Shown here: piece by piece, positions 1 through 60,841 of the stretch | How the letters are laid out: every line of letters begins with the position of its first letter | Position numbering within the stretch: the first letter of the stretch is position 1 | Assembly (NCBI GenBank): GCA_043805595.1 | Contig: JAZDHV010000003.1 | Coordinates: forward strand, 1 to 60,841 | DNA from: Candidatus Woesearchaeota archaeon | GTDB lineage: Archaea; Nanobdellota; Nanobdellia; Woesearchaeales; JAGVYU01 | Reading direction: 5' to 3' | Length of the DNA stretch: 60,841 bases | Position numbers and translations under genes: made by a program | Notes under the pieces: model-generated | Told to the model about the DNA's origin: nothing | Database searches by the model: none | The model's input: only the letters and a program-made list of their open reading frames with translations

Positions 1-400
1 ATTTTCCACCAGTTTTTAACAGGTGGCCGAAAGCCATTCCCAATATTGGAATCAGAAAAATGCTCAAAATGTTAGAATTGTATAAAAATCTTTCAGATTT
101 TTAACACCCTAAAAAACACCTTGTGTTTTTTGGGCACAAGAAATGCATTTAGCATTTCTAAGTGTGCCAGAAAAGCAAAGCTTTTCTGAGCATTTCCATC
201 CAGTCTATGGCTGGTGGAAAGCTTTGCCTGCTTTTAACTTCAAAAGCTGGAAAATGCACAAAAATGCAGGGCATTTTTGGCATGCCAGAAATTTCTAAAA
301 AAAATTTCTGAGCATTCTGAGCACTAAGAACCACCAGTCTTATTATAAGGTAGTTGCGGATTTAGTGAATCCCACCAGCCTATGACTGGTGGTTCTTTAG
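1..400. repeat. Mosaic palindromic repeat family R1 (MITE/REP-BIME-like), copy 1, truncated at window edge
   Basis: Near-identical modules recur at 4075, 9980, 24402, 39655 and 55246. The terminal module CTAAGAACCACCAGTC...GACTGGTGGTTCTTTAG is an inverted repeat. Confidence 0.9.
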
Positions 401-453
401 AACGCAAATTTCACCGAAACATTTAAATATAATACGTATATACCGTATATACA

Positions 454-1242
454 ATGCAAATTGAGAAAATTGTGCAAAAAGGCGGGAATTCAGGCCACAT
501 ATATCTCCCCAAAGACACTGTTGGCAAAAAAGTTGCAGTGATTTTAATAGAGAAAAGTTTAGAAGATATTAAAAATGAGGTTATTGATATATTAAAGCCA
601 TATCTGAATGATATTAAGGGTGTTTATATTGTTGGTTCATATGCGAGAAACGAGCAAAAGCCAGATTCTGATATTGATATCTTGGTAGTTGCTAATTCTA
701 AAATCAAGATCCAGGATAAGATAAGTCAATATGAGATAATCTCAGCCTCAATTGAACAGATCAAGAATACTCTTAGAAACAACGCTGTCCTTCTGCTTCC
801 CATGATAAAAGAGGCTGTTCCAATTATTAATGAGGACTTAATCGAGAAGTATAAATATTACAGACTAAACAAGGAAAATACAAAATGGTATATAGAGACC
901 ACTGAGACTTCCTTAGGTCTTGCAAAAGACTGGATGATGGAAGAAGATAAATATTCTTTGCCAAATATTGTTTATCCCCTGATTACAAGGCTTAAGGGGC
1001 TTTTATTAGTTCAGGCCTTAATGAACAATAAAAAACCTGCAAATGCTGAACTGTTTCATTTAATTGAGAGGAAAGGCATATCTAATAAAATAGTAAAACA
1101 GCTTTATAAGATGTACCAGGAGAAAAGGGATAATAAGGAAATTTCCCCTAATAATATTAGTTATAAAGATATCCATTTATTGTTAGATCTCGTTGAAAAA
1201 ACTCTTAAAAGGGTGAAAAAATCTCTGGCAAGGCAAAAGTAA
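454..1242 (+). CDS. Minimal nucleotidyltransferase (MNT) domain protein with N-terminal DUF2080/AbrB-like segment
   Basis: GSYARNEQKPDSDIDILVV Pol-beta NTase motif; N-terminal GNSGHIYLPKDTVGKKV; TATA-like TTTAAATA upstream. Confidence 0.85.
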   Translation: MQIEKIVQKGGNSGHIYLPKDTVGKKVAVILIEKSLEDIKNEVIDILKPYLNDIKGVYIVGSYARNEQKPDSDIDILVVANSKIKIQDKISQYEIISASIEQIKNTLRNNAVLLLPMIKEAVPIINEDLIEKYKYYRLNKENTKWYIETTETSLGLAKDWMMEEDKYSLPNIVYPLITRLKGLLLVQALMNNKKPANAELFHLIERKGISNKIVKQLYKMYQEKRDNKEISPNNISYKDIHLLLDLVEKTLKRVKKSLARQK

Positions 1243-1439
1243 GGAAAAAGTTTGAAGGTTATAAGAAACAGTTACAAAAGCATATTGACAAGTTTAATGA
1301 GGCCAAGCATAGAGGTGACATTGGCAGCATGAACTATATGGCTAGGGAAATGAGAAGCTTTATGGAAAGGATGGATAAGTTCAATAAGGAATTAAAGCCA
1401 AGGAAAAAGAGGATTAAAAAAGGTTCTTCATCACATTAA
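1227..1439 (+). CDS. Small basic helical protein overlapping the MNT stop (no canonical start codon visible)
   Basis: 70-codon open frame GKAKVRKKFEGYKKQLQKHIDKF...SSSH*; in-frame stop at 1206-1208 upstream and no ATG/GTG/TTG between it and codon 1. Confidence 0.4.
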   Translation, partial: GKAKVRKKFEGYKKQLQKHIDKFNEAKHRGDIGSMNYMAREMRSFMERMDKFNKELKPRKKRIKKGSSSH

Positions 1440-1500
1440 TAAAAATAATTTGATGTGTAGAGTATAAATGGAAGGTTAGTCTCCAAAGATTCCTATCTCA

Positions 1501-1601
1501 AATAACAAAAACCGAACTATTCCCCTGCCTGAAGGCAGGGGTATTTATCGTTCGGTTTTTGGGATTGAAAATTCCGACAAGAGAGTCGGAATTTTCAATA
1601 A
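1501..1601. repeat. Double-hairpin repeat family R2, copy 1
   Basis: CCCCTGCC-TGAA-GGCAGGGG and TTGAAAATTCCGAC-n6-GTCGGAATTTTCAA hairpins; second copy at 12802-12902. Confidence 0.85.
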
Positions 1602-1630
1602 TATTTGATTTAAAACAAATATTTGAATGC

Positions 1631-1692
1631 ATTGTTTGAATTGATTGTTTGAATTGATTGTTTGAATTGATTGTTTGAATTGATTGTTTGAA
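1631..1692. repeat. Tandem repeat, 13-bp unit ATTGTTTGAATTG x~4.8, just upstream of the A1 start
   Basis: Directly visible in the sequence. Confidence 0.9.
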
Positions 1693-1711
1693 ATGAATTG
1701 TGGGGTTTTTT

Positions 1712-4015
1712 ATGTTTAGAAAAGGGCAGATTACAGTTTTTGTGATAATTGGGATAGTCATCCTTGTCTTTGTCGGAGTAGTTTTTCTGTATCAGACACT
1801 TAAGGATGAAAGTTCCTGGGACCTGCCCACTGACCAGATTGAGATTGTCAGTGAGGATCAGCGCAATGTCATTGACAGTGTTGATTCATGCCTGATGATA
1901 CTTGCATTGGATGGCCTTGAGATAATGAGGGTTCAGGCAGGCTATATCAGCATCCCAAATATTGAGGCTGTTGATGTGAGGGATGACTTCAGGAATGCTG
2001 TTGTCATCGATTCTGGGATAAAGCATGTTGAATATTCTGGTTCTTCAAGGAATTCACAGCCTTATTGGATTACAAAGGATGATCTGTTTGTACCGTCCAT
2101 TCAAAAGATGGAGTATGAGCTTTCTTCTTATATCAGCTCAAATATCATGGCTTGCCTTGGCAATCTTGATTCTTTTAGAGAGCAGGGTATTGAGCTGAAT
2201 GTTGATCATCTTAGGGTTGATGTGAATTTTGATCAGGGTGTGTTGGTTGACATGGAGATGCCTATCCACGGCAGCTCTGATGGAATTGATTTCAGCATGG
2301 ACACTTTCCGTTATTTTGTTCCTGTCAATATGAAAAAAATTTCTGAGTTATCAACAAGCATTGCTTTTGGAGAGCAGAGAGAGGCATTTCTTGAGTATTT
2401 TGCAATGGATCTTCTGTCTAAATACAGTTATTTAGGCGGGTCAAAAGGGCCTGATGACATCCCTCCTTTAAGGTTCACTGACGTGAATCTTGATTGTGAC
2501 ATGCAGTCATGGACTATTGATGAGGTTGAATCCACTTTAAAAAGGAATTTTTTCTTCAATCATCAGTATGTCCAGCTCGCTAATGTTGATCATGAGATCC
2601 CTTCAGGCCCATTGTCTTCTGTCTATGACACATATGTTTATACTCCTTTTCCAGGCAATTTTGATGATGTTGATGTTGATTTCTTTTTTGATCCTGATCT
2701 TGCTTTTGATCTGTCAATAAGTCCTGGAGGTTCTGTGCTTAAGCCTGAGAAGACTATGACTACGAGCATACCTCTTTTGCCAATGTTCTGCACTTACAAG
2801 TATCGTTTCAAGTATGACATGGAATATCCTGTAATTGTCAGGGTCACCGATAAGAGTTCTGCAAGGATTGATGCAGAGCATAACATCATCGATGAGGATG
2901 GTGGATTCACATTCTCTTTTCCTGTCTGGGTCCATATCTGCGGAAATCAGAAAAGGCTCTGCAATTACAAGGATTACAGCTATGACAGGAGCGTGTTCTC
3001 TGATATCCTTTCAGACAGCTCAAGCATAAACATTGATAATGTCCTGAATTCTGCTTCCACTTCATTCTGTGACATTCCTCAGGGTGAGGACCTGACAATA
3101 TTTGTTCATGATTCATTGTCTAATTATCCTGTCAAGAATGTGCAGGTAGGCTATTATGGCGGGAATTTTGACAATGACTGCCTTCTTGGCTCGACTGATG
3201 AGGAAGGAAAGCTCGTCACAAGATTTCCTTATTGTTCTGGTTGCATAATTTATCTGACAAGATACAATTATTCAGAAAGATTTGAGAGATTTGATGTTAT
3301 TGATGGCATGGATGATAGGAAGAGGTTTGTTTTAGAGCCCCAGCTTGAGTACAATGTCATTGTTAAGCTTGTGTATCTCCCTGTATTTATGTCATTCTGG
3401 ACTTTGCATAATATCAATGCAGGTCCGTCAAGGACTGCTCAGGACATTGGTCTTGACAATACTGCTGTTTCTGAAGCAGTTGGAAGGAGCATCACTGGAT
3501 TGAGAGAGACAGACCTGATGCAGCTTGTCCCATTGAATCTTGGGGTGTCATCATTGACAGATGATATTGCAGTCATTATCAGCGGTGACGGCCCCACTTC
3601 ATTTTCATACATCTCAAGTGTGGCTGAGCCAGGCGCAAACAAGATAATGCTGTCTCCTGGCGAGTATTCTTTCACTTACAGTGTGTTTGGCCAGGTTGTT
3701 GTTGATCCTTCAGAAGTTGATGATGGCCAGGGAGGGAAAGTTACTGTCTCGATGAATCCTCCATTCAGCATTGGGACTTATAATGGTGATTGGGCTCTTG
3801 GATCATATTCTGGAACATTTGAAATAAAAAGAGAGGATATGTTCGGCAAGTCAGCTGTTGTCTTGTATGTTCCAGTGAATTATCTGCCTGATGACATCCA
3901 TGAGGTCTTGGATCTGCAAAAGACAATAATCAGGCCTGACAGGAGTCTGGAGAGGAATGATAAGGTCATTTCAAGGCAGGATTTCATGCCTTATATTTAT
4001 CCTGTGTTTGAATAG
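1712..4015 (+). CDS. Cassette protein A1: large pilin-like protein with class III signal peptide
   Basis: MFRKG/QITVFVIIGIVIL prepilin-type N-terminus; paralogous to 10623-12698 and 22396-24348; GTGGGG RBS before ATG 1712. Confidence 0.8.
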   Translation: MFRKGQITVFVIIGIVILVFVGVVFLYQTLKDESSWDLPTDQIEIVSEDQRNVIDSVDSCLMILALDGLEIMRVQAGYISIPNIEAVDVRDDFRNAVVIDSGIKHVEYSGSSRNSQPYWITKDDLFVPSIQKMEYELSSYISSNIMACLGNLDSFREQGIELNVDHLRVDVNFDQGVLVDMEMPIHGSSDGIDFSMDTFRYFVPVNMKKISELSTSIAFGEQREAFLEYFAMDLLSKYSYLGGSKGPDDIPPLRFTDVNLDCDMQSWTIDEVESTLKRNFFFNHQYVQLANVDHEIPSGPLSSVYDTYVYTPFPGNFDDVDVDFFFDPDLAFDLSISPGGSVLKPEKTMTTSIPLLPMFCTYKYRFKYDMEYPVIVRVTDKSSARIDAEHNIIDEDGGFTFSFPVWVHICGNQKRLCNYKDYSYDRSVFSDILSDSSSINIDNVLNSASTSFCDIPQGEDLTIFVHDSLSNYPVKNVQVGYYGGNFDNDCLLGSTDEEGKLVTRFPYCSGCIIYLTRYNYSERFERFDVIDGMDDRKRFVLEPQLEYNVIVKLVYLPVFMSFWTLHNINAGPSRTAQDIGLDNTAVSEAVGRSITGLRETDLMQLVPLNLGVSSLTDDIAVIISGDGPTSFSYISSVAEPGANKIMLSPGEYSFTYSVFGQVVVDPSEVDDGQGGKVTVSMNPPFSIGTYNGDWALGSYSGTFEIKREDMFGKSAVVLYVPVNYLPDDIHEVLDLQKTIIRPDRSLERNDKVISRQDFMPYIYPVFE

Positions 4016-4074
4016 TATTATGGAATCATAATAAAAGATTTAAAATGAAAATCATAAAAGATATATGATTTAAA

Positions 4075-4231
4075 ATGTCAGAATTTTCCATCCAGTCTCT
4101 GACTGGTGGCAAGCTTTGCCTGCTTTTAACTTCAAAAGCTGGAAAATTCTGAGCACTAAGAACCACCAGTCCTATCATAATGTAGTGTGGATTTAGTGAA
4201 TCCCACCAGTCTATGACTGGTGGTTCTTTAG
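4075..4231. repeat. R1 mosaic repeat, copy 2 (short, two modules)
   Basis: Matches modules of 1-400. Confidence 0.9.
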
Positions 4232-4278
4232 ATATGGGAATGAAATAAGAAATGGAGATTAAGTAAATCAATAAAATT

Positions 4279-5628
4279 GTGAAAATGGCGAGAAAGAATA
4301 TGAAGCTGATGGCTTTGGTAATGATCCTTTTAGTCCTTAGCCTTCCTCTTATAAGTGCTGGCTCCCTTTCTTCTTATAATAATTATGAGGTCAAGGAAAA
4401 GAGTGAGAGACAGCCATTGTTTACTCCATATAATCAGACAGAGCTTGCAGAATTGCAGCAGTTATACAACCAGACTCCTCCTCAGAACACTCCTTCAGAG
4501 CAGTGTGAGGACAAGTCAAAGAAGGCAGATGAAAAGCTGAAGTTCATGGACAATGATGTGATAAGGGTTATTGAAGGCATCCTTGCTGTCTTGAGGGCGA
4601 TCTGCTCAACTATGGGAGCGATTGACTCACTTATCTCGACACTAGGCCTTTTGATCGGGATGCAGGGTGATGACTCTTGCTGCAAATGGGGATGGATTGA
4701 CTTGTCTGTCCAATGTGAAATCATGTGGGATTTCTTTTCTGGTTGGGAGGATATCTATACAGGCGGCTTCAAGAATGTTTGCTGCTGGCTTACATGCGGC
4801 TGGTGTACAAGGACATGTTATGGCATTGATAATCTTCTTAGCGGTGATTATTGGAGCTCTTCTCAGGCAGAGGTCGCTGAGGGAGGAAAGGCTTATAGTT
4901 ACAATTTAGAGGGAAATTTTGGTGAAACTCTAGGCGATGGCTTAGGTGCATTGTCCCCTTATGATAATATTTATACAGCAATTGCCTGCCTCTGCCCACA
5001 GGCAGTCTTGACAAACCTGAAGAAGCTGAAATCAATCTATCAAGTTTATGATTGTTGTGTTGATCAAGCATGCAAGAATGGCCAGTCTACTGAGAGCTGT
5101 GAAGCTATGCTTGATGAATCAACTTGCATGTATTGGGAAGGGGCATTGTTCTCATCTATTGCCAAGATAATATTTAGGATAATATTCTCAGCTGTGTGGA
5201 AAGCTGTTGCAGAGACATTGTCGCAGATGTGGTGGACAAAATGCTTGCTTGCTGCATTTGAACTGATCCAGACTCCTAAAATGCTTGAGGGCATTCTTGA
5301 GCAGTGGAAGCAGGCTTTTAAATCATTTGAAGAGCCTACTTGCTCTGATCTTGGATTTGACTCAATTGGAGATGATTTCTCTGAAGTCAATGATAATCTG
5401 CGAAATCAAGTGCCAAGAGAATATGAGGATTTTGACATGGACGGTTATTATGATGATGTTCAGGGTGCTCAGCAGACCCCACCAAGCTTATACACTGCCC
5501 AGGACAAGGCTTTTGCACAGTCTTTAGGGATTGACACAAGCAATCCTAGATGGCCTCAGGCTTATGAGCAGACTTTGTATGAATTGCAGCAGTCCCAGCA
5601 GGCCCCTCCTGCTGATGTGCAGACATAA
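4279..5628 (+). CDS. Cassette protein B1: secreted Cys-rich protein, essentially only the shared B domain
   Basis: Sec signal peptide; PYDNIYTAIACLCPQAVL...YDCC...SCE...TCMYWEG motif shared with B2 and B3. Confidence 0.75.
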   Translation: MKMARKNMKLMALVMILLVLSLPLISAGSLSSYNNYEVKEKSERQPLFTPYNQTELAELQQLYNQTPPQNTPSEQCEDKSKKADEKLKFMDNDVIRVIEGILAVLRAICSTMGAIDSLISTLGLLIGMQGDDSCCKWGWIDLSVQCEIMWDFFSGWEDIYTGGFKNVCCWLTCGWCTRTCYGIDNLLSGDYWSSSQAEVAEGGKAYSYNLEGNFGETLGDGLGALSPYDNIYTAIACLCPQAVLTNLKKLKSIYQVYDCCVDQACKNGQSTESCEAMLDESTCMYWEGALFSSIAKIIFRIIFSAVWKAVAETLSQMWWTKCLLAAFELIQTPKMLEGILEQWKQAFKSFEEPTCSDLGFDSIGDDFSEVNDNLRNQVPREYEDFDMDGYYDDVQGAQQTPPSLYTAQDKAFAQSLGIDTSNPRWPQAYEQTLYELQQSQQAPPADVQT

Positions 5629-5670
5629 TAAAGAATTTAGAATAATTGAAAAATTACAACCAAAAGATCA

Positions 5671-5716
5671 TCGAGTCGGAATTTGATGTGAAACTGCTTC
5701 AACCTCAAATTCCTAA
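5671..5716. repeat. Hairpin family R5 (GGAATTYGA-n17-19-TCRAATTCC), copy 1
   Basis: Six copies in the window, each shortly after a stop codon. Confidence 0.8.
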
Positions 5717-5920
5717 AAGAATAAAATAATATTAGAAAAATTATTGAAAATAAAATGATATTAATAAATAATTGAAAGAAAGTTAAATAAAAGATTAAGA
5801 AAAATTGATTAAAGAAAAATAGAAAAGAGTTATGAAAAAAATAAGTAACGAATTTCAATCACTGCAAAATGCCAGTGAAATTCGGAATTCAATGCAATGA
5901 ATTGTAACAAATTAGCATAA

Positions 5921-5983
5921 AAGAAACAAAATAAGAAAGAAACAAAATAAGAAAGAAACAAAATAAAAAAGATACAAAATAAA
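5921..5983. repeat. A-rich tandem repeat (~17-bp unit AAGAAACAAAATAAGAA, 3-4 degenerate copies) upstream of C1
   Basis: Visible in the sequence. Confidence 0.6.
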
Positions 5984-7765
5984 ATGAAAAAACCAGACAT
6001 TAAATCAGTACCTTTTATCCTTAACAGCGCTCTACTAGTTTTCATTTTCGCAGTCATATTCTTTGTAATTCTTGAGATGAATGTTGACTCAGGATCCAAC
6101 AATATTTTTGGTCTTGCTGTTGGAGGGGATGAGGCTACTCCTAGTGGAGGTATAGCAGCTCCTGATCCTGCACCTATAACAGTTGAGCGTCTTGCTCCTT
6201 TGCCTAGAGCTGAATCTTCAACTAATACACCTTCCCCTGCTCCTAGCTCATCAGCTGGTGCACCGCCAAGTGCAACCTCAACTGCTCCTCCATTAGTCCC
6301 AGCTTATAATCCTGCTACTAACCCATTTCCTGAATCAACTGTTAATGCTCAAATGGAAAGATTTGAAAATGCTATGACTGGATTTGACTTAAGCCATGCA
6401 GATTGGCAGAATGCTGATAACAATGTTCAGAATGCTATGACAGGATTGGAGAGCGCACAGCAAACTTATCATACGGCAAATTTAAGAATATTACAACGAT
6501 ATGAAGAATCAGGAAAAACATTAAGTCATGCTGATGGAATCATTAACTTGAATGATCCAAATTTGGATCCAACTGACCGTGAATTATTGAGTGATAACAG
6601 AGACATGTTAACTGGTGCCCAAGATCGATTAGACAGTGCAAGAGATCAACGTAGCCAATTGGCTGTATCACTTATGGATGCTAAGAATAATAGGGATACT
6701 GAATATCAGACATTGCAGATGATTACTGGAGGTGAATATGACCCAGTCCAATTATATACTAGGCTTAATGCTGAATATCAGGCTGCAGTAGCTGCAGGTG
6801 CATCTCCAGAAGAATTGGCTCAAATAGATTATATGAGAAATGTTGCACAGTCAAGGGCAAATGCAGTTTCTCCTGAGACTGTTTCAAGGATTCAGGCAGA
6901 TAATCTTGTTACAGATATAGGGAATAGAATTGATAGCCTTAATGCCCAAATAACTGCTTTAGAGGCAAGCGGAGATAAAGGATCTGAATACCAAAACCTT
7001 GTTGCTCAAAGAAACCAATTATTGGCTGAACATGATAAATCTGTTGGTGAACTGACAAAAGCTCAAAGAGAAGAAGAGAAAGCAATTAAAAGAAAACAAA
7101 GAGAACAGCAACCACTGGATAGGGAAATGTACATAATGAAAGAAAAGACTTTCAACTTGCTTTCTGGCATCCTTGAGGAATATGTGATTTCCCCTTGGAT
7201 TGAGGATTATTGCAAGTCAGAATATGAGGCTTCAAACACCCCTGACAGGAATCCTATTGACATATCTGGTGTCCAGCCAAATCTTGGCGGTAGATCAGTA
7301 CTCACGCCTGGATTGACAGCTCCGACAGGTGTGACAACCCCTGCAAAAGCAGATAATCCTATTGTGCTTCCTGATACTGGCCTGGATGTCTGTTATGGCA
7401 GCACTGACTCGATTGCAAATGCGCAGGTCATTGGAGTGCCTGGTGATTTCCTTATCACTTACACTATCACAAACTGCGCGTCAGACAGGCTTGATTATTC
7501 TGTCCATATCACGAGCAGCGGACATGATGCTTCGTTGAGGCAGGGTTCTTTGTATCCAGGGGCAACAGTTTCAGATGAGGTTTCATCAACTGTTCAAAAT
7601 ATTGAGAATGTCTGTCTTAACACTGATGATCCTACAATCGGCACAAATGGGATATTTTGCATTCCAGTCACAATTACTGCTCCACCTCCAATCACAACTA
7701 CAATTCCAGCCACTCCCTCAACCTCGACCACAATCTTGACTGCTACAACCCTGCCTGCTTCATGA
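5984..7765 (+). CDS. Cassette protein C1: N-terminal TM anchor, Pro/Ser linker, coiled-coil middle, conserved C-terminal beta domain
   Basis: TM followed by IFGLAVGG; C-terminal FLITYTITN...NVCLNTD...FCIPV resembles the C2 C-terminus. Confidence 0.75.
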   Translation: MKKPDIKSVPFILNSALLVFIFAVIFFVILEMNVDSGSNNIFGLAVGGDEATPSGGIAAPDPAPITVERLAPLPRAESSTNTPSPAPSSSAGAPPSATSTAPPLVPAYNPATNPFPESTVNAQMERFENAMTGFDLSHADWQNADNNVQNAMTGLESAQQTYHTANLRILQRYEESGKTLSHADGIINLNDPNLDPTDRELLSDNRDMLTGAQDRLDSARDQRSQLAVSLMDAKNNRDTEYQTLQMITGGEYDPVQLYTRLNAEYQAAVAAGASPEELAQIDYMRNVAQSRANAVSPETVSRIQADNLVTDIGNRIDSLNAQITALEASGDKGSEYQNLVAQRNQLLAEHDKSVGELTKAQREEEKAIKRKQREQQPLDREMYIMKEKTFNLLSGILEEYVISPWIEDYCKSEYEASNTPDRNPIDISGVQPNLGGRSVLTPGLTAPTGVTTPAKADNPIVLPDTGLDVCYGSTDSIANAQVIGVPGDFLITYTITNCASDRLDYSVHITSSGHDASLRQGSLYPGATVSDEVSSTVQNIENVCLNTDDPTIGTNGIFCIPVTITAPPPITTTIPATPSTSTTILTATTLPAS

Positions 7766-8526
7766 TTAAGAAGATGAAACAAATAAAAATTTTGAAAGAA
7801 TCATTGAACAGTATCGATTCAAAAGCTCTTCTAGCTGCAGGTTTTGACTTAGTCCTTGTCCTGTTTCTATTTATCAGCCTAAGTATGTGGATAGGCTCAT
7901 TGTCTTCGCAGATAATGTCTGTGACAAACCTTCCTCTTGACCAGTTGTATAATGCAGAACTTTCTGAGTTAGAGTCGATGTATAGTGTTGTTTACAATTT
8001 CTTGTTTTCATTGATCATTGGATTGCTCTTGACATTTGTTATATTCATCTTATTGTATACTATTTTCAAAGGCCTGACTTGGTCATGGATTTATGCAAAG
8101 AAATTTTCTCTGAAAAAATTCTTCAATCTATTCCTAATAATTCTTGTCTGGTTCACCTTAATACTGTTCCTCATCATTAGTCTTTTCTTCAGATTTCAGG
8201 TATTTATCAATGCAAATGTCAATCTTTCAAGAATATTGATGATTGCATTAATTTTTTTTGTCATGTATTTCACAAACCTGTTATTCTTCTATTTTCTCAA
8301 AGATCAATCATTGAGATTTATCTTGAAGAACACTTTTTTCTTTTCATTCAGAAAAATGCATAATATCCTTCCTTATTTCCTGATATTTTATATCATCTTG
8401 TTGATATTGATTTTCTCTTTGTTCTTAAACACTTACTGGTTTTTTATTGGTTCAATGATTACCTTGATTTATCTTGCAGTATCAAGGATATTCTTCAGCA
8501 GATTGTTAGAAAAAAACTTTAGCTAG
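7762..8526 (+). CDS. Cassette protein D1: polytopic membrane protein
   Basis: About 6-7 hydrophobic helices; LYTIFKGLTWS matches D2 LYTLFKGLIWS; ATGA overlap with the C1 stop. Confidence 0.8.
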   Translation: MIKKMKQIKILKESLNSIDSKALLAAGFDLVLVLFLFISLSMWIGSLSSQIMSVTNLPLDQLYNAELSELESMYSVVYNFLFSLIIGLLLTFVIFILLYTIFKGLTWSWIYAKKFSLKKFFNLFLIILVWFTLILFLIISLFFRFQVFINANVNLSRILMIALIFFVMYFTNLLFFYFLKDQSLRFILKNTFFFSFRKMHNILPYFLIFYIILLILIFSLFLNTYWFFIGSMITLIYLAVSRIFFSRLLEKNFS

Positions 8527-9706
8527 ATCTTGTCCTTGCCATCCTCAATCCTTCACAAGCCCTTTTCTCATATATGTTTGTCAGCTTGTCGCAAAGATCA
8601 TATTGCTCATGCTCTAGTATGAATCCCATATAGCATTGGTCCCTGATTGAGTCCTTCACAATCTCTTCGCAGATATTGCTTGACACTGTCATTGTGGCTG
8701 CAAATAGGAAACAGCTGTCTTTCTTGTTTGGATCGCTTATCTGCTCGCAGCTTCTTCTGCTTCCTGTGACCTGCACCAGATTTAGGAAGCATTTGTCTTT
8801 GATGTCTGTCTGTTGTTTCAAGCATTCTTTTGCTGCCTTGTCTGGATCAGTCAGTGATATCTCTTTTATCTCATCAAGTATCTCCCATGATGGCCTGTCA
8901 TCCCCTCCTCCTGTTGGAGGTCGATCAATCTGTGTTGTTGTTGATGTTGTTGTTGTGGTCTCGCTTGCGCATGGAGAGCATGATCCACCGCAATCTATAT
9001 CTTCTTCATCCTGGTTTTTCACTCTGTCGAAGCATGTCTCGCATTCCTGGCAAATTCCTCCGCAATCTATCCCTTGTTCATCCTGGTTTTTCACTCCGTC
9101 AAAGCATGTCTCTTCTGCACCCTCTTCAATAACATTTATTGATAATGATGCCTTTGCCTCCTCTTTCTTGTATTTTGCAGTGGCTTTCACAAAATATGCT
9201 CCAAGCGGGGCAGTTGCAGGGATGTCAAATTCCTCAACACTGCTTTTGCTTGTCTCAACTGCGACTGTCTTTTCATATGAGTCAATTATCTGATCTGTCT
9301 CCCTGTGCACTAGCTGGAACTCCATCATTATGTCATATCTTCTTGTAGATCCAGTGTTTGTTATCTCATACTGGAAGCTGAATTTCTCTCCTGGCAAAAG
9401 GGATTTTTCGCTTCTTGATTTTAATGATAGGTCAAGAAGCTCTCCTGGCTCAGGCCCTCCTCTGAATATGAAAAAAGCTGAGACTGTCATGAGTACTGCA
9501 AGGACAACTACCACTATTATTGCTGGCTTAGAAAGATGTATCTCATGTCTTGTCGGTGGATTGTATACATATTCAATTGCATCCTGGATATCCTTGTCAC
9601 TGTATCCTGACTGCATGAGATGAGCCTTGATTGTGTATATGTCATATCTTTTTTCAAGATTCTGTTTTATGAATGCCACTAATACTTTGTTCACCATCTT
9701 TTTCAA
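8519..9706 (-). CDS. Membrane-anchored surface protein: Ig-like domain, two TCFDxVKNQDExxIDCGG repeats, Thr linker, Cys-pair helical repeats
   Basis: Repeat motifs visible in the translation; single TM near residues 60-80. Confidence 0.8.
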   Translation of the reverse strand: MKKMVNKVLVAFIKQNLEKRYDIYTIKAHLMQSGYSDKDIQDAIEYVYNPPTRHEIHLSKPAIIVVVVLAVLMTVSAFFIFRGGPEPGELLDLSLKSRSEKSLLPGEKFSFQYEITNTGSTRRYDIMMEFQLVHRETDQIIDSYEKTVAVETSKSSVEEFDIPATAPLGAYFVKATAKYKKEEAKASLSINVIEEGAEETCFDGVKNQDEQGIDCGGICQECETCFDRVKNQDEEDIDCGGSCSPCASETTTTTSTTTQIDRPPTGGGDDRPSWEILDEIKEISLTDPDKAAKECLKQQTDIKDKCFLNLVQVTGSRRSCEQISDPNKKDSCFLFAATMTVSSNICEEIVKDSIRDQCYMGFILEHEQYDLCDKLTNIYEKRACEGLRMARTRSS

Positions 9707-9979
9707 TCCACCCTCTTATAATCATTTTCCTGCTGTTTTACTATATAAATTTGTTGGATTTCTTTTCTCTGGACTCAAATAATAATTTATTCAGGACCAA
9801 TATTCTACAATTGTTATCCAACTGCCTATTTCCACAATTTATCTAATCACTAATACTCTGCTTTCCCCATCCCTTTACCTATTTTCACAACATTTAAATA
9901 CTAGTATACTTAATTAGATATTAATATAGCATAAATAAAGCATAAACAATCAATATTTGCATAAGACATCAATAATAAA

Positions 9980-10309
9980 ATGTCAGAATTGTATAAAAAT
10001 CTTTCAGATTTTTAACACCCAAAAAAACACCTTGTGTTTTTTGGGCACAAGAAATGCATTTAGCATTTCTAAGTGTGCCAGAAAAGCAAAGCTTTTCTGA
10101 GCATTTCCATCCAGTCTCTGACTGGTGGCAAGCTTTGCCTGCTTTTAACTTCAAAAGCTGGAAAATGCACAAAAATGCAGGGCATTTTTGGCATGCCAGA
10201 AATTTTATTAAAATTTCTGAGCATTCTGAGCACTAAGAACCACCAGTCCTATCATAAGGTAATTGCAGATTTAGTGAATCCCACCAGTCTCTGACTGGTG
10301 GTTCTTTAG
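9980..10309. repeat. R1 mosaic repeat, copy 3
   Basis: Nearly identical to 69-400. Confidence 0.9.
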
Positions 10310-10459
10310 AACATAGAATATTCTATAAATATACACTAATAAGCATAAATGAAGTATAATAATACTTTATAAAATCTTAATTTATACATTATTTAGCATA
10401 AAATAAGCCAATAAAATCGAAAAATTTAAATATAACCTCAATGATGAATTCATATACAA

Positions 10460-10636
10460 ATGAGTATACAGATTAGGATTACAGTTTCCAGAGAAATTGA
10501 CAGCCTTCTTACTAAGATTTCTAAAAAATTAGGAAAAAAGAAATCAATGCTTGCAAGAGAGCTTATGGAGCAGAAGCTATATGATCTAAATCTTATGCAA
10601 AAGCATTTTCAGGAGTTGTTTGATGATAAGAAATAG
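10460..10636 (+). CDS. Small ribbon-helix-helix (CopG-like) DNA-binding protein, 58 aa, not in the ORF track
   Basis: MSIQIRITVSREIDSLLTKISKKLGKKKSMLARELMEQKL fits the RHH pattern; TTTAAATA box upstream; overlaps the A2 start. Confidence 0.75.
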   Translation: MSIQIRITVSREIDSLLTKISKKLGKKKSMLARELMEQKLYDLNLMQKHFQELFDDKK

Positions 10637-12698
10637 TAGAGGTCAGGTCACTGTATATATTATAGTTGGAATAGTCCTTTTAGTCGTAGTTGCAGGTGTT
10701 TTGTTTGTCAGGACCCAGACTCAGGGTGAATTGGGAGGAAGCGAGTCTGTCCTGGTTAAAGAGATCCCTCTAGAATTCAGGTCAATCTATTTTTATGTTG
10801 AGCAATGCATGCTCTCAACAACAGTTGATGGGTTGAAATTATTAGGTATGCACGGCGGCTATATTGATCCTGTTGCATCTGGAAAATTAATTGGCTCTGA
10901 GCCTACAGAAGGTTCTGCTGTTAACTTCCTGACAGAAGCAAATGTTCCAGTCGCATACTGGTATTATCTTGAATCAGGCAATGCCTGTGTCAAGGACTGC
11001 AGCTTCTCATTCGGATTCCCTAATCTGAGAAAATCAGATGGTGAGCCTTCTATTGAGACTGACCTCCAGAATTATATTGATAATAATATTAGGACATGCC
11101 TGAATGGTTTTGAATCATTCAAGGATCAAGGATATACTTTTGAGAATGAGCTATCTTACAAATCAGATGTTACAGTCGGTGATAAGGGCATTATTGTAAG
11201 GCTTGATTATCCATTGAATGCTGACAACCCGCAAGGAAGCCATAAATTCTCATCATTTTTCACATCCCTTCCCCTTGATTTAGGAAGAATATATGATCTT
11301 TCAAGACTATTGACAGAGCATCAGGCCAACTATAATTATCTTGAAAAGCACCTTGCCAATCTTATTGTAGGCTTTTCAGGCCTTGACAAGAATATCCCTC
11401 CGATGGCTGATGTTACAGTGGATTTTGGAGGAGGAGAGACTTGGGTGAAATCAGGTATAGAAAAATCATTGCAGGCAATGATGGAGTCAAACATACCATT
11501 GTTCCAGGTGCAGAACACCAGGAATTTCAAGCAAAGGGCAATGCCTTCTGAGACATTGGATGCATTGTATAACAGGGGTACAAACATCCCTAATGATCTT
11601 GCGACAAATGACCTTAATGTCTATTTCTCATATTTCAAGCCAGATTCTGGCTGGGACACTTACTTTGACCTTAACTGCAGAGGATCGGCATGCGGTCCTA
11701 TGTCTGTCTCATCTAATCTGGTTGCTCTGATCGGCATCCAACGGTATAAGTTCTTTTATGATGTTTCAAATCCAGTATTGATAGAGATCAATGCTCCTGA
11801 TCAGCTCACGAATTATATTGAGAATGGCTACCGCTTCAAGTTTTTTCTTGAGTCAAACCTTAGGGATAATCATCCTATGACTGTTGATTATGAGCAGTTG
11901 CTTGGAGGGCTGGGGACTACAAGCTTTTTCTGCGATGCAGACAAGAGAAACACTGGCAATATCTCAGTGGATGTAAAGGATGCTTCAAGCAAGAAAGGCA
12001 TTGAAGGTGTCAGTGTAGTGTATACTTGCGGCCCTGATTCATGCATTGTTGGTGAGACTGATGAGGATGGTGAATTGACAGAAAGATTCCCAGTCTGCTT
12101 TGGAGGTATTGTAACATTCCTCAATCCTGATTATTCAGATTATTCCCTTCCATTCAACACAAACATTGACCAGGAGAAATCCTTGGACATAACTTTGTCA
12201 GGTATGAAAGAGAAGAAAGTCACATTGAAGAAGAAGATGCTTGTCAAGTCTGGCGAGTCTTGGGAATTGGGAACTGATGTCAGAGCTCTTGAGTCCAAGG
12301 AAGAGGCTTTCATCACATTCAAGAGATTTCAGGAATTGACTGACCAGCCTTACACTGCATTTGTTGGATTGACTGCAGGATCAGGTGATACAGTCACTTT
12401 GACTCCTGGGACTTATGCTGTTGACATCTCATTATATCTGAATGAAAGTGTCAGCATACCAGGTTCAGAGCAGGGATCCCTTGATATTCCTGGACTTGAT
12501 TTGACAGAGCCGCCTTCTGGCGGATTAAAGCTTAATTTTACAATCACAGAACAGGATATGGAGAAGGACACAATCAATCTTTATGCTATTGGTGTCGACC
12601 CTCGGACTTTCACATCTGTTGGGGATCTTGGAGTTATCAGCGACATTGAAGGATACTCAAAAAAATACAAGTCTCAATTGCAGCCTGAGTTCAGCTGA
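10623..12698 (+). CDS. Cassette protein A2: large pilin-like protein with class III signal peptide
   Basis: NSRG/QVTVYIIVGIVLL; YVEQC...GLKLLGMHGGYI and CIVGETDEDGELTERFPVC motifs shared with A1 and A3. Confidence 0.8.
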   Translation: MIRNSRGQVTVYIIVGIVLLVVVAGVLFVRTQTQGELGGSESVLVKEIPLEFRSIYFYVEQCMLSTTVDGLKLLGMHGGYIDPVASGKLIGSEPTEGSAVNFLTEANVPVAYWYYLESGNACVKDCSFSFGFPNLRKSDGEPSIETDLQNYIDNNIRTCLNGFESFKDQGYTFENELSYKSDVTVGDKGIIVRLDYPLNADNPQGSHKFSSFFTSLPLDLGRIYDLSRLLTEHQANYNYLEKHLANLIVGFSGLDKNIPPMADVTVDFGGGETWVKSGIEKSLQAMMESNIPLFQVQNTRNFKQRAMPSETLDALYNRGTNIPNDLATNDLNVYFSYFKPDSGWDTYFDLNCRGSACGPMSVSSNLVALIGIQRYKFFYDVSNPVLIEINAPDQLTNYIENGYRFKFFLESNLRDNHPMTVDYEQLLGGLGTTSFFCDADKRNTGNISVDVKDASSKKGIEGVSVVYTCGPDSCIVGETDEDGELTERFPVCFGGIVTFLNPDYSDYSLPFNTNIDQEKSLDITLSGMKEKKVTLKKKMLVKSGESWELGTDVRALESKEEAFITFKRFQELTDQPYTAFVGLTAGSGDTVTLTPGTYAVDISLYLNESVSIPGSEQGSLDIPGLDLTEPPSGGLKLNFTITEQDMEKDTINLYAIGVDPRTFTSVGDLGVISDIEGYSKKYKSQLQPEFS

Positions 12699-12749
12699 GA
12701 TAATAATGATGAAATATGATCAAGAAAAACAATAAAAAAATAATCTGGA

Positions 12750-12788
12750 CGGAATTCGAATTGATTTACCTCCGCCTCGAATTCCTAA
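12750..12788. repeat. R5 hairpin, copy 2
   Basis: GGAATTCGA-n17-TCGAATTCC. Confidence 0.75.
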
Positions 12789-12801
12789 AAGATTAATTCA
12801 A

Positions 12802-12902
12802 AATAACAAAAACTGAACTATTCCCCTGCCTTTAGGCAGGGGTGTTTATCGTTCGGTTTTTGGGATTGAAAATTCCGACTCTTTTGTCGGAATTTTCAAT
12901 AA
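12802..12902. repeat. R2 double-hairpin repeat, copy 2
   Basis: Matches 1501-1601. Confidence 0.85.
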
Positions 12903-12942
12903 ATTAAGAAAGATATATTCAAAAAAAGATATATTCAAAAAA

Positions 12943-15900
12943 ATGAAAAAATTAAAAAACATATTTGTTGCAAAATTCATGATTATCTTAATAGTCTGCC
13001 TTCCATTTTACATGGCCAGTGCTTTTGCCTCTGACAATGCTTATTTGTCAGTCACAGATTTCCAGAATTATAATGCAGAAACAGGTCTGTTTGGCAGGCT
13101 TACGCCATTGTCTGAAGACCTTTTATTGTCCAGCAGATCAGAATATACGCCTTTATTAGGAATAAATTCAGCCACTGCAAAAGGATCAACAGATGGTATT
13201 GATGGCATAAGAAGATTGACTGACAAGACCTCTTTCACTGTCAGGCTTGATTCAAGTGATGGACAGGTTGCTAAAGAGCAGGTCTGGCTCGGCACATTGT
13301 CCCAATTTGGCTCATGCACTGGTACAGAGTCTGCTGATTATGAGTGCATTTTAGAGTATCCTTCTGCATCTAACACTCTTGAGTCAAAAGATTATACCTA
13401 TACTGTGTATTATTACAATAATTCATCTGATACAAATCCGTCTCATGCAGATGGTTCTCAGGCTGTGACAATACTGATTGATGACAGGGAGCCTTTTATG
13501 AGCTCTTTCACAGCATCTCCAAGAACCCTAGGCGCAGGCAATGTGACATTGACTTATGTCGTGAATGACAGGTCTTGCAGGACTGCCAGGTGTTCTGGTT
13601 ATTGCTCTGGGATTAAGGAGATCAGGTTTTACAGGAATAATATGACTGAATCTAATCTGATTACTTCAAAGATATTTGATGTGACATCATGCCTTGAGTC
13701 TGGCTCATTCACTATCTCATCTGAATCGCTTGGTGACGGCATTACAAGAATATTGGCTGTTGCTGTTGACATGTTTGATCAGGCATCAAACACAAGGGAA
13801 TTGACTGTCACAGTTGACAGGAGCTCACCTAATATAGGATCTACCTTATCTGTTTTAGACAATGATGGGACTGCTCTTACCCATATCAAGCCTCTTCCGA
13901 CTATTGCTGATTTCTCTGTCTTGATAACTGAGGATGATCTTGTCAGGAATAATGTGATTGGTGACTTTACTGGTGTCAATGGTCTTGGAAATAAGACTGC
14001 AAGCTGCATAAAGCAAGGCACAAATTATCTCTGCATTTGGCAGGACATCCAGCTCTCTTTGGCTTCATCTGCTGACCTTACTTTGATTGTTTATGCAAGT
14101 GATGAGCTTGGCAATACTGCAAAAAGTACTTTCTCCCATCATATTGATATTGATGGTACAGGTCCGATGGTCACTTCAATAACTACTGATAATGACCCCT
14201 ATGTGAGGGACGGCTCTACCATCACAGTGAGTCTTGTTGAGGATGGCATTGGCCTCAATGATGGAAATGTCTATCTTGATCTAAGGTCTCTTGGATTGGG
14301 TGTTGTCAAGGCTGATTCATGCTCTTCAACTTCATGCACTTTCACTGGAGTAAATCCCATAATTGAGGGTGACAGCTACATATCTGTTGCTTCAAATTCT
14401 GCTGATGACCTGGGAAATAAGGTTGCTGGCAACTTGACCAAACTTGTCACTGTTGACAGGTCGCCTCCGACTGTCGTCGATGTAAGTGTCACATTCATTG
14501 CAGGGGAAAATCCATTGATAGATGGATTGCCTACAACTGGAGCGTCTATGGAGATCTCAGCTGCAGCCAGGGAAAAATCTTCCCTATCAGCTGTGGCTGA
14601 CCTCTCTTCTTTTATCACAGATGAGTCTGCTGTTGATGGGTCCTGCGCTCAGGATGGAAATGATTGGTTCTGCTCATGGTCAACATCTGCAATCGACAGG
14701 TCTGGCCCTTATACAAAGAATGTCAGGCTGACTTTCACAGACAATCTGGGAAATAATATAACTGTAAATCATCCTGTTAAGGTTTTGGGATTGTCAAATG
14801 AGGAAAATCCTAATTATTGGAATTCAAATGTTGTTTGCAGCCCAAGCCTTGTTGACAGGGAAGTAACCCCTTTTGTTGACATGAAAGTCTATTGTGTTGT
14901 CAAGCTTGACACAAACAATGCAAAGCTCATGGCAATTGATATGGCTGGATGCTTTGGTGATGAAGCCAATGGTTCTGCTTCCCAATATGTCTCAAGCGCT
15001 TCATTGGTGAATGATGTCAATTCAACAGATCCTATTATTGAGATTATTCTTGCAAGGGCAAAGATGAATATCAATAAGATCACTTTGATCTGCCCTTTTG
15101 TAATCCAGTCAAGGGTAGGTGATAATCTTATCATGAATCCTGAGATTGAGAATGCCACTGTCAACATTTATTTTTATAATAATCCAGAAGGTGATTTTGG
15201 CGAGAATCTTGAGGATAAGATTGACAAGGCCAAGAAAAAGGCTGAGGGATTGTGGAATATCCTTGGCTGGCTTAATAAGCTCTTTTTCTGGGCTGAGAAG
15301 ATATGTGATATTCTTTACACTGTGACTAGGGCCTGGCTTGTGATAAGGACTTTTGCAAGCACTACTGCAACTGCTTCATTGGCTGTACAAGCCACTCCTG
15401 CATTCCCTTTTATTGATCCTATCAGGCAGACTACCTGTGAAATTGATGCTGCTGCTGAGATCAACCACAAATATCTTTTCAAGTTTGGTGACAAGTTCTG
15501 TGAATTCATCAATTGCAGGATGACAGGCGGAAAGTCCCAGGCTCCTGCTAAAGGGGAGGAAAAGGGAAAGAGCAGTGAAAAGAAAAGATTCAGCCTTTCT
15601 GAGCTTTCAGAGGGTTTTGGAAATTCTCTTGATGGAATAAGCAGTGCTCTTGGCACTTGGCCTGATTGGGGCTATGGGCAATTAGGAAAATTGGATGTCG
15701 GAGATTATATCAAGGATAATTCCGGCCTTGACCCAAGGCAGTACATGAATGCAAAGGACAATCTGGTTGTTGCTCTGGTCACTGGATGCATCCCCGGTAT
15801 TATTGCAGGCATTGAAAAGATCAGGCAGATTGAGTGCATGTATGGAGTTTGTCTGCAGGAAGGTGTTAAAGGGAATGGTGTTCCTATCCAGTCTTGTGAG

Positions 15901-16278
15901 GACCAGAAGGATTATGCCTACTGCAAGTATGTGTTCGGTGAATTGTTTGCTCTGATCCCATTCACTGCATTTTTCGATTATTTCACAGGATTGGTCAAAG
16001 GTGCTTTGTCTGACCCATTGTCAGCATTGGCAATCCCATTTGCTTACATCTGCAAGCCTAAGTGCATCCCTGGCGAGCCTGCCACATGGATGGCTGAGAT
16101 GGAATGGTGCGGATGGGTGCAGACATTGTCTCTGGTTGGAGAAGTGGTCGGCCAGGTAATGAATATCATCAATGCTGATTCATGGAAGATCCATAATGAT
16201 TATTGCAGGCAGCTTAAGGATTCAGGAGATGATTCAGGAGATGATTCAGGAGATGATTCAGGAGATGATGAGAATTAG
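12943..16278 (+). CDS. Cassette protein B2: secreted protein, tandem Ig-like domains plus C-terminal Cys-rich B domain
   Basis: Signal peptide; repeated D-x-x-x-P Ig-domain junctions; AKDNLVVALVTGCIPGII...YGVCL...SCEDQKDYAYCKYVFG motif. Confidence 0.8.
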   Translation: MKKLKNIFVAKFMIILIVCLPFYMASAFASDNAYLSVTDFQNYNAETGLFGRLTPLSEDLLLSSRSEYTPLLGINSATAKGSTDGIDGIRRLTDKTSFTVRLDSSDGQVAKEQVWLGTLSQFGSCTGTESADYECILEYPSASNTLESKDYTYTVYYYNNSSDTNPSHADGSQAVTILIDDREPFMSSFTASPRTLGAGNVTLTYVVNDRSCRTARCSGYCSGIKEIRFYRNNMTESNLITSKIFDVTSCLESGSFTISSESLGDGITRILAVAVDMFDQASNTRELTVTVDRSSPNIGSTLSVLDNDGTALTHIKPLPTIADFSVLITEDDLVRNNVIGDFTGVNGLGNKTASCIKQGTNYLCIWQDIQLSLASSADLTLIVYASDELGNTAKSTFSHHIDIDGTGPMVTSITTDNDPYVRDGSTITVSLVEDGIGLNDGNVYLDLRSLGLGVVKADSCSSTSCTFTGVNPIIEGDSYISVASNSADDLGNKVAGNLTKLVTVDRSPPTVVDVSVTFIAGENPLIDGLPTTGASMEISAAAREKSSLSAVADLSSFITDESAVDGSCAQDGNDWFCSWSTSAIDRSGPYTKNVRLTFTDNLGNNITVNHPVKVLGLSNEENPNYWNSNVVCSPSLVDREVTPFVDMKVYCVVKLDTNNAKLMAIDMAGCFGDEANGSASQYVSSASLVNDVNSTDPIIEIILARAKMNINKITLICPFVIQSRVGDNLIMNPEIENATVNIYFYNNPEGDFGENLEDKIDKAKKKAEGLWNILGWLNKLFFWAEKICDILYTVTRAWLVIRTFASTTATASLAVQATPAFPFIDPIRQTTCEIDAAAEINHKYLFKFGDKFCEFINCRMTGGKSQAPAKGEEKGKSSEKKRFSLSELSEGFGNSLDGISSALGTWPDWGYGQLGKLDVGDYIKDNSGLDPRQYMNAKDNLVVALVTGCIPGIIAGIEKIRQIECMYGVCLQEGVKGNGVPIQSCEDQKDYAYCKYVFGELFALIPFTAFFDYFTGLVKGALSDPLSALAIPFAYICKPKCIPGEPATWMAEMEWCGWVQTLSLVGEVVGQVMNIINADSWKIHNDYCRQLKDSGDDSGDDSGDDSGDDEN
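16219..16266 (+). repeat. 12-bp tandem repeat GATTCAGGAGAT x4 encoding the acidic (DSGD)n tail of B2
   Basis: Visible in the sequence. Confidence 0.9.
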
Positions 16279-16424
16279 GAAAAAGATTGAGATTGACGAT
16301 TTTCAGAAGAGGCTGAATGAGTTCGGCATTGAATTCACTGTCGGAAAAATAGATGATCGTATGGAGGCCAAATAAAAGGAAAAAATTAAAAAAATCAGAA
16401 TTAATTAATATGATAATAAAATCA

Positions 16425-16470
16425 TCAAGTCGGAATTCGATTCGAAATGATTGATTCATTCAAATTCCTG
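16425..16470. repeat. R5 hairpin, copy 3
   Basis: GGAATTCGA-n19-TCAAATTCC. Confidence 0.75.
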
Positions 16471-16513
16471 AAAAAACAGAAAATCATGCAGGACAAAAAA
16501 AGAAAAAAATATT

Positions 16514-16631
16514 AAAAAAATTGAGGAGGAATCCAATATGGAGGCAATTCCGAATTGTCATAAAAATCAAAGAGATTTTTAGGACACAAATAATCCTAAA
16601 GGATTTTTTCGTGAATTCGGATCAGATGATT
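16514..16631. repeat. Repeat family R6, copy 1 (CCGAATTGTCATAAAAATCAAAGAGATTTTTAGGACAC...GTGAATTCG)
   Basis: Second copy at 24702-24819. Confidence 0.8.
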
Positions 16632-16677
16632 GAAATTATCAAATATGGAAAATTAAAGGAAGATATGAAAGTTAAAC

Positions 16678-17346
16678 ATGGGAGATAGGATGGTCAAGAG
16701 ATTAATCAAGAATAATGTGGAGAAATTGAAGGCTGAGCAGAAAAATGCTCAATTGAGCAGAAAAATGCTCAATGCTGTCGACATCATCGCCTTATTCACC
16801 GGAGATTTGGATTCAAGCATTCATGGTAGGCAGATGCAGAGAATGTTAAACATTCCTCAAAGGACTGTAGTGGACAAGCTTAAGAATTTATCAGAGTCTA
16901 ATGTGCTTAAGAATAGGAAAAAAGGCGCTCAAAAAGAATATTTCCTAGATAAAAATAACCCAGCAGTGATGAGCCTGTTAATAATTGCAGAAGAATACAA
17001 GTCAGTTGTTTTCTTGAGCAGCGATTTCAAGCTGGGCGAGCTGTTCCTGAAATTAAGGTTAAATGTTAATGGTTCAATAATCGTGTTTGGCAGCTATGCC
17101 CGCAATGATCAAGACAAGGGCTCTGACCTTGACATCCTGATACTGGGAAAATTTGACAAAAAGATGATTGAGAGAATAATAGGAATGTATCCAATAAAGG
17201 TACACACAGTTGGCATGCCTTTCAGTGATTTTGAGGCAGGCCTTTTCAAAAAAGAGAATTTCATGCTTGAGGTTCTCAAGAATCATGTCATAATCAAGGG
17301 AACATCAGATATTATTGATCTTTTTTGGAGGTTTTACTATGGTTAG
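16678..17346 (+). CDS. HTH + minimal nucleotidyltransferase (MNT antitoxin)
   Basis: VFGSYARNDQDKGSDLDILI; N-terminal wHTH; the true start may be further downstream. Confidence 0.85.
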   Translation: MGDRMVKRLIKNNVEKLKAEQKNAQLSRKMLNAVDIIALFTGDLDSSIHGRQMQRMLNIPQRTVVDKLKNLSESNVLKNRKKGAQKEYFLDKNNPAVMSLLIIAEEYKSVVFLSSDFKLGELFLKLRLNVNGSIIVFGSYARNDQDKGSDLDILILGKFDKKMIERIIGMYPIKVHTVGMPFSDFEAGLFKKENFMLEVLKNHVIIKGTSDIIDLFWRFYYG

Positions 17347-17788
17347 TCTCACCTGGTGCTTGAAGCAGAAAAGAGGGGTTAGGCTGATAGAGCCGTCTGA
17401 GATTAAATGCAATGATTATATTGGAAGGTCTGAAAATGACCTTGTCTCATTGAAAGGGGACTCCACTTACTGGAAGCTGATAAAGGCTTATTATGCCTGC
17501 TATGATGCATTATATGCCTTGTTAATGAAGGCAGGGATTAAGTCAGAGATCCATGACTGCTCTATAGAGCTGATGGGATTATTTGGGTTTGATGAAGAGA
17601 GCATTGATTTCATCAAGAAACTTAAGGATGACAGGATACAGAACCAGTATTATCTCAAGAATATTCCATTGAAGGATGAGGAGAAGGTCAAGGAGTTTGT
17701 CATTGAAGTCAAGAAAAAGATTTCCTCTTTAAGTGAGGAAGGGATTGATGAGGTAAGGGATAAAATCAAGCCAAAAGAGGATAAATAA
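17339..17788 (+). CDS. HEPN domain protein (partner of the MNT)
   Basis: AYYACYDALYALL...SEIHDC...DRIQNQYY HEPN pattern; overlaps the MNT stop. Confidence 0.8.
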   Translation: MVSLTWCLKQKRGVRLIEPSEIKCNDYIGRSENDLVSLKGDSTYWKLIKAYYACYDALYALLMKAGIKSEIHDCSIELMGLFGFDEESIDFIKKLKDDRIQNQYYLKNIPLKDEEKVKEFVIEVKKKISSLSEEGIDEVRDKIKPKEDK

Positions 17789-17857
17789 GAACAAGATATA
17801 AAATATGGAAAAAGCTAATGAAATAATAAAGTCCAAAAGAAAATATAAATCTCAAAC

Positions 17858-20800
17858 ATGAAAAACAAAAAACAAAGGAATGGGAATGGAATATTGAAGA
17901 GGCTTACTTTCCATAAGGACATATTTTATCCGATTGCTAAAGTCAGGCAGATCCCTACTGCTCTTGTCGAGATAAAGAACAAGATGAAAATAAAATACAA
18001 GAAAAAGGCAAAGGCTGATGATTATCATCATATGAAAGCTGCCCTACTCTTCATAATCATGATTACCTCCATATTTTATTTAGGAGTCATGTCTGGCTCC
18101 TCTTCTGGTCCTGGATCCAATTCAGTCACTGGAGGTGTTGTCAGGATTACTGGGATGGCTGTTGGTGGACTTGATGTTTCATCATGGGATGATCAAGAAT
18201 TGTTTTTTGATGCTACAAGAAAATTAACAATAATTGGAAAAACAACTGATGGTAATACAATAAATGGATATCTTGTTGAACATATAGGGGAGACAGATCC
18301 AAGGTTGAATGGCAATTATTGGATAACTGAAAATCCAGGATGGCAAACCTTAGGAGGAGATCTAGTAGCTATTAAATGGGATGGAAATACAGGGCAATTC
18401 AGGCGATTTGATTTAGTCAATGAGAATTCAGGGCCTTTTGATGATGATGTTAATACACTTCAAGATTTTATTCAGGATTATAGTTCTGCACATGGATTAG
18501 AAAGAGTTGAAGATGATAAATTAAGGACTAATTATGTTTTTTTAGGTGATGATCCAAGTAATCCTAATACTATTATTATTCCTCCTTGGGTTTTAGGTGA
18601 AGACAGTTTTAATTATAGAGGTCCACGTGTTGCAGCAAGTGCTGGAACTGGAACAACTTATGGAATTGGAATCTTAAATGAACAAACATTACAGCCATAT
18701 TTGACAAGTGCAATGGCAAAATCACTTATTCATGATAATAAAAACGAAGAGCAATGGAGAGATGAGCTTGATAATAGGGTTACTCATGATCAGGCAGTTG
18801 AGGCATTAGCGCTTATAGGATCATCTCAATCAACAATTGATGAACTTAATAAGGTAAAAGCAGGTGCAACTAATGTTCAAAAAGCAAATATTGATGCTGC
18901 AATCGCCAGCATACAGGCAAAGATGGATCTAATCAGGGCAAGTGATGCTCCAATGTCTCAGCCATTGCTTGGAACTACAGTAGGACAACCATCAGGGCTT
19001 CAGCCAAACCAGGTTTATAGATATACTCATAGTAGTGGTGAAAACATCTATAGGATTGATAGCATTGATGATGGACAAGGAAATGTTATTGTTGTCAATG
19101 AGAATGGAGCTAAAGTTAAAATCAATCGAGACTCATTTAATTCAATTATGGATGAGGGTTCTTTGACTTATATCAGGACAGAGACGCCTCAATCAACACC
19201 TTCACCAACAACAGTTGCTTATTCCACAGGATCAAATAATCTAGGTGTCAGGACAATAGTTGATGTCTTAAACAACAATCAAGGAAAATATGATCTGATC
19301 TTAAATAATCCAAATGTTGCAATCGCAGTTGCACAAGTGGAATCAAGCCTTAATGTGAATACTCCTGATAGTGTTACTGGAGCAGTTGGATTGTTTCAGG
19401 TGCAGCCAAGCACTGCTGTAGATGTTTTAGGAAGGACTGATCCTGCAATTAGAGCTATTAATGAAAGATATCCTGATCCTGGACCAGAAACTCCTGCTCA
19501 AAGGAAAGTCCGTGAGGACAAAATTCGTGCAGCATTGTTGGATTTATCTACTCCTATTAATCTTAATGATCCTAAGACAAGCACTGAACTTGGATTGGTT
19601 GTACTTGATGAACAGATTAAATTTGCAAGAACTAATAATCCTGACTTGACTGATGATCAGATATTACAGATAGCAGTGGCACGATATTATAGTGGAACAG
19701 GTCCAGATGGAAGAATAAAGACTTGGCAAGATTATCTTACAGCCACTGGAGATCAGGAGACAGGACCATCTATTGTAGCTCATGTAAACAAATTTATTAA
19801 GGCATTAAAAGAGATTGAACCTAATCTGATTCAAGTAAGCGGCACTACTCCAACTGGCATATTTCCAATTGTTACTCTTGAACCAATAGTCAAGCTCGAA
19901 CCATCCCCAGAATACCTCCAGCAAAACGGCCAGCCATTATATGTTGATAAAGATGGAAATCTTTATGCTTCACCAGTAGCTGACCCGAAAAATCTTTTTT
20001 CAGCTGGAGATGCCTTGCATGTCACAATCAGAGGAGGTTATGCTTTGCTCCAGCCTGTCCCTATTGTTGAAGGAAAGCCAGGAGCACCTCTTGATGAATA
20101 TTATATATCACCTGCTGGAAGCATTAAAGATCCAACTGCAAGACTCCAGATAATGCAGCAGGAATTCAACCTTTTGACAGGCTTGCCAGAAGGTGCTGAA
20201 TTTGAAGTGAAGCATGAAAATAATGGTGATCTTGTTATCAAGGCAGGACCAGACACAATCAGGTATGTCAATCATAAAGGTACGCAATTTGATGGTGATT
20301 CAGTTTTCAAAGGCACTGTCAGAAGGACAAATGATATAACTGCTCCAATCTATTATGATGAGAATGGCAATAGGATAACTGCCTCTAAATTTGAGGCTAA
20401 CAATGGATTGCCTGATGATGAAAAAAAATTGTTTATCCAGGTGCCGCAGAGGTCAACAATTACAACTGAGCATCATGGCAATGACCTTGTCTATGGAGAG
20501 CACCGCTTCCAGAATGTTGAGATAAAAGAAGGTAAAATCATTGATGTCTGGACTGAGATCTCAAGAGTCAATGAGGAAGGAAGGGAGATATTCTTTGTCC
20601 AGCCAGATAAATTAGATAGAACTCCTCAGGGTTATTGGCTTAAGTTTGACTGCGGTATATATGCTGGCTGTGAATTTGTTGGTGTAGTTAATCCTGACAA
20701 TCCAGATGTGACAATCAGCCCATCAGAAGCAAAAATATCTCCTCAAGATCTTGCAAAATATCAGAAACTTGGAAAACAATACAGCCACAGGAGATTTTTC

Positions 20801-21466
20801 TCTGATGCAACCAGATCTTTGACTCAATTCAGGGGTTTGGCTGGATTCTCATCTTTATTCATCCCTGATGAGACATTGCAGGAATGGAGAGAGAAGGTTG
20901 ACCAGGCTTTTGCAAAAATGTATCTTGGAACAGAATATTGGGCTTCAAAGATTTGCGCCTCAAATATTGTCTTGGATGATGAATCATTGGTCTATATCGA
21001 GACTCCTGATGGTTTGATAGGAATCGCTGCTCACATTGAGGGAGAGAAGATTGAGTCCCCTGATCTTGCGAATAATTCTATGAGATATGTGTATAAGATT
21101 TCTTATTTTGTGCAGAACCATCCTAGCGCTGTTCAATCTGAAGGTTTCAGGTTGAATGACCAGGACATGGTTTTCAATGTTGAAGTGATTGGTCCAGGAG
21201 TTAGAAATAAAATATATCCAGAGGATATTGAGCTTGGGACTGGCCAGATAAAGCGTGTGGGTCCGGATAATTTGCTGGTTAAAGAGTCTCCATACAATTA
21301 TGACAAGGTTTGCATTGTGTTTGAGACTCCTATAAGGACTTTTGGTGAGAGTTTTTCCACAGAGTCAAGGGATGAGGTCTGCAATAAGTTCTCTAAATAT
21401 ACAGGTGGTCCAACAACAGTTAGAACCCCTTCACAAGTGTCTGGAACTGGCACAAGTGATTGGTAA
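17858..21466 (+). CDS. Cassette protein C2: 1202-aa membrane-anchored protein with internal lytic transglycosylase (SLT/lysozyme-like) domain
   Basis: AVAQVESS, GAVGLFQVQPSTA and AVARYYSG motifs (~19250-19810); TM + ITGMAVGG; C-terminus similar to C1. Confidence 0.8.
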   Translation: MKNKKQRNGNGILKRLTFHKDIFYPIAKVRQIPTALVEIKNKMKIKYKKKAKADDYHHMKAALLFIIMITSIFYLGVMSGSSSGPGSNSVTGGVVRITGMAVGGLDVSSWDDQELFFDATRKLTIIGKTTDGNTINGYLVEHIGETDPRLNGNYWITENPGWQTLGGDLVAIKWDGNTGQFRRFDLVNENSGPFDDDVNTLQDFIQDYSSAHGLERVEDDKLRTNYVFLGDDPSNPNTIIIPPWVLGEDSFNYRGPRVAASAGTGTTYGIGILNEQTLQPYLTSAMAKSLIHDNKNEEQWRDELDNRVTHDQAVEALALIGSSQSTIDELNKVKAGATNVQKANIDAAIASIQAKMDLIRASDAPMSQPLLGTTVGQPSGLQPNQVYRYTHSSGENIYRIDSIDDGQGNVIVVNENGAKVKINRDSFNSIMDEGSLTYIRTETPQSTPSPTTVAYSTGSNNLGVRTIVDVLNNNQGKYDLILNNPNVAIAVAQVESSLNVNTPDSVTGAVGLFQVQPSTAVDVLGRTDPAIRAINERYPDPGPETPAQRKVREDKIRAALLDLSTPINLNDPKTSTELGLVVLDEQIKFARTNNPDLTDDQILQIAVARYYSGTGPDGRIKTWQDYLTATGDQETGPSIVAHVNKFIKALKEIEPNLIQVSGTTPTGIFPIVTLEPIVKLEPSPEYLQQNGQPLYVDKDGNLYASPVADPKNLFSAGDALHVTIRGGYALLQPVPIVEGKPGAPLDEYYISPAGSIKDPTARLQIMQQEFNLLTGLPEGAEFEVKHENNGDLVIKAGPDTIRYVNHKGTQFDGDSVFKGTVRRTNDITAPIYYDENGNRITASKFEANNGLPDDEKKLFIQVPQRSTITTEHHGNDLVYGEHRFQNVEIKEGKIIDVWTEISRVNEEGREIFFVQPDKLDRTPQGYWLKFDCGIYAGCEFVGVVNPDNPDVTISPSEAKISPQDLAKYQKLGKQYSHRRFFSDATRSLTQFRGLAGFSSLFIPDETLQEWREKVDQAFAKMYLGTEYWASKICASNIVLDDESLVYIETPDGLIGIAAHIEGEKIESPDLANNSMRYVYKISYFVQNHPSAVQSEGFRLNDQDMVFNVEVIGPGVRNKIYPEDIELGTGQIKRVGPDNLLVKESPYNYDKVCIVFETPIRTFGESFSTESRDEVCNKFSKYTGGPTTVRTPSQVSGTGTSDW

Positions 21467-22344
21467 TATTTGATCTTGATAAAATGCCGAACATAATTCA
21501 GTGGATTTTAGGAATATCTATAATTTTGGTAGTGTCGCTCATCTATAATCATAAGTATGTCCTTGGCCAATTAAAAAAAGCATTAGTGGCATTAAGAAGG
21601 CCAAACAAGATCTTGATCACAGCCTTCATCGATCTTTTTTTTTATGTCTCTTTTTTCTTCATTGCACTTATTTTTTTATTGCTTGTCCAGAATAAAGCAG
21701 GTTCATTAGATGATATCGGCCTTGACTCGATCAAGAGCCAGCTTATGAGCGGTGAAATAACTGATGCTTTAGAGTCTCAGATGGCAGGTTCTGTTGAAGC
21801 AATGAGATCATTTGTTATTTACTTCATAATCATCTTTGCCATTGCAATAATAATCACTTTAGTCCTTTACACATTGTTCAAAGGCCTGATATGGTCAAAT
21901 ATCTCTAATAGCAAGTTCACAAAATCCTTTTTCTTAAGATATTTGCGGCTTAACTTTGTCCTGATGATTATTTTATTAATAATCTTGGCTTTTTTCTCAT
22001 TTTTCCTTGGCGACCTGGCATTGGATGTATCGCCTTACATCATGCTTGTATCTGCCTATTTCACATATTTATGCACATTTTTCTTCCTTAAAGGCCAAAA
22101 GACTTTCAAGAGCATAAAGAATTCAATTGTTTTTGGGATCAAGCTGTTCCCAAAATTGATTCTTCCATTGACATTTATTATTATAATCTATCTGGTTATC
22201 TTTGCAGTATTATATTATCTCTCTTATCTTAATATGCCTTTGCTGTCAAGCTTTGTTTACACAGTATTGATACTTGGATTGTTTGCCTTCATCAGGATAT
22301 TTTTATTTGGTATTTATAAGGAGATTATAAAAGAAAAAACTTAA
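21460..22344 (+). CDS. Cassette protein D2: polytopic membrane protein
   Basis: Paralog of D1 and D3; TTG start overlaps the C2 stop (alternative ATG at 21484). Confidence 0.8.
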   Translation: MVIFDLDKMPNIIQWILGISIILVVSLIYNHKYVLGQLKKALVALRRPNKILITAFIDLFFYVSFFFIALIFLLLVQNKAGSLDDIGLDSIKSQLMSGEITDALESQMAGSVEAMRSFVIYFIIIFAIAIIITLVLYTLFKGLIWSNISNSKFTKSFFLRYLRLNFVLMIILLIILAFFSFFLGDLALDVSPYIMLVSAYFTYLCTFFFLKGQKTFKSIKNSIVFGIKLFPKLILPLTFIIIIYLVIFAVLYYLSYLNMPLLSSFVYTVLILGLFAFIRIFLFGIYKEIIKEKT

Positions 22345-22395
22345 ATACTCTAATATTCAGGAATATATATAATAAGGAAGAATTTGTGTTTTAAG

Positions 22396-24348
22396 ATGTT
22401 AAAAAAGGGGCAAGTTACGCTTTTCATAATCATAGGCATATTTCTTATAATTATAGCAGGCTCTTACTTCCTTATCAGGCTTGCCTCTGAAGAGCCTGCT
22501 AAAATTATTTCCCCTAAAATCATGCCAATAAAGGAATATGTTGAGTCCTGCATAGAGCTAACTGCCATAAGAGGTCTTGAAATCCAAGGGAAACAGGGCG
22601 GCTACATTGACATTCCTGAGAATATCAGGTTTAATTCAAGAGCTTACTTGAGGAATGACTTGTTCGGGAATATTGAGCATCCTTTTTGGTTTTATGACGG
22701 CATAAACAATTCTCCTACTTTGGATATGACTAAATCTGAATTGACAAGATATATTGAGAACAGATTGCAAAATTGCTTGAATTTTTCTGGATTTAATGAT
22801 TTCAATATAACTCCTATGCTGAATGTTCCTGATGTTGAGGTAACCTATGGCGACAGCTCAACTATTGTGAATGTTGATTATCCGCTAAAGGTCCTTGACC
22901 TTAACACTAATGAGCTTAACAGGGATATCAAGGGGTTCCGTGTCTCAATTCCAATCAGGTTTAAGAAAGCTTTCAACACTGCATTGAACATTTTTGATTC
23001 TGAGAACAGGGATTTATTTCTTGAGGACAAAGTCATAGACCTGATTGCAATGACTCCTGAGGATGAGATTCCTTATACAGGTGTTGAGTTCCAGTGCGGA
23101 AGAAAGCATTGGAGCCTTTCAAGAATCACCAGCAGATTGAAGCAGTTGATCAGGGTGAATTTTCCTTATATCAAGTTTGTGAATCTGCCTTATGATAAGG
23201 ATAAGTTCATCAGTGTTCCTGACAAGCCAGACACTTATGAGTCATCTTATTTTAATCTTCATTATTTGTGGGATGCAGGTATTGAGCCTGATGAGAATAT
23301 GAAGGCAGCTGTGATATTTGATGATAAATTCCCATTTAAAATTTATGCAAATCCTAGCAAGGACGGCAGATTGTCTTCAAGTGCTGAGCAGGCTGAGAAC
23401 ATGTTCACTTTCATTTGCCTGAATATCTGGCATTTCACTTATGATGTTGAATTTCCGGTTATCATCAGGGTCAAGGATTTTGCCACAAGCAACAATATGG
23501 AGTATGTATTTGAGTTTGCCACAAATGTCATCATCAGCCATAACCTTCCTGATCATTCTTCTTTGGGAAGGATTATAACTGAACCAGTTGATTCAGCTGA
23601 TCTTGAGGAATATTGCACAACTGATGATTCTGATTATGATATCACTGTGGTTGCAAGGAACCAGAACACAAATATTGAGATTGAAGATGTTGACATAACA
23701 TTTGTCTGCGGTTTCCTGTCATGTCCTATCGGCAGGACTGATTTCATCCCTGATCTTGGTAATATCCCGGCTTTGCAGACAAAGGTGCCTTATTGCGTTA
23801 ATGCAGTGCTGAAGGCAAACAAGACTGGTTATTTGGATGCAAAAGCATTTGGCAATATCAACACTGAATTTGAGGGTCCTTATGATATAAATATGGAAGG
23901 GGTCAAGAAATTTGATGCATTTGAGGTTGTCATGCATCCTATGATTAATGATGAAGAGGTATCTGCACAGGAATTCCCTCTTGGACTCAATCAGGTTGCG
24001 ACAATTGTTGTGACACCTTATGACAAGGAAGACCTTGATAATTATGCTGTTTACCCTGTCTCAGGAGTTGATTTAGATGATGAGTTCATACTTCCTATCA
24101 GGTTGTATGCAGATGAGAGGATCAAGTACAAGGTGTCAATTTTTATCAGCTCTGGCGAGAATATTGTCGGCGCTTATGAAGGTGATTGGACTCCTGACAT
24201 GAATGATATTGATTATGCTTCAAAGATAAAGTTCCATGTTGTGACTCGACAGCCTGGGTCTGTTGATGATGAAAGAAACTACCTTTTCTTTCAGGGAATA
24301 AGGGGTTATTCAGAGAAGATACCAAAACCAGAATTATTGGTAAGTTAA
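22396..24348 (+). CDS. Cassette protein A3: large pilin-like protein with class III signal peptide
   Basis: MLKKG/QVTLFIIIGIFL; YVESC...GLEIQGKQGGYI; WHFTYDVEFPV. Confidence 0.8.
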   Translation: MLKKGQVTLFIIIGIFLIIIAGSYFLIRLASEEPAKIISPKIMPIKEYVESCIELTAIRGLEIQGKQGGYIDIPENIRFNSRAYLRNDLFGNIEHPFWFYDGINNSPTLDMTKSELTRYIENRLQNCLNFSGFNDFNITPMLNVPDVEVTYGDSSTIVNVDYPLKVLDLNTNELNRDIKGFRVSIPIRFKKAFNTALNIFDSENRDLFLEDKVIDLIAMTPEDEIPYTGVEFQCGRKHWSLSRITSRLKQLIRVNFPYIKFVNLPYDKDKFISVPDKPDTYESSYFNLHYLWDAGIEPDENMKAAVIFDDKFPFKIYANPSKDGRLSSSAEQAENMFTFICLNIWHFTYDVEFPVIIRVKDFATSNNMEYVFEFATNVIISHNLPDHSSLGRIITEPVDSADLEEYCTTDDSDYDITVVARNQNTNIEIEDVDITFVCGFLSCPIGRTDFIPDLGNIPALQTKVPYCVNAVLKANKTGYLDAKAFGNINTEFEGPYDINMEGVKKFDAFEVVMHPMINDEEVSAQEFPLGLNQVATIVVTPYDKEDLDNYAVYPVSGVDLDDEFILPIRLYADERIKYKVSIFISSGENIVGAYEGDWTPDMNDIDYASKIKFHVVTRQPGSVDDERNYLFFQGIRGYSEKIPKPELLVS

Positions 24349-24354
24349 AATGAA

Positions 24355-24400
24355 TCAAGTCGGAATTCGAAATAATGTTGCATCAGCATCGAATTCCTAA
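24355..24400. repeat. R5 hairpin, copy 4
   Basis: GGAATTCGA-n18-TCGAATTCC. Confidence 0.8.
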
Positions 24401-24401
24401 A

Positions 24402-24559
24402 ATGTCAGGAATTTTCCACCAGTCTCTGACTGGTGGCAATCTTTGATTGATTTAGCTTTCAGGAGTGAAAAATTCCTGAGCACTAAGAACCACCAGTCCT
24501 ATCATAATGTAATTGCGGATTTAGTGAATCCCACCAGTCTATGACTGGTGGTTATTTAG
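24402..24559. repeat. R1 mosaic repeat, copy 4 (diverged, two modules)
   Basis: Matches 4075-4231. Confidence 0.85.
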
Positions 24560-24604
24560 GATTAATACAAAATAAACAAATAAGAAAAAAAGTAAAAAAA
24601 ACAA

Positions 24605-24650
24605 TCAAGTCGGAATTTGAAGTGAAATTGACTCCAGCTCAAATTCCTAA
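24605..24650. repeat. R5 hairpin, copy 5
   Basis: GGAATTTGA-n18-TCAAATTCC. Confidence 0.8.
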
Positions 24651-24701
24651 AGAAATAAAATAATATTTAAGAAATATTAAGCATTAAAAGGGAAAAAAGT
24701 T

Positions 24702-24819
24702 AAAAAAATTGAGGAGGAATTCAAGGCTAAAGTAATGCCGAATTGTCATAAAAATCAAAGAGATTTTTAGGACACAAAAAATCCTAAAGGATTTTTTCGT
24801 GAATTCGTTTCAGATGATT
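24702..24819. repeat. R6 repeat, copy 2, running into the B3 start codon
   Basis: Matches 16514-16631. Confidence 0.8.
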
Positions 24820-27800
24820 AAAAACAAACTATCTGTGATTATTGCAACTTTACTACTTCTAACCCTCCCATTTAGTTATGCAGATTCTGTTTCAGAACAA
24901 TCATTAACTACAAGCATCAAGGAGTCAAATGAATTTGTATTAGGCCTATTCGGAAAAGTTACACCTATATCTGACTCATTAATACTATATCCATTAACTA
25001 CAAGCTCAAGATCTGAATTCATTCCATTGCTTGCGGCTACAACAACTACCACCAGTTCAACAACATCTACTTCCACGACAACAACTTCAACTACGTCGAC
25101 AACAACAACCACATCCACAACAATTCCAAGCGCTGCTGCACCCACATTCAGTGTTGATATTCCTGAAAGGATTGATAAGACCAGCATTAATATTATAGTG
25201 ACTTCTGATCCCTTGACAATAATTGAGGTCAATGTCAACAGCAGGGCTGATTATAGGAGGTCAAATGCTGATGATAATGGGACTGCCAGATTCAATAATC
25301 TGCAGTTAAGATCAGGCCAGAACAATATTGATGTCTCTTCAATAAGCGCAACTGGCGAGAACAATGCACAATCATTCCCGATCTTTGTTGACCTAGATCT
25401 GCCAGTATTGACAATCTCTGAAATGCCAGGCCTTGTAGGGGCGAGACAGTATGCATTAAGAGGTTCTGTCAACAAGCTTGTTGACATAGAAGTTTATGAG
25501 ATATCTGGTGATCTTGACAATACTCCTCCAAAAACCCCTGCTGGATTAAAGGTTAATGCAACCTCAGGAAATTCTGTTGCATTGTCATGGGACCAGAACA
25601 ATGAGTCTGACTTCTTGCAGTATATAATTTACAGGAGTGACAAAGGCCCTATTGCAACTACATCTCCTGAATCATATGATTCTTATGATGATGTCTTGGT
25701 AGATAAGAGCACAAGGTATCAGTATCAGGTCTCTGCTATGGACGAGTCATGTCTTGAGAGTCCAAAATCAAGGATTGCTGCTGTTACAACCCCTAATAAT
25801 GGTGAGGATGGCAGGGCTGTGCTCTTAGAGCCTATCACTGTTGATTGCAATGAAAACCAGAACCTGAGGAGGGTTGACTCATTCACGACAAATGGATCAT
25901 TCAATATAACACTTAATCTAGAAGAAGGCAGAAATTTGTTCTTGTTCAGGGCAACTGATCTCAGCAATAACACTGTTGAAGTCAGAAGAGCAACCCTGGT
26001 TGATTCAGAGCCTCCGACAATTGAGATCACCAGCCCAAGGCCTGGGATTATGATATATGAGCACTTTGCAAATTCTGTTGACATCCAGGGGATGACAGAG
26101 CCTTATTCAAAAGTTGAGCTTGCACTGCAGGGCCAGAGGGTTGCTTCAACTCCTAGTGCTAGAAATCCTGAAGAAGCTCTGCTTCCTGAATTGCAGGTTA
26201 CAATCGGCACTGTCAAAGAATCCACTAATGCAGATAAAGACGGATATTTTGAGTTTGAGAATGTAAATCTTATGACTTATATTCGAGGCTCGTTAAATGC
26301 TAATGTTGTTAGACCTGGTGATGAGGGTCTTGCTGGCAGGACCCGTGATCTTGGTGCATATGATGAAGTCAATCTTGCTTTCAGGGCAACTGACCGTGCT
26401 GGAAAACAGGCTGTTGAAGAGGTGTCTTACACTATTGGGACCTGCTGGTCTGGTAATTTCACTTGGGGCATTGCGCAATTGTCGCAATACAACAGCCCAT
26501 CATGGTTGAGTGCTGAGCGTCTTTCAGAAGGAACTGAAGAGATAGCCTTTTATTTCAAGTTCTCATATCATGGCGAGGGTGATATTGATGTGAATAATTC
26601 GAGGGACACTAGGTCATCGACAAGAGTCAATACAGTCTCAATCCATGATGCATGTGATGATTATATCAGGACAAAGCCAGATTATGACTGGGCCTGCAAG
26701 GCATTGAGCAGCTGCAGGGCTGAGATGAATCCTGATGGCAGCATGGCTTATGTAACATGCCGTCTTAACAAGGTTGATGAATTGATGGACTTTGATGCTG
26801 AAGAATGGAAAGATTGGTTCAAGGCAATCAACAATGAGATGAGATTCCCTTTGATGATCACATTAGGTTTTCAGGAAAGATTTCAGGGAAAGATGAGATC
26901 AGGCTCTCAAGCCTCATGTGAAGAAGTCACTTATGCTGTTGACAATGCAATGATAAATTTCACTGATGTCTTGCCTGACTGGCTTCTTTACGACGGTGTC
27001 AGGATAATGCAGGATGCAATCAAGACTATTGAGACAATCAACAAGAACCTAAATCAGATCCTTGAATATGTGACAATCGGCTGTGTTGCTTCTTTTATCA
27101 CAAAATTTGGGATTCAGGTTTACAGAAGATACTCCTGCACATATGATAATCTTTTTGGAAATATTGTTGACAGTATTGCTCCTGATCCAGAATCTTCTGG
27201 AAAACAGGAGAATTGCAAAGCCTGCCTGCAGCAGTTCAAGGCTGAGGGTTATTTCAAAGATGATGAGATCATCAGCAAGATCACTAATCCTATTGCAAAA
27301 TTGATGGATCCAGGCATTCAGGACAAGATCCCTGATGCTTGCATGCCTGTCTGTTTTGAGAAGTGCTCTAATGCATGGGATCTTGAGGCAAATAATTATG
27401 ATGTATACAGATGGGCTTGCGACCGTGTCTTTTGCCATGCTGCTCCTTCCAGATGGACTCAGGAAAAACAGGATTATGAGCTGGTTGAAAAGGCAAAAGA
27501 GCTCAATTACTGCCAGAATGATTTGACATATAGGGGCCAGCCTTTGACAGCTGTTGAATGCTCGAAGATTTCGACTTCTGAAGAGTTTAAGAGGACATTG
27601 ACAGAAGACACTTGCTTTGAGATACAGGACAAGACAGGAAAAAAGACTGAGATTTATGAGTTGAAAGAGCCTGCCGGAAATGATGTCTACAGGATTTTTA
27701 TTCCAGAAGCCAGTGGAAGGATCCTTAAGTCTGATTATGCCATAAAGGTTTCTGACCGTTATTATATGACTGCAATGCCTGAGACCTGCAATGAGATCTG

Positions 27801-30800
27801 CGGAATCACTGGAGCTGAGGATGATGAGCTCTATAATGATTATCTTGCTGAGACAACAAACAAGAATTCAACTGCTAGGTGTGTTACTGTCAATCAATGC
27901 AACCAATACAGGCAGGAAGGCAATCTTACTTTAAGAGGCGGAACTCAGCTTCAGGTAAAGAGTGCTATGAATCAAGGATTTACCAGTGACTGCTTTTACA
28001 AGGCAGGACATTCATCATTGAGCAACATTGATGTTGTCAGCAAGGATCCTAACAGGAGAAAGGAATGCTGCTGCATCAACACTGCTGAGAGGGCTCAGCT
28101 GAATTATTATAATTATACACAGCCTTATATCCAGAAGGATAATAAAAAATCATTGCTCAGCCTTGCAACAGCTGAAGCTGAAGAGGCTGTCGGATCTCCT
28201 GAAGGTGATTTCATCAATCCAAGGCCAAGCAATTATTCTGATATGTTGTGGTCTTACAGGTATTGGAAGATAGGGTTTGACAATAAGGAATACAATCCTG
28301 ACAGGTACATCAAGGGTAGGGATCAGTCTGCATGCTTTGGCCAGAACAATTGGATCTTTGACGGGTTTTCAAAGGCTGAAGGAGGCAATCTTCTCACTGT
28401 TGATCCATTCAAGCAGCATACTGCTGCATTCCAATGTGCTTGCATCACTGGCATCTATAACAGGCTTAAGATGATCCAGAATATTCTGGTTCTCCTTTCA
28501 TCATGCTTGATTGAAGTCAGAGAGACTGGAAAAGGGGATGCAGGAGTCTGCAAAGAGGTTTTCACGCAATATGTTTGCGGAATGCTCTGGGATATAATAT
28601 CATACATAAAAGATGGATGTGTCCCTTTCCTGGGCAATATTGATTATGACAAGCAGGAGAATGAAATCCTTGAAAAGGTTAAGGTCGGCACTACATCAAT
28701 ATTTGAGTCTATGGATGATTCTACAAATGAGATTTCGCAGGAGTATGGCAATGCCCAGATCAATAGCTTGCTCGGCGGCGGCCAGGGCCAGATTGCTCGT
28801 GCTATCTGCCTTGCCTCATTTGGTTTTGACTGGGAGCTCTCTCTTGAGACAATGCTTGATGCTGCTTACTCCACACCATTTGCCACCTTGGTCCAGCCTA
28901 TCACAAAGAACAGGGAATATCTTTCTTTTGACCCAAGGACTGGAATGCCAAAATATGAGTACACTGCTTCTTGGATAATAAATCCTGGTTGTGAATTTGA
29001 TTATTATGATGTCTCATTGGTATGCGTCTCTGATGATGAGATTCGTGCAAATCCTGATATTAATTGCGGTAAAGTAGGCGGTTCTGAGATGGGATTGTCT
29101 GGCTGTGACTGTGCAAGGGTCACTGGCAAAGATGGTCCAGAGATGCAGTTCTTCAGGGGAAGGACCCTCTCCAATAATGTGCTTGTCGATCAAGAGTATG
29201 ACAGGATTGTCAAGCAGAAGTATAGGTTTGATCATCTTAAGTTCACTCTTGCTCCTAGCAGAAAACAGCAGCAATACTCGCCTGACACTGTTGCAAACTG
29301 CTTTCCTGAAGGCCATGAGGATGGAGTTTTTTATTTCCCATTGAGGGACAGGTCTGCGAATGATCTTATTGACTGCAATGTTGACATTGACTCTGGCATA
29401 TTTTATTGTGAAGGCGGAGGCCTTATGTCTGAATGGGATAGGAATGGCAATGCTTATTTCATCAATGTTGAGCTTAATGGCCAGGACATTGACCATCCTG
29501 ATCTTTATATCAATGAGGGCCAGGCATTAAGCCTTCAGGCTGAAATATTCAATTCAGGAAGGCCTAAATGCTTGAAGGTTGAGGTCTCACCTTTTGGCAG
29601 CCCTGCTGTTGTCCAGTCAAGGGATATTGATTTTAATGGTTCTCAGATTGTTCCAGTTAGGCTTGTTCCTAGTGAAGATGTGTCTAACAGGTATAGGCAG
29701 TATGATGATGTCAGGTTTGATGGCTGTTACACTACTGGAGGTTCAAACAGCAGGACTGAGTGCTATAATATTATTGGAAAGCCAAGGATTGACCAGAGCA
29801 ATGGCAATCTTGGCAAGTTCAAGACTATTCCAGATGGCTTTTCTGTAGTCTATTATTTGACTTTTATTGATGAAGATAGTAGTGGAAGCATTGAATTGAC
29901 TCAAAACAGCAAGGATAAGGTGTACATAAGGACAACTGACAACAGCAATGATAATCGTTACATAGATGTTGACAAGTCAACTGTGATGATTGCAAATCTT
30001 TTTGAGGATGGAAAGGTTAAGATTTCAAACCATCCAGAGGCTGTTTTTGAGATCACCAATGAAGTTCCTTTCAACAAAGGCATTGCAAATATCACTTATA
30101 TTGCCACAACTGGAAGGACAGATTATAACACTAATACAGAGAGGTGGAGCCTGACATATGGCTTGTATTATCTTGAGGATGATGGTGATAATTGCGCTGA
30201 TATCATTGAGACTGATCCTGTCGTTAATTATAATGAGAGGCTTGAGTATTCTGTTAATTTTTATGTAAAACCTTTGGATGAAGAGACTGCTAGGACTGGC
30301 AATAAGAAATGCACTCTTAATGCAAAATCCTCTGGAATATGCGATTGTGATGGTGATGGCTCTAACCAGGATGATGCTCCAATTGACTGCACAGGTGAGC
30401 CTGAGAATTATGGTGCAAGAAATGTAAGGGGAGAATGGAGCTATTGCTATAAGGATGGAGGAGCCTCAACACCTACATGCCATCTTTTCCCTAAATGCCC
30501 TAACGGTAGGACTACAACTCTTCCTTGCGACTGCAATCAGGACGGTGAGATTGTTTTTAACAATGACAATGATAGGAATACAGAACTTACAAATGATGTT
30601 GATTGTTATGATAAGTTTAATTATTGCTATGATTCTAGTGGCACCAGACAGTGCATCCCTTTCAACACCTGTTCAAGAAAACCAGAGGGAGAGCCTGCTG
30701 ATATGATTCCTTGTGACTGCAACAGGGATGGTGTGATAGAATTCACAGGAGACAATGATTGTTTTGGCAGTTTAAGATATTGCAGATCATCTGATTCATC

Positions 30801-30843
30801 TGATCCAGCGTCTGAGTATAAATGCTATTCTGGTTCAGCATAA
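24814..30843 (+). CDS. Cassette protein B3: ~2000-aa secreted protein with Thr linker, Ig-like and FN3 domains, Cys-rich B domain and C-terminal CDC(N/D)xDG repeats
   Basis: FN3 pattern DNTPPKTPAGL...LSWDQNNESDFLQYIIYRS...YQVSAMD; DPFKQHTAAFQCACITGIYNRL...CL...VCKEVFTQYVCG motif. Confidence 0.85.
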   Translation: MIKNKLSVIIATLLLLTLPFSYADSVSEQSLTTSIKESNEFVLGLFGKVTPISDSLILYPLTTSSRSEFIPLLAATTTTTSSTTSTSTTTTSTTSTTTTTSTTIPSAAAPTFSVDIPERIDKTSINIIVTSDPLTIIEVNVNSRADYRRSNADDNGTARFNNLQLRSGQNNIDVSSISATGENNAQSFPIFVDLDLPVLTISEMPGLVGARQYALRGSVNKLVDIEVYEISGDLDNTPPKTPAGLKVNATSGNSVALSWDQNNESDFLQYIIYRSDKGPIATTSPESYDSYDDVLVDKSTRYQYQVSAMDESCLESPKSRIAAVTTPNNGEDGRAVLLEPITVDCNENQNLRRVDSFTTNGSFNITLNLEEGRNLFLFRATDLSNNTVEVRRATLVDSEPPTIEITSPRPGIMIYEHFANSVDIQGMTEPYSKVELALQGQRVASTPSARNPEEALLPELQVTIGTVKESTNADKDGYFEFENVNLMTYIRGSLNANVVRPGDEGLAGRTRDLGAYDEVNLAFRATDRAGKQAVEEVSYTIGTCWSGNFTWGIAQLSQYNSPSWLSAERLSEGTEEIAFYFKFSYHGEGDIDVNNSRDTRSSTRVNTVSIHDACDDYIRTKPDYDWACKALSSCRAEMNPDGSMAYVTCRLNKVDELMDFDAEEWKDWFKAINNEMRFPLMITLGFQERFQGKMRSGSQASCEEVTYAVDNAMINFTDVLPDWLLYDGVRIMQDAIKTIETINKNLNQILEYVTIGCVASFITKFGIQVYRRYSCTYDNLFGNIVDSIAPDPESSGKQENCKACLQQFKAEGYFKDDEIISKITNPIAKLMDPGIQDKIPDACMPVCFEKCSNAWDLEANNYDVYRWACDRVFCHAAPSRWTQEKQDYELVEKAKELNYCQNDLTYRGQPLTAVECSKISTSEEFKRTLTEDTCFEIQDKTGKKTEIYELKEPAGNDVYRIFIPEASGRILKSDYAIKVSDRYYMTAMPETCNEICGITGAEDDELYNDYLAETTNKNSTARCVTVNQCNQYRQEGNLTLRGGTQLQVKSAMNQGFTSDCFYKAGHSSLSNIDVVSKDPNRRKECCCINTAERAQLNYYNYTQPYIQKDNKKSLLSLATAEAEEAVGSPEGDFINPRPSNYSDMLWSYRYWKIGFDNKEYNPDRYIKGRDQSACFGQNNWIFDGFSKAEGGNLLTVDPFKQHTAAFQCACITGIYNRLKMIQNILVLLSSCLIEVRETGKGDAGVCKEVFTQYVCGMLWDIISYIKDGCVPFLGNIDYDKQENEILEKVKVGTTSIFESMDDSTNEISQEYGNAQINSLLGGGQGQIARAICLASFGFDWELSLETMLDAAYSTPFATLVQPITKNREYLSFDPRTGMPKYEYTASWIINPGCEFDYYDVSLVCVSDDEIRANPDINCGKVGGSEMGLSGCDCARVTGKDGPEMQFFRGRTLSNNVLVDQEYDRIVKQKYRFDHLKFTLAPSRKQQQYSPDTVANCFPEGHEDGVFYFPLRDRSANDLIDCNVDIDSGIFYCEGGGLMSEWDRNGNAYFINVELNGQDIDHPDLYINEGQALSLQAEIFNSGRPKCLKVEVSPFGSPAVVQSRDIDFNGSQIVPVRLVPSEDVSNRYRQYDDVRFDGCYTTGGSNSRTECYNIIGKPRIDQSNGNLGKFKTIPDGFSVVYYLTFIDEDSSGSIELTQNSKDKVYIRTTDNSNDNRYIDVDKSTVMIANLFEDGKVKISNHPEAVFEITNEVPFNKGIANITYIATTGRTDYNTNTERWSLTYGLYYLEDDGDNCADIIETDPVVNYNERLEYSVNFYVKPLDEETARTGNKKCTLNAKSSGICDCDGDGSNQDDAPIDCTGEPENYGARNVRGEWSYCYKDGGASTPTCHLFPKCPNGRTTTLPCDCNQDGEIVFNNDNDRNTELTNDVDCYDKFNYCYDSSGTRQCIPFNTCSRKPEGEPADMIPCDCNRDGVIEFTGDNDCFGSLRYCRSSDSSDPASEYKCYSGSA

Positions 30844-30847
30844 AATT

Positions 30848-31005
30848 TGTCAAAGTCGGCAGGGACCACCAGTCAATAGAATGGTAGCATGTTCGCTTCC
30901 CTCACCCTGCCGAATTTGAGCATGCTCAGAAATATGCCACCTTCCAAAAATTGATTGTGGATTATTTTCCACTGGTCATGCAGACCAGTGGTATATTTAT
31001 GACAT
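30848..31005 (-). repeat. Palindromic repeat family R4 (MITE-like), inverted relative to the copies at 46985 and 47791
   Basis: Reverse complement of 47791-47948 with few mismatches. Confidence 0.9.
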
Positions 31006-31083
31006 ATTAACATTTATGCAAATTAGTTAAATATAAAATAATGGGTGGAATTGGTTGAGTGGAATTGATGGAGTGGAGTAATA

Positions 31084-31920
31084 ATGAAAAACAACATAAT
31101 CTTTTCTTCAATTAGATCATCAGCAGGGTTATTGTTAAAGAATAAGTCAATGTTTGCATTGCTTTTCATCATCCAGTTTCTTTTTATCACATTTTTCATT
31201 GCAACCCAGACAATAATCCAGCCGAAGATTATCTCTTTGGGCATTGATATGATTGATTACATGGAGAATCTTGAGAATGAGCCTGTTGATCTTGGCAAGG
31301 ATTTCCAGGGCATCTTCGGAAAGGATCCTCTTTTGTTGTACAGGAACTCAAAAGAGATTGGCATATTATTGTTGCAGAATATCCTGATAACCTTGGCCTT
31401 GTTCCTCATCCTTGTCAATTCTGCATGGGTGCTTTCTTTGAAAATCATCAAGAGTGTCTCATGGAAAAAGTCTTTGAAGAACTTTTTTAATTTCATTAAA
31501 GTGTCATTCATCTTTTTATTGCCTTATTCCATCATTGTCTACTTTTATGTCAAGGATTCTATCCTAAAGTCTGTAGAAAAGGATCTTAATCTGCAATTGA
31601 CTACTCTATTCATCCTGATCTTGACTTTTCTTGTCTGGTATTTTATTATGATATCTTATTCCCTGGTTCATCTGCCACTTAAAGAAATGTTAAGGAAGAC
31701 ATTCTTGATTGGGATAAGGAAGGCTCACATAATCCTATTGACATATTTTATCTCTTTGGCTGCTATTATATTAGTCTTTTTTGTAATGTTCCTGACTTTA
31801 GAGATAAACTTCTTTTTGTTCATGGTTCTTGCAATTGTTTTTATCAAGGTCTATAACCTTTCTAGAATATTTATCATTGATGTTGTCAACAGTCTAGAGC
31901 AATCACTTAATAAATCTTAA
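31084..31920 (+). CDS. Cassette protein D3: polytopic membrane protein
   Basis: Same TM layout as D1/D2 (soluble loop after TM1, Trp after TM2, terminal SRIF); more diverged. Confidence 0.7.
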   Translation: MKNNIIFSSIRSSAGLLLKNKSMFALLFIIQFLFITFFIATQTIIQPKIISLGIDMIDYMENLENEPVDLGKDFQGIFGKDPLLLYRNSKEIGILLLQNILITLALFLILVNSAWVLSLKIIKSVSWKKSLKNFFNFIKVSFIFLLPYSIIVYFYVKDSILKSVEKDLNLQLTTLFILILTFLVWYFIMISYSLVHLPLKEMLRKTFLIGIRKAHIILLTYFISLAAIILVFFVMFLTLEINFFLFMVLAIVFIKVYNLSRIFIIDVVNSLEQSLNKS

Positions 31921-31997
31921 GGATTCATTTCAATAAAACTTAATGATCCAATTCAAAATCTTTAGAAATGAGTCTAATCAATTCTTAACATATAGTT

Positions 31998-33032
31998 TTA
32001 TGCAGCTTCATCCATCTCTGACTCTGATTGTTCGACTGCATCATCAATTGTTCCACTTCTGTCATAATCTCTTTTAAAACTGATCATATTTGGAGGATTC
32101 TCATCATTTTCATTGGAGCCATCATATTTTTCTTCATAATCCTCTCCTTCATGAAGGTCATATGGTTCTCCTTGTGCTTGATATTCTTTTTTCAGTTCTG
32201 CCTGTGCTATTTCATCCAGGTCTTCTGGATCAAGTTTTCCTTCATAAGCTCTTTTCTCTGCTACATCTGCCAGCTTATTATAGATATATCTGCCCATTTT
32301 TGTCTTGGATTTTCCTGCCAGTTCCCTGAAATATTCTGCTACATTGATATCTGCCCGGTATTCCTCTCTCTGAACATCTTCAGGAGAGGCATATTCTAGA
32401 TTTTCTGAACCTCTGATATATCTGTGCACAGTTTCGTGGGACATTGCTAATATTCCTAATGCTGTCTTCAGTATCTTGTCAAAATAATCTTTTGAAGCAT
32501 AAAACACACTTTGTGAACCATCTCGGTCTACTGCGGCAATTGCTCCTGAATGGCTCATGTCTTTATATCCATGTCCGACAAGATCTAATTCCCTGTATCC
32601 TCTTCTTTCCAGAAATCTTTTCAATCCTCTTCCAATTTTGCTGTTCAGGAATCTTTGGTACATTGACTCGACTGCTTCTGCACTCTTTATATTGGATTCA
32701 ACTTCATCTTGAGGGCCTTGCACACTAACAGTTCCGTCTTCATAGATTATTGCTCCGTCTGAAGCAATTGTCTCCAGGCTTCTTGGTGCGTATCTGAGCA
32801 ATGCACTCTGGATATTTCTGGTTGCATTATATGTGCTTTTCTTGGCTCTTTCATATTGTCCAGCAATCATGTCTGTCATCCTTTTCATCCCATGCATGTT
32901 TGCTATGACCCCTGCAGGATTGCTTGGATACCTTAAAACACCAGCTCCATTATTATGGATAAAAGCCTGATAATTAGGAGAGCTTAAATGTTTTCTAATG
33001 CTTGTCCCAATATCTTTTGATTCATATGCCAT
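31998..33032 (-). CDS. Hypothetical protein with zincin-like HExxH motif and acidic tail
   Basis: MSHETVHRY followed by EEYRAD. Confidence 0.65.
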   Translation of the reverse strand: MAYESKDIGTSIRKHLSSPNYQAFIHNNGAGVLRYPSNPAGVIANMHGMKRMTDMIAGQYERAKKSTYNATRNIQSALLRYAPRSLETIASDGAIIYEDGTVSVQGPQDEVESNIKSAEAVESMYQRFLNSKIGRGLKRFLERRGYRELDLVGHGYKDMSHSGAIAAVDRDGSQSVFYASKDYFDKILKTALGILAMSHETVHRYIRGSENLEYASPEDVQREEYRADINVAEYFRELAGKSKTKMGRYIYNKLADVAEKRAYEGKLDPEDLDEIAQAELKKEYQAQGEPYDLHEGEDYEEKYDGSNENDENPPNMISFKRDYDRSGTIDDAVEQSESEMDEAA

Positions 33033-33205
33033 GCTGGCTGAGAATCATATTTCCTTTAAAAATCTTATCGTTCATCGTCGGAAATATTCTGGAAATAAAG
33101 ATATTTGACTTAAATTTGGATAATAAAAATATTTTTAATGCAGAAAATTGGAATTTTTGTTTGTTACTTGTAAGAATTATTAAATATCATAAACCCCGGA
33201 ATTAA

Positions 33206-33850
33206 TCAAGCAGCTTCTTTTTTCTTTTTCTTGTAATAATCCTCTTTTGCATAAGGTTCATGTCTTACAGCTTTTGGCGAAACTGTTCCAACCTGTTTAT
33301 ATGTTTCCAGAAGATTTTTAGCCTCATCCAGTGTTATTCTTCCCTTGTCAACAAATTCACCGCTTCTAGTGTATTTGACTATGTCATCAATATGATCCTT
33401 CTTAAAATGGCTCAATGATATGCCTCTTAATCTGCCCCTGACCTCATCCTGCATTTTTTTCATGCTATCTTTATATTTATCAAATGTCAAGTCACTGCCA
33501 GTTGCTGCCAATATTTGCTTTAATTCATCATATGTATGCTGTCCATATGCTTTTAATAAAAGTGATTTTTTGAACTCATCATCATCTGGGATCTCGCTCT
33601 TGAATTGCTGTTTTGCTTTAGAAACATAGAAGTCAGTCATGCTTTTGGCGAATTTGTCCTGAATAGGCTCTTCATCGAGCCTTTCTATGTCAATTCCTCC
33701 GTCATCTGTTTTCAGATGCATTTCTGCAGCATGATCATATGCCATCCTGCCGTGGCGCTCGATTGCATTTGCTAATGCCTCTGCTTTTCTTCTTTTTTTA
33801 TGGTATTCTTTTATGTGATCAGGGACTTTGTCAGCCATATGGTACACCAA
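33206..33850 (-). CDS. Hypothetical helical protein, paralog of 35045-35689
   Basis: RMAYDHAA/IDIERL/DFY/DLTFDKY/HIDDIVK align with the 35045 ORF. Confidence 0.75.
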   Translation of the reverse strand: MVYHMADKVPDHIKEYHKKRRKAEALANAIERHGRMAYDHAAEMHLKTDDGGIDIERLDEEPIQDKFAKSMTDFYVSKAKQQFKSEIPDDDEFKKSLLLKAYGQHTYDELKQILAATGSDLTFDKYKDSMKKMQDEVRGRLRGISLSHFKKDHIDDIVKYTRSGEFVDKGRITLDEAKNLLETYKQVGTVSPKAVRHEPYAKEDYYKKKKKEAA

Positions 33851-33977
33851 TTTTTCTTGAAATAATTATAAATATTTTAATACCTTATACTATCTGCTAC
33901 TTTACCCTATTCTAAATTTTTTCATATTATAAACTTTTCGCTTTTATAAAGAATGAATCAAAGAAAGTATTAATTTA

Positions 33978-34982
33978 TTATCTTGCAATGAACAATCCGC
34001 CTTCAGTTCTTTCAAATCCTGCTGGATTAGTTAAACCATCAGGTTCAGGTACAGGCTCTTTTTTGGGAAGTTCTCCTCTGTCTTGAGCTGCTCTCCTCTC
34101 ATGAGCTCCTTGCACATGATGGGTTGCTCTCGTAGCATCCATAAGCGCCTGAGTCTGCTGAACCATTCCAGTAGCCTGTGCTAAATCATTCATTGTTGCA
34201 AGTTCAATTCCTGATCCTTTATATAATCCATTTTTCTTAAGGAAATCAAGTGAAACATCTCCAGTAATCAAGAACTCTCTAATCATTGGTATAAGTGAAT
34301 CAGGTGAGATATCATCTGATTGTACAAGATTTTTCAATCCCACTCTTTTTAATACAGGTGCAATATGCCTTCTTGTGATATCTGGTCTATCTAGGCCTTT
34401 TTCAAGCCCAGAATAATGGACATGGTTGAGTTGAAGGGCATATTTCATCAACTCAGAATAAATTGTATTATGTTCATTCTCAGGATTAGAGATATAATCT
34501 GTTAAACTCTTTGGAGTGTAGCCAAAATGAAATTCTATACGAGGATGGACAACCCTTAGCAATAATTGTGGATTTTTTGTTTGGCCTCTTTCCATGCATG
34601 CTTTCTCATATCCATCAATAGGGTCTAATGTATCTGTCCTGTCCCCTTCTGTGAAAACATATTCAGTACGTGTCTCGTCCCCTCTTGTAACAAATCTTTT
34701 TGTCTTCTTATGGTCTCTTTCAGACCTTCCAGAAAAAATATGCTCACTTAAATGAATATCAAGAAATTCACCAAACTTATCAACTCTTCCAGGATATTTT
34801 CGCTCTCTAAATCCTTCAAGCCTAAGTTGTAATGGAACTCTGTCTTCTGGTATTCCTATCCTTAATACAGATTCCAAACCTCTTGTAATGATATGTCCTC
34901 CTACTAAGATTGCATCTTGCTGCCTTTCATCATGGCGGATTAATGCTTGGACATATAGTAACAGTTGGTCATACATTGACAT
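33978..34982 (-). CDS. Hypothetical protein
   Basis: Long ORF with GAGG RBS; weak C-terminal similarity to its neighbours. Confidence 0.7.
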   Translation of the reverse strand: MSMYDQLLLYVQALIRHDERQQDAILVGGHIITRGLESVLRIGIPEDRVPLQLRLEGFRERKYPGRVDKFGEFLDIHLSEHIFSGRSERDHKKTKRFVTRGDETRTEYVFTEGDRTDTLDPIDGYEKACMERGQTKNPQLLLRVVHPRIEFHFGYTPKSLTDYISNPENEHNTIYSELMKYALQLNHVHYSGLEKGLDRPDITRRHIAPVLKRVGLKNLVQSDDISPDSLIPMIREFLITGDVSLDFLKKNGLYKGSGIELATMNDLAQATGMVQQTQALMDATRATHHVQGAHERRAAQDRGELPKKEPVPEPDGLTNPAGFERTEGGLFIAR

Positions 34983-35044
34983 TTTTTTCCCTCATTTTTG
35001 TTTTTCAACTATAAGTCTTAAATTAATTAGAAAAAAGAAAAAAA

Positions 35045-35689
35045 TTAGTTTTTCTTGGCATATGTTTCCCTAAGCCATCTTATATATTCTGGTGCAGGAA
35101 TCTTGTTTGAAGCACCATTCCTAGCTATTGCCTGGACATCCCTAGCATTTCTAACAAGAGTGTAGTCAATTTCAAACTCACCTGGAACAAATCTCTTGAT
35201 AACATCATCAAGATGTTCCATTTTTAATGAACTGAAAGCAGCATTTTCTCCTGCATTTGTTTTCGCATCTAAACCTTCTTTTATACTTGCCATATATCCA
35301 TCATATGTGAAATCTCCCTGAGCAGTTGAAACATATTTTCCAAAATCAGTTAATTGTATTCCGAAAAATCCCTCTGCCATTCTGTGTGCCAGCATAAATT
35401 CATATGAATTTGGGTCAAAATTGGTTGTAGAATAGCTTGTTCTTGCAACCTCATTCAAACCCTCAATAGCATTTGTATAAAAATTATGAGTTAATTTTGT
35501 TTGTAATCTTTCATTTTTCTTTAATCTTTTATAATCAAGTCCATGAGTTTCTGGATTTTCAAGAAGTCCTAAAGCAGCATCAGCTGCCATTCTTAATTTC
35601 CGTCTTGATGCCTCATCAAGACTATGTGCATTTTCTTTTGCATCATCTAAAAATTGCAATGGATTATCGTCTGGCATTTTCTTTTCCAC
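35045..35689 (-). CDS. Hypothetical helical protein, paralog of 33206-33850
   Basis: RMAADAAL/LDYKRL/NFY/DFTYDGY/HLDDVIK. Confidence 0.75.
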   Translation of the reverse strand: MEKKMPDDNPLQFLDDAKENAHSLDEASRRKLRMAADAALGLLENPETHGLDYKRLKKNERLQTKLTHNFYTNAIEGLNEVARTSYSTTNFDPNSYEFMLAHRMAEGFFGIQLTDFGKYVSTAQGDFTYDGYMASIKEGLDAKTNAGENAAFSSLKMEHLDDVIKRFVPGEFEIDYTLVRNARDVQAIARNGASNKIPAPEYIRWLRETYAKKN

Positions 35690-35961
35690 CTCTATGGTTT
35701 TGTTATTGCTGTTCTTTATTTAATTGTTTTCTTTAATATCATGAATTTAATCATAATTTTACTACTAGTAGATGACAACTAATATTTAAATCTTTCTATA
35801 ATCTATTTGTTTTCTATATAGAAAATAATCCAATCTATATATCAATCTTTTATATATGATTTATAGCTATGTTTAATCAAAACCTTTTTATAGTAATAGT
35901 CAAATACATTGATTGTTGTATATATCAGAAAATATATTTTTCATATTGGGGTGCGTTTATC

Positions 35962-37896
35962 ATGTCAAAAAAATCCAAGAAAAAAGATAATAGTTCTAAA
36001 AAGAATAATGAAATTAAGCCTCTTCCACAGATGGCTTCCACTCTGCAGGTTTCAGCTGGCGCAACTATGATGCCGCCTGTTGCAAAATTGCCGCCGCAGA
36101 TGGCTCCTCCTCAGCTTGATCCGAATAATCTTCCTGAAGACATGCAGAAAAAGCTGAAGAAAGTTAAGGAACAGCTTGACAAATTGTCAAAAAAAGTTGT
36201 TGAGAAATTTGATAAATACATTCTTGGTGTATCATTATTGCCTCCTCCAAAGCCAAAGCCTGGAGAGAAGTTTGACAAGGACCTGTTGGATGTCCTTGTC
36301 TTGGTTGATGATACTGACTCAAAAAAGATGTCAAAATATGACCTGAAAAATAAGCTTATAACAATAATCGATAATATTGCAAAAGACATTGACAAGAATA
36401 TTCTTCCCCAGATAATCCTGCTATCCGAATTATGGCAGAATCTTTATGATGCAAAATATGAGCTTGTCCAGATCATTGCAATGGGTGCAACAATATATGA
36501 CCAAGGCATGCTTCAGGCAATCAAGATTTCTGAAATCCATAAGTCAATGGTATTGAGAAAGTTCGAGAAGTATATTGTCTCTTATGTACTTGCTGGATCA
36601 TTGGTCCAGGGAAAAGCAACAAAGACCTCTGACATTGATGTCTGGATTGTGATTGATGATACTGATGTCAAGAAGATGACTCGTGCAGAATTAAAAGACA
36701 AGTTAAGGGCAATCATCATTGGCATGGGAATAGAGGCAGGAGAGATCACTGGCGTAAAGAACAAGCTGAATGTCCAATGCTGGATATTGACAGAATATTG
36801 GGATGCTTTGAAAGAGGCAAACCCTGTAATGTTTACATTATTAAGGGATGGAGTTCCTTTCTATGACAGGGGAATATTCATGGCTTGGAAACAATTGTTG
36901 AGAATGGGCAAGATAAAGCCAAGCCCAGAAGCAATTGACTTGTTCATGAGCTCAGGAGAGCAGATGCTCCAGAGGGTTCATGCTACTTTGAAAAACGTCG
37001 GGATGGAAGACACTTTTTATGCTATACTAACTCCGTCTCAGGCAGCTCTCATGCTTTATGGCCTTCCGCCGCCAACTCCTAAAGAGACCCCTCAGCTTAT
37101 GAGAGAGGTCTTTGTCAAGAAAGAGGGATTGATGGAAGAGAAATATATAAAGATTCTTGAGAAGAATATCAGTGTCAGGAAAGATATTGAGCATGGCACA
37201 AAAAAAGGGATTACTGGAAAGGAGGTTGACGAACTCTTGAAGAGTGCAGAGGATTATCTCAAGAGGATCAAGAGACTGTTCACCCAGATTGAGAAGATCA
37301 AGGAAGAGCAGGATGTTGTCCACATATATGACACAGTTATAACAATAATCAGGGATGTCTTGAGGTTGGAAGGAAAGGAAAAGGTCACTGACATCGAGAT
37401 TGTGAACATATTTGAGGATGAGATGATATCCCAGGGAAAGATCCCTGCAAAATATCTTAGGATTTTGAATGAGATTAACAAGGCTAAAAAGGATTATGAT
37501 GACAAGAAGCTTTCAAAGACTGAGGTTGAGCAGGTCAAGAAAAACTCACGTGAGTTTATCAAGTTCCTAGTTGAGTACATGCAGAGAAAGAGGGGAAGAG
37601 AGCTTGAGAGGGCAAAGATCAGGGTCAAGCACGGAAACAGGTATGGTGAGGTCTTGCTTTTAGGGGACGAGGCTTATATTATTCATGACATTGACCATGA
37701 GGAGAAAGAGATTTCAAAGGCAAGGATCAAGCCTGACGGAAGCCTTGGCACAACCCAGAAAAGCAATCTGGAAGAGTTGGAAAAGGCTTTGTCAAAACTT
37801 GAGATTGTCCCAAAAGTGTTTATCAAGCAGCCTATATTTGAGGATCTAAAGAATATCTTTGGAAAAGATGTTGAGGTATTGCTTAACTACCATTGA
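35962..37896 (+). CDS. Protein with two nucleotidyltransferase-like domains and HEPN-like helical domains
   Basis: LAGSLVQGKATKTSDIDVWIVIDDTD plus a degenerate first copy DVLVLVDDTD; GGGGTG RBS before ATG 35962. Confidence 0.8.
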   Translation: MSKKSKKKDNSSKKNNEIKPLPQMASTLQVSAGATMMPPVAKLPPQMAPPQLDPNNLPEDMQKKLKKVKEQLDKLSKKVVEKFDKYILGVSLLPPPKPKPGEKFDKDLLDVLVLVDDTDSKKMSKYDLKNKLITIIDNIAKDIDKNILPQIILLSELWQNLYDAKYELVQIIAMGATIYDQGMLQAIKISEIHKSMVLRKFEKYIVSYVLAGSLVQGKATKTSDIDVWIVIDDTDVKKMTRAELKDKLRAIIIGMGIEAGEITGVKNKLNVQCWILTEYWDALKEANPVMFTLLRDGVPFYDRGIFMAWKQLLRMGKIKPSPEAIDLFMSSGEQMLQRVHATLKNVGMEDTFYAILTPSQAALMLYGLPPPTPKETPQLMREVFVKKEGLMEEKYIKILEKNISVRKDIEHGTKKGITGKEVDELLKSAEDYLKRIKRLFTQIEKIKEEQDVVHIYDTVITIIRDVLRLEGKEKVTDIEIVNIFEDEMISQGKIPAKYLRILNEINKAKKDYDDKKLSKTEVEQVKKNSREFIKFLVEYMQRKRGRELERAKIRVKHGNRYGEVLLLGDEAYIIHDIDHEEKEISKARIKPDGSLGTTQKSNLEELEKALSKLEIVPKVFIKQPIFEDLKNIFGKDVEVLLNYH

Positions 37897-37950
37897 CTTT
37901 ATTTTTTTATCAGAATTTTTTCTTCAGATATAAAACCAGAGGGTGTAAAA

Positions 37951-38424
37951 TTGGAGCAAGAACTAAAACATGCTGTCAGTACTGCAGAAAAAACACCCTG
38001 TTATATCTGTCATGAACCTCCTTTGTCCTGTCATGATGCTTTGGACTTGTTGGTTGGAGATGAGTTCTTTCATAAGGATTATGCTGATGATATTGTTGAT
38101 GGTTTTGAGGAATTAGGTTTATTGGCAAGGAGAAGAGAGACTATATTATGGAATTATGGATTGGTATCCCATCATGTCCTTGTCTCTGCCTGCCGGATTC
38201 ATTCTGGAAATCTTGATGCTTTGTTCAGGATGATTGAAGAGAATGGCATGGTCATCAGTTCACCTATACTTCTTGTATCAGCAAGGTCTTATCCAAAATT
38301 AGAGGCTCCTGGTTTTGAGGTCCTCAGTTTTGATATGAAGGGTGTTATTGCTGATCTAAGGCAGATTGCTCATTATACAGAAGAGAGCATCAGGCCTCTT
38401 CCTGTTATAGCTTACAAAGGATAG
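37951..38424 (+). CDS. Hypothetical protein
   Basis: GAGGGTG RBS before TTG; protein-like composition. Confidence 0.55.
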   Translation: MEQELKHAVSTAEKTPCYICHEPPLSCHDALDLLVGDEFFHKDYADDIVDGFEELGLLARRRETILWNYGLVSHHVLVSACRIHSGNLDALFRMIEENGMVISSPILLVSARSYPKLEAPGFEVLSFDMKGVIADLRQIAHYTEESIRPLPVIAYKG

Positions 38425-38598
38425 CACCTTAACTATGATTATTGATTTAGAAGAATTTAAATATTAGTTCATCTCTCATCATTATCGACGGGATGCATCT
38501 CATGGTGCTTAACGTTGGAGAAAACTTAAAAAGCTTAAGGTTACATCGTGTGATTTGTAATTTCAGCTTATTAATTTCTATATTAAAAATATTATCTG

Positions 38599-38793
38599 GT
38601 GATTCAAATGTTGGTTCAGGCAGACTTAAATGAGATGATTAAAGAGCTTAGAAAAAAAGCTTTTATTCTTGAATATGATATACCTCATATCTACAGCAAG
38701 GAGATGAAGGCAAGAAGGATTGATGAATTGAATCAGCTTAAGAGAGAGATTGAAACTCTTCAAAAAGGTCTGTCCAATGAACAGACTCATTGA
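38599..38793 (+). CDS. Small coiled-coil hypothetical protein
   Basis: GGTGA RBS; likely ATG at 38608. Confidence 0.55.
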   Translation: MIQMLVQADLNEMIKELRKKAFILEYDIPHIYSKEMKARRIDELNQLKREIETLQKGLSNEQTH

Positions 38794-38859
38794 TAGGGTA
38801 GCAGTTTAGACCAAACATATAAATGAATAAAATGAGAATAAGAAATAAAGGTGGTAGTA

Positions 38860-38919
38860 ATGTATGATGAAGATGATGATATGGACATGGATGATGATAT
38901 GGATGATAAGGATTATTAG
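38860..38919 (+). CDS. 19-aa acidic micropeptide MYDEDDDMDMDDDMDDKDY
   Basis: AGGTGG RBS, upstream TATA-like ATATAAA, followed by a T-rich tract. Confidence 0.45.
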   Translation: MYDEDDDMDMDDDMDDKDY

Positions 38920-39006
38920 ATATTACTGAATTTTTTTATTTTTTTTTACTATCAAGACTTTTTTGATAATTTCTATATTTTTTATAAGAATCTTATAAGA
39001 AAATGT

Positions 39007-39555
39007 TTAGACCTGATCCTTGCAGTCTTCACACACCAATGATTTGTTTATAGACAATAATTCAGAAGTGTATTCACCGCACAGCTCGCATACCCCTTCC
39101 TTCTCGCTCATCCTTTTCAATGGTTTTCTCTCCTCTTCCCTGATCTCAAACTTATGGACCAATAGTTCAAACAGTTGTGGTTGAATTTTCAAAACATCTT
39201 TAAGCGTAAGAAGTCCGACCATTTTTTTCCCTTCCATCACTGGAAGGTGCCTTATGTTCAGGTCTCTCATTTTCACAAGAGCTGTGAAGATGTCTTCATT
39301 AGGGCCTATTGTCCTTACATTATGGTCCATCAGATCCTTTATGCTCAACTCTAATGGATTTTTTCCTTTAGCCACAATCTTCCTTACAATATCTTTTTCA
39401 GTGATTATGCCTGCAAGCTCATCCTTGTCTTGCACAATGACTGCACTGACTTTCATGTCATTCATTGTCTGTGCGCACTGCCTTAAAGAGTTATCAGATG
39501 TAAGAATGACAGGTTTCTCTGTCATTGCATCACCCACTTTTATTCCTGTTCTCAT
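39007..39555 (-). CDS. Tandem CBS domain protein with C-terminal zinc ribbon
   Basis: GIITEKDIV, IRHLPV...VGLLTLKDV; CELC...CEDC. Confidence 0.9.
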   Translation of the reverse strand: MRTGIKVGDAMTEKPVILTSDNSLRQCAQTMNDMKVSAVIVQDKDELAGIITEKDIVRKIVAKGKNPLELSIKDLMDHNVRTIGPNEDIFTALVKMRDLNIRHLPVMEGKKMVGLLTLKDVLKIQPQLFELLVHKFEIREEERKPLKRMSEKEGVCELCGEYTSELLSINKSLVCEDCKDQV

Positions 39556-39654
39556 AGGGATATGGAAAATTTCCTGCTTTTTAAATGTTATGCTTATAAA
39601 TTATATAAATGACGAATTTTGCAATTCAGTCATTTGTTGCTGCTTTAAATTAAA

Positions 39655-40024
39655 ATGTCAGAAATTTTCCACCAGTTTTTAACTGGTGGCCGAAAGCCAT
39701 TCCCAATATTGGAATCAGAAAAATGCTCAAAATGTCAGAATTTTCCATCCAGTCTATGGCTGGTGGCAAGCTTTGCCTGCTTTAACTTCAAAAGCTGGAA
39801 AATTCTGAGCACTAAGAACCACCAGTCTTATTATAAGGTAGTTGCGGATTTAGTGAATCCCACCGTCTATGACTGGTGGTTCTTTAGATGCAGAACATTT
39901 TTGGCATGCCAGAAATTTCTAAAAAAATTTCTGAGCATTTCTGAGCACTAAGAACCACCAGTATGTAGATGTAGTGGATGTTGAATTGATGAATCCCACC
40001 AGTCTCTGACTGGTGGTTCTTTAG
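39655..40024. repeat. R1 mosaic repeat, copy 5 (terminal module present twice)
   Basis: Matches modules of 1-400. Confidence 0.9.
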
Positions 40025-40161
40025 AATAAAAAAGAGCTATTTCTAATTCTTGCCTGCCAATACAAATCAGAATTATTCGAAAAGTAGACTTTTTATGATT
40101 AAAACAATATATTTATAAATAAACCCATACCCCTAAAATAGTAATTCTAGGTGAGCTAAAA

Positions 40162-40623
40162 ATGATGCACGCAGTAGATAAAGAGACAGATACAAAAAGG
40201 ATATTGTTGGTTGAGGATGACCTAAGATTTGCTAGCTCTATTGTTGAGCATTTAGGAAATATAGGTTATCAGGTGTCTCAAGCAAGAACAGGTGGAATTG
40301 GATTGGATGTGCTTCGCACAGCCCTTGATGAAAATCAATCATTTGGATTATATATTGTTGATTTGCAGGTGCATGCAGGTACATTAGCAGCAATGACAGC
40401 TTATCACCATGGAGCAAGTGGAGCAGTTCATCCAGAATCAATGCATGGTATTCATTTTATCCATAAAGCCAGTGAATTAAATGGACACACACCTGCGATA
40501 ATCATATCTCCTTACAAAGGAGGAAGATTAGTAGAGGATGCAAGAAAGCATGGGATTGTTTTATTTAATCCTGTCTCACTTGATGTATTGGCTGCTGAAG
40601 TTGCCAAGCATTATCATGGATAA
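40162..40623 (+). CDS. Stand-alone response regulator receiver (REC) domain
   Basis: RILLVEDD, YIVDL, PAIIIS; conserved Lys apparently replaced (FNPV). Confidence 0.75.
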   Translation: MMHAVDKETDTKRILLVEDDLRFASSIVEHLGNIGYQVSQARTGGIGLDVLRTALDENQSFGLYIVDLQVHAGTLAAMTAYHHGASGAVHPESMHGIHFIHKASELNGHTPAIIISPYKGGRLVEDARKHGIVLFNPVSLDVLAAEVAKHYHG

Positions 40624-40748
40624 GAACCTCTTTGATTGGAAACAATTTTTTCTAATCCTCATTTATTATTAATCTCATATTAATCTTGATTCTCACCCAA
40701 ATCTTTTTATAAATCACTTCATTCTGTCCGTAAATATTCCGGAATAAC

Positions 40749-41222
40749 ATGGAAGAATGCAAAACTAAAGGCAGGGTCCTCATTATCGGGCACGATCATG
40801 ACTTGGTTGAGATGTTGGGATTAGGATTGGCTTGTAAAGATTATGATCCAGTCCTTGTTACTGACAGCAGGTCAGCTCTTGAGATGATTGAAGAATCGGA
40901 AAAAAGTTCAAATCCTTTTGGCCTTTACATATTTGATTTAGCAATTGGAGACATGCCATACAGGGATTTTCTTGATGATGCATTCAGATTGAATGGCAGG
41001 GTTCCTGTCCTGCTGGTGTCAGGCTTCCAGGATGATAAAAAGCCAATTTTTGCTCCTGAAGGGACGTACACAATTGATTTTCTTTCTGGTATGAGATATG
41101 GCCAAATTAGTAGGAGGGAATCACCTTTTACAGGCTTTGTAAGAGTTGTAGAAGACATATGTTCTGGAGTTCCTCTCAATCCTGACTGCACAAGGAAGGA
41201 AAACCATACTTGTTTAAAATAA
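40749..41222 (+). CDS. Degenerate stand-alone REC domain
   Basis: RVLIIGHD, LYIFDL, PVLLVSG. Confidence 0.65.
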   Translation: MEECKTKGRVLIIGHDHDLVEMLGLGLACKDYDPVLVTDSRSALEMIEESEKSSNPFGLYIFDLAIGDMPYRDFLDDAFRLNGRVPVLLVSGFQDDKKPIFAPEGTYTIDFLSGMRYGQISRRESPFTGFVRVVEDICSGVPLNPDCTRKENHTCLK

Positions 41223-41245
41223 AATAAATAGTTTATAAAAAAATA

Positions 41246-41291
41246 TCGAGTCGGAATTTGATGTGATGATGCTTAAGCCTCAAATTCCTAA
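41246..41291. repeat. R5 hairpin, copy 6
   Basis: GGAATTTGA-n18-TCAAATTCC between convergent genes. Confidence 0.8.
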
Positions 41292-41328
41292 GAATAAGTA
41301 ATAATTATAAAAAAAAAATAAAATAAAT

Positions 41329-43563
41329 TTATTCTATCTCAACTGAGTTAATCTCATCCAGATCACTTAGATCATTCATCTTGATCATTGAGTTGGATAT
41401 TGTGTACAATACATCATCCATGTACAGTGATCTTGTGATTGATGTCTCATAGTTCCTGTAATAATAGCCTGATTTCTTGAGACTATCATCATCCTCAAGA
41501 TGAGTCACTCTTCCTTTCAGCTCAAATCCATCTTCAAGGTTTAGGTTGTAGACATAAGCCCCATCAAAGACAAATTCACCTTCCATGCTTTTTGCCTGGC
41601 CTTCTTTCAGTTCTGCGACAGTCATTGGAACTACTAATAGTTCTTTTTGCCTGTCAAAAAGGAATGCCTTGTGCTCGCTTGTGGCAAGGCTCTCTGTTCC
41701 CCTGTCTCCTATGACTTCTTTGTACATCTCTATTGGATTGCTGACATCACTGACATCAAAAATTGCCAGCTTTACTCCTTGGATTGCAGTGTAATATACT
41801 GCTCCTTCTGTATGGACTTTGTCTGCGTCAATGCTTTCATCAACCTCTTTGCCTATTCCAATAAGATGATTTTCATCATATGGATGCAGGTAATCAGAGT
41901 ATCCAGGTATTTTCAGTTTTCCTAGTATCTCTGGATCTGTTGGATCTGAAAGGTCAATTACAAATAATGGGTCCACATGCTTGAATGTTACCATATATGC
42001 CCTGTCTCCCATAAACCTGACTGAATATATGCTCTCTCCAGGTGCTATCCCTTCTATTTCTCCAAGCATATTAAGATCTTCATCAAGCACATACATGTTG
42101 TTTGTTGAAGTGTCCCTGTTGTTTGAGTATCCGCTTATTGTTGTTGCAATCCTGAAGTTTCCTTTATACTCATCCATTGAAAACTGGTTTAGGATCATTC
42201 CTGGAACATTTCCAGTTCCTATGTATTTTATCTTGTCTCCATCAATTGAGATCTTGTGGATAAATGTCTTTTGTGAATCTTTCTGCATCTCAATCTGGAT
42301 TTCTTGCATCTTCTCTGCCATGTCATCTTCTAGTTCCTCTCTTTCCTCTTTGCTCAATCCATCAAGATACTTGTTAAGGATCTCTCCTATCTTCTGGTTC
42401 TTGTCCAATATGCTGTCATCAGATCCCATAAGTTCCTTTATCTCCCTTGACACATAACCAGGCAATGTGGCTGCAAAAACTTTTTCCATCATATTTTCCT
42501 GCTGCTGGTAATAGCTTATCCTCTTTTCATGTGTCAGATATATATTGTCCAATGATACAAACATTTCCATTGAATTTCCTAGCAGATACACTTTGTCATT
42601 CACATCTATATCTCCTTTGATGTCAATAGCTGCAATATGTGTGTAAGTATAGCTGTAATCAGGATAAGGGACATAAGCAATATCTGATGCCTGAATCTCC
42701 ATTGCAGTCTCTCCTTCATAGATTTTTGGAAGTATAATATTATCATATTGTATGTTCTCACTTATTATTGGATATACATAATCTCCTATCATCCTTGAAT
42801 TCACATAACTGCCGTCAAACATGATGCTGTCAACAAGCTCAGGTTCTTCCCTGTCACTTACATCATACACATCAACAAATGTCTGATAAGTGTATCTTGG
42901 ATAATAAGGGTAGTCAGGTGCAATTGAATCAGCTGCAACCCCATTGCCTGCTCTCTTTTCAGCCAGATCATCACTTACTTGAGCTTCAGCTTGTGTCTGT
43001 CTCTGCCTTGATCCAATCACAACCAGCCTGTCTCCATTGATGTATAACTGTGATGGATTTCCCTCAACATTTATCTTTGAGATGACTTCAGCATCATCTG
43101 CTGGATATGCCTCAATTATATATAAATCATATCTTTCATTTTCATCATTATTCTGCTCATTATATCCATAGTAATTATTGTCAATTTTGATCATATAGAT
43201 ATATTTGCCGTCATTCTTGACAAAATCTGCTTCATCAACTCCTTCTACCTGCACATTTGTGGTGGAATAATCATCTGCTGCAGCTCCAGCTGTTGCTCCT
43301 AATAATGTTTCAGCCACTGCCATTGGCTCCATCATATCTGCAGATTTCATAAGAACCCTTTCCATTCCAAATCCTTGTCCAGGATCTAGATTCTCCTTAA
43401 TATAATTCTTTATCTCGCTTAAAGAGCTGAAATGCTTCACCTTCACATCCTTATCAGGTATATTTGGTGTGACTGGTAATGAACAGCTTACTATGCTAAA
43501 AATAAATATCATAAGCATTACTGCTGCAATTGCCCTGTCTAAAAAAGATTTTATTTGTTTCAT
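41329..43563 (-). CDS. Secreted lipoprotein with beta-propeller domain (Beta_propel family)
   Basis: YSTTNVQVEGVDEADFVKNDG, LNQFSMDEY, IYSVRFMGDRAYMVTFKHVDPLFVIDL, LKIPGYSDYLHP. Confidence 0.9.
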   Translation of the reverse strand: MKQIKSFLDRAIAAVMLMIFIFSIVSCSLPVTPNIPDKDVKVKHFSSLSEIKNYIKENLDPGQGFGMERVLMKSADMMEPMAVAETLLGATAGAAADDYSTTNVQVEGVDEADFVKNDGKYIYMIKIDNNYYGYNEQNNDENERYDLYIIEAYPADDAEVISKINVEGNPSQLYINGDRLVVIGSRQRQTQAEAQVSDDLAEKRAGNGVAADSIAPDYPYYPRYTYQTFVDVYDVSDREEPELVDSIMFDGSYVNSRMIGDYVYPIISENIQYDNIILPKIYEGETAMEIQASDIAYVPYPDYSYTYTHIAAIDIKGDIDVNDKVYLLGNSMEMFVSLDNIYLTHEKRISYYQQQENMMEKVFAATLPGYVSREIKELMGSDDSILDKNQKIGEILNKYLDGLSKEEREELEDDMAEKMQEIQIEMQKDSQKTFIHKISIDGDKIKYIGTGNVPGMILNQFSMDEYKGNFRIATTISGYSNNRDTSTNNMYVLDEDLNMLGEIEGIAPGESIYSVRFMGDRAYMVTFKHVDPLFVIDLSDPTDPEILGKLKIPGYSDYLHPYDENHLIGIGKEVDESIDADKVHTEGAVYYTAIQGVKLAIFDVSDVSNPIEMYKEVIGDRGTESLATSEHKAFLFDRQKELLVVPMTVAELKEGQAKSMEGEFVFDGAYVYNLNLEDGFELKGRVTHLEDDDSLKKSGYYYRNYETSITRSLYMDDVLYTISNSMIKMNDLSDLDEINSVEIE

Positions 43564-43846
43564 TTTTTATCCTCCATTTAAATTCTTATAATTTTTTATT
43601 ATCATATCAAATTTTGTCATATAAACATTTGATATAGTAAATCATGAATATTATCCTATATAAATATATTCTTTAGACTTCTATTTGAGTTGAAGTTATG
43701 ACCTGAACAAAGCAGAAGCAGGATGTAAACATATATACCATTTTTAGGCATGTTCTCAAGATTTAATCTTGAAGATCTTTCGAAAAAACTTAGTAAATGT
43801 TTATTAATGACCTGTTTACAATTTTAGCTTATGAATAAGAGATTTT

Positions 43847-44258
43847 ATGTTGACACATGCAATGAGATGGATTATTGAGGAATACCACAAATGTCTTAAA
43901 ACAGGCTGTAGGTTTGAGCAAAGACAACTAAAGAATAATAGAAGAATTGAAAGATTAATGGGTTTTCTTGCTGTGGTTGCTCTTCGTCTTTTGCAATTGA
44001 GAGAGCAAATGAAAAATGGTCAGTATATTGCCAGAAGCTATGTTCCTGACCTTGCCCTTGAAGTACTAGCTAAGAAGATTTCTCTAGACCCCGAGTCAAT
44101 TACATTAAGACAGTTTTGGATTGAAGTGGCAAAAATAGGGGGGTTTCTAGCCAGAAAAAGTGACGGGGATCCTGGCTGGATTACGATTTGGAGAGGTTGG
44201 AATGATTTACAAAAGATGTGTGAAGGTGCAAGTATAATGAGTTGTGGGTAACGATGAG
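43847..44258 (+). pseudogene. IS4-family (IS50/Tn5-like) transposase C-terminal remnant with right-end sequence
   Basis: RWIIEEYHKCLKTGC..E.RQL and IGGFLARKSDGDPGWITIWRGW motifs; N-terminal DDE part missing; TGTGGGTAACGATGAG end. Confidence 0.85.
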
Positions 44259-44292
44259 GCCTATCGACTGGTGGTCACTGCCGACTTTGACA
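44259..44292 (+). repeat. Partial R4 repeat abutting the IS end
   Basis: GCCTATCGACTGGTGGTCACTGCCGACTTTGACA matches 47104-47137. Confidence 0.8.
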
Positions 44293-44429
44293 ATTCTGTA
44301 AACAGTTCGCAGAACAATACTGCTGATATGATCAAGCCAATCAGGACTTTGATATGAACAAAGATATGACTATTTTATAGTGATAACAAAACAAAAGATT
44401 TATAAAAAAGAATAAACTTTCTTTTTCTT

Positions 44430-45098
44430 ATGGATGAAGAGCTTGAAGCATTACTATTAGATTTTGAGATTGATCCAGAGCGTGCTAGAGTTATTGCTCA
44501 AAAGCAGGATTATAATTACTTTTGTGAAAAATTTGAACGGCTTGAGATAATGATAGGTAGTGATGCTGCTTTTAAGGTATTACAGAATGGTCAATTTGCT
44601 GATTACAGGAATTCTTCTCTTGAAGGATATTTTGATTTAGCAGTAGAAGTCAATAATCTTCTCGGTGATAAGAAAGACAGGCTAAACATGCCTTCAGACT
44701 GGTATGCGCATTTCTTTTATTCTCACGATACACTTAGACAATTTATTAACAGAAAACCTGAAGATATTGAGGAAGAAACTAGTCCTCCATCTGAAATCTT
44801 TGGAAAATATCTTCTCTTCAATCCAGGCCACCCCCAATCAAGGGAATATCTCCAAACATTGATACAGAGTGGTGAATTGAATGTAGGTGATCATGAGCAT
44901 TGGGCTAGAAGCCAGTCAAGTGGAACAAGAGGTGAAAACATTCTAAAAAAAATGAGATATGAGATAACTCAAGCGTTTCATCATTTTGGATATGAAAGGC
45001 CTGTGATTGAGATCAACCACGGCCAGAAAAAGATAACTGTAAGTGAGTCTGCAAGAGAAAGATTAAGATTACTAAGGGATCATGCTTATAATCCATGA
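44430..45098 (+). CDS. Hypothetical protein
   Basis: 222-aa ORF with TTTATAAA box upstream. Confidence 0.7.
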   Translation: MDEELEALLLDFEIDPERARVIAQKQDYNYFCEKFERLEIMIGSDAAFKVLQNGQFADYRNSSLEGYFDLAVEVNNLLGDKKDRLNMPSDWYAHFFYSHDTLRQFINRKPEDIEEETSPPSEIFGKYLLFNPGHPQSREYLQTLIQSGELNVGDHEHWARSQSSGTRGENILKKMRYEITQAFHHFGYERPVIEINHGQKKITVSESARERLRLLRDHAYNP

Positions 45099-45186
45099 AC
45101 ATTTTTTTTAAGATATTCTTTTTTAAGTTTAAATAAAAAGTTTTTTAAACAACTATATACCCATGTAAGATTACCAGGCATTTATT

Positions 45187-45369
45187 GCGAGGGTAGCGAA
45201 GCCTGGCAAACTTTGCCTTAAAGCAAGTTTGGGCAATCAAACGCGCAGGACTTAAGAAGCTCCACTTGATGGACACTTAGGGTTGTACCTTAAGATATCC
45301 TGTCCCTTAGTGGGTCCGTGGGTTCGAATATAAGCAAAAATTTGCTTTGCGAAAGTCCCATCCCTCGCA
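45187..45369 (+). tRNA. tRNA-Leu(TAA) with three introns (D-loop ~45207-45236, 37/38 45257-45296, T-loop ~45329-45355)
   Basis: Acceptor stem GCGAGGG/CCCTCGC+A; D-stem GCG/CGC; anticodon stem CAGGA/TCCTG with CT-TAA-GA; long variable arm; T-stem GTGGG/CCCAT; 86 nt after removing the three inserts. Confidence 0.85.
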
Positions 45370-45372
45370 TTC

Positions 45373-45482
45373 TTATACTCAGAAATGGCAATACTCCAAC
45401 CTTAAGGTTGGAGATGTAGCCATTTCTGATCGACCTACTCCCATAGATACCCCTACCTTTAGGTGGGGGAGTAGGTCATTTT
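45373..45482. mobile_element. 110-bp double-hairpin element R3 (IS200/IS605-end-like MITE), copy 1
   Basis: CTCCAACC-TTAA-GGTTGGAG and CCCCTACC-TTTA-GGTGGGGG hairpins; 109/110 identical to 60171-60280. Confidence 0.7.
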
Positions 45483-45483
45483 C

Positions 45484-46278
45484 TCAATCAACCTCATGAT
45501 AATTTCCGCTCAAATCATGCAGTCTGTAATTGACAAGGACCCTTGCAGCTGTCCTTGTGTCCATCGGGTCCCAACCTGCCAGCACAATATGAACTTTATC
45601 TTCATTTTGGTATAGTTTGACAATACCTCTTCTATTTGGTATCACACTGTAATCATTGCAGGTGTTGAAAGGCACATCCATTATAAGTGCAGTTATTGAA
45701 TTTGAGCATGGATTTCCGATTGAGATAATATTCTCTGTCTCTAAAACAGATTCTGTCAGCTCACTGTCAAGGATTGTTGATCCTATTCTTACAGTATTTC
45801 CGGAACCAGATGATTTTAATCCATTTATCAGCTCACCTGCAGTTATCATGTCATTTGCTATTACATTATTATCTGTGCCTCCACTGCTCACAACAATGAT
45901 GCCGTCAAACTGATTATTCACAATAAATGGTTCTGGATAATCTGTTAATGTATAAGTCGGAAACTCTTGATAATTAGGTCTCACTAAAGGTATTGTTGTC
46001 AGTGTTGTTGTCGAGGTTTCTGTTGGAGGTGTAGTTGTTGTCGTAGAACTAGCTGTAGAACTAGTTGTTGATGTTGAAGTAACCACAGGAAGAGTTGTTG
46101 TTGTGGTTGTTGCATTTAATCTCTCATCATCACAGATAAAATCTCTATTATGATCCTCACAGCAGCTGTCAGGTCTAAGAAGATAAGGAGGCTCACAATC
46201 AATATTTTCTGCACATCCTGAAAAAACAATCCAAATAAGGCTGAATACAATCAATAATATTGATAATCTGAATGACAT
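45484..46278 (-). CDS. Lipoprotein with Thr-rich linker and S-layer-like C-terminal domain
   Basis: FSGC lipobox; NIISIGNPCSN and IVLAGWDPMDTRTAARVL motifs. Confidence 0.75.
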   Translation of the reverse strand: MSFRLSILLIVFSLIWIVFSGCAENIDCEPPYLLRPDSCCEDHNRDFICDDERLNATTTTTTLPVVTSTSTTSSTASSTTTTTPPTETSTTTLTTIPLVRPNYQEFPTYTLTDYPEPFIVNNQFDGIIVVSSGGTDNNVIANDMITAGELINGLKSSGSGNTVRIGSTILDSELTESVLETENIISIGNPCSNSITALIMDVPFNTCNDYSVIPNRRGIVKLYQNEDKVHIVLAGWDPMDTRTAARVLVNYRLHDLSGNYHEVD

Positions 46279-46514
46279 AATATATATTTCAGAATAATTA
46301 CTTTATAATATTTTCTTTTTAATTCAATCTTCTCAATTGTTTATAGAACTCATCCCTATGCTTGCTTGCGACATGTATCCCTGTTCCCAGTATTGTTAAA
46401 TCTGATAGGTCAGTATATGCCATATATTTGTAATTGTTTTTTGATTCTTAAATCTTTCTATTTATTACTACTATAAAATAGTCAATATGTACTGTATCTA
46501 GATTTAGAAATAAT

Positions 46515-46931
46515 TTACTCTAATTTTTCACACAACTCTTTGGTCTCTTGATCTATTATCTGTTCACAGTCTGATAATCCTAAGAAACATCCATCTTTGA
46601 TGCTTTGTTTAAGTATATTGTTGCACATATTGGCATTTTGTTTGCTTAAGGCAATGAGGCTATAGCATCTGTATTTGTCATCCTCATCAATGATATTCTC
46701 GCATATTGACAGGTCTTTTCTTGCAAGTGCAACACCTGCAATGCAATTATCTTTTGTCATAGGGTCATTAATTAAATTGCACACTCTTAAATCTTTTTTT
46801 GCTTCTGCAACATCAATATAGCAAATCTCTCTTAGATTCTGTACAGAATAATCCCTGTCACAATCACTTATGCTTTTACAGCTGCTTAGAAAAATTATGA
46901 TAATTAGAGCAATCAAAAATAATTTTCTCAT
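46515..46931 (-). CDS. Small lipoprotein with Cys-pair helical repeats (CxxIxxxxxxDxC)
   Basis: MRKLFL...LSSC lipobox; repeats resemble the C-terminus of 8519-9706. Confidence 0.75.
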   Translation of the reverse strand: MRKLFLIALIIIIFLSSCKSISDCDRDYSVQNLREICYIDVAEAKKDLRVCNLINDPMTKDNCIAGVALARKDLSICENIIDEDDKYRCYSLIALSKQNANMCNNILKQSIKDGCFLGLSDCEQIIDQETKELCEKLE

Positions 46932-46984
46932 GATTGAAGCATATATCCAGAAGTATATAAGTATTTTGCAACTCATTTATTCAT

Positions 46985-47137
46985 ATGTCAGAAATATGCC
47001 ACTGGCCTGCATGACCAGTGGACAATACTGTCAACAATCTATTTTTGGAAGGTAGCATATTTCTGAGCATGCTCAAATCCGGCAGGGTAAGCGAAGCGGA
47101 CATGCCTATCGACTGGTGGTCCCTGCCGGCTTTGACA
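46985..47137 (+). repeat. R4 repeat copy
   Basis: Similar to 47791-47948. Confidence 0.9.
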
Positions 47138-47148
47138 TTATCCAAAAT

Positions 47149-47736
47149 TCAATCCTTTTTTTTATGTTTTCTTTTAGAACCAGCTACATAATTTTCAATC
47201 CGTTTAAGACGCCTATCCATGGCCAATAACAAATCCCACTCTTTTTGATCCAGAATCAAGTCTAGCCTATCTTGTTTAAAATCCACTATATCCTTCTCTA
47301 TATTTATCTGTTCCTGTTTGCGGTCTTTTTGAGCCTGTCTATTCTGGCTCATCATGATTATTGGCGCCTGAACAGCAGCAAGACATGATAGAATCAAATT
47401 GAGTAGGATAAAAGGAAATGGGTCAAATGGTTCAACAGTAAGAAAGTAGATATTTGCAAACATCCATAAAAGTATGAAAGAAGCAAAAACTGTAATAAAA
47501 ATCCACGAGCCGCCAAATCTTGCCACTTTATCAGCAATTTTCTGGCCTAATGTCCAATGTTCATCTTGAACAATAAACTTTCGCTTATCAAAAATAAAAC
47601 CCAGTTCTTCCAGCTTGGATTCCAGATCTCTGTGCAGGTCTTCAATTGTAACTTCTTCTTTCTTAATAGTTGATTGTTTAATCTCAGAATCCAATAATGA
47701 AATTTCATCTTCTTTTTTTTCTTTAGCCATTTGCAC
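47149..47736 (-). CDS. DUF1003 family membrane protein
   Basis: ADKVARFGGSW, FDPFPFILLNLILSCLAAVQAPIIMMSQNRQ. Confidence 0.9.
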   Translation of the reverse strand: MQMAKEKKEDEISLLDSEIKQSTIKKEEVTIEDLHRDLESKLEELGFIFDKRKFIVQDEHWTLGQKIADKVARFGGSWIFITVFASFILLWMFANIYFLTVEPFDPFPFILLNLILSCLAAVQAPIIMMSQNRQAQKDRKQEQINIEKDIVDFKQDRLDLILDQKEWDLLLAMDRRLKRIENYVAGSKRKHKKKD

Positions 47737-47790
47737 TATATTATTATCACAGATTTATAAACTTTCCTGTTAAATCTCTAGAAGTTTTAT

Positions 47791-47948
47791 ATGTCAGAAA
47801 TATGCCACTGGCCTGCATGACCAGTGGATAATAGTCCACAATCCATTTTTGGAAGGTGGCATATTTCTGAGCATGCTCAAATTCGGCAGGGTGAGGGAAG
47901 CGAACATGCTACCATTCTATTGACTGGTGGTCCCTGCCGACTTTGACA
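47791..47948 (+). repeat. R4 repeat copy
   Basis: Similar to 46985-47137 and to the reverse complement of 30848-31005. Confidence 0.9.
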
Positions 47949-48117
47949 GACTATTCATTTTTTGCCTTTTTCAATTTTTTCTAACAATGTCATATGCCCT
48001 TTGCAGGATGAGAGATCTCTAAACGGCTGTGTCCTAATCTATGAATGTTAATTTTGTATCTATATAGTGGTTACAAAACAAAAGATTTAAATAGAGTGTT
48101 ATAATTTTAATGCACAT

Positions 48118-49053
48118 ATGGCAACCAGCAAACCAATTGACTTACAAACTATGACTATTAATGGAGTCAAGGCAATGTCTCCGAAAGATATTGCTGATAC
48201 ATTTGGTGTAGATTTTGTAGGAGTATATACGAACCCAACACTTCTAGAATGGAGGGCAGGAACTACTTATCATATTTTCGGTACCAGTTCTGCACTTGGA
48301 GAACAGAGTCACCAAGAGTATATGCAGAAGGGAAATTTTATTATCTGGGGAACTACCAGGGGAGATCATTGGCATATTCTTTTACCATGTATTGATGGAA
48401 AATTTATCCCTCCAGGAAGTCTTACTGTTGAGCAGTATAAACCATTTTTATCGCGTCAAGGTCATGCAGGGGTGGAACGGATTGTTGCAGAGTATAACAC
48501 TCAATCTAGATTAACCGATATGCTAAAACAAATTATTCCTGTCACATTAGTAGGTCAAAATATTGATTTTAATGTTTTAAGCGCACCTGCCGACCCAGCA
48601 TATCCGAAAGGAAAAGAAGTCAGATTCTTAGATGATTATATCAGGGAACTGAATCGGGTTTATTCTTTGCTTGATATACTTGGAAAAAAAACTAATCGAA
48701 TTGCCAATGGAAAAGATGTACTCCATTATGTAATAGGCTCACCACTTAAAAATGTTGAAGGAGAAGATATCTTGAGATATATGCTAATGCAAAGTGCACA
48801 GGCTGGACAATGGCAACCGTTCATCATTGATGTTCCGCATTTAACGGATACAAAAAAAAGAACCGCATCAGAATATTTGAAAAGTGTCAAGCAAATTGAT
48901 ACTTCGAATACTGGTACTATGGTAGAAGCAAATCTTTCATTTGGTGTAGCCAAGGCAATGCGAGGTAATCTTGGTTTACCAATAGAATATGATAATAAAT
49001 TAGTTGTTGTTCCATCTCAGACATTTGTTGAGTATATTGCCCAAAGGAGATAA
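48118..49053 (+). CDS. Hypothetical protein
   Basis: 311-aa ORF with TTTAAATA box; codon usage appears different from the cassette genes. Confidence 0.75.
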   Translation: MATSKPIDLQTMTINGVKAMSPKDIADTFGVDFVGVYTNPTLLEWRAGTTYHIFGTSSALGEQSHQEYMQKGNFIIWGTTRGDHWHILLPCIDGKFIPPGSLTVEQYKPFLSRQGHAGVERIVAEYNTQSRLTDMLKQIIPVTLVGQNIDFNVLSAPADPAYPKGKEVRFLDDYIRELNRVYSLLDILGKKTNRIANGKDVLHYVIGSPLKNVEGEDILRYMLMQSAQAGQWQPFIIDVPHLTDTKKRTASEYLKSVKQIDTSNTGTMVEANLSFGVAKAMRGNLGLPIEYDNKLVVVPSQTFVEYIAQRR

Positions 49054-49095
49054 GTTAGCCAAAGCCCCTTTCTAGTTTTCTAGGACTCCAAATTT

Positions 49096-49215
49096 ATTGA
49101 AGATAATCATGTTATATTCTTTTTCAGTTACGCAAGTCCTGAAAAATTGATTACAAAGTGATCAAAGTTTTTTACACCAAGTGAAAAATTGAACATAACA
49201 GGAATTATGCTCAAT
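49096..49215. other. Pair of inverted dif/Xer-like sites forming a ~120-bp imperfect palindrome
   Basis: ATTGAAGATAA-TCATG-TTATATTCTTT (49096-49122) and ATTGAACATAA-CAGGAA-TTATGCTCAAT (49188-49215). Confidence 0.55.
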
Positions 49216-49392
49216 TTTTTGGGGTAAAATAGTGGAAGGGGCAAGAAGTCATAAAACGAAAGGTTTTGAGAGTGGAGTGGACACTCTGCAAAGGTTGAGT
49301 GATGTATTGATGATATTATTAATAATTATGTTAAATATATAATATGTCACTTTCTAAACTTCTAATAACTGAAGATGAGCAATAGTGCATGA

Positions 49393-49411
49393 CCACTGGA
49401 CATTCTGCTGT
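49393..49411 (+). promoter_or_regulatory. 19-bp motif CCACTGGACATTCTGCTGT, copy 1, just upstream of a TATA box
   Basis: Four identical copies, each followed by a TATA-like element. Confidence 0.7.
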
Positions 49412-49446
49412 AAACTTTATAAATGACCTCTTTTCCCAATTTTATT

Positions 49447-49860
49447 ATGGTTAAGCAGGCCAAACTCCTGAATTATGTTGAGCCAAGAATAAGCTATAAT
49501 TCAGGAGAAATATGTGGATTAGCTAAATGGAGGAAATTAGTTGTTGAAAGAGACAAAGGAAAGTGCCAGAACTGCTTCAATTCAGTCAAAGACTGGCTGA
49601 GAAAAAGAAATTTCTCTAATGAAGCCCATCATATAATCCCCAGGCATTTTGGAGGAAGAAACACTTTGAATAATGGAATCACTCTCTGCAAATTCTGCCA
49701 TCATTACTATGACTTGATGGCATTAAGGTTTGGTTATGACTATTTTGAGATTATCAAAAGCATGGATGCAGGAGAAAGGATCAATCAGGTAAGGCAATTG
49801 ATGAAAAAGCGGTTTTTGAGGTTTTTGTCTGGTTTGTTTACAAACCCAAAACAGTATTAA
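49447..49860 (+). CDS. HNH endonuclease
   Basis: RDKGKCQNC, AHHIIP, GGRNTLNNGITLCKFCH. Confidence 0.9.
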   Translation: MVKQAKLLNYVEPRISYNSGEICGLAKWRKLVVERDKGKCQNCFNSVKDWLRKRNFSNEAHHIIPRHFGGRNTLNNGITLCKFCHHYYDLMALRFGYDYFEIIKSMDAGERINQVRQLMKKRFLRFLSGLFTNPKQY

Positions 49861-49932
49861 TTTATAATAAACACATATTTTCTTATTCAAAAATAGAAGC
49901 ATTTAAAAACTAACTCTCCACTTCTATATATA

Positions 49933-50064
49933 ATGGCAGACTATAAGCTAGTTAAGTATTGCAGGGCTTGCAAGGACAGGTTTGTTGTTGACAAGAGTGA
50001 ATTAAAACAAAATTACTGCAGTGCGTGCCAGAATAAATTAGATGATGGACGTAAAAGTCCATAA
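49933..50064 (+). CDS. 43-aa zinc-finger microprotein, not in the ORF track
   Basis: MADYKLVKYCRACKDRF...NYCSACQ: two CxxC pairs; TTTAAA box upstream. Confidence 0.6.
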   Translation: MADYKLVKYCRACKDRFVVDKSELKQNYCSACQNKLDDGRKSP

Positions 50065-50134
50065 ATTAGAGAATATGAGTAAAAATATGAGCTGGGAAAT
50101 CTAGGTTTTCAGGCTTTTTTTTGGGAGGAATAAA

Positions 50135-50326
50135 ATGAAAGGAACAGTAAAATTCTTCAATGAGATGAAGGGATTTGGATTCATCGCTGGAGAAGATGGG
50201 AAAGAATACTTTGTACATCAGACAGGAATTAAGGATGGTGTAACCTTGAACGAGAGCGATAGTGTTACATTTGATGTAGAGCAGGGTGACAGAGGCCCAA
50301 AAGCAGTTAATGTGAATAAGAAGTAA
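50135..50326 (+). CDS. csp: Cold-shock domain protein
   Basis: MKGTVKFFNEMKGFGFI, FVHQT, GPKAVNV; GGAGG RBS. Confidence 0.95.
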   Translation: MKGTVKFFNEMKGFGFIAGEDGKEYFVHQTGIKDGVTLNESDSVTFDVEQGDRGPKAVNVNKK

Positions 50327-50443
50327 TTAAGTTTTTAAAATTATTAGTTTCATAATTTTTATGACTTTTTTATGCTTAAAAACAGCTTCTTTTTTTTATT
50401 TTTTTTAAATTTCTTAATCCTGCATTAGTTTTTATTCTTTCTC

Positions 50444-50674
50444 TTACATCCCTAAATATTTCATTAATTCAAATATAAGAAATCCAGGCCACAATAAAGC
50501 TTTGATAATTCCCCAAGCACCATCCCAAAATCCTGTTGCTGTAGATACATAATAAACTAAAGCTCCTACCATTCCTAAGAAATATATTCCTCCCCCTCCT
50601 TTGCACATATTGCCCATATCTTTGCATGCATTTTTCTTTTTCATTCCCATTTTTTCAATTTTCTTCTTTTCCAT
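50444..50674 (-). CDS. Small membrane protein
   Basis: GGIYFLGMVGALVYY...GIIKALLWP; GAGGTG RBS. Confidence 0.75.
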   Translation of the reverse strand: MEKKKIEKMGMKKKNACKDMGNMCKGGGGIYFLGMVGALVYYVSTATGFWDGAWGIIKALLWPGFLIFELMKYLGM

Positions 50675-50754
50675 ATTATTGCACCTCTAATTATCATTGT
50701 TGTCAAAGATTAAGATTAATTGGTTTCATATATAAAGTTTGCTGATATTACTGG

Positions 50755-50773
50755 CCACTGGACATTCTGCTGT
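50755..50773 (+). promoter_or_regulatory. 19-bp motif, copy 2
   Basis: Identical to 49393-49411; followed by GAGATATACAAA. Confidence 0.7.
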
Positions 50774-50889
50774 GAGATATACAAATGAGTTCTGGTTTCC
50801 TTTCTTTATTTTTCATAATCTTTAAGATTTTGAATAATCTTTTTTAAAATAGTAAACTTTATAATATATCAATTTATAATGAAATAATC

Positions 50890-51846
50890 ATGATTGATAT
50901 TTACTATTTTGATAAAAAGATAAAGAAAGGGAAATTAAGTGATTTAAGAAAGCTAAAAAACAAGAAGAAATGGCTGGATATCACAAGCCTCTCAAAAGAA
51001 GAGAAGAAATTAATTCAAGAAGAATTTGGACTGCATCCTTTGACTTCTGAAGACCTGTTTGACTCAGGGATCAGGATTAAAGTGGAAGAATTCCCTGAAT
51101 ATCTCTTCTCTGTATTTTATGGAGTCAGAAAGAATAAGACAATTGAACTGAATGAGATGGATTTTTTATTGGGCAATAATGTGCTGATAACAAATCATAA
51201 AGGCCAGATAGAATCCTTTCAGACATTAAAGAATAATGAGAAGAGGTTGTTGATTTTATTCAAAAAAGGGCTTGATTTCCTATTTCACAGATTGCTTGAT
51301 CTAGAGATTGACAACTTCTTTCCAGTGCTGGAGAATATTGATGATGAGATTGAAGATTTGGAAGATGAAGTCACAAAAAAACCAAGGCCAGAGCTTATGT
51401 CTAAAATATTGAAATTAAAGAGAAGGGTCATATCAATAAAGAAGATCACTCTCCCTCAAAGGGAAAAGATATCTTTTTTAGCCAAAAATGAGTATAGGTT
51501 TATCTCAAAAAAGTCAATCCCTTATTTTAGGGATGTTTATGATCATGCAATAAGGGTGTCTGATACAGTTGATAATTATAGGGAGGCAATAAGCGGAATT
51601 TATAATGCATATATGTCTGCAATATCAAATAATATGAATGATGTGATGAAAACATTAAGCATTATGGCTACAATTGCATTGCCTTTGGGAATCATCTCAG
51701 GAATATTTGGGACGAATTTTGACAACCTGCCAGGCCAGCACATGCATTATGGTTTTTGGATTATGATTTTGTTGATGTTGGCATTTGTTGGAGGCATGAT
51801 GTTGTTCTTTAACAGTAAAGGCTGGATTTATTGGAAAAAAAGATAG
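50890..51846 (+). CDS. corA: CorA-family Mg2+/Co2+ transporter
   Basis: FGLHPLTSED, YFRDVYDH, MNDVMKTL, GIFGTNF (GxN motif), two C-terminal TMs. Confidence 0.93.
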   Translation: MIDIYYFDKKIKKGKLSDLRKLKNKKKWLDITSLSKEEKKLIQEEFGLHPLTSEDLFDSGIRIKVEEFPEYLFSVFYGVRKNKTIELNEMDFLLGNNVLITNHKGQIESFQTLKNNEKRLLILFKKGLDFLFHRLLDLEIDNFFPVLENIDDEIEDLEDEVTKKPRPELMSKILKLKRRVISIKKITLPQREKISFLAKNEYRFISKKSIPYFRDVYDHAIRVSDTVDNYREAISGIYNAYMSAISNNMNDVMKTLSIMATIALPLGIISGIFGTNFDNLPGQHMHYGFWIMILLMLAFVGGMMLFFNSKGWIYWKKR

Positions 51847-52288
51847 TCTGAGAATTTCTAATAAATCCAAAGAAATAATTAATTCTTGCATGTGATATGT
51901 GCTAGCATCTTGGTAATGCATTCAAAAACTGCGTCTGCAGAGTTCATGAGCCTGATGAAATGAGAATTTAATATTTAGGCAATGACTATTTTCTCAAAGG
52001 CTTTTCTTCCTTATGCTTGTCATGGATGTGATGCTCTAAAGATTTTACAGGCTTATGGCAATAAGGACAATGACCTTCTGTTGTTGGTTCAATATACTTT
52101 ACTGGATTGTGCAATCCTCTCTTAGATTTTACCATATGTCTAATCTAATGATGTTAATATTTAAATTTATCTAAACCAATGCTTAGTATAACATTCCCTG
52201 TCAGGATTGAATTTTAGCTTTAGTTCCCAAGGGCTTTGTTTTTCATTATTGAATAAGATTTATAAATAAATGAATTTTTGTGGACAAT

Positions 52289-52435
52289 ATGGAGAAAAGA
52301 CTTAAGAAGAGCAAGCTCATTACCCAAAAAGAGCATGATGAGTGGCATAGAAAGAATAAGGAATATAACAATAAGATTGATAAGGAGCGCGAGCTTTGCC
52401 ACAAAAAGATAGGATTGACAGTCAAGAAAGGTTAG
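52289..52435 (+). CDS. 48-aa basic His-containing microprotein, not in the ORF track
   Basis: MEKRLKKSKLITQKEHDEWHRKN...ELCHKKIGL; TTTATAAA box upstream. Confidence 0.5.
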   Translation: MEKRLKKSKLITQKEHDEWHRKNKEYNNKIDKERELCHKKIGLTVKKG

Positions 52436-52568
52436 AAAGCTCAAATAGCTGAATGCTATAAGACTCTGATTATGGACTAATTTCTTTATATTTTTAAGTT
52501 TTATTCAATGAAATCAGCAGAAGAAAAACACTATAAAACCAACTGTTTTATTCTTATTTGTGTTGAAA

Positions 52569-52587
52569 CCACTGGACATTCTGCTGT
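52569..52587 (+). promoter_or_regulatory. 19-bp motif, copy 3
   Basis: Identical; followed by GAGATATATAAA. Confidence 0.7.
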
Positions 52588-52739
52588 GAGATATATAAAT
52601 GAGTTATCTCTTAAATATTTAAGTAGTAGAAACAGGATTAATTAATCAGGAAAGACCCCTCAACAAGCTCTTTCTAGAATTGGTTGATCCTGCTACTATT
52701 TAAACTTTTGGAAACTGAATATCAGAACATTTCAATAAT

Positions 52740-53246
52740 GTGGAATCTAAAATGGACCAGATTAAGCTTCAATTGGGCAGAGCCATGCCAATAAATGGAA
52801 CGAGAAAAGAGATTAGAAGGATTTTCCTTGACTTATGCACTTCTCTGCATCAGAATGGAATAAAAAGAATACTTTTTATTGATACTATCAATTTTCTTGA
52901 TCCTCACAAGATGGATCTTGGTGATTTGAATGAGATCAACTTCTATGACAACATATTCTGTGTCAGGACAGGACTGCCATATGACCTTTATGCAAGGCTG
53001 AGTACAGCAGAATCTTTCATAAGATATCACAGGATTCAGGCTTTATTAGTATCATCAATATCATCTGTCTTTTCTGGGTTTGAAAAAGAGGAAACACATC
53101 AGATTGTAAAAAACATTTTAGAGAAAATCAATCATCTCACTGAAAGATGCAATCTCTACACAATCATCGGCAACACAACCTCTGAAGAAGAAGAGGTGAT
53201 GGATGCTTATGCTGTTGTGGATAGGATAATGTCTAATCAATCTTAA
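52740..53246 (+). CDS. Short, likely inactive RadA/RecA-fold protein
   Basis: ILFIDTINFLDP...NIFCVRTGLPYDL...ALLVSSISSVF pattern; no Walker A. Confidence 0.65.
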   Translation: MESKMDQIKLQLGRAMPINGTRKEIRRIFLDLCTSLHQNGIKRILFIDTINFLDPHKMDLGDLNEINFYDNIFCVRTGLPYDLYARLSTAESFIRYHRIQALLVSSISSVFSGFEKEETHQIVKNILEKINHLTERCNLYTIIGNTTSEEEEVMDAYAVVDRIMSNQS

Positions 53247-53323
53247 CCAAATTACAGAAAAATTTGATTTTAATAGTCAAAATGAAAAGATTTATATAAT
53301 TGTAGATATGCACAAATATACAA

Positions 53324-53587
53324 ATGAATAATTTAGATGAAAAATCAAGATTATACAAGGCTTTGGGAGAACCTATAAGATTAAGGATTATTGAGTACCT
53401 TATGAAAAAGGGACAATGCGCTTGTATTTGTGAATTGAGTAAATTTCTAAAAAGGGATCAATCCGTAATTTTTAGGCATATACAGATATTAAATCAGGCT
53501 GGCATTATCAATACAAATAAAGAAGCCAAATATTTGATGTGTTGTATCAAAGATAAAAAAAAGATTAAGAAATTGTTGGAGGATTAA
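53324..53587 (+). CDS. ArsR/SmtB family transcriptional regulator
   Basis: KALGEPIRLRII, CICEL, QSVIFRHIQILNQAGII. Confidence 0.92.
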   Translation: MNNLDEKSRLYKALGEPIRLRIIEYLMKKGQCACICELSKFLKRDQSVIFRHIQILNQAGIINTNKEAKYLMCCIKDKKKIKKLLED

Positions 53588-53588
53588 G

Positions 53589-53711
53589 ATGGCAGAAAAG
53601 AAAAAGGGATTTTTTAGTAGATTAATAGCTAAACTTGATACTAAACTTGAAAAGAAATCTAAAAATAAAAAGAGCTGTTGTTGTCAGGATTCTAAAGATA
53701 AGAAATGCTAG
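53589..53711 (+). CDS. 40-aa Cys-rich microprotein between ArsR and the permease
   Basis: MAEKKKGFFSRLIAKLD...SCCCQDSKDKKC; GGAGG RBS. Confidence 0.6.
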   Translation: MAEKKKGFFSRLIAKLDTKLEKKSKNKKSCCCQDSKDKKC

Positions 53712-54665
53712 AAGAAATTTTAAATTGGATATTGTACTCAATTATAGGACTAAACCCAACAATAAAATGGGTTGAAACACTTAATTTTTTTTTTATATGA
53801 TTCTATCAAGATCATATTGATTCTGTATGTGATGATATCTATTATTGGATTCCTAAGAACATATTTACCTCAAAATAAGATAAAAAGATGGATAAGCGGC
53901 AAAAAGTATGGTACAAGTAATCTTATTGCGTCTTTTTTTGGAGCAATAACACCTTTTTGTTCATGTTCTTCAATTCCAGTCTTTCTGGGTTTTTTAGAAG
54001 CAGGAATACCCCTTGGTGTTACATTCTCATTTTTAATCACTTCCCCTTTAGTAAATGAATATTTGGTAGTATTAATGTTTGGATTTTTTGGCTGGAAAAT
54101 AACTTTAGCTTATGTAATAAGTGGAATATTGATAGGTACAATATCTGGGCTGATTCTTGGAAAAATGAATCTAGAAAAATATTTAGTGAAAGACCTTATA
54201 TCTACTGATAATACTAAGAAAGAAATAAGATTTAAAGGGTTTAAAAAGAGATTGGATTTTGGGCTAAATGAATCATTATCTATAACACGAAAATTATGGT
54301 TATGGATATTGGTAGGTGTTGGGGTTGGAGCAGTTATTCATAATTACGTGCCATCAGAAGTGATTCAATCAATAATAAGCAAGGGAGGCATATTTGCAGT
54401 TCCAATTGCAGTAATTTTTGGAGTGCCCTTGTATGGGAGTTGTGCAGCAATTGTTCCTATTGCATTAGTATTATTTGAGAAAGGAGTGCCTATAGGTACT
54501 GCATTAGCTTTTATGATGGCTATATCTGGACTAAGTTTTCCAGAAGCAGTCATCTTAAGAAGGGCGATGAAGCTTAAATTAATCATAATATTCTTTTTAG
54601 TTGTTACAATGGCAATAATCCTGACTGGTTATATCTACAATTTTTTGCAAATTTTACTTATTTAA
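53705..54665 (+). pseudogene. ArsP/DUF318-type permease, frameshifted in a T10 run (53785-53794)
   Basis: GAITPFCSCSSIP, FLITSPLVN, SGLSFPE motifs; upstream frame MLEEILNW...ETLN joins FFLYD if the run is T9. Confidence 0.8.
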
Positions 54666-54682
54666 GTAAAATATTTCTTTAA

Positions 54683-54701
54683 CCACTGGACATTCTGCTG
54701 T
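54683..54701 (+). promoter_or_regulatory. 19-bp motif, copy 4
   Basis: Identical; followed by GAGATATTTAAA. Confidence 0.7.
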
Positions 54702-54757
54702 GAGATATTTAAATAGACTCAGATTCACTCATAATTGTCAAAACATATGGGGTGAAA

Positions 54758-55066
54758 ATGGGACACACAATAACATCAATGCGCTGGGTCATCTATGATG
54801 AGATCCAGAAGCTGAAAAAGCTCTCTGATTCTTTGAGAGAGCCAGAGCATAGCATTGCAAAATCTTTGTTATATCACATCTACAGCAATATTTCTGCAGT
54901 GACCCATGCTAATCCTTTTCCAAAGGATCTGCTGAACAACATGATCTACACAATCCTGATTGAGGAAAAAAAGAAAAAAGGCATTGATGCTGATGATCTT
55001 GCTCTTTTGCTGTTCTCGATTATTGTTCAGTATAAGGCTGGGAAGGTTGATCTGAAAAATTCTTAA
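54758..55066 (+). CDS. Small helical protein resembling the PolB2-operon-associated family (arCOG07300-like)
   Basis: MGHTITSMR...E...L...LREPE N-terminus resembles the MGRTVPSxR family; GGGGTG RBS. Confidence 0.6.
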   Translation: MGHTITSMRWVIYDEIQKLKKLSDSLREPEHSIAKSLLYHIYSNISAVTHANPFPKDLLNNMIYTILIEEKKKKGIDADDLALLLFSIIVQYKAGKVDLKNS

Positions 55067-55079
55067 TGGCCAGAGCCTT

Positions 55080-55107
55080 ATTGAACTTAATTGGCATTAT
55101 GTTCTTT
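55080..55107. other. dif/Xer-like site
   Basis: ATTGAACTTAA-TTGGCA-TTATGTTCTTT. Confidence 0.5.
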
Positions 55108-55245
55108 TTCCCTCCAAGCCGACCCACTGAACAAAGTGACTATATATAGAATCAAGAGATGAAATAATTCGAGCATAAGGCGAGAGAGTTGCGTAGGGGC
55201 AAAATTTCTATCGAGAACTAAGTTCAATCAAGTTAAAAGAATAAA

Positions 55246-55542
55246 ATGCCAGAATTGTATAAAATGTCAGAATTGTATAAAATCTTTCAGATTTTTAACA
55301 CCCTAAAATGTCAGGAATTTTCCACCAGTTTTTAACTGGTGGCTGAAAGCCATTCCCAATATTGGAATCAGAAAAATGCTCAAAATGTCAGAATTTTCCA
55401 TCCAGTCTATGGCTAGTGGCAAGCTTTGCCTGCTTTTAACTTCAAAAGCTGGAAAATTCTGAGCACTAAGAACCACCAGTCTTATTATAAGGTAGTTGCA
55501 GATTTAGTGAATCCCACCAGCCTATGACTGGTGGTTCTTTAG
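55246..55542. repeat. R1 mosaic repeat, copy 6
   Basis: Matches modules of 1-400 in a different order. Confidence 0.9.
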
Positions 55543-55554
55543 GGTAAGAATTTT

Positions 55555-55866
55555 TTATCTAAAATCTTTTAATAGGGCTGCTAATTCATCAAAAACTCTT
55601 TTCTTTTTATCTGCAGACAAAGAGAACATCACTTTTTCAATCATAGCTCTAGAAACTGTAAAAATGTAATTTAGTTTTATAACACTGTCTTTTACAGCCC
55701 CTTCTTTTTTGGCCAAAGGTATACCTTTCATTTCTAAGTTACTTGTTATTCCAGCTACAACAACATTATCAAACTCTTCAAATAATACTAAAGCAGGCCT
55801 TTTTTTAATTTCAAAAGTATCTGTAAACTGGACTTGGGTTAAAACAACATCTCCAGATTTAAGCAT
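55555..55866 (-). CDS. PemK/MazF-family toxin
   Basis: GDVVL...FTD...KKRPALVL...VAGITS...KDSVIKLNYIFTV. Confidence 0.9.
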   Translation of the reverse strand: MLKSGDVVLTQVQFTDTFEIKKRPALVLFEEFDNVVVAGITSNLEMKGIPLAKKEGAVKDSVIKLNYIFTVSRAMIEKVMFSLSADKKKRVFDELAALLKDFR

Positions 55867-56083
55867 TTTGCCATGCCTCATCTTCTTTGCTGCCCCATAA
55901 CTCTTTCATTTTAGCCTGTTGAATTTTATGCAGGAATTCATCATACTGATTCCGTTTCTTTACACTTTTGAATACACTCACCATTTGTTTAATCAAGTCA
56001 TTATAAGTCTGCCTAGGGTATTCTTTTACTTCTTTTAGCGAATTAACCAGTGTCTTTTCAATTTGAATTGTTGTTGTACTCAT
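55859..56083 (-). CDS. Antitoxin (RHH-like) upstream of the PemK/MazF toxin
   Basis: MSTTTIQIEK...YPRQTYNDLI...ELWGSKEDEAW; overlaps the toxin start. Confidence 0.8.
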   Translation of the reverse strand: MSTTTIQIEKTLVNSLKEVKEYPRQTYNDLIKQMVSVFKSVKKRNQYDEFLHKIQQAKMKELWGSKEDEAWQNA

Positions 56084-56178
56084 TATATACCACCTATAGT
56101 TGGTATATAATAGGTTATATATAAATTTTTTGTTTCTGAAAAATTCCTGCATTGTCTTCTAATCTTGCCATCGTAGCG

Positions 56179-56206
56179 ATTGAGTTTAATTCCTGTTATG
56201 CATTCC
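56179..56206. other. dif/Xer-like site followed by a hairpin
   Basis: ATTGAGTTTAA-TTCCTG-TTATGCATTCC; the spacer is the reverse complement of the 49188 spacer. Confidence 0.5.
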
Positions 56207-56331
56207 AACCTACGAAGTGTGGTTGGATTTTGACTGAATAGTTTGGGTTGGCTCGTGTTATAAGTATGTGCTGGTACTTTTCTAAGAATATTTATATACT
56301 AATCATCTATATCTATAAAAAAGATGATATT

Positions 56332-56946
56332 ATGAAAATGACCTTAATTTTAGTAATTCTCCTCATTTTTCTTGGAGGATGCTCAACAGTGCAAGAATCA
56401 CCATCAGCATTAGTAACAAACACAACCAATAAAATATCCGGAACCCAAGAGCTGGTGCTTGATGGGCAGGAGTTAGCACAACTTGGAATGACAAGCGTTA
56501 TTAATGAATCAGATCGTCAGCTATTCGAGATAAGCAATGGAACTGATTGCCGAACAGATGAGGAATACACCAATATTGTAGATTCGTCATTAGGTCAATA
56601 TAGCATTTGTGTCTATAGCATTCCCAGCTTATACAATACCCAGATAATCATTGAATTCCAAAAATTTGCAGATTACGAAGCCCTAAATGGCTCATACCTA
56701 TATGATACCTCTCACTTGTACAGTAAGGAAGGACTTATAAGTGAGAATGATTATGGGGATCAGAGCAGATTCCGTGTAAATAATGAGCATGATTATGGTG
56801 GTCAGTACAATCAACCAGATATCTACTTCTATCACCTATGGTTCACCAAAGATGAATACCTGATTCACATCACTTCTAAAGGGGCTAAGGAAGCTGATGG
56901 GTATATTGAAAATACAGGGCGGCGGATCCTGTCAAAATTTGGGTAA
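56332..56946 (+). CDS. Lipoprotein of unknown function
   Basis: MKMTLILVILLIFLGGC lipobox. Confidence 0.75.
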   Translation: MKMTLILVILLIFLGGCSTVQESPSALVTNTTNKISGTQELVLDGQELAQLGMTSVINESDRQLFEISNGTDCRTDEEYTNIVDSSLGQYSICVYSIPSLYNTQIIIEFQKFADYEALNGSYLYDTSHLYSKEGLISENDYGDQSRFRVNNEHDYGGQYNQPDIYFYHLWFTKDEYLIHITSKGAKEADGYIENTGRRILSKFG

Positions 56947-56982
56947 ATTTCTATCTTATTTATATCAATAGTGAGCCAACTC

Positions 56983-57010
56983 AAAAAGCATAATTGCTGT
57001 TACCTTCTTT
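56983..57010. other. dif/Xer-like site followed by a hairpin
   Basis: AAAAAGCATAA-TTGCTG-TTACCTTCTTT, then TTTTCCCATAC-GCA-GTGTGGGAAAA. Confidence 0.4.
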
Positions 57011-57228
57011 TCCCATACGCAGTGTGGGAAAATTTTGACCGAAAAGTAATTTTGAGTTCTATAAATTTCGACCGTAGGGAGACTATCTTTTAGGGGTCTG
57101 TTCAGTTCAATCCAGTTCGAAGAGCTTTCAAGAACAAGTTATCAAGGGGCACGCTCAAACCAATAAATCAAGAATCGTGGCCTAAACCGAAAGGTTTATA
57201 TATCATTTATGGATAATATTATCCAAAT

Positions 57229-57801
57229 ATGGATAACAAACATAAAATAATTAATTATCTTGGAAAAAATCAGAATAGGGGGTATACTATGCATGAATTA
57301 AGCAATGAATTGAATATCCCTTATGCTAGTTTTTATAGAACTATTGAATCTATGAAGGACCTATTAATCATTGAAGAGGTCGGAAAATCTAAGGTGCTCT
57401 CGCTTAATAAATATAATCCAATCGTAAAATCGCATTTAATAGTATCTTCTGATGAAGAAAGAAAAGAATATATTCAAAGATATCCAATTATTAAGAAAAT
57501 CTATCAGGAACTTAATACAAAAGATATTGTAGTCTTATTTGGAAGTTATGCTAAAAAAACACAAACAGACAGAAGCGATATCGATCTGATAATAATAAAT
57601 AAAGATGGCAAAAAAAGCATATCATTTTCAAAATATGAAACTTTGTTTAGAATAAAGATAAATCCAATATTTGTAACAAAAAAAGAATTTAAGTTGATGC
57701 TTAAAGATAAAGAAGAAAATGTTGGAAAGCAAGCTTTATATATTCATATAATATTAAATAATCCGGAAGCTTTTTGGGAGTGTGTCTTTAATGGAGTTTG
57801 A
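57229..57801 (+). CDS. HTH + MNT antitoxin
   Basis: LFGSYAKKTQTDRSDIDLII. Confidence 0.88.
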   Translation: MDNKHKIINYLGKNQNRGYTMHELSNELNIPYASFYRTIESMKDLLIIEEVGKSKVLSLNKYNPIVKSHLIVSSDEERKEYIQRYPIIKKIYQELNTKDIVVLFGSYAKKTQTDRSDIDLIIINKDGKKSISFSKYETLFRIKINPIFVTKKEFKLMLKDKEENVGKQALYIHIILNNPEAFWECVFNGV

Positions 57802-58316
57802 CAAAGAAGAATATAAAACAACATTTGACGAATTTGTTAAAAAGAAGAGGATTAAGAAATCGTCTCAATCTTTTAAGATAAAGCTGTTTAACAAAAGCAG
57901 AAAACAGTTTACTTATTGCCAAGCATAATAAGGAGATTGAGCCAACAAAAGACCAACCAAAAAAGCTTTTTTGGGATTATTGGGCTATTACAATATCTTA
58001 TTACTCTATGCTTTATGCAACAAAAGCAGCTATTTTGTCTAAAGGATATGAAGTTTCAGATCATGATGCTGCTCAAATAGCCTTAGGACATTTATTAGTT
58101 CCTGATGAGATTGAAAAAGAGGATTTAGAAATACTAAATCAAGCTCATAAAATCTTTGAAGATGAATATGTGCATTATTTTGAGGATGCAAAAACAGAAA
58201 GCCATATAGCAAGATATTCTGCAATAAAGACATATACTAAAAGAAGATTAGATGAAATATTCAATAATGCGACTGATTTTATAGCTAAGATTGGATTTAT
58301 TTTACAAGAAGAATAG
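57791..58316 (+). pseudogene. HEPN domain protein, frameshifted near 57885-57897
   Basis: MEFDKEEY...KIKLF(N) continues in another frame as KAENSLLIA...WAITISYYSMLYATKA...SDHDA. Confidence 0.75.
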
Positions 58317-58534
58317 AATTTTTATTGTAGTTATATTTTTTACAAGTTATAGGTAACAAGATAATTAGGGATATTGAATTGATAATTGAATTAGCTTAGA
58401 AATCCGAAAGTGCAGCGTCCCCTTGAGTTTTTGAAAATGCCGTTCGAGTGCGAAGCACAATAAAGAAAAAATATATGGGGGCAAACTTTCTTAACATAGA
58501 AAATATTTTATACTGGATTGAATTATTAGATGCT

Positions 58535-59983
58535 ATGGACAGACAAAAGGAATGTGTTAAATTTAAAAATGATAATAAGGTATATCGGTTAATTGCAGGA
58601 TATGATTATAGTGATGCAGTAGAATTAGTTATCCATACAGGGATCTCCAGCAATACTTTTGGGTTCTCCGGCCATACTTTTCGTCGTGATCATCGCTATC
58701 CTTTTAGAAGTGCTTCCATTAATGAAAGTGGTGTTGTCACACAAATAGAATCTAAAAAAGGTTTATTCAGACTGGATACAACATCTGGACTAACTCAGGT
58801 TGTAACAGATATGCCATCAAATGAAAGAATCCTATTAATAAAAAATGTATATGATACTATGGCTGCTATCTCTGCTGGGTGGAGAAAAGCAAAAATAGAA
58901 AGAATAAATCTTGATCCTTATATTCCTCGATCAGCAATGATGCCTGGTGTTAATGATTTATTATATCAAGCAAATAGATTTGGATTCTCAAATTATATAT
59001 ACAGGGAAGAAAGCGAGGGTTGGTCAAAATTTAAACCTCCGACAAGCCATCCAACATGGTTTATATATAATCCTGTTGTTGAAGGTTGTGCTAAGGCAGT
59101 AACCAATCCTTGTGTTTTTTGTACTTTATATGATGGTGTAGGATTCAGAGTAGTTCCTCTAAAGGAATTTAAGCAAAATGAACAAAGATTAAAAAAATAT
59201 GCTGAGCATTTTATCAGAGGACATTTCACATGGCATAAATATAGAAGCCTTGAGGAATTCTTAAATAATAATCCAATTGAAGAGTCACATCATATAATTA
59301 GAGGATACTATAGCATGTTTTGGGGAGATGGTAATATATTATTTTTAGACCATAGTGACTTAATAAAACGTCTCAATATCCATAGAAAAACATTCACTGT
59401 AGATGGTCTTCCAGTCGAACCAAATCCTAAGGCCAAGAATCCAATAACAGTTTCTGCTAATACTATGTACGATTATACAGCAGAAACAGATATTTCAGCC
59501 ACACTTTCTCCAGTAACAGCTTTTGCCCATTTGAGTAGTGTACTTAGGCATGCAAATCATCTAAAAAAATACCTTCAAAGAGGTTTAACAGATCTGTGGG
59601 TTGGTGTTGAGAGCGGAGATCCTGTAACTCTAAAACAGATGAATAAATCAATATCACCAGCAATGCAAAAAGAAGCACTTAGTGCATTGCAAGAATCAGG
59701 AATTGCTATCCGTGCTACTGTTTTCTCTACTGCAATTGATGAGCAGAGGGCAGAAGAACATATTCAACGTACAGTAGATGCTGTTAGCGGACTTACACAA
59801 GGAGCTAATTGTGTTTACTTGTCAGATATTGTTGTACACCCTGGGACTGAGCTTCATGAGATGGTTCAAGCTGGAGATGTTAGAATTCCAAGCGGACAAA
59901 GAGTGAAAACTCTTAAACAAATACTTAAAGATGAACTTAGCAGAAGGAGTGTAATGACTTGGGATTATCCAATGGTTACCTAA
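58535..59983 (+). CDS. Radical SAM protein with N-terminal extension
   Basis: GCAKAVTNPCVFCTLY (CX7CX2C), FWGDGN, VGVESGDPVTLKQMNK, PGTEL; start codon uncertain. Confidence 0.8.
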   Translation: MDRQKECVKFKNDNKVYRLIAGYDYSDAVELVIHTGISSNTFGFSGHTFRRDHRYPFRSASINESGVVTQIESKKGLFRLDTTSGLTQVVTDMPSNERILLIKNVYDTMAAISAGWRKAKIERINLDPYIPRSAMMPGVNDLLYQANRFGFSNYIYREESEGWSKFKPPTSHPTWFIYNPVVEGCAKAVTNPCVFCTLYDGVGFRVVPLKEFKQNEQRLKKYAEHFIRGHFTWHKYRSLEEFLNNNPIEESHHIIRGYYSMFWGDGNILFLDHSDLIKRLNIHRKTFTVDGLPVEPNPKAKNPITVSANTMYDYTAETDISATLSPVTAFAHLSSVLRHANHLKKYLQRGLTDLWVGVESGDPVTLKQMNKSISPAMQKEALSALQESGIAIRATVFSTAIDEQRAEEHIQRTVDAVSGLTQGANCVYLSDIVVHPGTELHEMVQAGDVRIPSGQRVKTLKQILKDELSRRSVMTWDYPMVT

Positions 59984-60170
59984 CCAGATTAAGAATCTTA
60001 TTATAATTCCTAGTAATTTCTTTGAGTCTGCCCCTTTCCACTAAAACTAGGCATTTTCAAAAATTTTGTCTAATCGCTGATGTTAGCCGAACCGACCCCT
60101 ACGAAGTGGGGGGAGGGAAGTATGACGGAGGGAGTTCGCAACATCAAGAAAAAGAAGAAAGAATTATTTT

Positions 60171-60280
60171 TTATACTCAGAAATGGCAATACTCCAACCT
60201 TAAGGTTGGAGATGTAGCCATTTCTGGTCGACCTACTCCCATAGATACCCCTACCTTTAGGTGGGGGAGTAGGTCATTTT
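60171..60280. mobile_element. R3 110-bp element, copy 2
   Basis: Direct repeat of 45373-45482. Confidence 0.7.
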
Positions 60281-60578
60281 TAATTATTAATATTAGTAAA
60301 AGTACTACATAAGATAACCCTAAAGCAGATAATATGAATGGAAATAAGTAAATGGATGGTCCTGCTATAAAAATTCCTATAGCGAGTCCTAGACAGAATC
60401 CAAACATAGTTTGTCTTGTTCCATCAACAACAGAGACTCCTGCTGAACCATAAGTACAAGGAAATATTGGTAAAGGAATTAATTGTAGGATAACCAGTAT
60501 CAGAATAAAACCAAGAATCCTTTTTGGTGTTATCTTGAATATCTTTTTCCAATCCATAATAGTTCTATGAATATCCAT
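60177..60578 (-). CDS. Small membrane protein whose 3' end reads through into the R3 element
   Basis: MDWKKIFKITPKRIL N-terminus and three hydrophobic helices; the last ~33 codons derive from the repeat. Confidence 0.6.
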   Translation of the reverse strand: MDIHRTIMDWKKIFKITPKRILGFILILVILQLIPLPIFPCTYGSAGVSVVDGTRQTMFGFCLGLAIGIFIAGPSIYLFPFILSALGLSYVVLLLILIIKNDLLPHLKVGVSMGVGRPEMATSPTLRLEYCHF

Positions 60579-60616
60579 TATATATAATTCTTTCTATCAA
60601 GCGAACTCCGAGTAAT

Positions 60617-60729
60617 ATTTTGGCTAATCATGTTATATTCTTTTTCTAATACTTTAGTGTTGGAAAAATCCACGCTTCAGTGTGGAAGTTTGTCAAAGGC
60701 AAATTGAATATAATCATGTTATACACCCT
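60617..60729. other. Second pair of dif/Xer-like sites enclosing hairpins
   Basis: ATTTTGGCTAA-TCATG-TTATATTCTTT and ATTGAATATAA-TCATG-TTATACACCCT; shares TAATCATGTTATATTCTTTTTC with 49104. Confidence 0.5.
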
Positions 60730-60841
60730 CTGTTAAGAGGCAAAAATCATTAATTTGGAGTTTAAGCTGTTGCATAAACGGAAATATTAAGATTTTTGAG
60801 TTTTTCCGAAAGGAAAAATTGTGTATAATCAATGTTAAATG

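Follow-up and report, generated by a model that had tools for sequence, protein, structure and literature searches.

A conserved two-module envelope operon of Candidatus Woesearchaeota and its possible role in partner contact

Introduction

What does a small archaeal genome of 1.64 Mb gain from devoting about 30 kb to one cluster of large genes that no database can name? Searches of Pfam and NCBIfam, together with sequence searches for named homologs, reveal no annotated relatives of the A, B, C and D proteins encoded in this cluster. NCBIfam returns no match for 10 cluster proteins, and the named-homolog searches give "hypothetical protein" almost throughout, with one B match labelled transthyretin-family. 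No published description of this operon was found. A sequence-only reading had seen here a tandemly triplicated four-gene cassette whose modules would be interchangeable and carry variable cargo.

The window, meaning the whole stretch of DNA that was analysed, is 60,841 nt long and covers positions 1-60,841 of the forward strand of contig JAZDHV010000003.1 of Candidatus Woesearchaeota archaeon (GCA_043805595.1; GTDB lineage Archaea; Nanobdellota; Nanobdellia; Woesearchaeales; JAGVYU01). Forty open reading frames (ORFs) of the window were scanned with Pfam. Paralogy was assessed by all-vs-all pairwise BLASTP among 11 ORFs, and then with family profiles for A, for D, for the Cys-rich domain of B (Bc) and for the C-terminal domain of the C2 type (Cc). 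Conservation was read from alignments of 63 A sequences, 61 D sequences and, for the Cys count, 41 B sequences.

The gene cluster

All eleven large genes are present where the sequence-only reading had placed them, on the + strand (Table 1). Between B2 and C2 it had also noted an MNT/HEPN pair. The location is right and the NTP_transf_2 match is sound (39.3 bits; Pfam cut-off 21), whereas HEPN, at 18.8 bits, stays under its cut-off of 22. The pair is missing between B and C in a genome of the same genus (L019), and it is outside the A-B-C-D system. Homologs of the Cys-rich protein X adjoin the cluster in loci of five genomes (G001, G010, G012, G020 and G040); whether X is a member of the system is uncertain. 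S_layer_C is matched weakly by one further ORF of the window, whose 23.7 bits fall slightly short of the cut-off of 23.9.

Table 1. Features of the cluster, with positions in the window
Feature	Coordinates	Strand	Description
A1	1712..4015	+	767 aa; extra divergent type I A subunit; pilin-like N-terminal anchor, large ectodomain
B1	4279..5628	+	449 aa, 19 Cys; short B; signal-like N-terminus; Bc domain 226-373
C1	5984..7765	+	593 aa; N-anchored, in C position; low-complexity/coiled middle; conserved C-terminal ~200 aa
D1	7762..8526	+	Polytopic membrane protein, type I D; 4-nt overlap with C1 stop
X	8519..9706	-	Cys-rich single-pass membrane protein; recurrent cluster neighbour
A2	10623..12698	+	691 aa; type I A subunit (A tree)
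B2	12943..16278	+	1111 aa, 30 Cys; type I B; signal-like N-terminus, Ig-like repeats, C-terminal Cys-rich helical bundle
MNT/HEPN-like gene pair	16678..17788	+	Insert between B2 and C2; Pfam
C2	17858..21466	+	1202 aa; type I C; anchor ~58-82; SLT in variable middle; conserved C-terminal 980-1192
D2	21460..22344	+	Type I D, polytopic; 7-nt overlap with C2 stop
A3	22396..24348	+	650 aa; type II A subunit (A tree)
B3	24814..30843	+	2009 aa, 66 Cys; long type II B; Bc domain mid-protein, 1202-1307
D3	31084..31920	+	Type II D, polytopic (D tree)

Three paralogous families and a positional analogue

Of the four paralog families that had been proposed, A, B and D are borne out by BLASTP and profiles. 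The three A proteins match one another at E 1e-19 to 4e-27 across ~500 aa, with A1 against A2 and A3 at about 5e-27. In family B, the C-termini of B1 and B2 match (E 1.7e-8), as do the N-termini of B2 and B3 (E 1.2e-4), and the Bc profile finds the same Cys-rich domain in B2 (936-1075, 5.7e-51), B1 (2.4e-33) and B3 (1.4e-19). The B proteins are as they had been described, signal-bearing and with a Cys-rich domain in common. D1 matches D2 (2e-6) and D3 (7e-5); the pairwise BLASTP of D2 and D3 is not significant, and the D profile matches all three at 6e-39 or better (D1 5.7e-39; D2 5e-53).

Family C is the exception. BLASTP gives no significant match between C1 and C2 (best E 7.7), and the Cc profile, which matches C2 at 3.5e-76, fails to find C1. 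Aligned with hhalign to the C-family C-terminal profile, C1 gives a collinear, sub-threshold match (8% probability, E 0.004) that pairs its Cys with three invariant or near-invariant Cys of the family (C2 1033, 1152 and 1175). Since C1 and C2 do not match significantly, the cluster holds three proven families (A, B and D) and one positional analogue (C), with C1 placed by its position and the sub-threshold C-terminal match.

Two old types in a fixed order

The A tree (115 rows) falls into two clades, each with a support of 99. One, type I, contains all 20 "A-B-C" rows together with A1 and A2; the other, type II, contains all 32 "second" (second-position) rows and A3. Within type I, A1 and its same-genus ortholog share a long branch with L039. 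In the D tree, which has 77 rows, one clade (support 94) contains every one of the 21 D rows in which D comes after a long B, D3 among them, and D1 groups with the 54 non-type-II rows. Judged from these trees, type I (A-B-C-D) and type II (A'-B'-D') are old, differentiated paralogous modules, and many Candidatus Woesearchaeota genomes carry the two next to each other with the order unchanged. Because these ancient types are retained jointly in a fixed order, A2-D2 and A3-D3 are differentiated partners rather than alternatives. A1-D1 is a lineage-specific extra, a divergent type I copy seen in the same genus only. The idea of a tandem triplication with interchangeable modules has to be given up, since the trees of both A and D show an ancient division into two types, which are kept together across the taxonomic order and beyond.

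As had been claimed, the arrangement of the genes is ancient and maintained by selection. In the synteny sample of 97 related loci, A-to-B, C-to-D and D-to-A adjacency is far beyond chance: of the 113 A genes with a gene downstream of them, 82 have B as the immediate neighbour, D follows C in 28/39 and A follows D in 36/71, counts that are not independent because the loci were gathered via family A matches and the genomes are related. An uninterrupted A-B-C-D-A-B run is found in 12 of the 97 loci, or in 13 when small inserts are allowed, and many of the loci are cut by contig ends. The cluster genes abut or overlap in other genomes too. Family A occurs in 41/41 relatives (own genome counted) and, across the phylum, in 143 of the 151 genomes sampled, with 113/116 in the same order and 29/34 in the same class.

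Within the genus, the conservation of the cluster proteins (76-95%) is close to that of the flanking genes (79-99%). In this within-genus comparison of sequences there is no apparent sign of fast host-driven change, except in C1.

An origin from a mobile element or virus was considered and rejected. The cluster is class-wide, syntenic and adjoins the methionyl-tRNA synthetase gene in 3 loci, and the modules have no DNA-level repeats in common except intergenic repeats.

Predicted architecture of the subunits

Each of the three A proteins has one N-terminal hydrophobic helix by hydropathy (stretch at 4-35). The class III or pilin signature reported for A, that is, a basic leader, a small residue at -1 and then ~20 hydrophobic residues, is present and well conserved. 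Among 63 A sequences Gln8 is invariant, and Gly7 (nearly invariant), Phe12, Ile14 and Gly16 are each at least 90% conserved. The Pfam model for this signal, PF04021, has no match in the archaeon's own genome, a result that says little, since just one of 14 control genomes gives a match above the cut-off. In the AF2 model of A2 (mean pLDDT 89.8), a TM helix at 5-36 is followed by alpha/beta domains at 50-430, a transthyretin-like sandwich at ~440-530 (Z 11.8, rmsd 1.9 over 81 aa) and a second sandwich to ~660. Tandem CnaB/transthyretin-like sandwiches are also found in Gram-positive adhesins and sortase pilins such as SpaA, SpaC, SdrD and GBS52, and the C-terminal half of A matches these with Foldseek E down to 4e-6 and VIA Z 7.5-9.7. 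However, whole-chain TM-scores are at most 0.18, nothing beyond the generic sandwich is common to both, and A is anchored differently and has other N-terminal domains and other partners. Other searches for relatives of A gave little. Pfam on the 63 sequences found nothing meaningful, A and D profiles gave chance-level rows against the PDB, the N-terminal part of A2 matched only unnamed ESM Atlas clusters with scores below 0.9, and a viral fold library offered only tail-fibre-like sandwiches (TM at most 0.17).

All three B proteins begin with a signal-like stretch (hydropathy), and the family ranges from 449 to 3069 aa. B3 is 34% identical to its counterpart in G040 over about 1600 aa. The Pfam domains of 32 B members are varied (Glucodextran_B 12, Pur_ac_phosph_N 7, Big_13 4, fn3 3, Glucosaminidase 1), and B2 itself has a weak Big_3_3 match. 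Seven Cys are invariant in the Bc-type alignment of 41 sequences. Residues 700-1111 of B2 are modelled by AF2 as all-alpha (pLDDT 71.5). For this C-terminus, Foldseek finds no match at E 0.001 or better, the ESM Atlas has no usable match, and the best VIA hits (flagellin Z 8.6, YaxB 7.3, MakA 7.2) are all below the chance level for helical bundles.

C1 and C2 have one anchor each by hydropathy. The description of C as conserved at its ends and variable in its middle is supported by C1 and its same-genus ortholog, in which the ends are ~90% identical and the ~340-aa middles are unrelated, one having replaced the other. In the middle of C2, residues 484-522 match Pfam SLT (PF01464) at 26.1 bits against a cut-off of 21.3, although the match covers just positions 13-50 of the 117-position model. 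At 493-513 one sees a Glu-Ser pair together with a Gly-Leu-Phe-Gln stretch, which may correspond to the catalytic and downstream motifs of SLT domains. A phmmer search of the region against the PDB gave nothing at E 0.01 or better. SLT is found in just 2/34 C proteins, which speaks against SLT cargo as the rule.

A link between B and C is suggested by natural fusions, in which Bc and Cc are on one polypeptide in 4 loci from four genomes. Complex prediction for the C-termini of B2 and C2 lends weak support, with a score of 0.51 against 0.00 for the best of 3 controls; the score mark is reached by 58/80 solved complexes and 2/110 mismatched pairs, and the range up to 0.60 holds only 7 of the 80 solved complexes plus both mismatched pairs that pass the mark. 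The B2-C2 runs agreed in at least 69% of contacts, with partner pLDDT of at least 66. A hidden B+C fusion in the long type II B could not be shown, the B3-type tail matching the Cc profile at 6% probability (E 0.006).

The D proteins have multiple hydrophobic stretches, roughly six to eight by a hydropathy script that counts overlapping windows too often, so that the number is approximate. The alignment of 61 D sequences has no invariant column and no conserved polar, charged or catalytic residue, with Trp145 alone at 90% or more, and Pfam found nothing meaningful in these sequences. D was also considered as a dedicated prepilin peptidase and rejected, since 0/61 match Peptidase_A24 and the conserved Asp pair is absent.

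Function of the operon

That the A-D products form a surface complex is well supported. The protein set resembles no described system and may serve partner contact. Our preferred reading, to which we give about an even chance, is that the locus is the Candidatus Woesearchaeota form of a conserved envelope-complex operon of two ancient modules, whose likeliest role would be contact with and local breaching of the surface of a partner or host. D and D' would be the membrane platforms, their membrane location being shown by hydropathy. A and A' would sit in the membrane through their pilin-like helix, with the genome's prepilin peptidase probably cutting behind the invariant Gly, and their alpha/beta and beta-sandwich domains, whose fold is predicted with high confidence, would stand out from the cell as a stalk. 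B and B' would be exported arms of Ig-like or Fn3-like repeats that end in, or contain, a disulfide-rich helical bundle, and this bundle may dock on the C-terminal domain of C, as the fusions and the complex prediction suggest. Binding or lytic modules that differ between lineages would be borne by the exchangeable C middle and the B repeat arms; in C2 the module is a predicted lytic transglycosylase, presumably aimed at bacterial peptidoglycan. In this locus A2-B2-C2-D2 is the type I module and A3-B3-D3 the type II module, and A1-D1 is a third, divergent unit of this genus that derives from type I.

How far the lytic part can be generalised is limited by its rarity. SLT in 2/34 C proteins and glucosaminidase in 1/32 B proteins imply that peptidoglycan attack cannot be the core function. 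The published Woesearchaeota SLT protein is, like C2, large, anchored and SLT-bearing, and the idea of cell-wall binding or degradation is common to both. In the accessible part of its description that protein is treated alone, whereas in the present system a single subunit of a conserved seven-gene operon may or may not carry an SLT insert.

One could consider instead that the cluster builds an S-layer or structural wall lattice, with A and B held by C and D anchors, for cell integrity and not for partner contact. Near-universal presence in the sampled genomes, a chromosomal site beside housekeeping genes and ordinary within-genus conservation would all suit a lattice, as would large secreted multi-beta-sandwich proteins with membrane-anchored partners. 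The Sulfolobales S-layer likewise combines a large exported protein (SlaA) with a membrane-anchored beta-sandwich stalk (SlaB), and one A sandwich aligns to Sulfolobus SlaB (Z 9.8, rmsd 2.1 over 85 aa). This match, however, is one of many equal ones to a generic sandwich; there is no sequence relationship, and the anchor here is N-terminal, the modules are two and paralogous, and a polytopic D is added. None of A-D matches a Pfam S-layer family, and the weak S_layer_C match falls on a different gene. Swappable C middles, sporadic lytic domains and the wide range of B lengths suit adhesins better, and we consider a lattice unlikely.

The signature of A raises another possibility, close to what the sequence-only reading had proposed: a type IV pilus, made by ATPase and platform loci elsewhere, would carry A as a giant tip pilin or minor pilin and B-D as its accessories. 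Such loci do exist, as the sequence-only reading had expected: a Peptidase_A24 (prepilin peptidase) gene is on contig C18 (61.5 bits) and T2SSE lies with T2SSF in two loci, on C16 and C35. Small canonical pilin-like ORFs are also present in the genome, and archaeal type IV pilins and bindosome proteins have the same short basic leader, Gly at -1, Gln at +1 and hydrophobic helix, with prepilin peptidase encoded in the genome. On the other hand, T2SSE and T2SSF matches are confined to C16, C35, C47 and C22, with none on the window's contig (C3), and the 40 scanned window ORFs include no ATPase, platform or small pilin gene. A also differs in its 620-870 aa with four or more ectodomains, and its constant companions B and D are without equivalents among pilins or bindosome proteins; pilus systems lack a D. 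In the A2 model the TM helix leads into a linker (36-42, pLDDT below 50) and a second helix (50-76), apparently unlike the continuous alpha-1 packed on the sheet of a classical pilin. In two paralogs (C55, C49) the Gly-Gln motif is preceded by a signal peptide and a TM segment, which suits a membrane anchor. Class III signal peptides also occur on proteins that are not part of pili, such as the sugar-binding proteins of the Sulfolobus bindosome. A tip pilin is thus distinctly unlikely.

A transport or secretion device (conjugation-like, or for DNA or nutrient uptake), with D as channel, C as a VirB1-like lytic helper and A/B spanning the periplasm, would account for the polytopic D, the SLT-bearing C2 and the tight operon, but it is very improbable given that the scan of 40 window ORFs detected neither a VirB4/VirD4-type ATPase nor any other, that so few C proteins have SLT and that D conserves no polar or charged residue.

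Significance

The reading of the locus as an envelope complex for partner contact would matter for a group of which, to our knowledge, there is no culture. We also know of no mechanism by which these very abundant small archaea attach to their partners. The operon takes up 14-30 kb in genomes of 0.6-2 Mb and is retained in nearly all those sampled, and the retention of so large an operon argues for a central role in their way of life. For annotation there is a direct gain, as the more than 1,400 clusters of B homologs (50% identity, E 1e-10 or better) almost all bear the label "hypothetical". The four protein families defined here, the hypervariable segment of C and the predicted contact between B and C are testable targets. 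A bolder and more tentative proposal, one that we consider less likely than not, is that the operon encodes a host-contact organ of Woesearchaeota and Pacearchaeota. This would be a heteromeric two-module machine without relatives beyond the class, in which exchangeable C and B parts choose the partner and, in some lineages, cutting of bacterial peptidoglycan opens a bridge. If true, it would provide the long-sought molecular basis of the association between DPANN archaea and bacteria.

Two old module types

Contig C3 of this 1.64-Mb genome (66 contigs, estimated completeness 92%) carries surface-protein modules that belong to two old types, type I (A-B-C-D) and type II (A'-B'-D', in which B' is a long B). 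In the tree of family A (FastTree, 115 proteins), there are two clades with a support of 99 each; one holds all 20 A genes that have B and C downstream, together with A1 and A2, and the other groups A3 with all 32 "second-position" A genes. In the tree of family D (77 proteins), all 21 D genes located after a long B, D3 among them, fall into one clade with a support of 94, and D1 and D2 are placed with the other 54 rows. By these splits, A2-B2-C2-D2 is orthologous to type I modules and A3-B3-D3 to type II modules, two types that are old and have been retained together. A1-B1-C1-D1 adds a third module, derived from type I, and a counterpart of C1 is found only in the same-genus genome. The sequence-only reading had described a tandem triplication; a recent one is ruled against by the two old clades in both trees and by the wide retention of the modules.

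Family A was found in all 41 relatives, own genome included, covering 38 families of the order. Across the phylum, 143 of 151 sampled genomes have an A match with an E-value no higher than 1e-10. By row count, it is present in 113/116 of the same order and 29/34 of other orders of the class, and the 8 sampled genomes lacking it are all 95-100% complete. Among 97 related loci (three duplicates and the window itself removed), all gathered via A hits and many ending at contig borders, B directly follows 82 of the 113 A genes for which a downstream neighbor is present, D follows C in 28/39 cases, A follows D in 36/71, and B is followed by C in 24/87 and by D in 21/87. The A-B-C-D synteny on which the earlier proposal depended therefore exists in other genomes, for example as a complete A-B-C-D-A-B run in 12 of the 97 loci (13 allowing small inserts). 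The cluster genes abut or overlap in other genomes, and methionyl-tRNA synthetase adjoins the cluster in three.

Families within the window

All eleven open reading frames named by the sequence-only reading are present on the plus strand where it placed them. Of its four paralog families, A, B, and D held up, and homology within C was not shown. In all-vs-all BLASTP, A1, A2, and A3 match one another over about 500 aa (E 1e-19 to 4e-27), B2 matches B1 in a Cys-rich C-terminal stretch (1.7e-8) and B3 at the N-terminus (1.2e-4), and D1 matches D2 (2e-6) and D3 (7e-5). A profile of the Cys-rich domain of B (Bc), built iteratively on open reading frames from 100 related loci, finds B2 at 5.7e-51, B1 at 2.4e-33, and B3 at 1.4e-19, and the D profile recovers D1, D2, and D3, each at 6e-39 or better. 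C1 and C2 have no significant similarity (best BLASTP E 7.7), and C1 is not recovered by a profile of the conserved C-terminal domain of C2-type proteins (Cc). With hhalign, C1 and Cc align collinearly at 8% probability and E 0.004, and three invariant or near-invariant Cys of the C family lie opposite Cys of C1. Judged by these comparisons, A, B, and D are proven families; C is analogous by position, with a faint indication of homology. In the own genome, Bc and Cc matches are confined to window genes, the D profile has one weak extra match (contig C50, 4.7e-06), and five more proteins outside the window resemble A only over its first ~220 aa.

Architecture of the proteins

The N-terminus of A has an invariant Gln8 and an almost invariant Gly7 across 63 sequences, with a hydrophobic helix after them. 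This conservation would be odd for a plain anchor and fits a prepilin-type cleavage site; a +1 Gln is the rule in some archaeal pilins. In the AF2 model of A2, which is confident (mean pLDDT 89.8), a helix spans residues 5-36 and leads through a floppy linker into alpha/beta domains that reach about residue 430. Two sandwiches follow: a transthyretin-like one at about 440-530 (best VIA match, Z 11.8, rmsd 1.9 over 81 aa) and another, up to about 660, that resembles Gram-positive pilin/adhesin domains (Z 7.5-9.7).

B has a signal-like N-terminus, and its members (32 searched) contain the Pfam domains Glucodextran_B (12), Pur_ac_phosph_N (7), Big_13 (4), and, more rarely, fn3 (3), Big_3_3 (3), and Glucosaminidase (1). 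Its C-terminal ~400 aa have 7 invariant Cys across 41 sequences and are predicted to form long helices (pLDDT 71.5), a model for which structure searches gave no match above chance. A comparison of this region with 1.84 billion cluster representatives gave 1,639 relatives with an E-value no higher than 0.001, and for 1,454 of them it is no higher than 1e-10.

C consists of an N-terminal anchor, a middle that differs greatly in length (whole proteins span 258-1679 aa), and the conserved C-terminal domain; an SLT domain is found in 2 of 34 members, one being C2. Between C1 and its same-genus ortholog, identity is ~90% across the first ~50 and last ~200 aa, and the ~340 aa in the middle are unrelated. 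Bc and Cc occur on a single polypeptide in four loci. Pairing of the B2 and C2 C-termini is weakly supported by complex prediction: B2 700-1111 with C2 940-1202 scored 0.51 (best of 3 controls, 0.00), with contact agreement of at least 69% between runs and partner pLDDT of at least 66. The mark used was attained by 58/80 solved complexes and 2/110 mismatched pairs, and scores of 0.60 or lower came from just 7 of the 80 solved complexes plus both mismatched pairs.

D is polytopic by hydropathy. It would hardly be an enzyme, since the family has zero invariant residues and a single Trp alone reaches at least 90% conservation.

Repeats, insertions, and neighboring genes

Copies of a modular, hairpin-bearing short interspersed repeat of ~338 nt, with no match in Rfam, take up those intergenic gaps of the cassette that are unusually long; the repeat has 140 blastn matches over most contigs, frequently at contig ends. 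Other small intergenic repeat families, all of them with a palindrome, lie upstream of A1, B2, C1, and B3 and may be mobile elements or common regulatory/terminator elements.

The B-C junction looks like a hot spot for insertions. The MNT/HEPN-like pair there is not found in the same-genus genome, G040 has a different HEPN/MNT pair at the same junction (locus L029, 14623-15727), and several other loci have small open reading frames. Between D2 and A3, separated by 51 nt in the window, the same-genus genome G001 has four additional genes (locus L019, 12543-17947), one encoding, on the opposite strand, a 425-aa protein with the N-terminal domain of A. Many cluster-bearing records (L040, L043, L045, L047, and others) are titled "uncultured Methanosarcinales archaeon", probably a wrong taxon label for this Woesearchaeota-type cluster.

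Features of the window other than the surface-protein genes
Feature	Position	Strand	Remark
~338-nt repeat	66-403, 9977-10312, 4071-4232, 24398-24562, 39742-40026, 55261-55542		
Small palindromic repeat family	1500-1601, 12801-12902		36 matches genome-wide
Small palindromic repeat family	5662-5741, 12736-12790, 24347-24401, 24596-24675		
Small palindromic repeat family	16498-16635, 24686-24823		
13-nt unit	1609-1699		Five tandem copies, directly upstream of A1 start
Cys-rich single-pass membrane protein	8519-9706	-	Two near-identical Cys-rich repeats; homologs adjoin cluster in five other genomes
MNT/HEPN-like pair	16678-17788		B2-C2 junction
Two syntenic genes, a hypervariable pair	33978-35689	-	34-36% identity to same-genus counterparts; flanking genes 97-99%
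Secreted beta-propeller protein, 744 aa	41329-43563	-	Pfam Beta_propel, E 1.5e-160
Tn5-type transposase fragment	43847-44251		
HNH endonuclease gene	49423-49860		
Second MNT/HEPN-like pair	57229-58316		

What the cluster may do

No description of the operon was found in searches of articles on Woesearchaeota/DPANN surface proteins, pilins, and lytic transglycosylases; the families may be among those tabulated in supplements. The cluster is not mentioned in passages of PMC11329633 and of preprint 10.1101/2020.07.16.207365. Large SLT-domain proteins (fam00969) of Woesearchaeota and Pacearchaeota are described as possible wall-binding enzymes (PMC8204110), and peptidoglycan attack has been proposed for some Woesearchaeota (PMC9723730).

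The cluster most likely encodes an apparatus for cell contact whose binding or lytic parts can be exchanged. This function fits the adhesin-like repeats, the swappable middle of C, the occasional murein hydrolase domains, and the large share of a small genome that the cluster takes up. The main rival is a structural wall layer. Within the genus, cluster proteins (76-95% identity) and flanking genes (79-99%) are similarly conserved, so there is no sign of rapid diversification, C1 apart. A pilus-tip complex is less likely. The prepilin peptidase and pilus ATPase sought elsewhere in the genome were located, with one Peptidase_A24 gene on contig C18, T2SSE and T2SSF pairs on C16 and C35, and extra T2SSE matches on C47 and C22; none of these three profiles has a match on the window's contig. 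A transport device is likewise less likely than cell contact. Most safely, the cluster can be described as a conserved operon encoding a mostly extracellular, membrane-anchored multi-protein assembly of two differentiated modules.

Follow-up and report, generated by a model that had tools for sequence, protein, structure and literature searches.

The stretch from 55,080 to 60,841 of the window (the whole 60,841 nucleotides of DNA analyzed), at the end of a contig from a tiny archaeon of the DPANN type, is probably part of a cassette-capture locus, integron-like or IMEX-like, that a paralogue of the Xer recombinase drives, and would represent the proximal-to-middle portion of a mobile gene cassette array. 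The sites are real, non-random, clustered, and co-oriented, and arrays of them recur across the order. The arrays have a recombinase gene downstream of them on the same strand, and one boundary between conserved and variable DNA falls inside the core of the proximal site. No published description of such a cassette system was found in the literature.

Sites and cassettes in the window

An earlier note, made from the sequence alone, had named eight dif-like sites; 11-(5/6)-8 sites are present at all eight coordinates, and an extra, degenerate copy was found at 60063 (Table 1). The core consensus is a left arm ATTGARNWTAA, a central region of 5-6 nt nearly always ending in TG, and a right arm TTAWRYTC; A2 alone among the window cores has both arms at the full 11 nt. 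A hairpin conserved in shape and in its loop (of the TACGAAGTG type) comes after each core, often with extra small hairpins. The TAC-n-GTGT stem-loop of the note proved real and covarying: 89.9% of cells pair vs 66.5% in shuffles, and 0/500 shuffles were as high. A strict pattern, ATTGARNWTAA-N5/6-TTATRYW, matched the window six times (at 49096, 49188 on both strands, 55080, 56179, and 60703), whereas 100 dinucleotide shuffles averaged 0.00 matches. In the 1.64-Mb genome, six of the seven strict matches lie inside these 12 kb, the other being at C35:3228. A covariance model built from the site plus hairpin (R1) had 19 matches in the genome, eight of them within the window and seven of these eight on the plus strand. 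The degenerate cores at 56983, 60617, and 60818 are real, the last being truncated by the contig end; R1 scored the first two at 60 bits (56980-57032) and 21.9 bits (60614-60667) and added the decayed copy at 60060-60117. A8 marks the sole contig end in this genome with such a site.

Table 1. Features of the window. Cores are written as left arm-central region-right arm.
Feature	Position	Strand	Details
A1 core	49096..49119	+	ATTGAAGATAA-TCATG-TTATATTC; R1 49093-49146, 28.9 bits
Three small hairpins, A1 to A2	49120..49187	+	Loops of (T)AC-n-AGTG type; ssDNA fold 49090-49222 z -3.94, 0/200 shuffles as good
A2 core, perfect 11-6-11 palindrome, inverted vs A1	49188..49215	-	Minus-strand ATTGAGCATAA-TTCCTG-TTATGTTCAAT; R1 49167-49218, 33.1 bits
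A3 core	55080..55104	+	ATTGAACTTAA-TTGGCA-TTATGTTC; R1 19.3 bits
PATE-type high-copy hairpin repeat, inserted in cassette 1	55240..55545		>100 partial/full genome copies; many in G001 too
Cassette 1	55555..56152	-	PemK/MazF toxin 55555-55881 (Pfam PF02452, E 7.6e-9) and antitoxin 55859-56152 (DUF7557)
A4 core + hairpin	56179..56227	+	ATTGAGTTTAA-TTCCTG-TTATGCAT; hairpin TCCAACC-TACGAAGTGT-GGTTGGA; R1 58.1 bits
Cassette 2	56248..56946	+	232-aa lipoprotein-like ORF; G002 homologue 68% identical, no sites adjoining
A5 core (left arm degenerate) + hairpin	56983..57032	+	AAAAAGCATAA-TTGCTG-TTACCTTC; hairpin TTTTCCCA-TACGCAGTGT-GGGAAAA; R1 60 bits
Cassette 3	57229..59983	+	MNT-type nucleotidyltransferase 57229-57801; weak HEPN 58008-58316; 511-aa protein, weak radical-SAM match, 58448-59983
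Decayed site + hairpin	60063..60117	+	ATTTTGTCTAA-TCGCTG-ATGTTAGC; hairpin CCCC-TACGAAGTG-GGGG; R1 21.1 bits, E 0.29
Cassette 4	60177..60578	-	133-aa membrane-like ORF; 3' end overlaps 110-nt multicopy repeat (60165-60280)
A6 core (left arm degenerate)	60617..60640	+	ATTTTGGCTAA-TCATG-TTATATTC; R1 21.9 bits
Three hairpins, A6 to A7	60641..60702	+	ssDNA fold z -4.19, 0/200 shuffles as good
A7 core	60703..60726	+	ATTGAATATAA-TCATG-TTATACAC; R1 20.6 bits
Three hairpins, A7 to A8	60727..60817	+	Closed by TTATACAC/GTGTATAA stem; ssDNA fold z -5.58, 0/200 shuffles as good
A8 core	60818..60841	+	ATTGTGTATAA-TCAATG-TTAAATG; contig stops 7 bases past spacer

All of the sites are intergenic, as the note had claimed, and they separate the genes it named: PemK/MazF with its antitoxin, the lipoprotein-like ORF, an NTP_transf_2/weak HEPN/weak Radical_SAM block, and the membrane ORF. 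A3 lies 14 bp past the stop of a conserved 104-aa ORF, within ~135 bp that are absent from the sister genome (G001). The A5 hairpin is 91% identical to G001:C47:10855-10889, with unrelated flanks on both sides. Four units with a common promoter motif found genome-wide occupy 49.3-55 kb; the interval 49.3-55.06 kb is not a variable cassette, as the sister genome shares a conserved part of it.

Two site pairs had been described as inverted. The 49096/49188 pair truly is (R1 places the second at 49167-49218 on the minus strand), whereas 60617 and 60703 are direct repeats. When folded as ssDNA, A1-A2, A6-A7, A7-A8, and the proximal site on contig C59 described below all pair their half-cores around two to three hairpins (z -3.9 to -5.6), and the A6 spacer and right arm pair with the A7 left arm and spacer to yield a three-armed junction. 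Most junctions consist of a single duplex-type core and a neighboring hairpin.

Arrays across the order

R1 matched 60/151 genomes of the order (E ≤ 0.01) and, at E ≤ 0.001 in a sample spanning the phylum, 40/151 genomes, 6 of the 40 being from other orders of the class. Within a locus, co-orientation was complete (69/69 R1 matches at 20 loci). Arrays comprise nine sites in 5.3 kb in G072:C114, seven in the complete genome G099, and five in G001:C47; their sites are 0.1-3 kb apart, amid toxin-antitoxin, hydrolase, and transporter genes, and are often at contig ends. Cassette cargo in the relatives includes ParE, HigB, MNT-HepT and PIN-MazE pairs, NUDIX, nucleotidase, peptidases, MFS, and LemA, all typical accessory genes. 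ORFs lie on either strand in the arrays, MazEF of the window being on the minus strand.

The recombinase gene and its proximal site

Where contigs allow, the arrays are terminated by an Xer-like recombinase gene, downstream on the same strand (in G099, G010:C5, G001:C47, G149:C8, G108:C22, G017:C25, G054:C57, G082:C1, and G100:C1). The earlier note had recorded no recombinase in the window; the gene lies outside it, being placed on contig C59 by comparison with the sister genome. The flanks of this genome (G000) and G001 are 85-95% identical, and the two have no array content in common: window positions 52521-55059 align with G001:C47:628-3160 and the reverse complement of C59, at 495-4402, with G001:C47:11951-16000, and the sequence between these aligned flanks is unrelated. 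The window array thus appears to lead to the Xer-like gene on C59, a link between the window's contig end and C59 that derives from synteny with G001 and not from sequence overlap. Homology between the genomes restarts at TAAC|AACATT, inside the proximal site. The note had predicted strain breakpoints at the sites, and this held for the one boundary inside the proximal core; the left boundary is only near a site, the edge of the variable region being at 55059 vs A3 at 55080, and G001 has no site there. A1/A2 and A3 are absent from G001, as are the C40 and C35 sites, where the breakpoints are near the sites and not within them. The genome assemblies compared revealed no recombination product, circle, or empty site.

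The recombinase conserves all of the catalytic residues (R-K-H-R-H-Y). Its proximal site is 292 bp upstream of the C59 gene; more generally, ~100 bp separate this site from the downstream gene start in clade I, and 270-425 bp in clade II. A 190-nt stretch at the C59 proximal site, made up of a ~165-nt structured module and the core, is 83% identical in G076, which belongs to a different family and whose flanks past the common core are unrelated to those in C59. The central region is TYNNTG in array sites but CAACAT in the proximal site, a difference that would hinder ordinary two-strand exchange. With 196 bits, the C59 protein falls short of the 220-bit cut-off of the NCBIfam XerA equivalog NF040815; the C39 protein passes at 229.8 bits, yet it groups with the break-associated clade I.

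Assemblies break just 5' of array-linked recombinase genes. Among the 150 Xer-like genes listed, the 5' end faces a contig start within 1.5 kb in 36 and the 3' end in 4 (binomial 2e-7). In an unselected minus-strand sample, where a break means that the contig ends within 1.6 kb upstream, breaks were found for 15/16 clade I, 6/8 clade II, 2/2 small-clade, and 2/13 clade III genes (Fisher 1.4e-5). Four contigs start precisely at the proximal-site TAAC. Note that R1 misses most proximal sites, and the linkage statistics therefore rest partly on these contig-break patterns.

The array locus would thus end at an Xer-like tyrosine recombinase with its own proximal site, here on C59. We infer that this enzyme acts on the sites described; most likely, it recombines the cores site-specifically and so brings cassettes in and cuts them out, and new cassettes would enter at the proximal site. 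The substrate may be duplex DNA or a folded single strand, and the hairpin modules could serve as accessory arms or as folded substrates. Such a locus would work as an integron or an IMEX stack, but with a plain Xer paralogue. The suggestion of cassette capture and shuffling by XerA or a related tyrosine recombinase is, at the level of sequence, supported by the family arrays, the recombinase linkage, and the boundary inside the proximal site.

Housekeeping XerA and repeat elements as alternatives

It is unlikely, but deserves some weight, that a dedicated integrase is absent and that the proximal site is the chromosomal dif, where housekeeping XerA resolves dimers and where IMEX-like cassettes piled up. 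The cores have dif geometry, including the perfect palindrome of A2, and clade III XerA was not found in this genome's assembly. In both G099 and G010 the only strong Xer-like gene adjoins the array; in G099, which is complete as a single 1.13-Mb contig, it is ~167 degrees from orc1/cdc6, the expected terminus region, and the array-side enzyme there may simply be the housekeeping Xer. That terminus argument, however, concerns one genome with its origin assumed at orc1. The array-linked recombinases fall in clades apart from housekeeping-type XerA (clade III) in a tree made by a quick method, where the SH-aLRT of clade III is only 87%, and at least nine genomes (G147, G121, G137, G062, G028, G149, G009, G048, and G078) carry a clade III plus a clade I/II gene. 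Furthermore, every one of the eight canonical CG(T/C)ATAA-N6-TTAT(A/G)CG palindromes found ≤300 bp upstream of a gene goes with a clade III gene and none with a clade I/II gene, and an R1 site occurs in the 12 kb upstream of just 2/20 high-scoring XerA loci.

It is improbable that the sites are non-recombining repeats, whether intergenic palindromes with a regulatory or terminator role or miniature transposable element remnants, that stand by chance between accessory genes. Other hairpin repeats abound in the genome (the PATE and the 110-nt repeat of Table 1), T-runs after the right arm could terminate archaeal transcription, and A1/A2 and A3 are missing from the sister genome as if small elements had inserted. 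PATEs, however, are near-identical, whereas the likeness among sites is confined to the core and hairpin shape, and the site regions have a single match elsewhere in the genome at E ≤ 1e-3 (28 nt, 49081-49108 to C35:4218-4245, 96%). The Xer-site geometry, the complete co-orientation, the linkage to an Xer-like gene, and the homology boundary inside a core also argue against such repeats.

Relationship to integrons and other Xer systems

Outside the insertion, the recombinase is as similar to IntI4 as to XerA; it scores 127.7 bits for V. cholerae IntI4 vs 131.4 bits for P. abyssi XerA. The IntI4 (2a3v) alignment is in two blocks (query 7-176 with chain 9-181; query 189-267 with chain 239-318); residues 176-189 thus cover IntI4 181-239, and ~45 residues of the IntI-specific segment, the additional domain of the I2 helix region, are absent. 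The integron core motif is GTTRRRY, which the G-TTA junction of the sites resembles. Even with that junction, the IntI4 score, and small accessory cassettes rich in toxin-antitoxin pairs, a classical integron (IntI plus attC, as reported for some archaeal MAGs) is highly improbable, because the recombinase lacks the IntI insertion and is below the TIGR02249 (194 vs 265) and NF011946 (125 vs 435) cut-offs, its gene follows the array in the same orientation rather than diverging from it, and ORFs are on both strands.

As portrayed in PMC9668308, integrons share with the locus described here one recombinase gene beside a primary site, short accessory cassettes (many of them toxin-antitoxin) between structured recombination sites, and array content that varies among close relatives. 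Integron sites are R''-L''/L'-R' hairpins, whereas here full dif-like cores have hairpins alongside; attC ends pair as ssDNA to rebuild the core; the half-core pairing described above concerns three window junctions and the C59 proximal site, most junctions being of the kind with a duplex-type core and a hairpin beside it. Integron cassettes are promoterless, co-oriented, and driven by Pc, whereas those here, with genes on both strands, presumably have their own promoters. The primary site of integrons is beside the integrase; here, the proximal site, upstream of its gene, holds the G000/G001 boundary. In Data S1, attC carriers among Woesearchaeales are few, and the element here is far commoner in the order; four core strings were absent from what was accessible of that supplement (Ghaly et al. 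2022, PMC9668308).

A broader and more tentative reading, which we consider possible rather than likely, is that DPANN archaea carry a widespread second kind of integron: an Xer paralogue without the IntI helix but with its own proximal site, arrays of cassettes with dif-like cores, and hairpins that fold into two- or three-armed junctions, dedicated to gene capture and exchanging cassettes across families. If so, the Xer-to-IntI intermediate from which integrons arose may have looked like the DPANN array system.

The pdif modules of Acinetobacter plasmids are also small accessory modules, including toxin-antitoxin pairs, with Xer-type boundaries. Around each module their sites switch orientation, and they are located on plasmids. 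This layout does not apply here: the sites are direct and not alternating, and they are chromosomal, as the single contig of G099 illustrates. IMEX (CTXphi, VGJphi, TLCphi, and the gonococcal island), as outlined in PMC5357621, are likewise integrase-less elements with dif-like flanks, stacked at one Xer site; the folded ssDNA of two inverted dif-like sites in CTXphi is akin to the A1/A2 pair, and a single strand-pair exchange would tolerate differing central regions. The elements here are archaeal, however, with cassettes of 1-3 genes lacking replication or phage functions. IMEX use the host housekeeping Xer and integrate at the single chromosomal dif near the terminus; here, most genomes appear to have a separate paralogue beside the array as well as a XerA whose canonical dif is its own, but in G099 the sole Xer-like gene is the one by the array. 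The cer/psi plasmid resolution sites in the same source have an Xer core and 100-200 bp of one-sided accessory DNA that could set directionality; the accessory DNA here consists of small hairpins with conserved loops, for which no ArgR/PepA-type partners are known. In the xerS/difSL, xerH/difH, and archaeal xerA/dif modules, as summarized there, the recombinase gene also directly adjoins the site, but each chromosome has a single site and cassette arrays are lacking. Similarly, dimer resolution by XerA/dif, as described in Cortez 2010 and Badel 2021, involves one 11-6-11 site per chromosome, whereas at least eight sites are found in 12 kb here and arrays are found in the relatives.

Clustered dif-like sites and their hairpins

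The dif-like cores that the earlier note had picked out in the window (contig C3 of the studied Woesearchaeales genome, G000) are not random. The strict motif ATTGARNWTAA-N5/6-TTATRYW occurs six times in the window, A2 being counted on both strands because it is palindromic, versus a mean of 0.00 in 100 dinucleotide shuffles; six of the seven matches in the genome lie within these 12 kb. The degenerate copies proposed at the same time are real, as is the stem-loop said to follow the cores, which reads, among other forms, TCCAACC-TACGAAGTGT-GGTTGGA or TTTTCCCA-TACGCAGTGT-GGGAAAA, the loop of the element's hairpin being TACGAAGTG. Over 41 genomes (G000 and 40 relatives), the strict pattern yielded 19 matches in 10 genomes (seven in G000, four in G029, and one in each of eight others), and a reversed control pattern yielded four. 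The cores were compared with dif by geometry only.

A covariance model of the core site plus its adjacent hairpin, R1, was built from five copies: A4, A5, and one apiece from the sister genome G001, G029, and G010. It found 19 matches in G000 at E<=10, eight of them in the window; elsewhere, a site pair on C35 brackets two small ORFs, and a pair on C40 brackets one 151-aa ORF. Across 69 aligned R1 matches, ATTG, TAA, a central region of T-Y-N-N-T-G, and TTA are invariant. The hairpin covaries, with 89.9% of cells pairing versus 66.5% in shuffles (0/500 as high), figures that come from an alignment fitted to R1 and so are biased toward pairing; double-sided changes numbered 144 versus 38 in shuffles, and slid controls reached at most 63% pairing.

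Arrays across the order

R1 matches at E<=0.01 were found in 60 of the 151 genomes of the order, a tally that takes in G000 and one unpublished genome, G134; at E<=0.001, a phylum-wide sample gave 40/151, 34 from the order and six from other orders of the class. In 20 fetched loci, all 69 R1 matches (E<=0.5) share the orientation of their locus, their spacing is typically 0.5-3 kb, and many arrays reach a contig end. The genes between sites are accessory: gene pairs (ParE-, HigB-, and DUF2683-type, MNT-HepT, PIN-MazE), NUDIX, 5'-nucleotidase, S51, S66, and M48 peptidases, MFS, LemA, and a response regulator. Both strands carry such genes, more of them running in the direction of the sites than against it.

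Two arrays carry features of their own. In L061, the repeated units lie 1.3 kb upstream of the only strong Xer-like gene in G010 and look as if the site module had been duplicated in tandem. One cassette of the G001 array (L033) encodes a Y1 transposase of the IS200 type, which may be an autonomous partner of the PATE-type repeats described below.

Comparison with related genomes

G001 belongs to the same genus as G000, and one of its contigs holds the left flank, the recombinase, and an array of 8.8 kb between them; by synteny, the end of C3 and contig C59 are opposite sides of a single locus in G000. Between the flanks, the only sequence common to the two genomes is 35 nt of the A5 hairpin. 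The earlier note had asked for a comparison of strains with breakpoints in the spacers. On the recombinase side, homology starts inside the proximal site, that is, the dif-like site beside the recombinase gene (G000 ATTGCGTATAAC|AACATTTAAAC, G001 ATTGAACTTAAC|AACATTTAAAC), the sequence to its left being unrelated and that to its right conserved for 3.8 kb. On the left side, homology stops at 55059, 21 bp before A3, and G001 has no site there; A3 lies within about 135 bp absent from G001. When empty-site alleles of the C40 and C35 sites were sought in G001, breakpoints were near the sites and not in them.

A 190-nt stretch comprising the core and about 165 nt of structured module to the left of the proximal site is 83% identical in G076, a genome of a different family, where it lies upstream of that genome's own recombinase. 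The shared core goes on for only a few bases beyond the TAAC junction; outside it, the left neighbour genes and the right recombinase side are unrelated. Beside the MazEF and lipoprotein homologues in G002, no flanking sites were found.

Recombinase genes beside the arrays

G000 has three tyrosine recombinases, on C39, C59, and C13. Linkage to arrays was scored only in relatives whose contig extends far enough, and a Xer-like gene on the same strand follows downstream in G099 (where it is the only strong one), G010:C5, G001:C47, G149:C8, G108:C22, G017:C25, G054:C57, G082:C1, and G100:C1. The C59 protein keeps all of the catalytic R-K-H-R-H-Y residues. Of the proteins with solved structures, it best matches P. 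abyssi XerA (4a8e; a single stretch, 131 bits) and V. cholerae IntI4 (2a3v; in two stretches, 128 bits); because residues 176-189 align to IntI4 181-239, it is without the IntI-specific segment. Among the matches listed, the nearest public relatives of the Xer-like protein are from Woesearchaeota, Pacearchaeota, and Aenigmatarchaeota MAGs, and a search with the recombinase alignment returned, again among matches listed, mostly bacterial Xer/IntI relatives and at least about a dozen archaeal loci.

Xer-like genes (NF040815) are present in 125 of the 151 genomes of the order, a tally that takes in G000 and two unpublished genomes, G134 and G114. Of 150 listed matches, 36 plus-strand genes and only four minus-strand genes lie no more than 1.5 kb from a contig start (binomial p 2e-7), or 34 and 4 without the two unpublished genomes; a plus-strand gene near a contig start has its 5' side facing the break. 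We sampled 60 loci in score order, deliberately excluding plus-strand genes near contig starts and taking minus-strand genes blind. A quick IQ-TREE phylogeny of the 60 proteins and six known ones gave four groups: clade I (23 rows, support 92, or 96 minus one outlier; contains C39), clade II (13 rows, support 99; contains all five array-linked genes, including C59), a small clade (three rows), and clade III (27 rows, support 87). In the blind minus-strand sample, a contig ended within 1.6 kb upstream of 15/16 clade I, 6/8 clade II, and 2/2 small-clade genes versus only 2/13 in clade III (Fisher 1.4e-5).

The canonical palindrome CG(T/C)ATAA-N6-TTAT(A/G)CG occurs within 300 bp upstream of eight genes, all eight of clade III. 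These palindromes are near-perfect (8-6-8 or longer, arms CG(T/C)ATAA), lie 22-126 bp upstream of xerA, and are candidates for the true dif sites of the order, in xerA/dif modules. Proximal sites, located by regular expression and reading by eye, have another form. That of clade I is ATTGnnnnTAAC-AnnTA-TTAAACG plus an inverted copy of the right half, and its distance upstream is constant in six loci (101-106 bp); that of clade II is 271-425 bp upstream; four contigs (L173, L182, L183, and L201) start exactly at the proximal-site TAAC. An R1 site lies within 12 kb upstream in only 2 of 20 high-scoring loci, and in the short sequences upstream of 40 recombinase loci with lower scores there were only six weak R1 matches; R1 misses most proximal sites because their hairpins differ. 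At least nine genomes hold a clade III gene together with one of clade I or II. We read clade III as the housekeeping XerA with its dif, and take clades I and II for paralogues with upstream surroundings so variable that assemblies break there. Both Xer-like genes of G000 (C39, C59) fall in the break-associated clades, and neither a clade III XerA nor a clade III-type palindrome was found in its 92%-complete assembly.

Folding and a proposed mechanism

Folded as single-stranded DNA, A6-A7 (z -4.19) and A7-A8 (z -5.58) each form a three-armed junction closed by pairing between the right arm of the first core and the left arm of the second; A1-A2 has a z of -3.94. At the C59 proximal site the fold is a two-armed junction (z -5.10), and the TAACAACATT/AATGTTGTTA pairing that closes it is kept in G001. 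Many of the loops are C-GNA-G mini-hairpins, which are unusually stable in DNA. The fold of A4 alone was unexceptional (z -1.58, 13/200 shuffles as good), and a folded-strand test on the hairpin (8 G-T vs 14 A-C cells) showed no one-strand or RNA preference. From these predicted folds, it is possible that the sites fold as single strands in function.

Serre 2013 (PMC3646895) and Badel 2021 (PMC8371274) describe Xer/IntI substrates in which a central region of 5-6 nt separates two arms bound by the recombinase, with cleavage at the spacer borders. In our sites the TG|TTA junction is invariant, the centre is variable, and the proximal site has another centre, which suggests that one strand pair is exchanged at TG|TTA, with replication following. 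Integron cassettes use one-strand-pair exchange and then replication. CTXphi does likewise (PMC3442271). Alternatively, recombination may take place mostly among array sites with a common centre. The hairpin modules may be accessory arms, such as those at cer and psi (PMC5357621), or folded substrates.

Integrons are the textbook prokaryotic route for gene capture and reshuffling. In the literature searched, which took in passages of Ghaly 2022, Cortez 2010, Castillo 2017, and Badel 2021, Xer-linked cassette arrays were not described for archaea. Integrons are believed to depend on a special integrase, which evolved from Xer recombinases by gain of one helix (PMC7790495). A common cassette system of ultra-small archaea, with a plain Xer-type enzyme acting on dif-like sites, would, if true, mean that cassette capture can do without the extra-helix innovation, and offer a living model of integron origins. 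It would also account for part of the hypervariable, assembly-breaking regions of DPANN genomes, in which fast turnover is expected of accessory genes linked to symbiosis.

Extent of the array and other repeats

The array had been claimed to run from 49096 to 60841, but 49.3-55.06 kb is no part of it. That stretch is partly conserved in G001, carries HNH, zinc ribbon, CSD, CorA, ArsR, and ArsP permease genes, and has a promoter-type motif common to four units; A1/A2 are a solo inverted pair ending a segment absent from G001. A second repeat, CCACTGGACATTCTGCTGT, was considered as a recombination site and rejected, since it recurs through the genome ahead of ORFs as a promoter-type motif (CACTGGACA with a TATA box). 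The genome has 27 copies of the 9-mer CACTGGACA versus about six expected, often doubled and followed by a TATA box. Four plus-strand ORFs (HNH, CorA, a 168-aa ORF, and a 104-aa ORF) have the element CCACTGGACATTCTGCTGTGAGATATATAAAT 30-170 bp upstream, and it is probably a regulator's operator; similar motifs precede Xer-like genes of other genomes (L169, L173, L179, and L180).

The G000 assembly comprises 1.64 Mb in 66 contigs at 36% G+C, with archaeal gene content (S-layer-type, archaeal EF-1alpha, MNT/HEPN pairs, many orphan giant ORFs). Over window 48000-60841, the G+C content in 2-kb windows was 0.31-0.35 at 48-60 kb (<0.35 from 50 kb on) versus 0.37 contig-wide. No tRNA genes were found in the window, and an Rfam scan of 47-60.8 kb gave only sub-threshold, chance-level matches (mir-2763, HgcC).

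Repeats of 165 and roughly 300 nt do not belong to the site system: they are PATE-type, present in dozens of copies, and unrelated to the sites. One of the two high-copy PATE-type families is inserted within the first cassette and the other flanks a DUF1003 gene; the 165-nt family has >25 copies in G001. A 110-nt hairpin-rich repeat overlaps the 3' end of ORF 60177-60578, has at least eight further copies (C47, C13, C55, C58, C35, C61, C43, and a second in C3), and resembles Rfam HgcC weakly (25.5 bits, cut-off 50); of its two readings, one is a miniature element with recent activity and the other a multicopy small RNA. The DDE transposase fragment marks the point where G001 carries about 10.7 kb of extra DNA.

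Coordinates of the features described (bare numbers, window; other positions, contig or genome:contig)
Feature	Location	Remark
Core A1	49096	strict motif
Core A2	49188	strict motif, both strands
Core A3	55080	strict motif
Core A4	56179	strict motif
Core A5	56983	degenerate
Core A6	60617	degenerate
Core A7	60703	strict motif
Core A8	60818	degenerate
Strict motif outside window	C35:3228	
R1 matches, window	56980, 56176, 49167 (minus strand), 49093, 60614, 60060, 60700, 55077	
R1 matches elsewhere in G000 (include)	C16:28019; C40:51193 and 50615; C35:4230 and 3225	
Array	G072:C114	9 sites in 5.3 kb
Array	G099 (single 1.13-Mb contig)	7 sites in 9 kb
Array	G023:C14	5 sites
Array	G001:C47	5 sites
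Tandem units	L061 (G010:C5) 391-645	three of 100 bp, each core + hairpin + same 40-nt flank
IS200-type Y1 transposase	L033 (G001:C47) 7316-7774	PF01797, E 4.9e-24
Left-side homology	52521-55059; G001:C47 628-3160	90%
Shared A5 hairpin	56998-57032; G001:C47:10855-10889	
Recombinase-side homology	rc(C59) 495-4402; G001:C47 11951-16000	85-91%
Recombinase	C39	289 aa; NF040815 229.8, above cut-off 220
Recombinase	C59	275 aa; NF040815 196, below cut-off 220
Recombinase	C13	399 aa; integrase-like
Clade III xerA with palindrome	L164 (G147), L165 (G020), L150 (G087), L153 (G033), L158 (G137), L162 (G028), L170 (G046), L172 (G121)	
Promoter-type element	49393-49429, 50755-50791, 52569-52605, 54683-54719; C59:9719-9737 (minus strand)	CCACTGGACATTCTGCTGTGAGATATATAAAT
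PATE-type family	55240-55545	
PATE-type family	46980-47137, 47786-47949	
110-nt repeat	60165-60280, 45373-45482	99-100% identical
DDE transposase fragment	43847-44251	134 aa, Tn5/IS4-type; dimerisation domain, E 4e-6

Follow-up and report, generated by a model that had tools for sequence, protein, structure and literature searches.

In the bacterial SOS regulon, recA, umuDC and uvr genes, together with genes of mobile elements, have a LexA box upstream, and selfish elements exploit the host damage signal. In archaea, upstream activating sites such as those of Ptr2 and GvpE are located directly upstream of the BRE and TATA box, often as two adjacent sites, and the BRE usually does not reach 12–22 nt upstream of the TATA box. 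TFB3 is an example of a TFB paralogue in Sulfolobales.

Several archaeal systems are relevant here. In Sulfolobales, genes induced by damage are described as having a promoter element, the DDRE (5'-ANTTTC-3'), to which Orc1-2 binds (PMC6061795), and TFB paralogues are linked to damage or cell-cycle programmes (bioRxiv 10.64898/2026.09.06.749720). PolB2 operons are reported with the gene order iRadA-PPB2-PolB2 (PMC11791011, PMC4104785); the PolB2 (dpo2) operon is given as damage-induced in Sulfolobales, and polB2 neighbourhoods as enriched in orc1/cdc6 genes (PMC11791011). The Pyrococcus mini-ORB is given as TTCCAGTGGAACT, with invariant TTCC and GAA motifs (PMC1904270). Here, we compare these systems with a promoter element in a 60,841-nucleotide stretch of a Candidatus Woesearchaeota genome; this whole stretch is referred to as the window.

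Results

A scan of the window located CCACTGGACATTCTGCTGT exactly at 49393, 50755, 52569 and 54683, all on the plus strand and packed into 5.3 kb, with no additional match at up to 3 mismatches. The chance expectation is 0.02, and 0/100 dinucleotide shuffles reach four. At all four, the 19-mer is followed by a 4-base spacer (AAAC or GAGA) and an 8-base TATA element. The promoter modules and the genes behind them are as follows.

49393..49423, + strand: promoter module 1, 19-mer at 49393–49411, 4-nt spacer, TATA element TTTATAAA at 49416–49423
49447..49860, + strand: HNH endonuclease gene, 137 aa, Pfam HNH match with E 1.5e-8
50755..50785, + strand: promoter module 2, 19-mer and weakened TATA element TATACAAA at 50778–50785
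52569..52599, + strand: promoter module 3, 19-mer and TATA element TATATAAA at 52592–52599
52752..53246, + strand: iRadA-like gene, 164 aa, RecA/RadA-fold core
54683..54713, + strand: promoter module 4, 19-mer and TATA element TATTTAAA at 54706–54713
54758..55066, + strand: PPB2/arCOG07300-like gene, 102 aa; the product is small and helical and has a conserved MGHT arm at its N-terminus

The original prediction, made from the letters of this DNA, had described four identical 19-bp copies 3–5 bp before TATA-like elements, and each proved to be 4 bp away; its placing of HNH, RadA-like and arCOG07300-like genes behind copies 1, 3 and 4 was likewise upheld. The in-frame ATG of the HNH gene is only 24 nt past the TATA element, so that its transcript is probably leaderless; a further match of this gene, from NCBIfam, falls below the cut-off and is to the HNH region of IscB (E 1.7e-11). 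For the iRadA-like gene, the 5' leader measures about 130 nt. As had been noted for the copy at 50755, its TATA element is weakened and corA lies downstream: no ORF begins at the usual distance from module 2, and the next ORF, corA (50890–51846), begins 133 nt further on, behind a separate TATA box. Module 2 is possibly a relic or the promoter of a short transcript.

Alignment of 150-nt flanks on each side of the four copies delimits a repeat family about 37 nt long with 81–100% identity, and no similarity past that length. In a genome of the same genus (G001), the ortholog of module 1 retains 19/19 bases of the 19-mer in surrounding DNA that is about 80% identical, and modules 3 and 4 are conserved at orthologous genes; across the orthologous sites the 19-mer is identical and the flanks are 80–90% identical. 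A 1 kb query around module 2 matched G001 at the ~40-nt promoter modules only, apart from two short low-score hits.

The motif extends well beyond this locus. A core search of the 1.64 Mb genome with a TATA filter gave 14 sites, which score 27–45 bits with a PWM; a site on contig C54 adds one at 19.5 bits, and the rest score at most 14.3 bits, a gap that is partly by construction since the PWM was built from the same 14 sites. In all there are 14–15 motif promoters. The element has the core CACTGGACAT, often accompanied by an incomplete further copy that lies 7 or 9 bp before it. Downstream of the core, a GC-rich block with the consensus CGCGTGAG (CTGTGAGA here) occupies the usual position of the A-rich BRE, and the TATA box starts exactly 12 nt after the core; a TATA-like element stands in the window's register, about 12 nt past the core, at 14/14 genome sites. 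If the TATA box is at about −30 to −23, the element spans about −52 to −31. Generic leaderless promoters of this genome (n=155) have A at −4 in 70% and at −3 in 83%, unlike the motif promoters, which have G at −4 in 54/81 sites and CGC further upstream. The same N6 occurs in 7 sites of this genome, and within-genome copies agree past the order-wide core, for which promoter spread or gene conversion could be an alternative source. One site, on contig C57, has no obvious gene downstream.

Among relatives, CACTGGACAT-N6-GT occurs in 142/301 genomes of the same order, with 412 matches versus 9 for a reversed control, and in 5/107 genomes from other orders of the class. In families lacking the strict pattern, the promoter of the operon of a small gene and radA carries a variant in 5/5 genomes (among them CATTGGACAT, CACAGGACAA and CACTGGACAG), with the register held in 4/5. 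The element is found at orthologous core genes in many families, namely the radA operon, the exonuclease and Cas4-like genes, the sua5 locus and the PolB2 operon. It is likely, in our view, that a promoter-proximal operator occurs across the order and has the 19-mer as its form in this genus. We also examined 80 public loci, 34 of which are under the submitter's label 'uncultured Methanosarcinales archaeon'; as these were picked by motif pattern, their informative parts are the unselected positions and the downstream genes. The first ORF starts 51–53 nt from the motif start in 17/67 of the relatives' promoters, which is where a leaderless transcript would begin.

The genes behind the motif in this genome encode the HNH protein, two iRadA-like proteins, PPB2-like and PolB2-like proteins, the small protein with RadA, an RNase_H_2 exonuclease, a Cas4-like protein with RFC (the small subunit, encoded after the Cas4-like gene at the C54 site), MarR-NTase with PD-(D/E)XK, LAGLIDADG, and a methylase with CfrBI. 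With labels assigned by the analyst, DNA-transaction genes come first downstream at 10/15 sites, compared with 1/45 among other window ORFs (Fisher p 4e-7). In the public loci, LAGLIDADG is the commonest downstream gene (20/67 first ORFs), the small gene with radA follows in 10/80 and sua5 in 7/80; other first genes are MCM (2/67), Cas4/PD-(D/E)XK (3), exonuclease (2), Bro-N (2), TnpB (1) and integrase (1), and 1 locus has an HD dGTPase-like gene among its targets. The small gene ahead of radA is a putative ssDNA-binding gene. No uvr gene lies downstream of any motif site examined, and hef is without the motif in this genome. The original prediction had suggested scanning the genome and its relatives for the motif and testing for enrichment before repair genes such as polB2, radA and uvr; the motif does recur, its association with gene function is not random, and polB2 and radA both carry it.

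Two window genes resemble components of the PolB2 'mutasome'. The iRadA-like protein, of the inactive-RadA type, lacks an N-terminal domain and a canonical Walker A motif, as in described PolB2 operons. Its AF2 model (pLDDT 79) matches KaiC, RAD51 paralogues and RadA 2zub_A in Foldseek (TMq 0.67, E 6e-6 for the last), and it is a paralogue (E 9e-13) of a 165-aa protein on contig C61 that has weak matches to RadB/RadA models. The PPB2-like protein shares the conserved N-terminal MG[RH]T arm of that family, and its homologues (82–123 aa) have MGHT or MGRT as their first residues or close to them. Its AF2 model (pLDDT 82) comprises this arm and helices, with a best structural match to 1h3l_B, a SigR N-terminal fragment (Z 5.5), that is weak and tied with other matches. 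The PolB2-like gene, whose protein likewise has a degenerate motif C, is also behind the motif, on contig C59. All three components are present, and a relative's locus (L034) keeps the canonical order of iRadA-like, PPB2-like and PolB2-like genes behind one motif promoter, in agreement with the PolB2-operon idea of the original prediction. The arrangement here differs in that the three genes are scattered, each with its own operator copy, the iRadA-like and PPB2-like genes being separated in the window by an ArsR/permease pair and the PolB2-like gene lying on another contig, and in that there is a second iRadA paralogue. Complex prediction for the window iRadA-like and C59 PolB2-like proteins passes, with a score of 0.73 against 0.00 for the best of 3 controls, at a mark reached by 51/78 solved complexes and 2/108 mismatched pairs. 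Between runs, at least 92% of contacts are the same, partner pLDDT is at least 80, and the predicted contact involves PolB2 residues 323–340, a further likeness to the described mutasome; the iRadA-like protein is therefore predicted to bind the PolB2-like protein.

A possible regulator, to which we give somewhat less than an even chance, is a conserved divergent Orc1/Cdc6 paralogue present in 58/61 genomes. In 9/30 loci the paralogue is followed on the same strand, at no more than 1.5 kb, by a motif promoter, and the motif stands 53 nt before the paralogue's own start in 2/30, versus 0/30 canonical Orc1 loci with a bona fide motif site (Fisher p 0.001). This adjacency could be conserved synteny with the sua5 locus (7/30 loci). 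Two Orc1/Cdc6 genes occur in almost all 301 genomes, and the number of paralogue copies does not vary with the strict motif. Searched against the PDB, the paralogue gave no match to A. pernix ORC2 (1w5s), which canonical Orc1 does match, and it looks like a divergent Orc1-1 relative.

Both here and with Sulfolobales Orc1-2 and its DDRE, a short promoter element stands at many damage-related genes, and the non-initiator Sulfolobales paralogue also controls its own gene, as the motif before the candidate's gene in the two loci above might allow. The motifs are unrelated, however, the present one being CACTGGACAT, often in tandem, with a GC-rich BRE-proximal block. The lineage is a DPANN Woesearchaeota-type order; the target set, in which pili and Ced genes were not seen, takes in the radA operon, homing-endonuclease genes and nucleases; and the proposed circuit has a candidate paralogue with no PDB ORC2 match. 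With the Pyrococcus mini-ORB the motif has a CCA-N-TGGA core in common and nothing more. Its tandem copies suggest multimeric binding like that of Orc1/Cdc6 on mini-ORB arrays; it lacks TTCC and GAA, and its sites stand singly in promoters and do not form clusters at origins. In this genome the canonical orc1 gene has repeats next to it that do not resemble the motif.

Discussion

The motif itself is observed, as are its fixed spacing, the genes that lie behind it and its retention at orthologous genes in different families. Taken together, these suggest that the element at about −52 to −31 is quite probably the operator of a DNA-damage-type regulon under one sequence-specific regulator. One such DNA-binding protein would read the element and co-control some 15 promoters per genome. 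Under its control would be a PolB2-type translesion mutasome with its three subunits (iRadA-like, PPB2-like and PolB2-like), the radA operon, the exonuclease and Cas4-like nuclease genes, a restriction-modification pair, and selfish nuclease genes (HNH here; LAGLIDADG, TnpB and integrase in relatives) that have apparently plugged into the switch. The PolB2 operon is reported as damage-induced in Sulfolobales, and on that analogy the signal here would be DNA damage or replication stress. The element resembles Ptr2 and GvpE sites in its position just upstream of the BRE and TATA box and in its often paired sites, but no Lrp-type or GvpE-type regulator is implicated, and the conserved block covers the BRE as well, which would equally suit a repressor. 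A promoter with a weak BRE would depend on an activator, and activation seems to us somewhat likelier than repression by occlusion of TFB. The original prediction of an operator for a damage-response activator finds support as regards a regulon operator; its damage signal and activating role are carried forward here as proposals.

The same operator might serve a replication or cell-cycle (S-phase-like) regulon, which we regard as rather unlikely. The MCM and second-gene RFC targets fit such a regulon as well as a damage regulon, the HD dGTPase-like target points the same way, and an Orc1/Cdc6-family candidate would suit replication control. Yet the recurrent targets belong to recombination (the small gene with radA), translesion synthesis and nucleases, the canonical replicative PolB on contig C35 is not among the sites, the 30 canonical orc1 loci lack bona fide motif promoters, and the PolB2 operon is reported to respond to damage in Sulfolobales (PMC11791011).

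Identity of the copies might also reflect common descent, by gene conversion or as a promoter cassette spread with LAGLIDADG, HNH or TnpB genes, and not a dedicated regulator. The frequency of LAGLIDADG genes downstream, the bases shared within a genome beyond the order-wide core, and the close packing of the window copies, one of them lacking a downstream gene, would be explained in this way. We find it improbable, as the element stands at orthologous core genes in many families, flanking bases drift while core and register are kept, similarity stops about 37 nt in with no element ends, and the 19-mer is identical at orthologous sites in G001 despite divergent flanks. Less probable still is that, in place of a separate regulator, a second TFB or TBP acts as a variant basal factor and reads the element as an extended core promoter: the conserved block does span the BRE position, unlike the generic A-rich BRE, and TFB paralogues direct such programmes in Sulfolobales, but only one TFB and one TBP gene were found in the genome (92% complete), and the core lies 12–22 nt upstream of the TATA box, past the usual BRE reach. 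Hardly credible is that the 19-mer is part of, or an insertion target for, the hairpin mobile element carrying CCAGTGGACAAT (R4). The resemblance seen earlier is real and partial (CCACTGGACATT and CCAGTGGACAAT agree at 10/12 bases), one element copy abuts the C59 site, and element-like palindromes follow the C16 site. However, R4 is the hairpin arm of a separate mobile element with 54 copies, which have conserved ends of their own of about 160 nt; 0/4 window motif copies lie inside one, and the element copies score just 11–13 bits and lack a good TATA box in register. A duplicated promoter or insertion target, offered earlier as the alternative, is unsupported, because similarity ends about 37 nt in and R4 is a different family.

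A literature search returned no published description of the motif element. The operator of a DNA-damage-type regulon that we favour has a parallel in the bacterial SOS regulon, where one operator is likewise common to a recombinase, an error-prone polymerase complex and selfish-element genes; here, by contrast, the promoter is an archaeal one with TATA box and BRE, and the proposed operator, located ahead of the TATA box, is a direct repeat and not a palindrome. A shared promoter operator before repair, mutagenic-polymerase and selfish-nuclease genes points to an undescribed SOS-like circuit in these archaea.

A repeated promoter element in the window

The 19-mer CCACTGGACATTCTGCTGT occurs in four exact copies in the window, each followed by a spacer of 4 bases and then an 8-base TATA element, as the original prediction had described, and the genes behind the copies agree with those it named (an HNH nuclease, a RadA-like protein and an arCOG07300-like protein, with corA after the second copy).

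49393, + strand: copy 1; HNH endonuclease, ATG 24 nt past the TATA element
50755, + strand: copy 2; no obvious gene, corA 133 nt on with a TATA element of its own
52569, + strand: copy 3; 164-aa protein, iRadA-like
54683, + strand: copy 4; 102-aa protein, PPB2-like

The chance expectation is 0.02 copies, none of 100 dinucleotide shuffles reached four, and no further match was found in the window at up to 3 mismatches. The repeat family around the copies is about 37 nt long, and when the copies were aligned together with 150 nt to either side, no similarity appeared beyond that length, so that the copies are short promoter modules and not leftovers of a larger duplicated segment. A 1-kb query with copy 2 and corA matched the genome of the same genus (G001) only at promoter modules of about 40 nt, apart from two short low-scoring matches. 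An Rfam search of four motif loci gave no family match.

The window also carries other repeats.

46980-47140 and 47786-47950: hairpin repeat of about 160 nt
~31000, - strand: hairpin repeat of about 160 nt
45370-45482 and 60168-60280: 113-nt direct repeat, 98% identical, with a perfect 20-nt palindrome, CTCCAACCTTAAGGTTGGAG
55305-55554: palindrome cluster, CCACCAGT-N5-ACTGGTGG (repeat families D13 and I2)

The hairpin repeat starts TATGTCAGAAATATACCACTGG, folds as CCACTGG, a 9-nt loop and CCAGTGG, and is present in 54 copies in the genome, one of which abuts the PolB2-like promoter on contig C59; stem changes between copies look compensatory. The palindrome cluster is flanked by the PPB2-like gene and a gene for a MazF-like toxin, and a palindrome of the same type follows the motif on contig C16.

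The motif across the genome

The assembly, of which the window is contig C3 (1.64 Mb, 66 contigs, 35.7% GC in all), has 14 promoter-like sites on 11 contigs when matches to the core ACTGGACAT are filtered for a TATA-like element behind them. A weight matrix made from these sites scored them at 27.0-44.9 bits, a site on contig C54 at 19.5 and everything else at 14.3 or less, a gap that is partly by construction since the matrix was built from the 14 sites. All genome sites have a common geometry of core, 12 nt and TATA, and in half of them a further, partial core (GCACTGGACACTGGACAT) lies directly upstream.

Genes behind the motif sites outside the window, by contig of this genome
C23: 108-aa gene, then RadA (Rad51 family, E 4e-90)
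C59: 732-aa B-family polymerase
C61: 165-aa paralogue of the 164-aa window protein (E 9e-13)
C52: RNase_H_2-type exonuclease
C54: Cas4/Dna2-like nuclease, then RFC small subunit
C43, first site: MarR-nucleotidyltransferase, unknown gene, PD-(D/E)XK nuclease
C43, second site: unknown 99-aa protein
C19: LAGLIDADG endonuclease
C16: HEAT-methylase and CfrBI-type restriction enzyme
C14: small ORFs, then Sua5/YrdC
C57: same-strand gene absent

The association with gene function is not random: a DNA-transaction gene comes first behind 10 of the 15 sites, against 1 of 45 other window ORFs (Fisher p 4e-7), the labels being our own and the control being the window ORFs that were scanned. Two targets anticipated by the original prediction are among them, the motif standing before the radA operon (C23) and before the PolB2-like gene (C59); it was not found at the hef promoter of this genome.

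On C19, a tRNA-like gene (positions 3083-3249 of the extracted locus L003), with acceptor and D arm at its 5' end and T arm and acceptor at its 3' end, is interrupted by some 100 nt of inserted sequence. A gap of 7 nt separates its end from the motif in front of the LAGLIDADG gene, upstream of which ARAGORN called no tRNA. The C57 promoter (locus L007, ~2027) is conserved in G001 (locus L228), in both species with no same-strand ORF downstream; the genes nearby run the opposite way, a conserved hairpin-like sequence, GGGATCACTGGTCCC, follows the promoter, and the transcript may be non-coding or antisense.

Conservation in Woesearchaeales and beyond

The extended motif, at up to 2 mismatches, was present in 22 of 41 relatives, while the reversed control gave 4 matches. 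The pattern CACTGGACAT-N6-GT was found in 142 of 301 genomes of the order Woesearchaeales, with 412 matches against 9 for the reversed control (our own count of the table, in a tally that takes in the unpublished genome G273), and in 5 of 107 genomes from other orders of the class Nanobdellia, with one match apiece. With 14 to 15 sites in this genome and the pattern recurring across the order, the motif is not confined to the locus where it was noticed. In G001 the element is kept at the orthologous HNH, iRadA-like, PPB2-like, radA-operon, exonuclease, C61 and C57 sites, where the flanking DNA is 80-92% identical.

The strict count understates the element, since all five genomes from families without the strict pattern carry a variant of it, such as CATTGGACAT or CACAGGACAA, in front of the operon formed by the small gene and radA, with the register retained in four of the five. 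Judged by sequence, the element drifts yet stays at the same gene. In one genome (G007, locus L161), the radA match contains two in-frame TGA codons, for which recoding, a disrupted gene or an error of sequencing or assembly could account. Three genomes of one genus in another order of the class (G373, G400 and G405) share a common CACTGGACATATAAA(A/G)GT with a TATA-like run directly after the core; this could be a compact form of the element or a conserved site that has nothing to do with it.

When every species genome was scanned for the pattern followed by TATA, at least 119 stretches were returned, of which 80 loci were taken, holding 81 sites among the matches listed. All but one of these 80 listed loci have archaeal titles, mostly Woesearchaeota or Nanoarchaeota, the exception being labelled Armatimonadota; 34 of the 80 listed carry the label 'uncultured Methanosarcinales archaeon', as deposited. 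As these loci were chosen by the pattern, they give evidence only through their downstream genes and unselected positions. An ORF of at least 50 aa starts within 330 nt at 67 of the listed sites, and Pfam domains in these 67 first ORFs, again among the matches listed, comprise LAGLIDADG (20), Cas4/PD-(D/E)XK (3), MCM (2), RNase_H_2 exonuclease (2) and Bro-N (2), with single cases of Sua5, an integrase, TnpB, an HD dGTPase-like protein and DUF5131. Searches by tblastn with the proteins of this genome placed the small gene plus radA at 10 and sua5 at 7 of the 80 loci (matches listed). The MCM behind one public motif promoter (L031) has a weak match to an intein-splicing domain after its P-loop (E 2.7e-4, below cut-off).

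Promoter anatomy

Among the matches listed, 17 of the 67 ORFs begin at a distance of 51-53 nt from the core's first base, which is 22-24 nt past TATA; this leaderless-mRNA distance suggests that the sites are working promoters. At unselected positions between core and TATA in the 81 listed sites, the bases before the fixed GT are C (52/81), G (46/81) and C (52/81), and the consensus after it is G, A, G/A. The 155 generic leaderless promoters of this genome are A-rich there (A at 70% at -4 and 83% at -3), so that in motif promoters the usual BRE is replaced by a G-rich block. A second partial core lies upstream in 24 of the 81 listed sites, with a period of 7 in 11, of 9 in 3 and other spacing in 10. 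We suggest that a dedicated sequence-specific protein, probably multimeric, would occupy the region from about -52 up to TATA, where it could recruit TFB and TBP to a weak BRE, the activation that we favour, or block them, which would be repression.

PolB2 mutasome genes behind the motif

In the sections of PMC11791011 drawn on here, archaeal PolB2 works with iRadA (an inactive RadA without the N-terminal domain) and PPB2 (arCOG07300), which is small and helical and has a conserved MGRT arm at its N-terminus; the three are usually encoded in one operon, which DNA damage induces in Sulfolobales, and orc1/cdc6 genes are enriched around polB2. The structure entry named for PPB2 in those sections is 1h3l_B, an N-terminal fragment of SigR.

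The model of the 164-aa window protein (pLDDT 79) matched RecA-superfamily cores in Foldseek, including RadA 2zub_A (TMq 0.67), RAD51 paralogues and KaiC. Its sequence lacks GxxxxGK[ST], which we take to be the canonical form of Walker A, and like iRadA it has a RadA-fold core without the N-terminal domain and without ATPase residues. BLASTP against the RadA of this genome was not significant, and the link to RadA rests on the fold and on the C61 paralogue, which weakly matches RadB and RadA models. A PDB sequence search found nothing for the protein, and the protein atlas gave weak leads only, including a Rad51-domain cluster at 0.92.

The 102-aa protein begins MGHTI. A word-based search found only 4 relatives for it (and 2 for the 164-aa protein), and a profile search found 15; MGHT or MGRT stands at or close to the N-terminus in all 10 relatives read, which are 82-180 aa long. 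Its model (pLDDT 82) consists of an N-terminal arm and helices, and the best structural row is 1h3l_B, at a Z of 5.5 that is weak and tied with unrelated rows; the protein thus has the small helical form and MGRT-type arm of PPB2, with a weak structural match for the likeness to a sigma-factor N-domain. In the PDB sequence search its matches were limited to a designed repeat protein and a PolI row that is weak, and the atlas gave no usable match. The 109-aa ORF after the C61 iRadA paralogue was considered as a PPB2 and rejected, as it is not a homologue.

The C59 polymerase is the more divergent of two PolBs (PF00136: 69.6 vs 231.5 bits), and its best NCBIfam models fall below cut-off. Its motif C reads HGIIDS, the counterpart of what we take to be the canonical YGDTDS. 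Polymerases of the PolB2 group are marked by an inactivated exonuclease and, in many cases, by a degenerate catalytic motif. A complex test of the window iRadA-like protein with this polymerase was passed, with a score of 0.73 against 0.00 for the best of 3 controls, at least 92% of contacts agreeing between runs and partner pLDDT of at least 80; the mark is reached by 51 of 78 solved complexes and by 2 of 108 mismatched pairs. This modelling supports binding of the PolB2-like polymerase by the iRadA-like protein.

In this genome the mutasome genes are divided between the window and C59, whereas in a public Woesearchaeota locus (L034) one motif promoter stands before genes for an iRadA-like protein, a PPB2-like protein (MGHTV...) and the N-terminal part of a PolB, which shares 34% identity with the C59 polymerase, in the published order of the PolB2 operon. 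From the scattered genes here and the intact order there it follows that the operon came apart in this genome, and each scattered gene has its own operator copy, the operator being the proposed regulator-binding role of the motif. On the strength of L034 and the complex model above all, we take the iRadA-like and PPB2-like genes of the window as components of a probable PolB2 'mutasome', and the gene order in L034 bears out the link to the PolB2 operon made in the original prediction.

A candidate regulator

Two Orc1/Cdc6 proteins are encoded in the genome, the canonical one (431 bits) and a divergent paralogue (183 bits, 359 aa), whose gene on contig C14 precedes the strongest motif promoter by 590 bp. 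A PDB search matched the canonical protein to an ORC2 structure; the paralogue lacks this match, which speaks against it as the regulator. Orthologues of the paralogue occur in 58 of 61 genomes, and at 9 of 30 paralogue loci the same strand has a bona fide motif promoter no more than 1.5 kb downstream, with one more weak case; the same script found one weak match and no bona fide promoter at 30 canonical Orc1 loci (Fisher p 0.001 vs the paralogue). Synteny of the sua5 locus, seen at 7 of the 30 paralogue loci, explains part of this association. At 2 of the 30 a motif promoter stands 53 nt before the start of the paralogue itself, and most of the 30 paralogue promoters are A-rich, by eye, at the positions where motif promoters are G-rich. 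It also speaks against the paralogue that copy number does not track the strict motif: nearly all 301 genomes, in tallies that take in nine unpublished ones, have two Orc1/Cdc6 genes either way, so that this test does not discriminate.

The sections of PMC6061795 consulted describe a Sulfolobales paralogue, Orc1-2, that controls its own gene and binds an element in the promoters of damage genes. We put the divergent paralogue forward, tentatively and at somewhat less than an even chance, as the protein that reads the motif. A wider reading, in which an Orc1/Cdc6 paralogue with an ORB-derived operator would run an SOS-like damage network in DPANN archaea, paralleling Orc1-2, and homing-endonuclease genes would have captured that operator, we consider speculative and rather unlikely as a whole.

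Between the C14 motif (C14:25314) and sua5 (~C14:24654; locus L001) lie three conserved small ORFs, also seen in L026, L015, L040, L044, L104, L106 and L107. ORF-a (about 40 aa) reads M-E/D-L-S/T-N ... LF-x-Q-I-x-x-L-T, ORF-b is acidic with a C-terminal EEGFMxGY, and ORF-c contains FMEWDxYKxKIDFL; in L015, ORF-a and ORF-b lie upstream of the small gene that usually precedes radA. The three are candidate regulon components or regulators. Just upstream of the canonical orc1, at the start of contig C24 (C24:101-200), are tandem repeats of about 43 nt (AGTTAAATATTATTCATGCTAGTTAAATGTTATATTCAAATGA-like), unlike the promoter motif, which are possibly origin repeats.

Known systems and alternative readings

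Like the Sulfolobales DDRE, the element sits in the promoter ahead of BRE/TATA: at the four window sites 12 nt separate the core from TATA, and the other 10 genome sites keep this register, the same distance in the 81 listed public sites being fixed by the search pattern. The DDRE is 5'-ANTTTC-3', whereas the conserved block here (core CACTGGACAT) contains no ANTTTC. Orc1-2 is a non-initiator paralogue, required for a response in which DNA damage induces its target genes; here a divergent paralogue, the candidate binder, is linked to motif promoters. The Pyrococcus mini-ORB, TTCCAGTGGAACT, is described in the part of PMC1904270 used here as having invariant TTCC and GAA. The motif has only a CCA-N-TGGA core in common with it, lacking both invariant parts, and does not cluster beside canonical orc1 genes as ORBs do at oriC. 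In bacterial SOS, a palindromic LexA operator overlaps the bacterial promoter. Unlike the LexA box, the motif is non-palindromic, a direct repeat that stands before a TATA element of archaeal type. By analogy, then, the system resembles DDRE/Orc1-2 and, in its logic, the bacterial SOS regulon; it belongs to neither, given its different motif, lineage and part of its targets and a regulator that is unproven. The literature on Woesearchaeota and DPANN promoters, PolB2/arCOG07300, Orc1-2 and ORB, supplements aside, yielded no description of the motif or regulon; the operon tables of PMC11791011 may list Woesearchaeota PolB2 loci.

A duplicated promoter or insertion target, which the original prediction had offered as its alternative, is not supported, as similarity ends at about 37 nt and the hairpin repeat that partly resembles the motif (its R4) is a separate family. 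The motif was accordingly rejected as part of that element: IS200/IS605-type (PATE-like) elements have a body of about 160 nt, hairpin ends and many copies, whereas the motif copies lie outside all 54. That the motif is a self-spreading promoter cassette is unlikely, the element being conserved at orthologous core genes, and reading by a variant basal factor is not supported in a genome where we found one TFB and one TBP and no second gene for either. If the signal were replication or the cell cycle and not damage, MCM and RFC among the targets would be accounted for; we regard this as less probable than damage but more probable than the other alternatives. The reading of the motif as the operator of a putative SOS-like regulon is supported by the sequence comparisons.

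Significance

To our knowledge, almost nothing is known of gene regulation in the DPANN archaea, which are uncultivated or hard to grow. A rigid, order-wide operator that marks recombination, translesion-synthesis and nuclease genes makes a regulon readable from sequence in hundreds of genomes, and the divergent Orc1/Cdc6 paralogue, as a named candidate, can be tested in vitro without culturing. The PolB2 mutasome subunits would remain co-regulated after the break-up of their operon, with one operator copy per gene. The repair switch of the host appears to have been tapped by selfish nuclease genes, in the way that prophages and mobile elements take advantage of bacterial SOS; if the wider reading is true, free-standing LAGLIDADG, HNH and TnpB genes would be expressed exactly when the recombination machinery of the host is induced. 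Should the link to Orc also hold, damage control by Orc1/Cdc6 paralogues would reach from Sulfolobales to a distant archaeal lineage, and an Orc-type initiator turned damage regulator would be an ancient and widespread archaeal solution.
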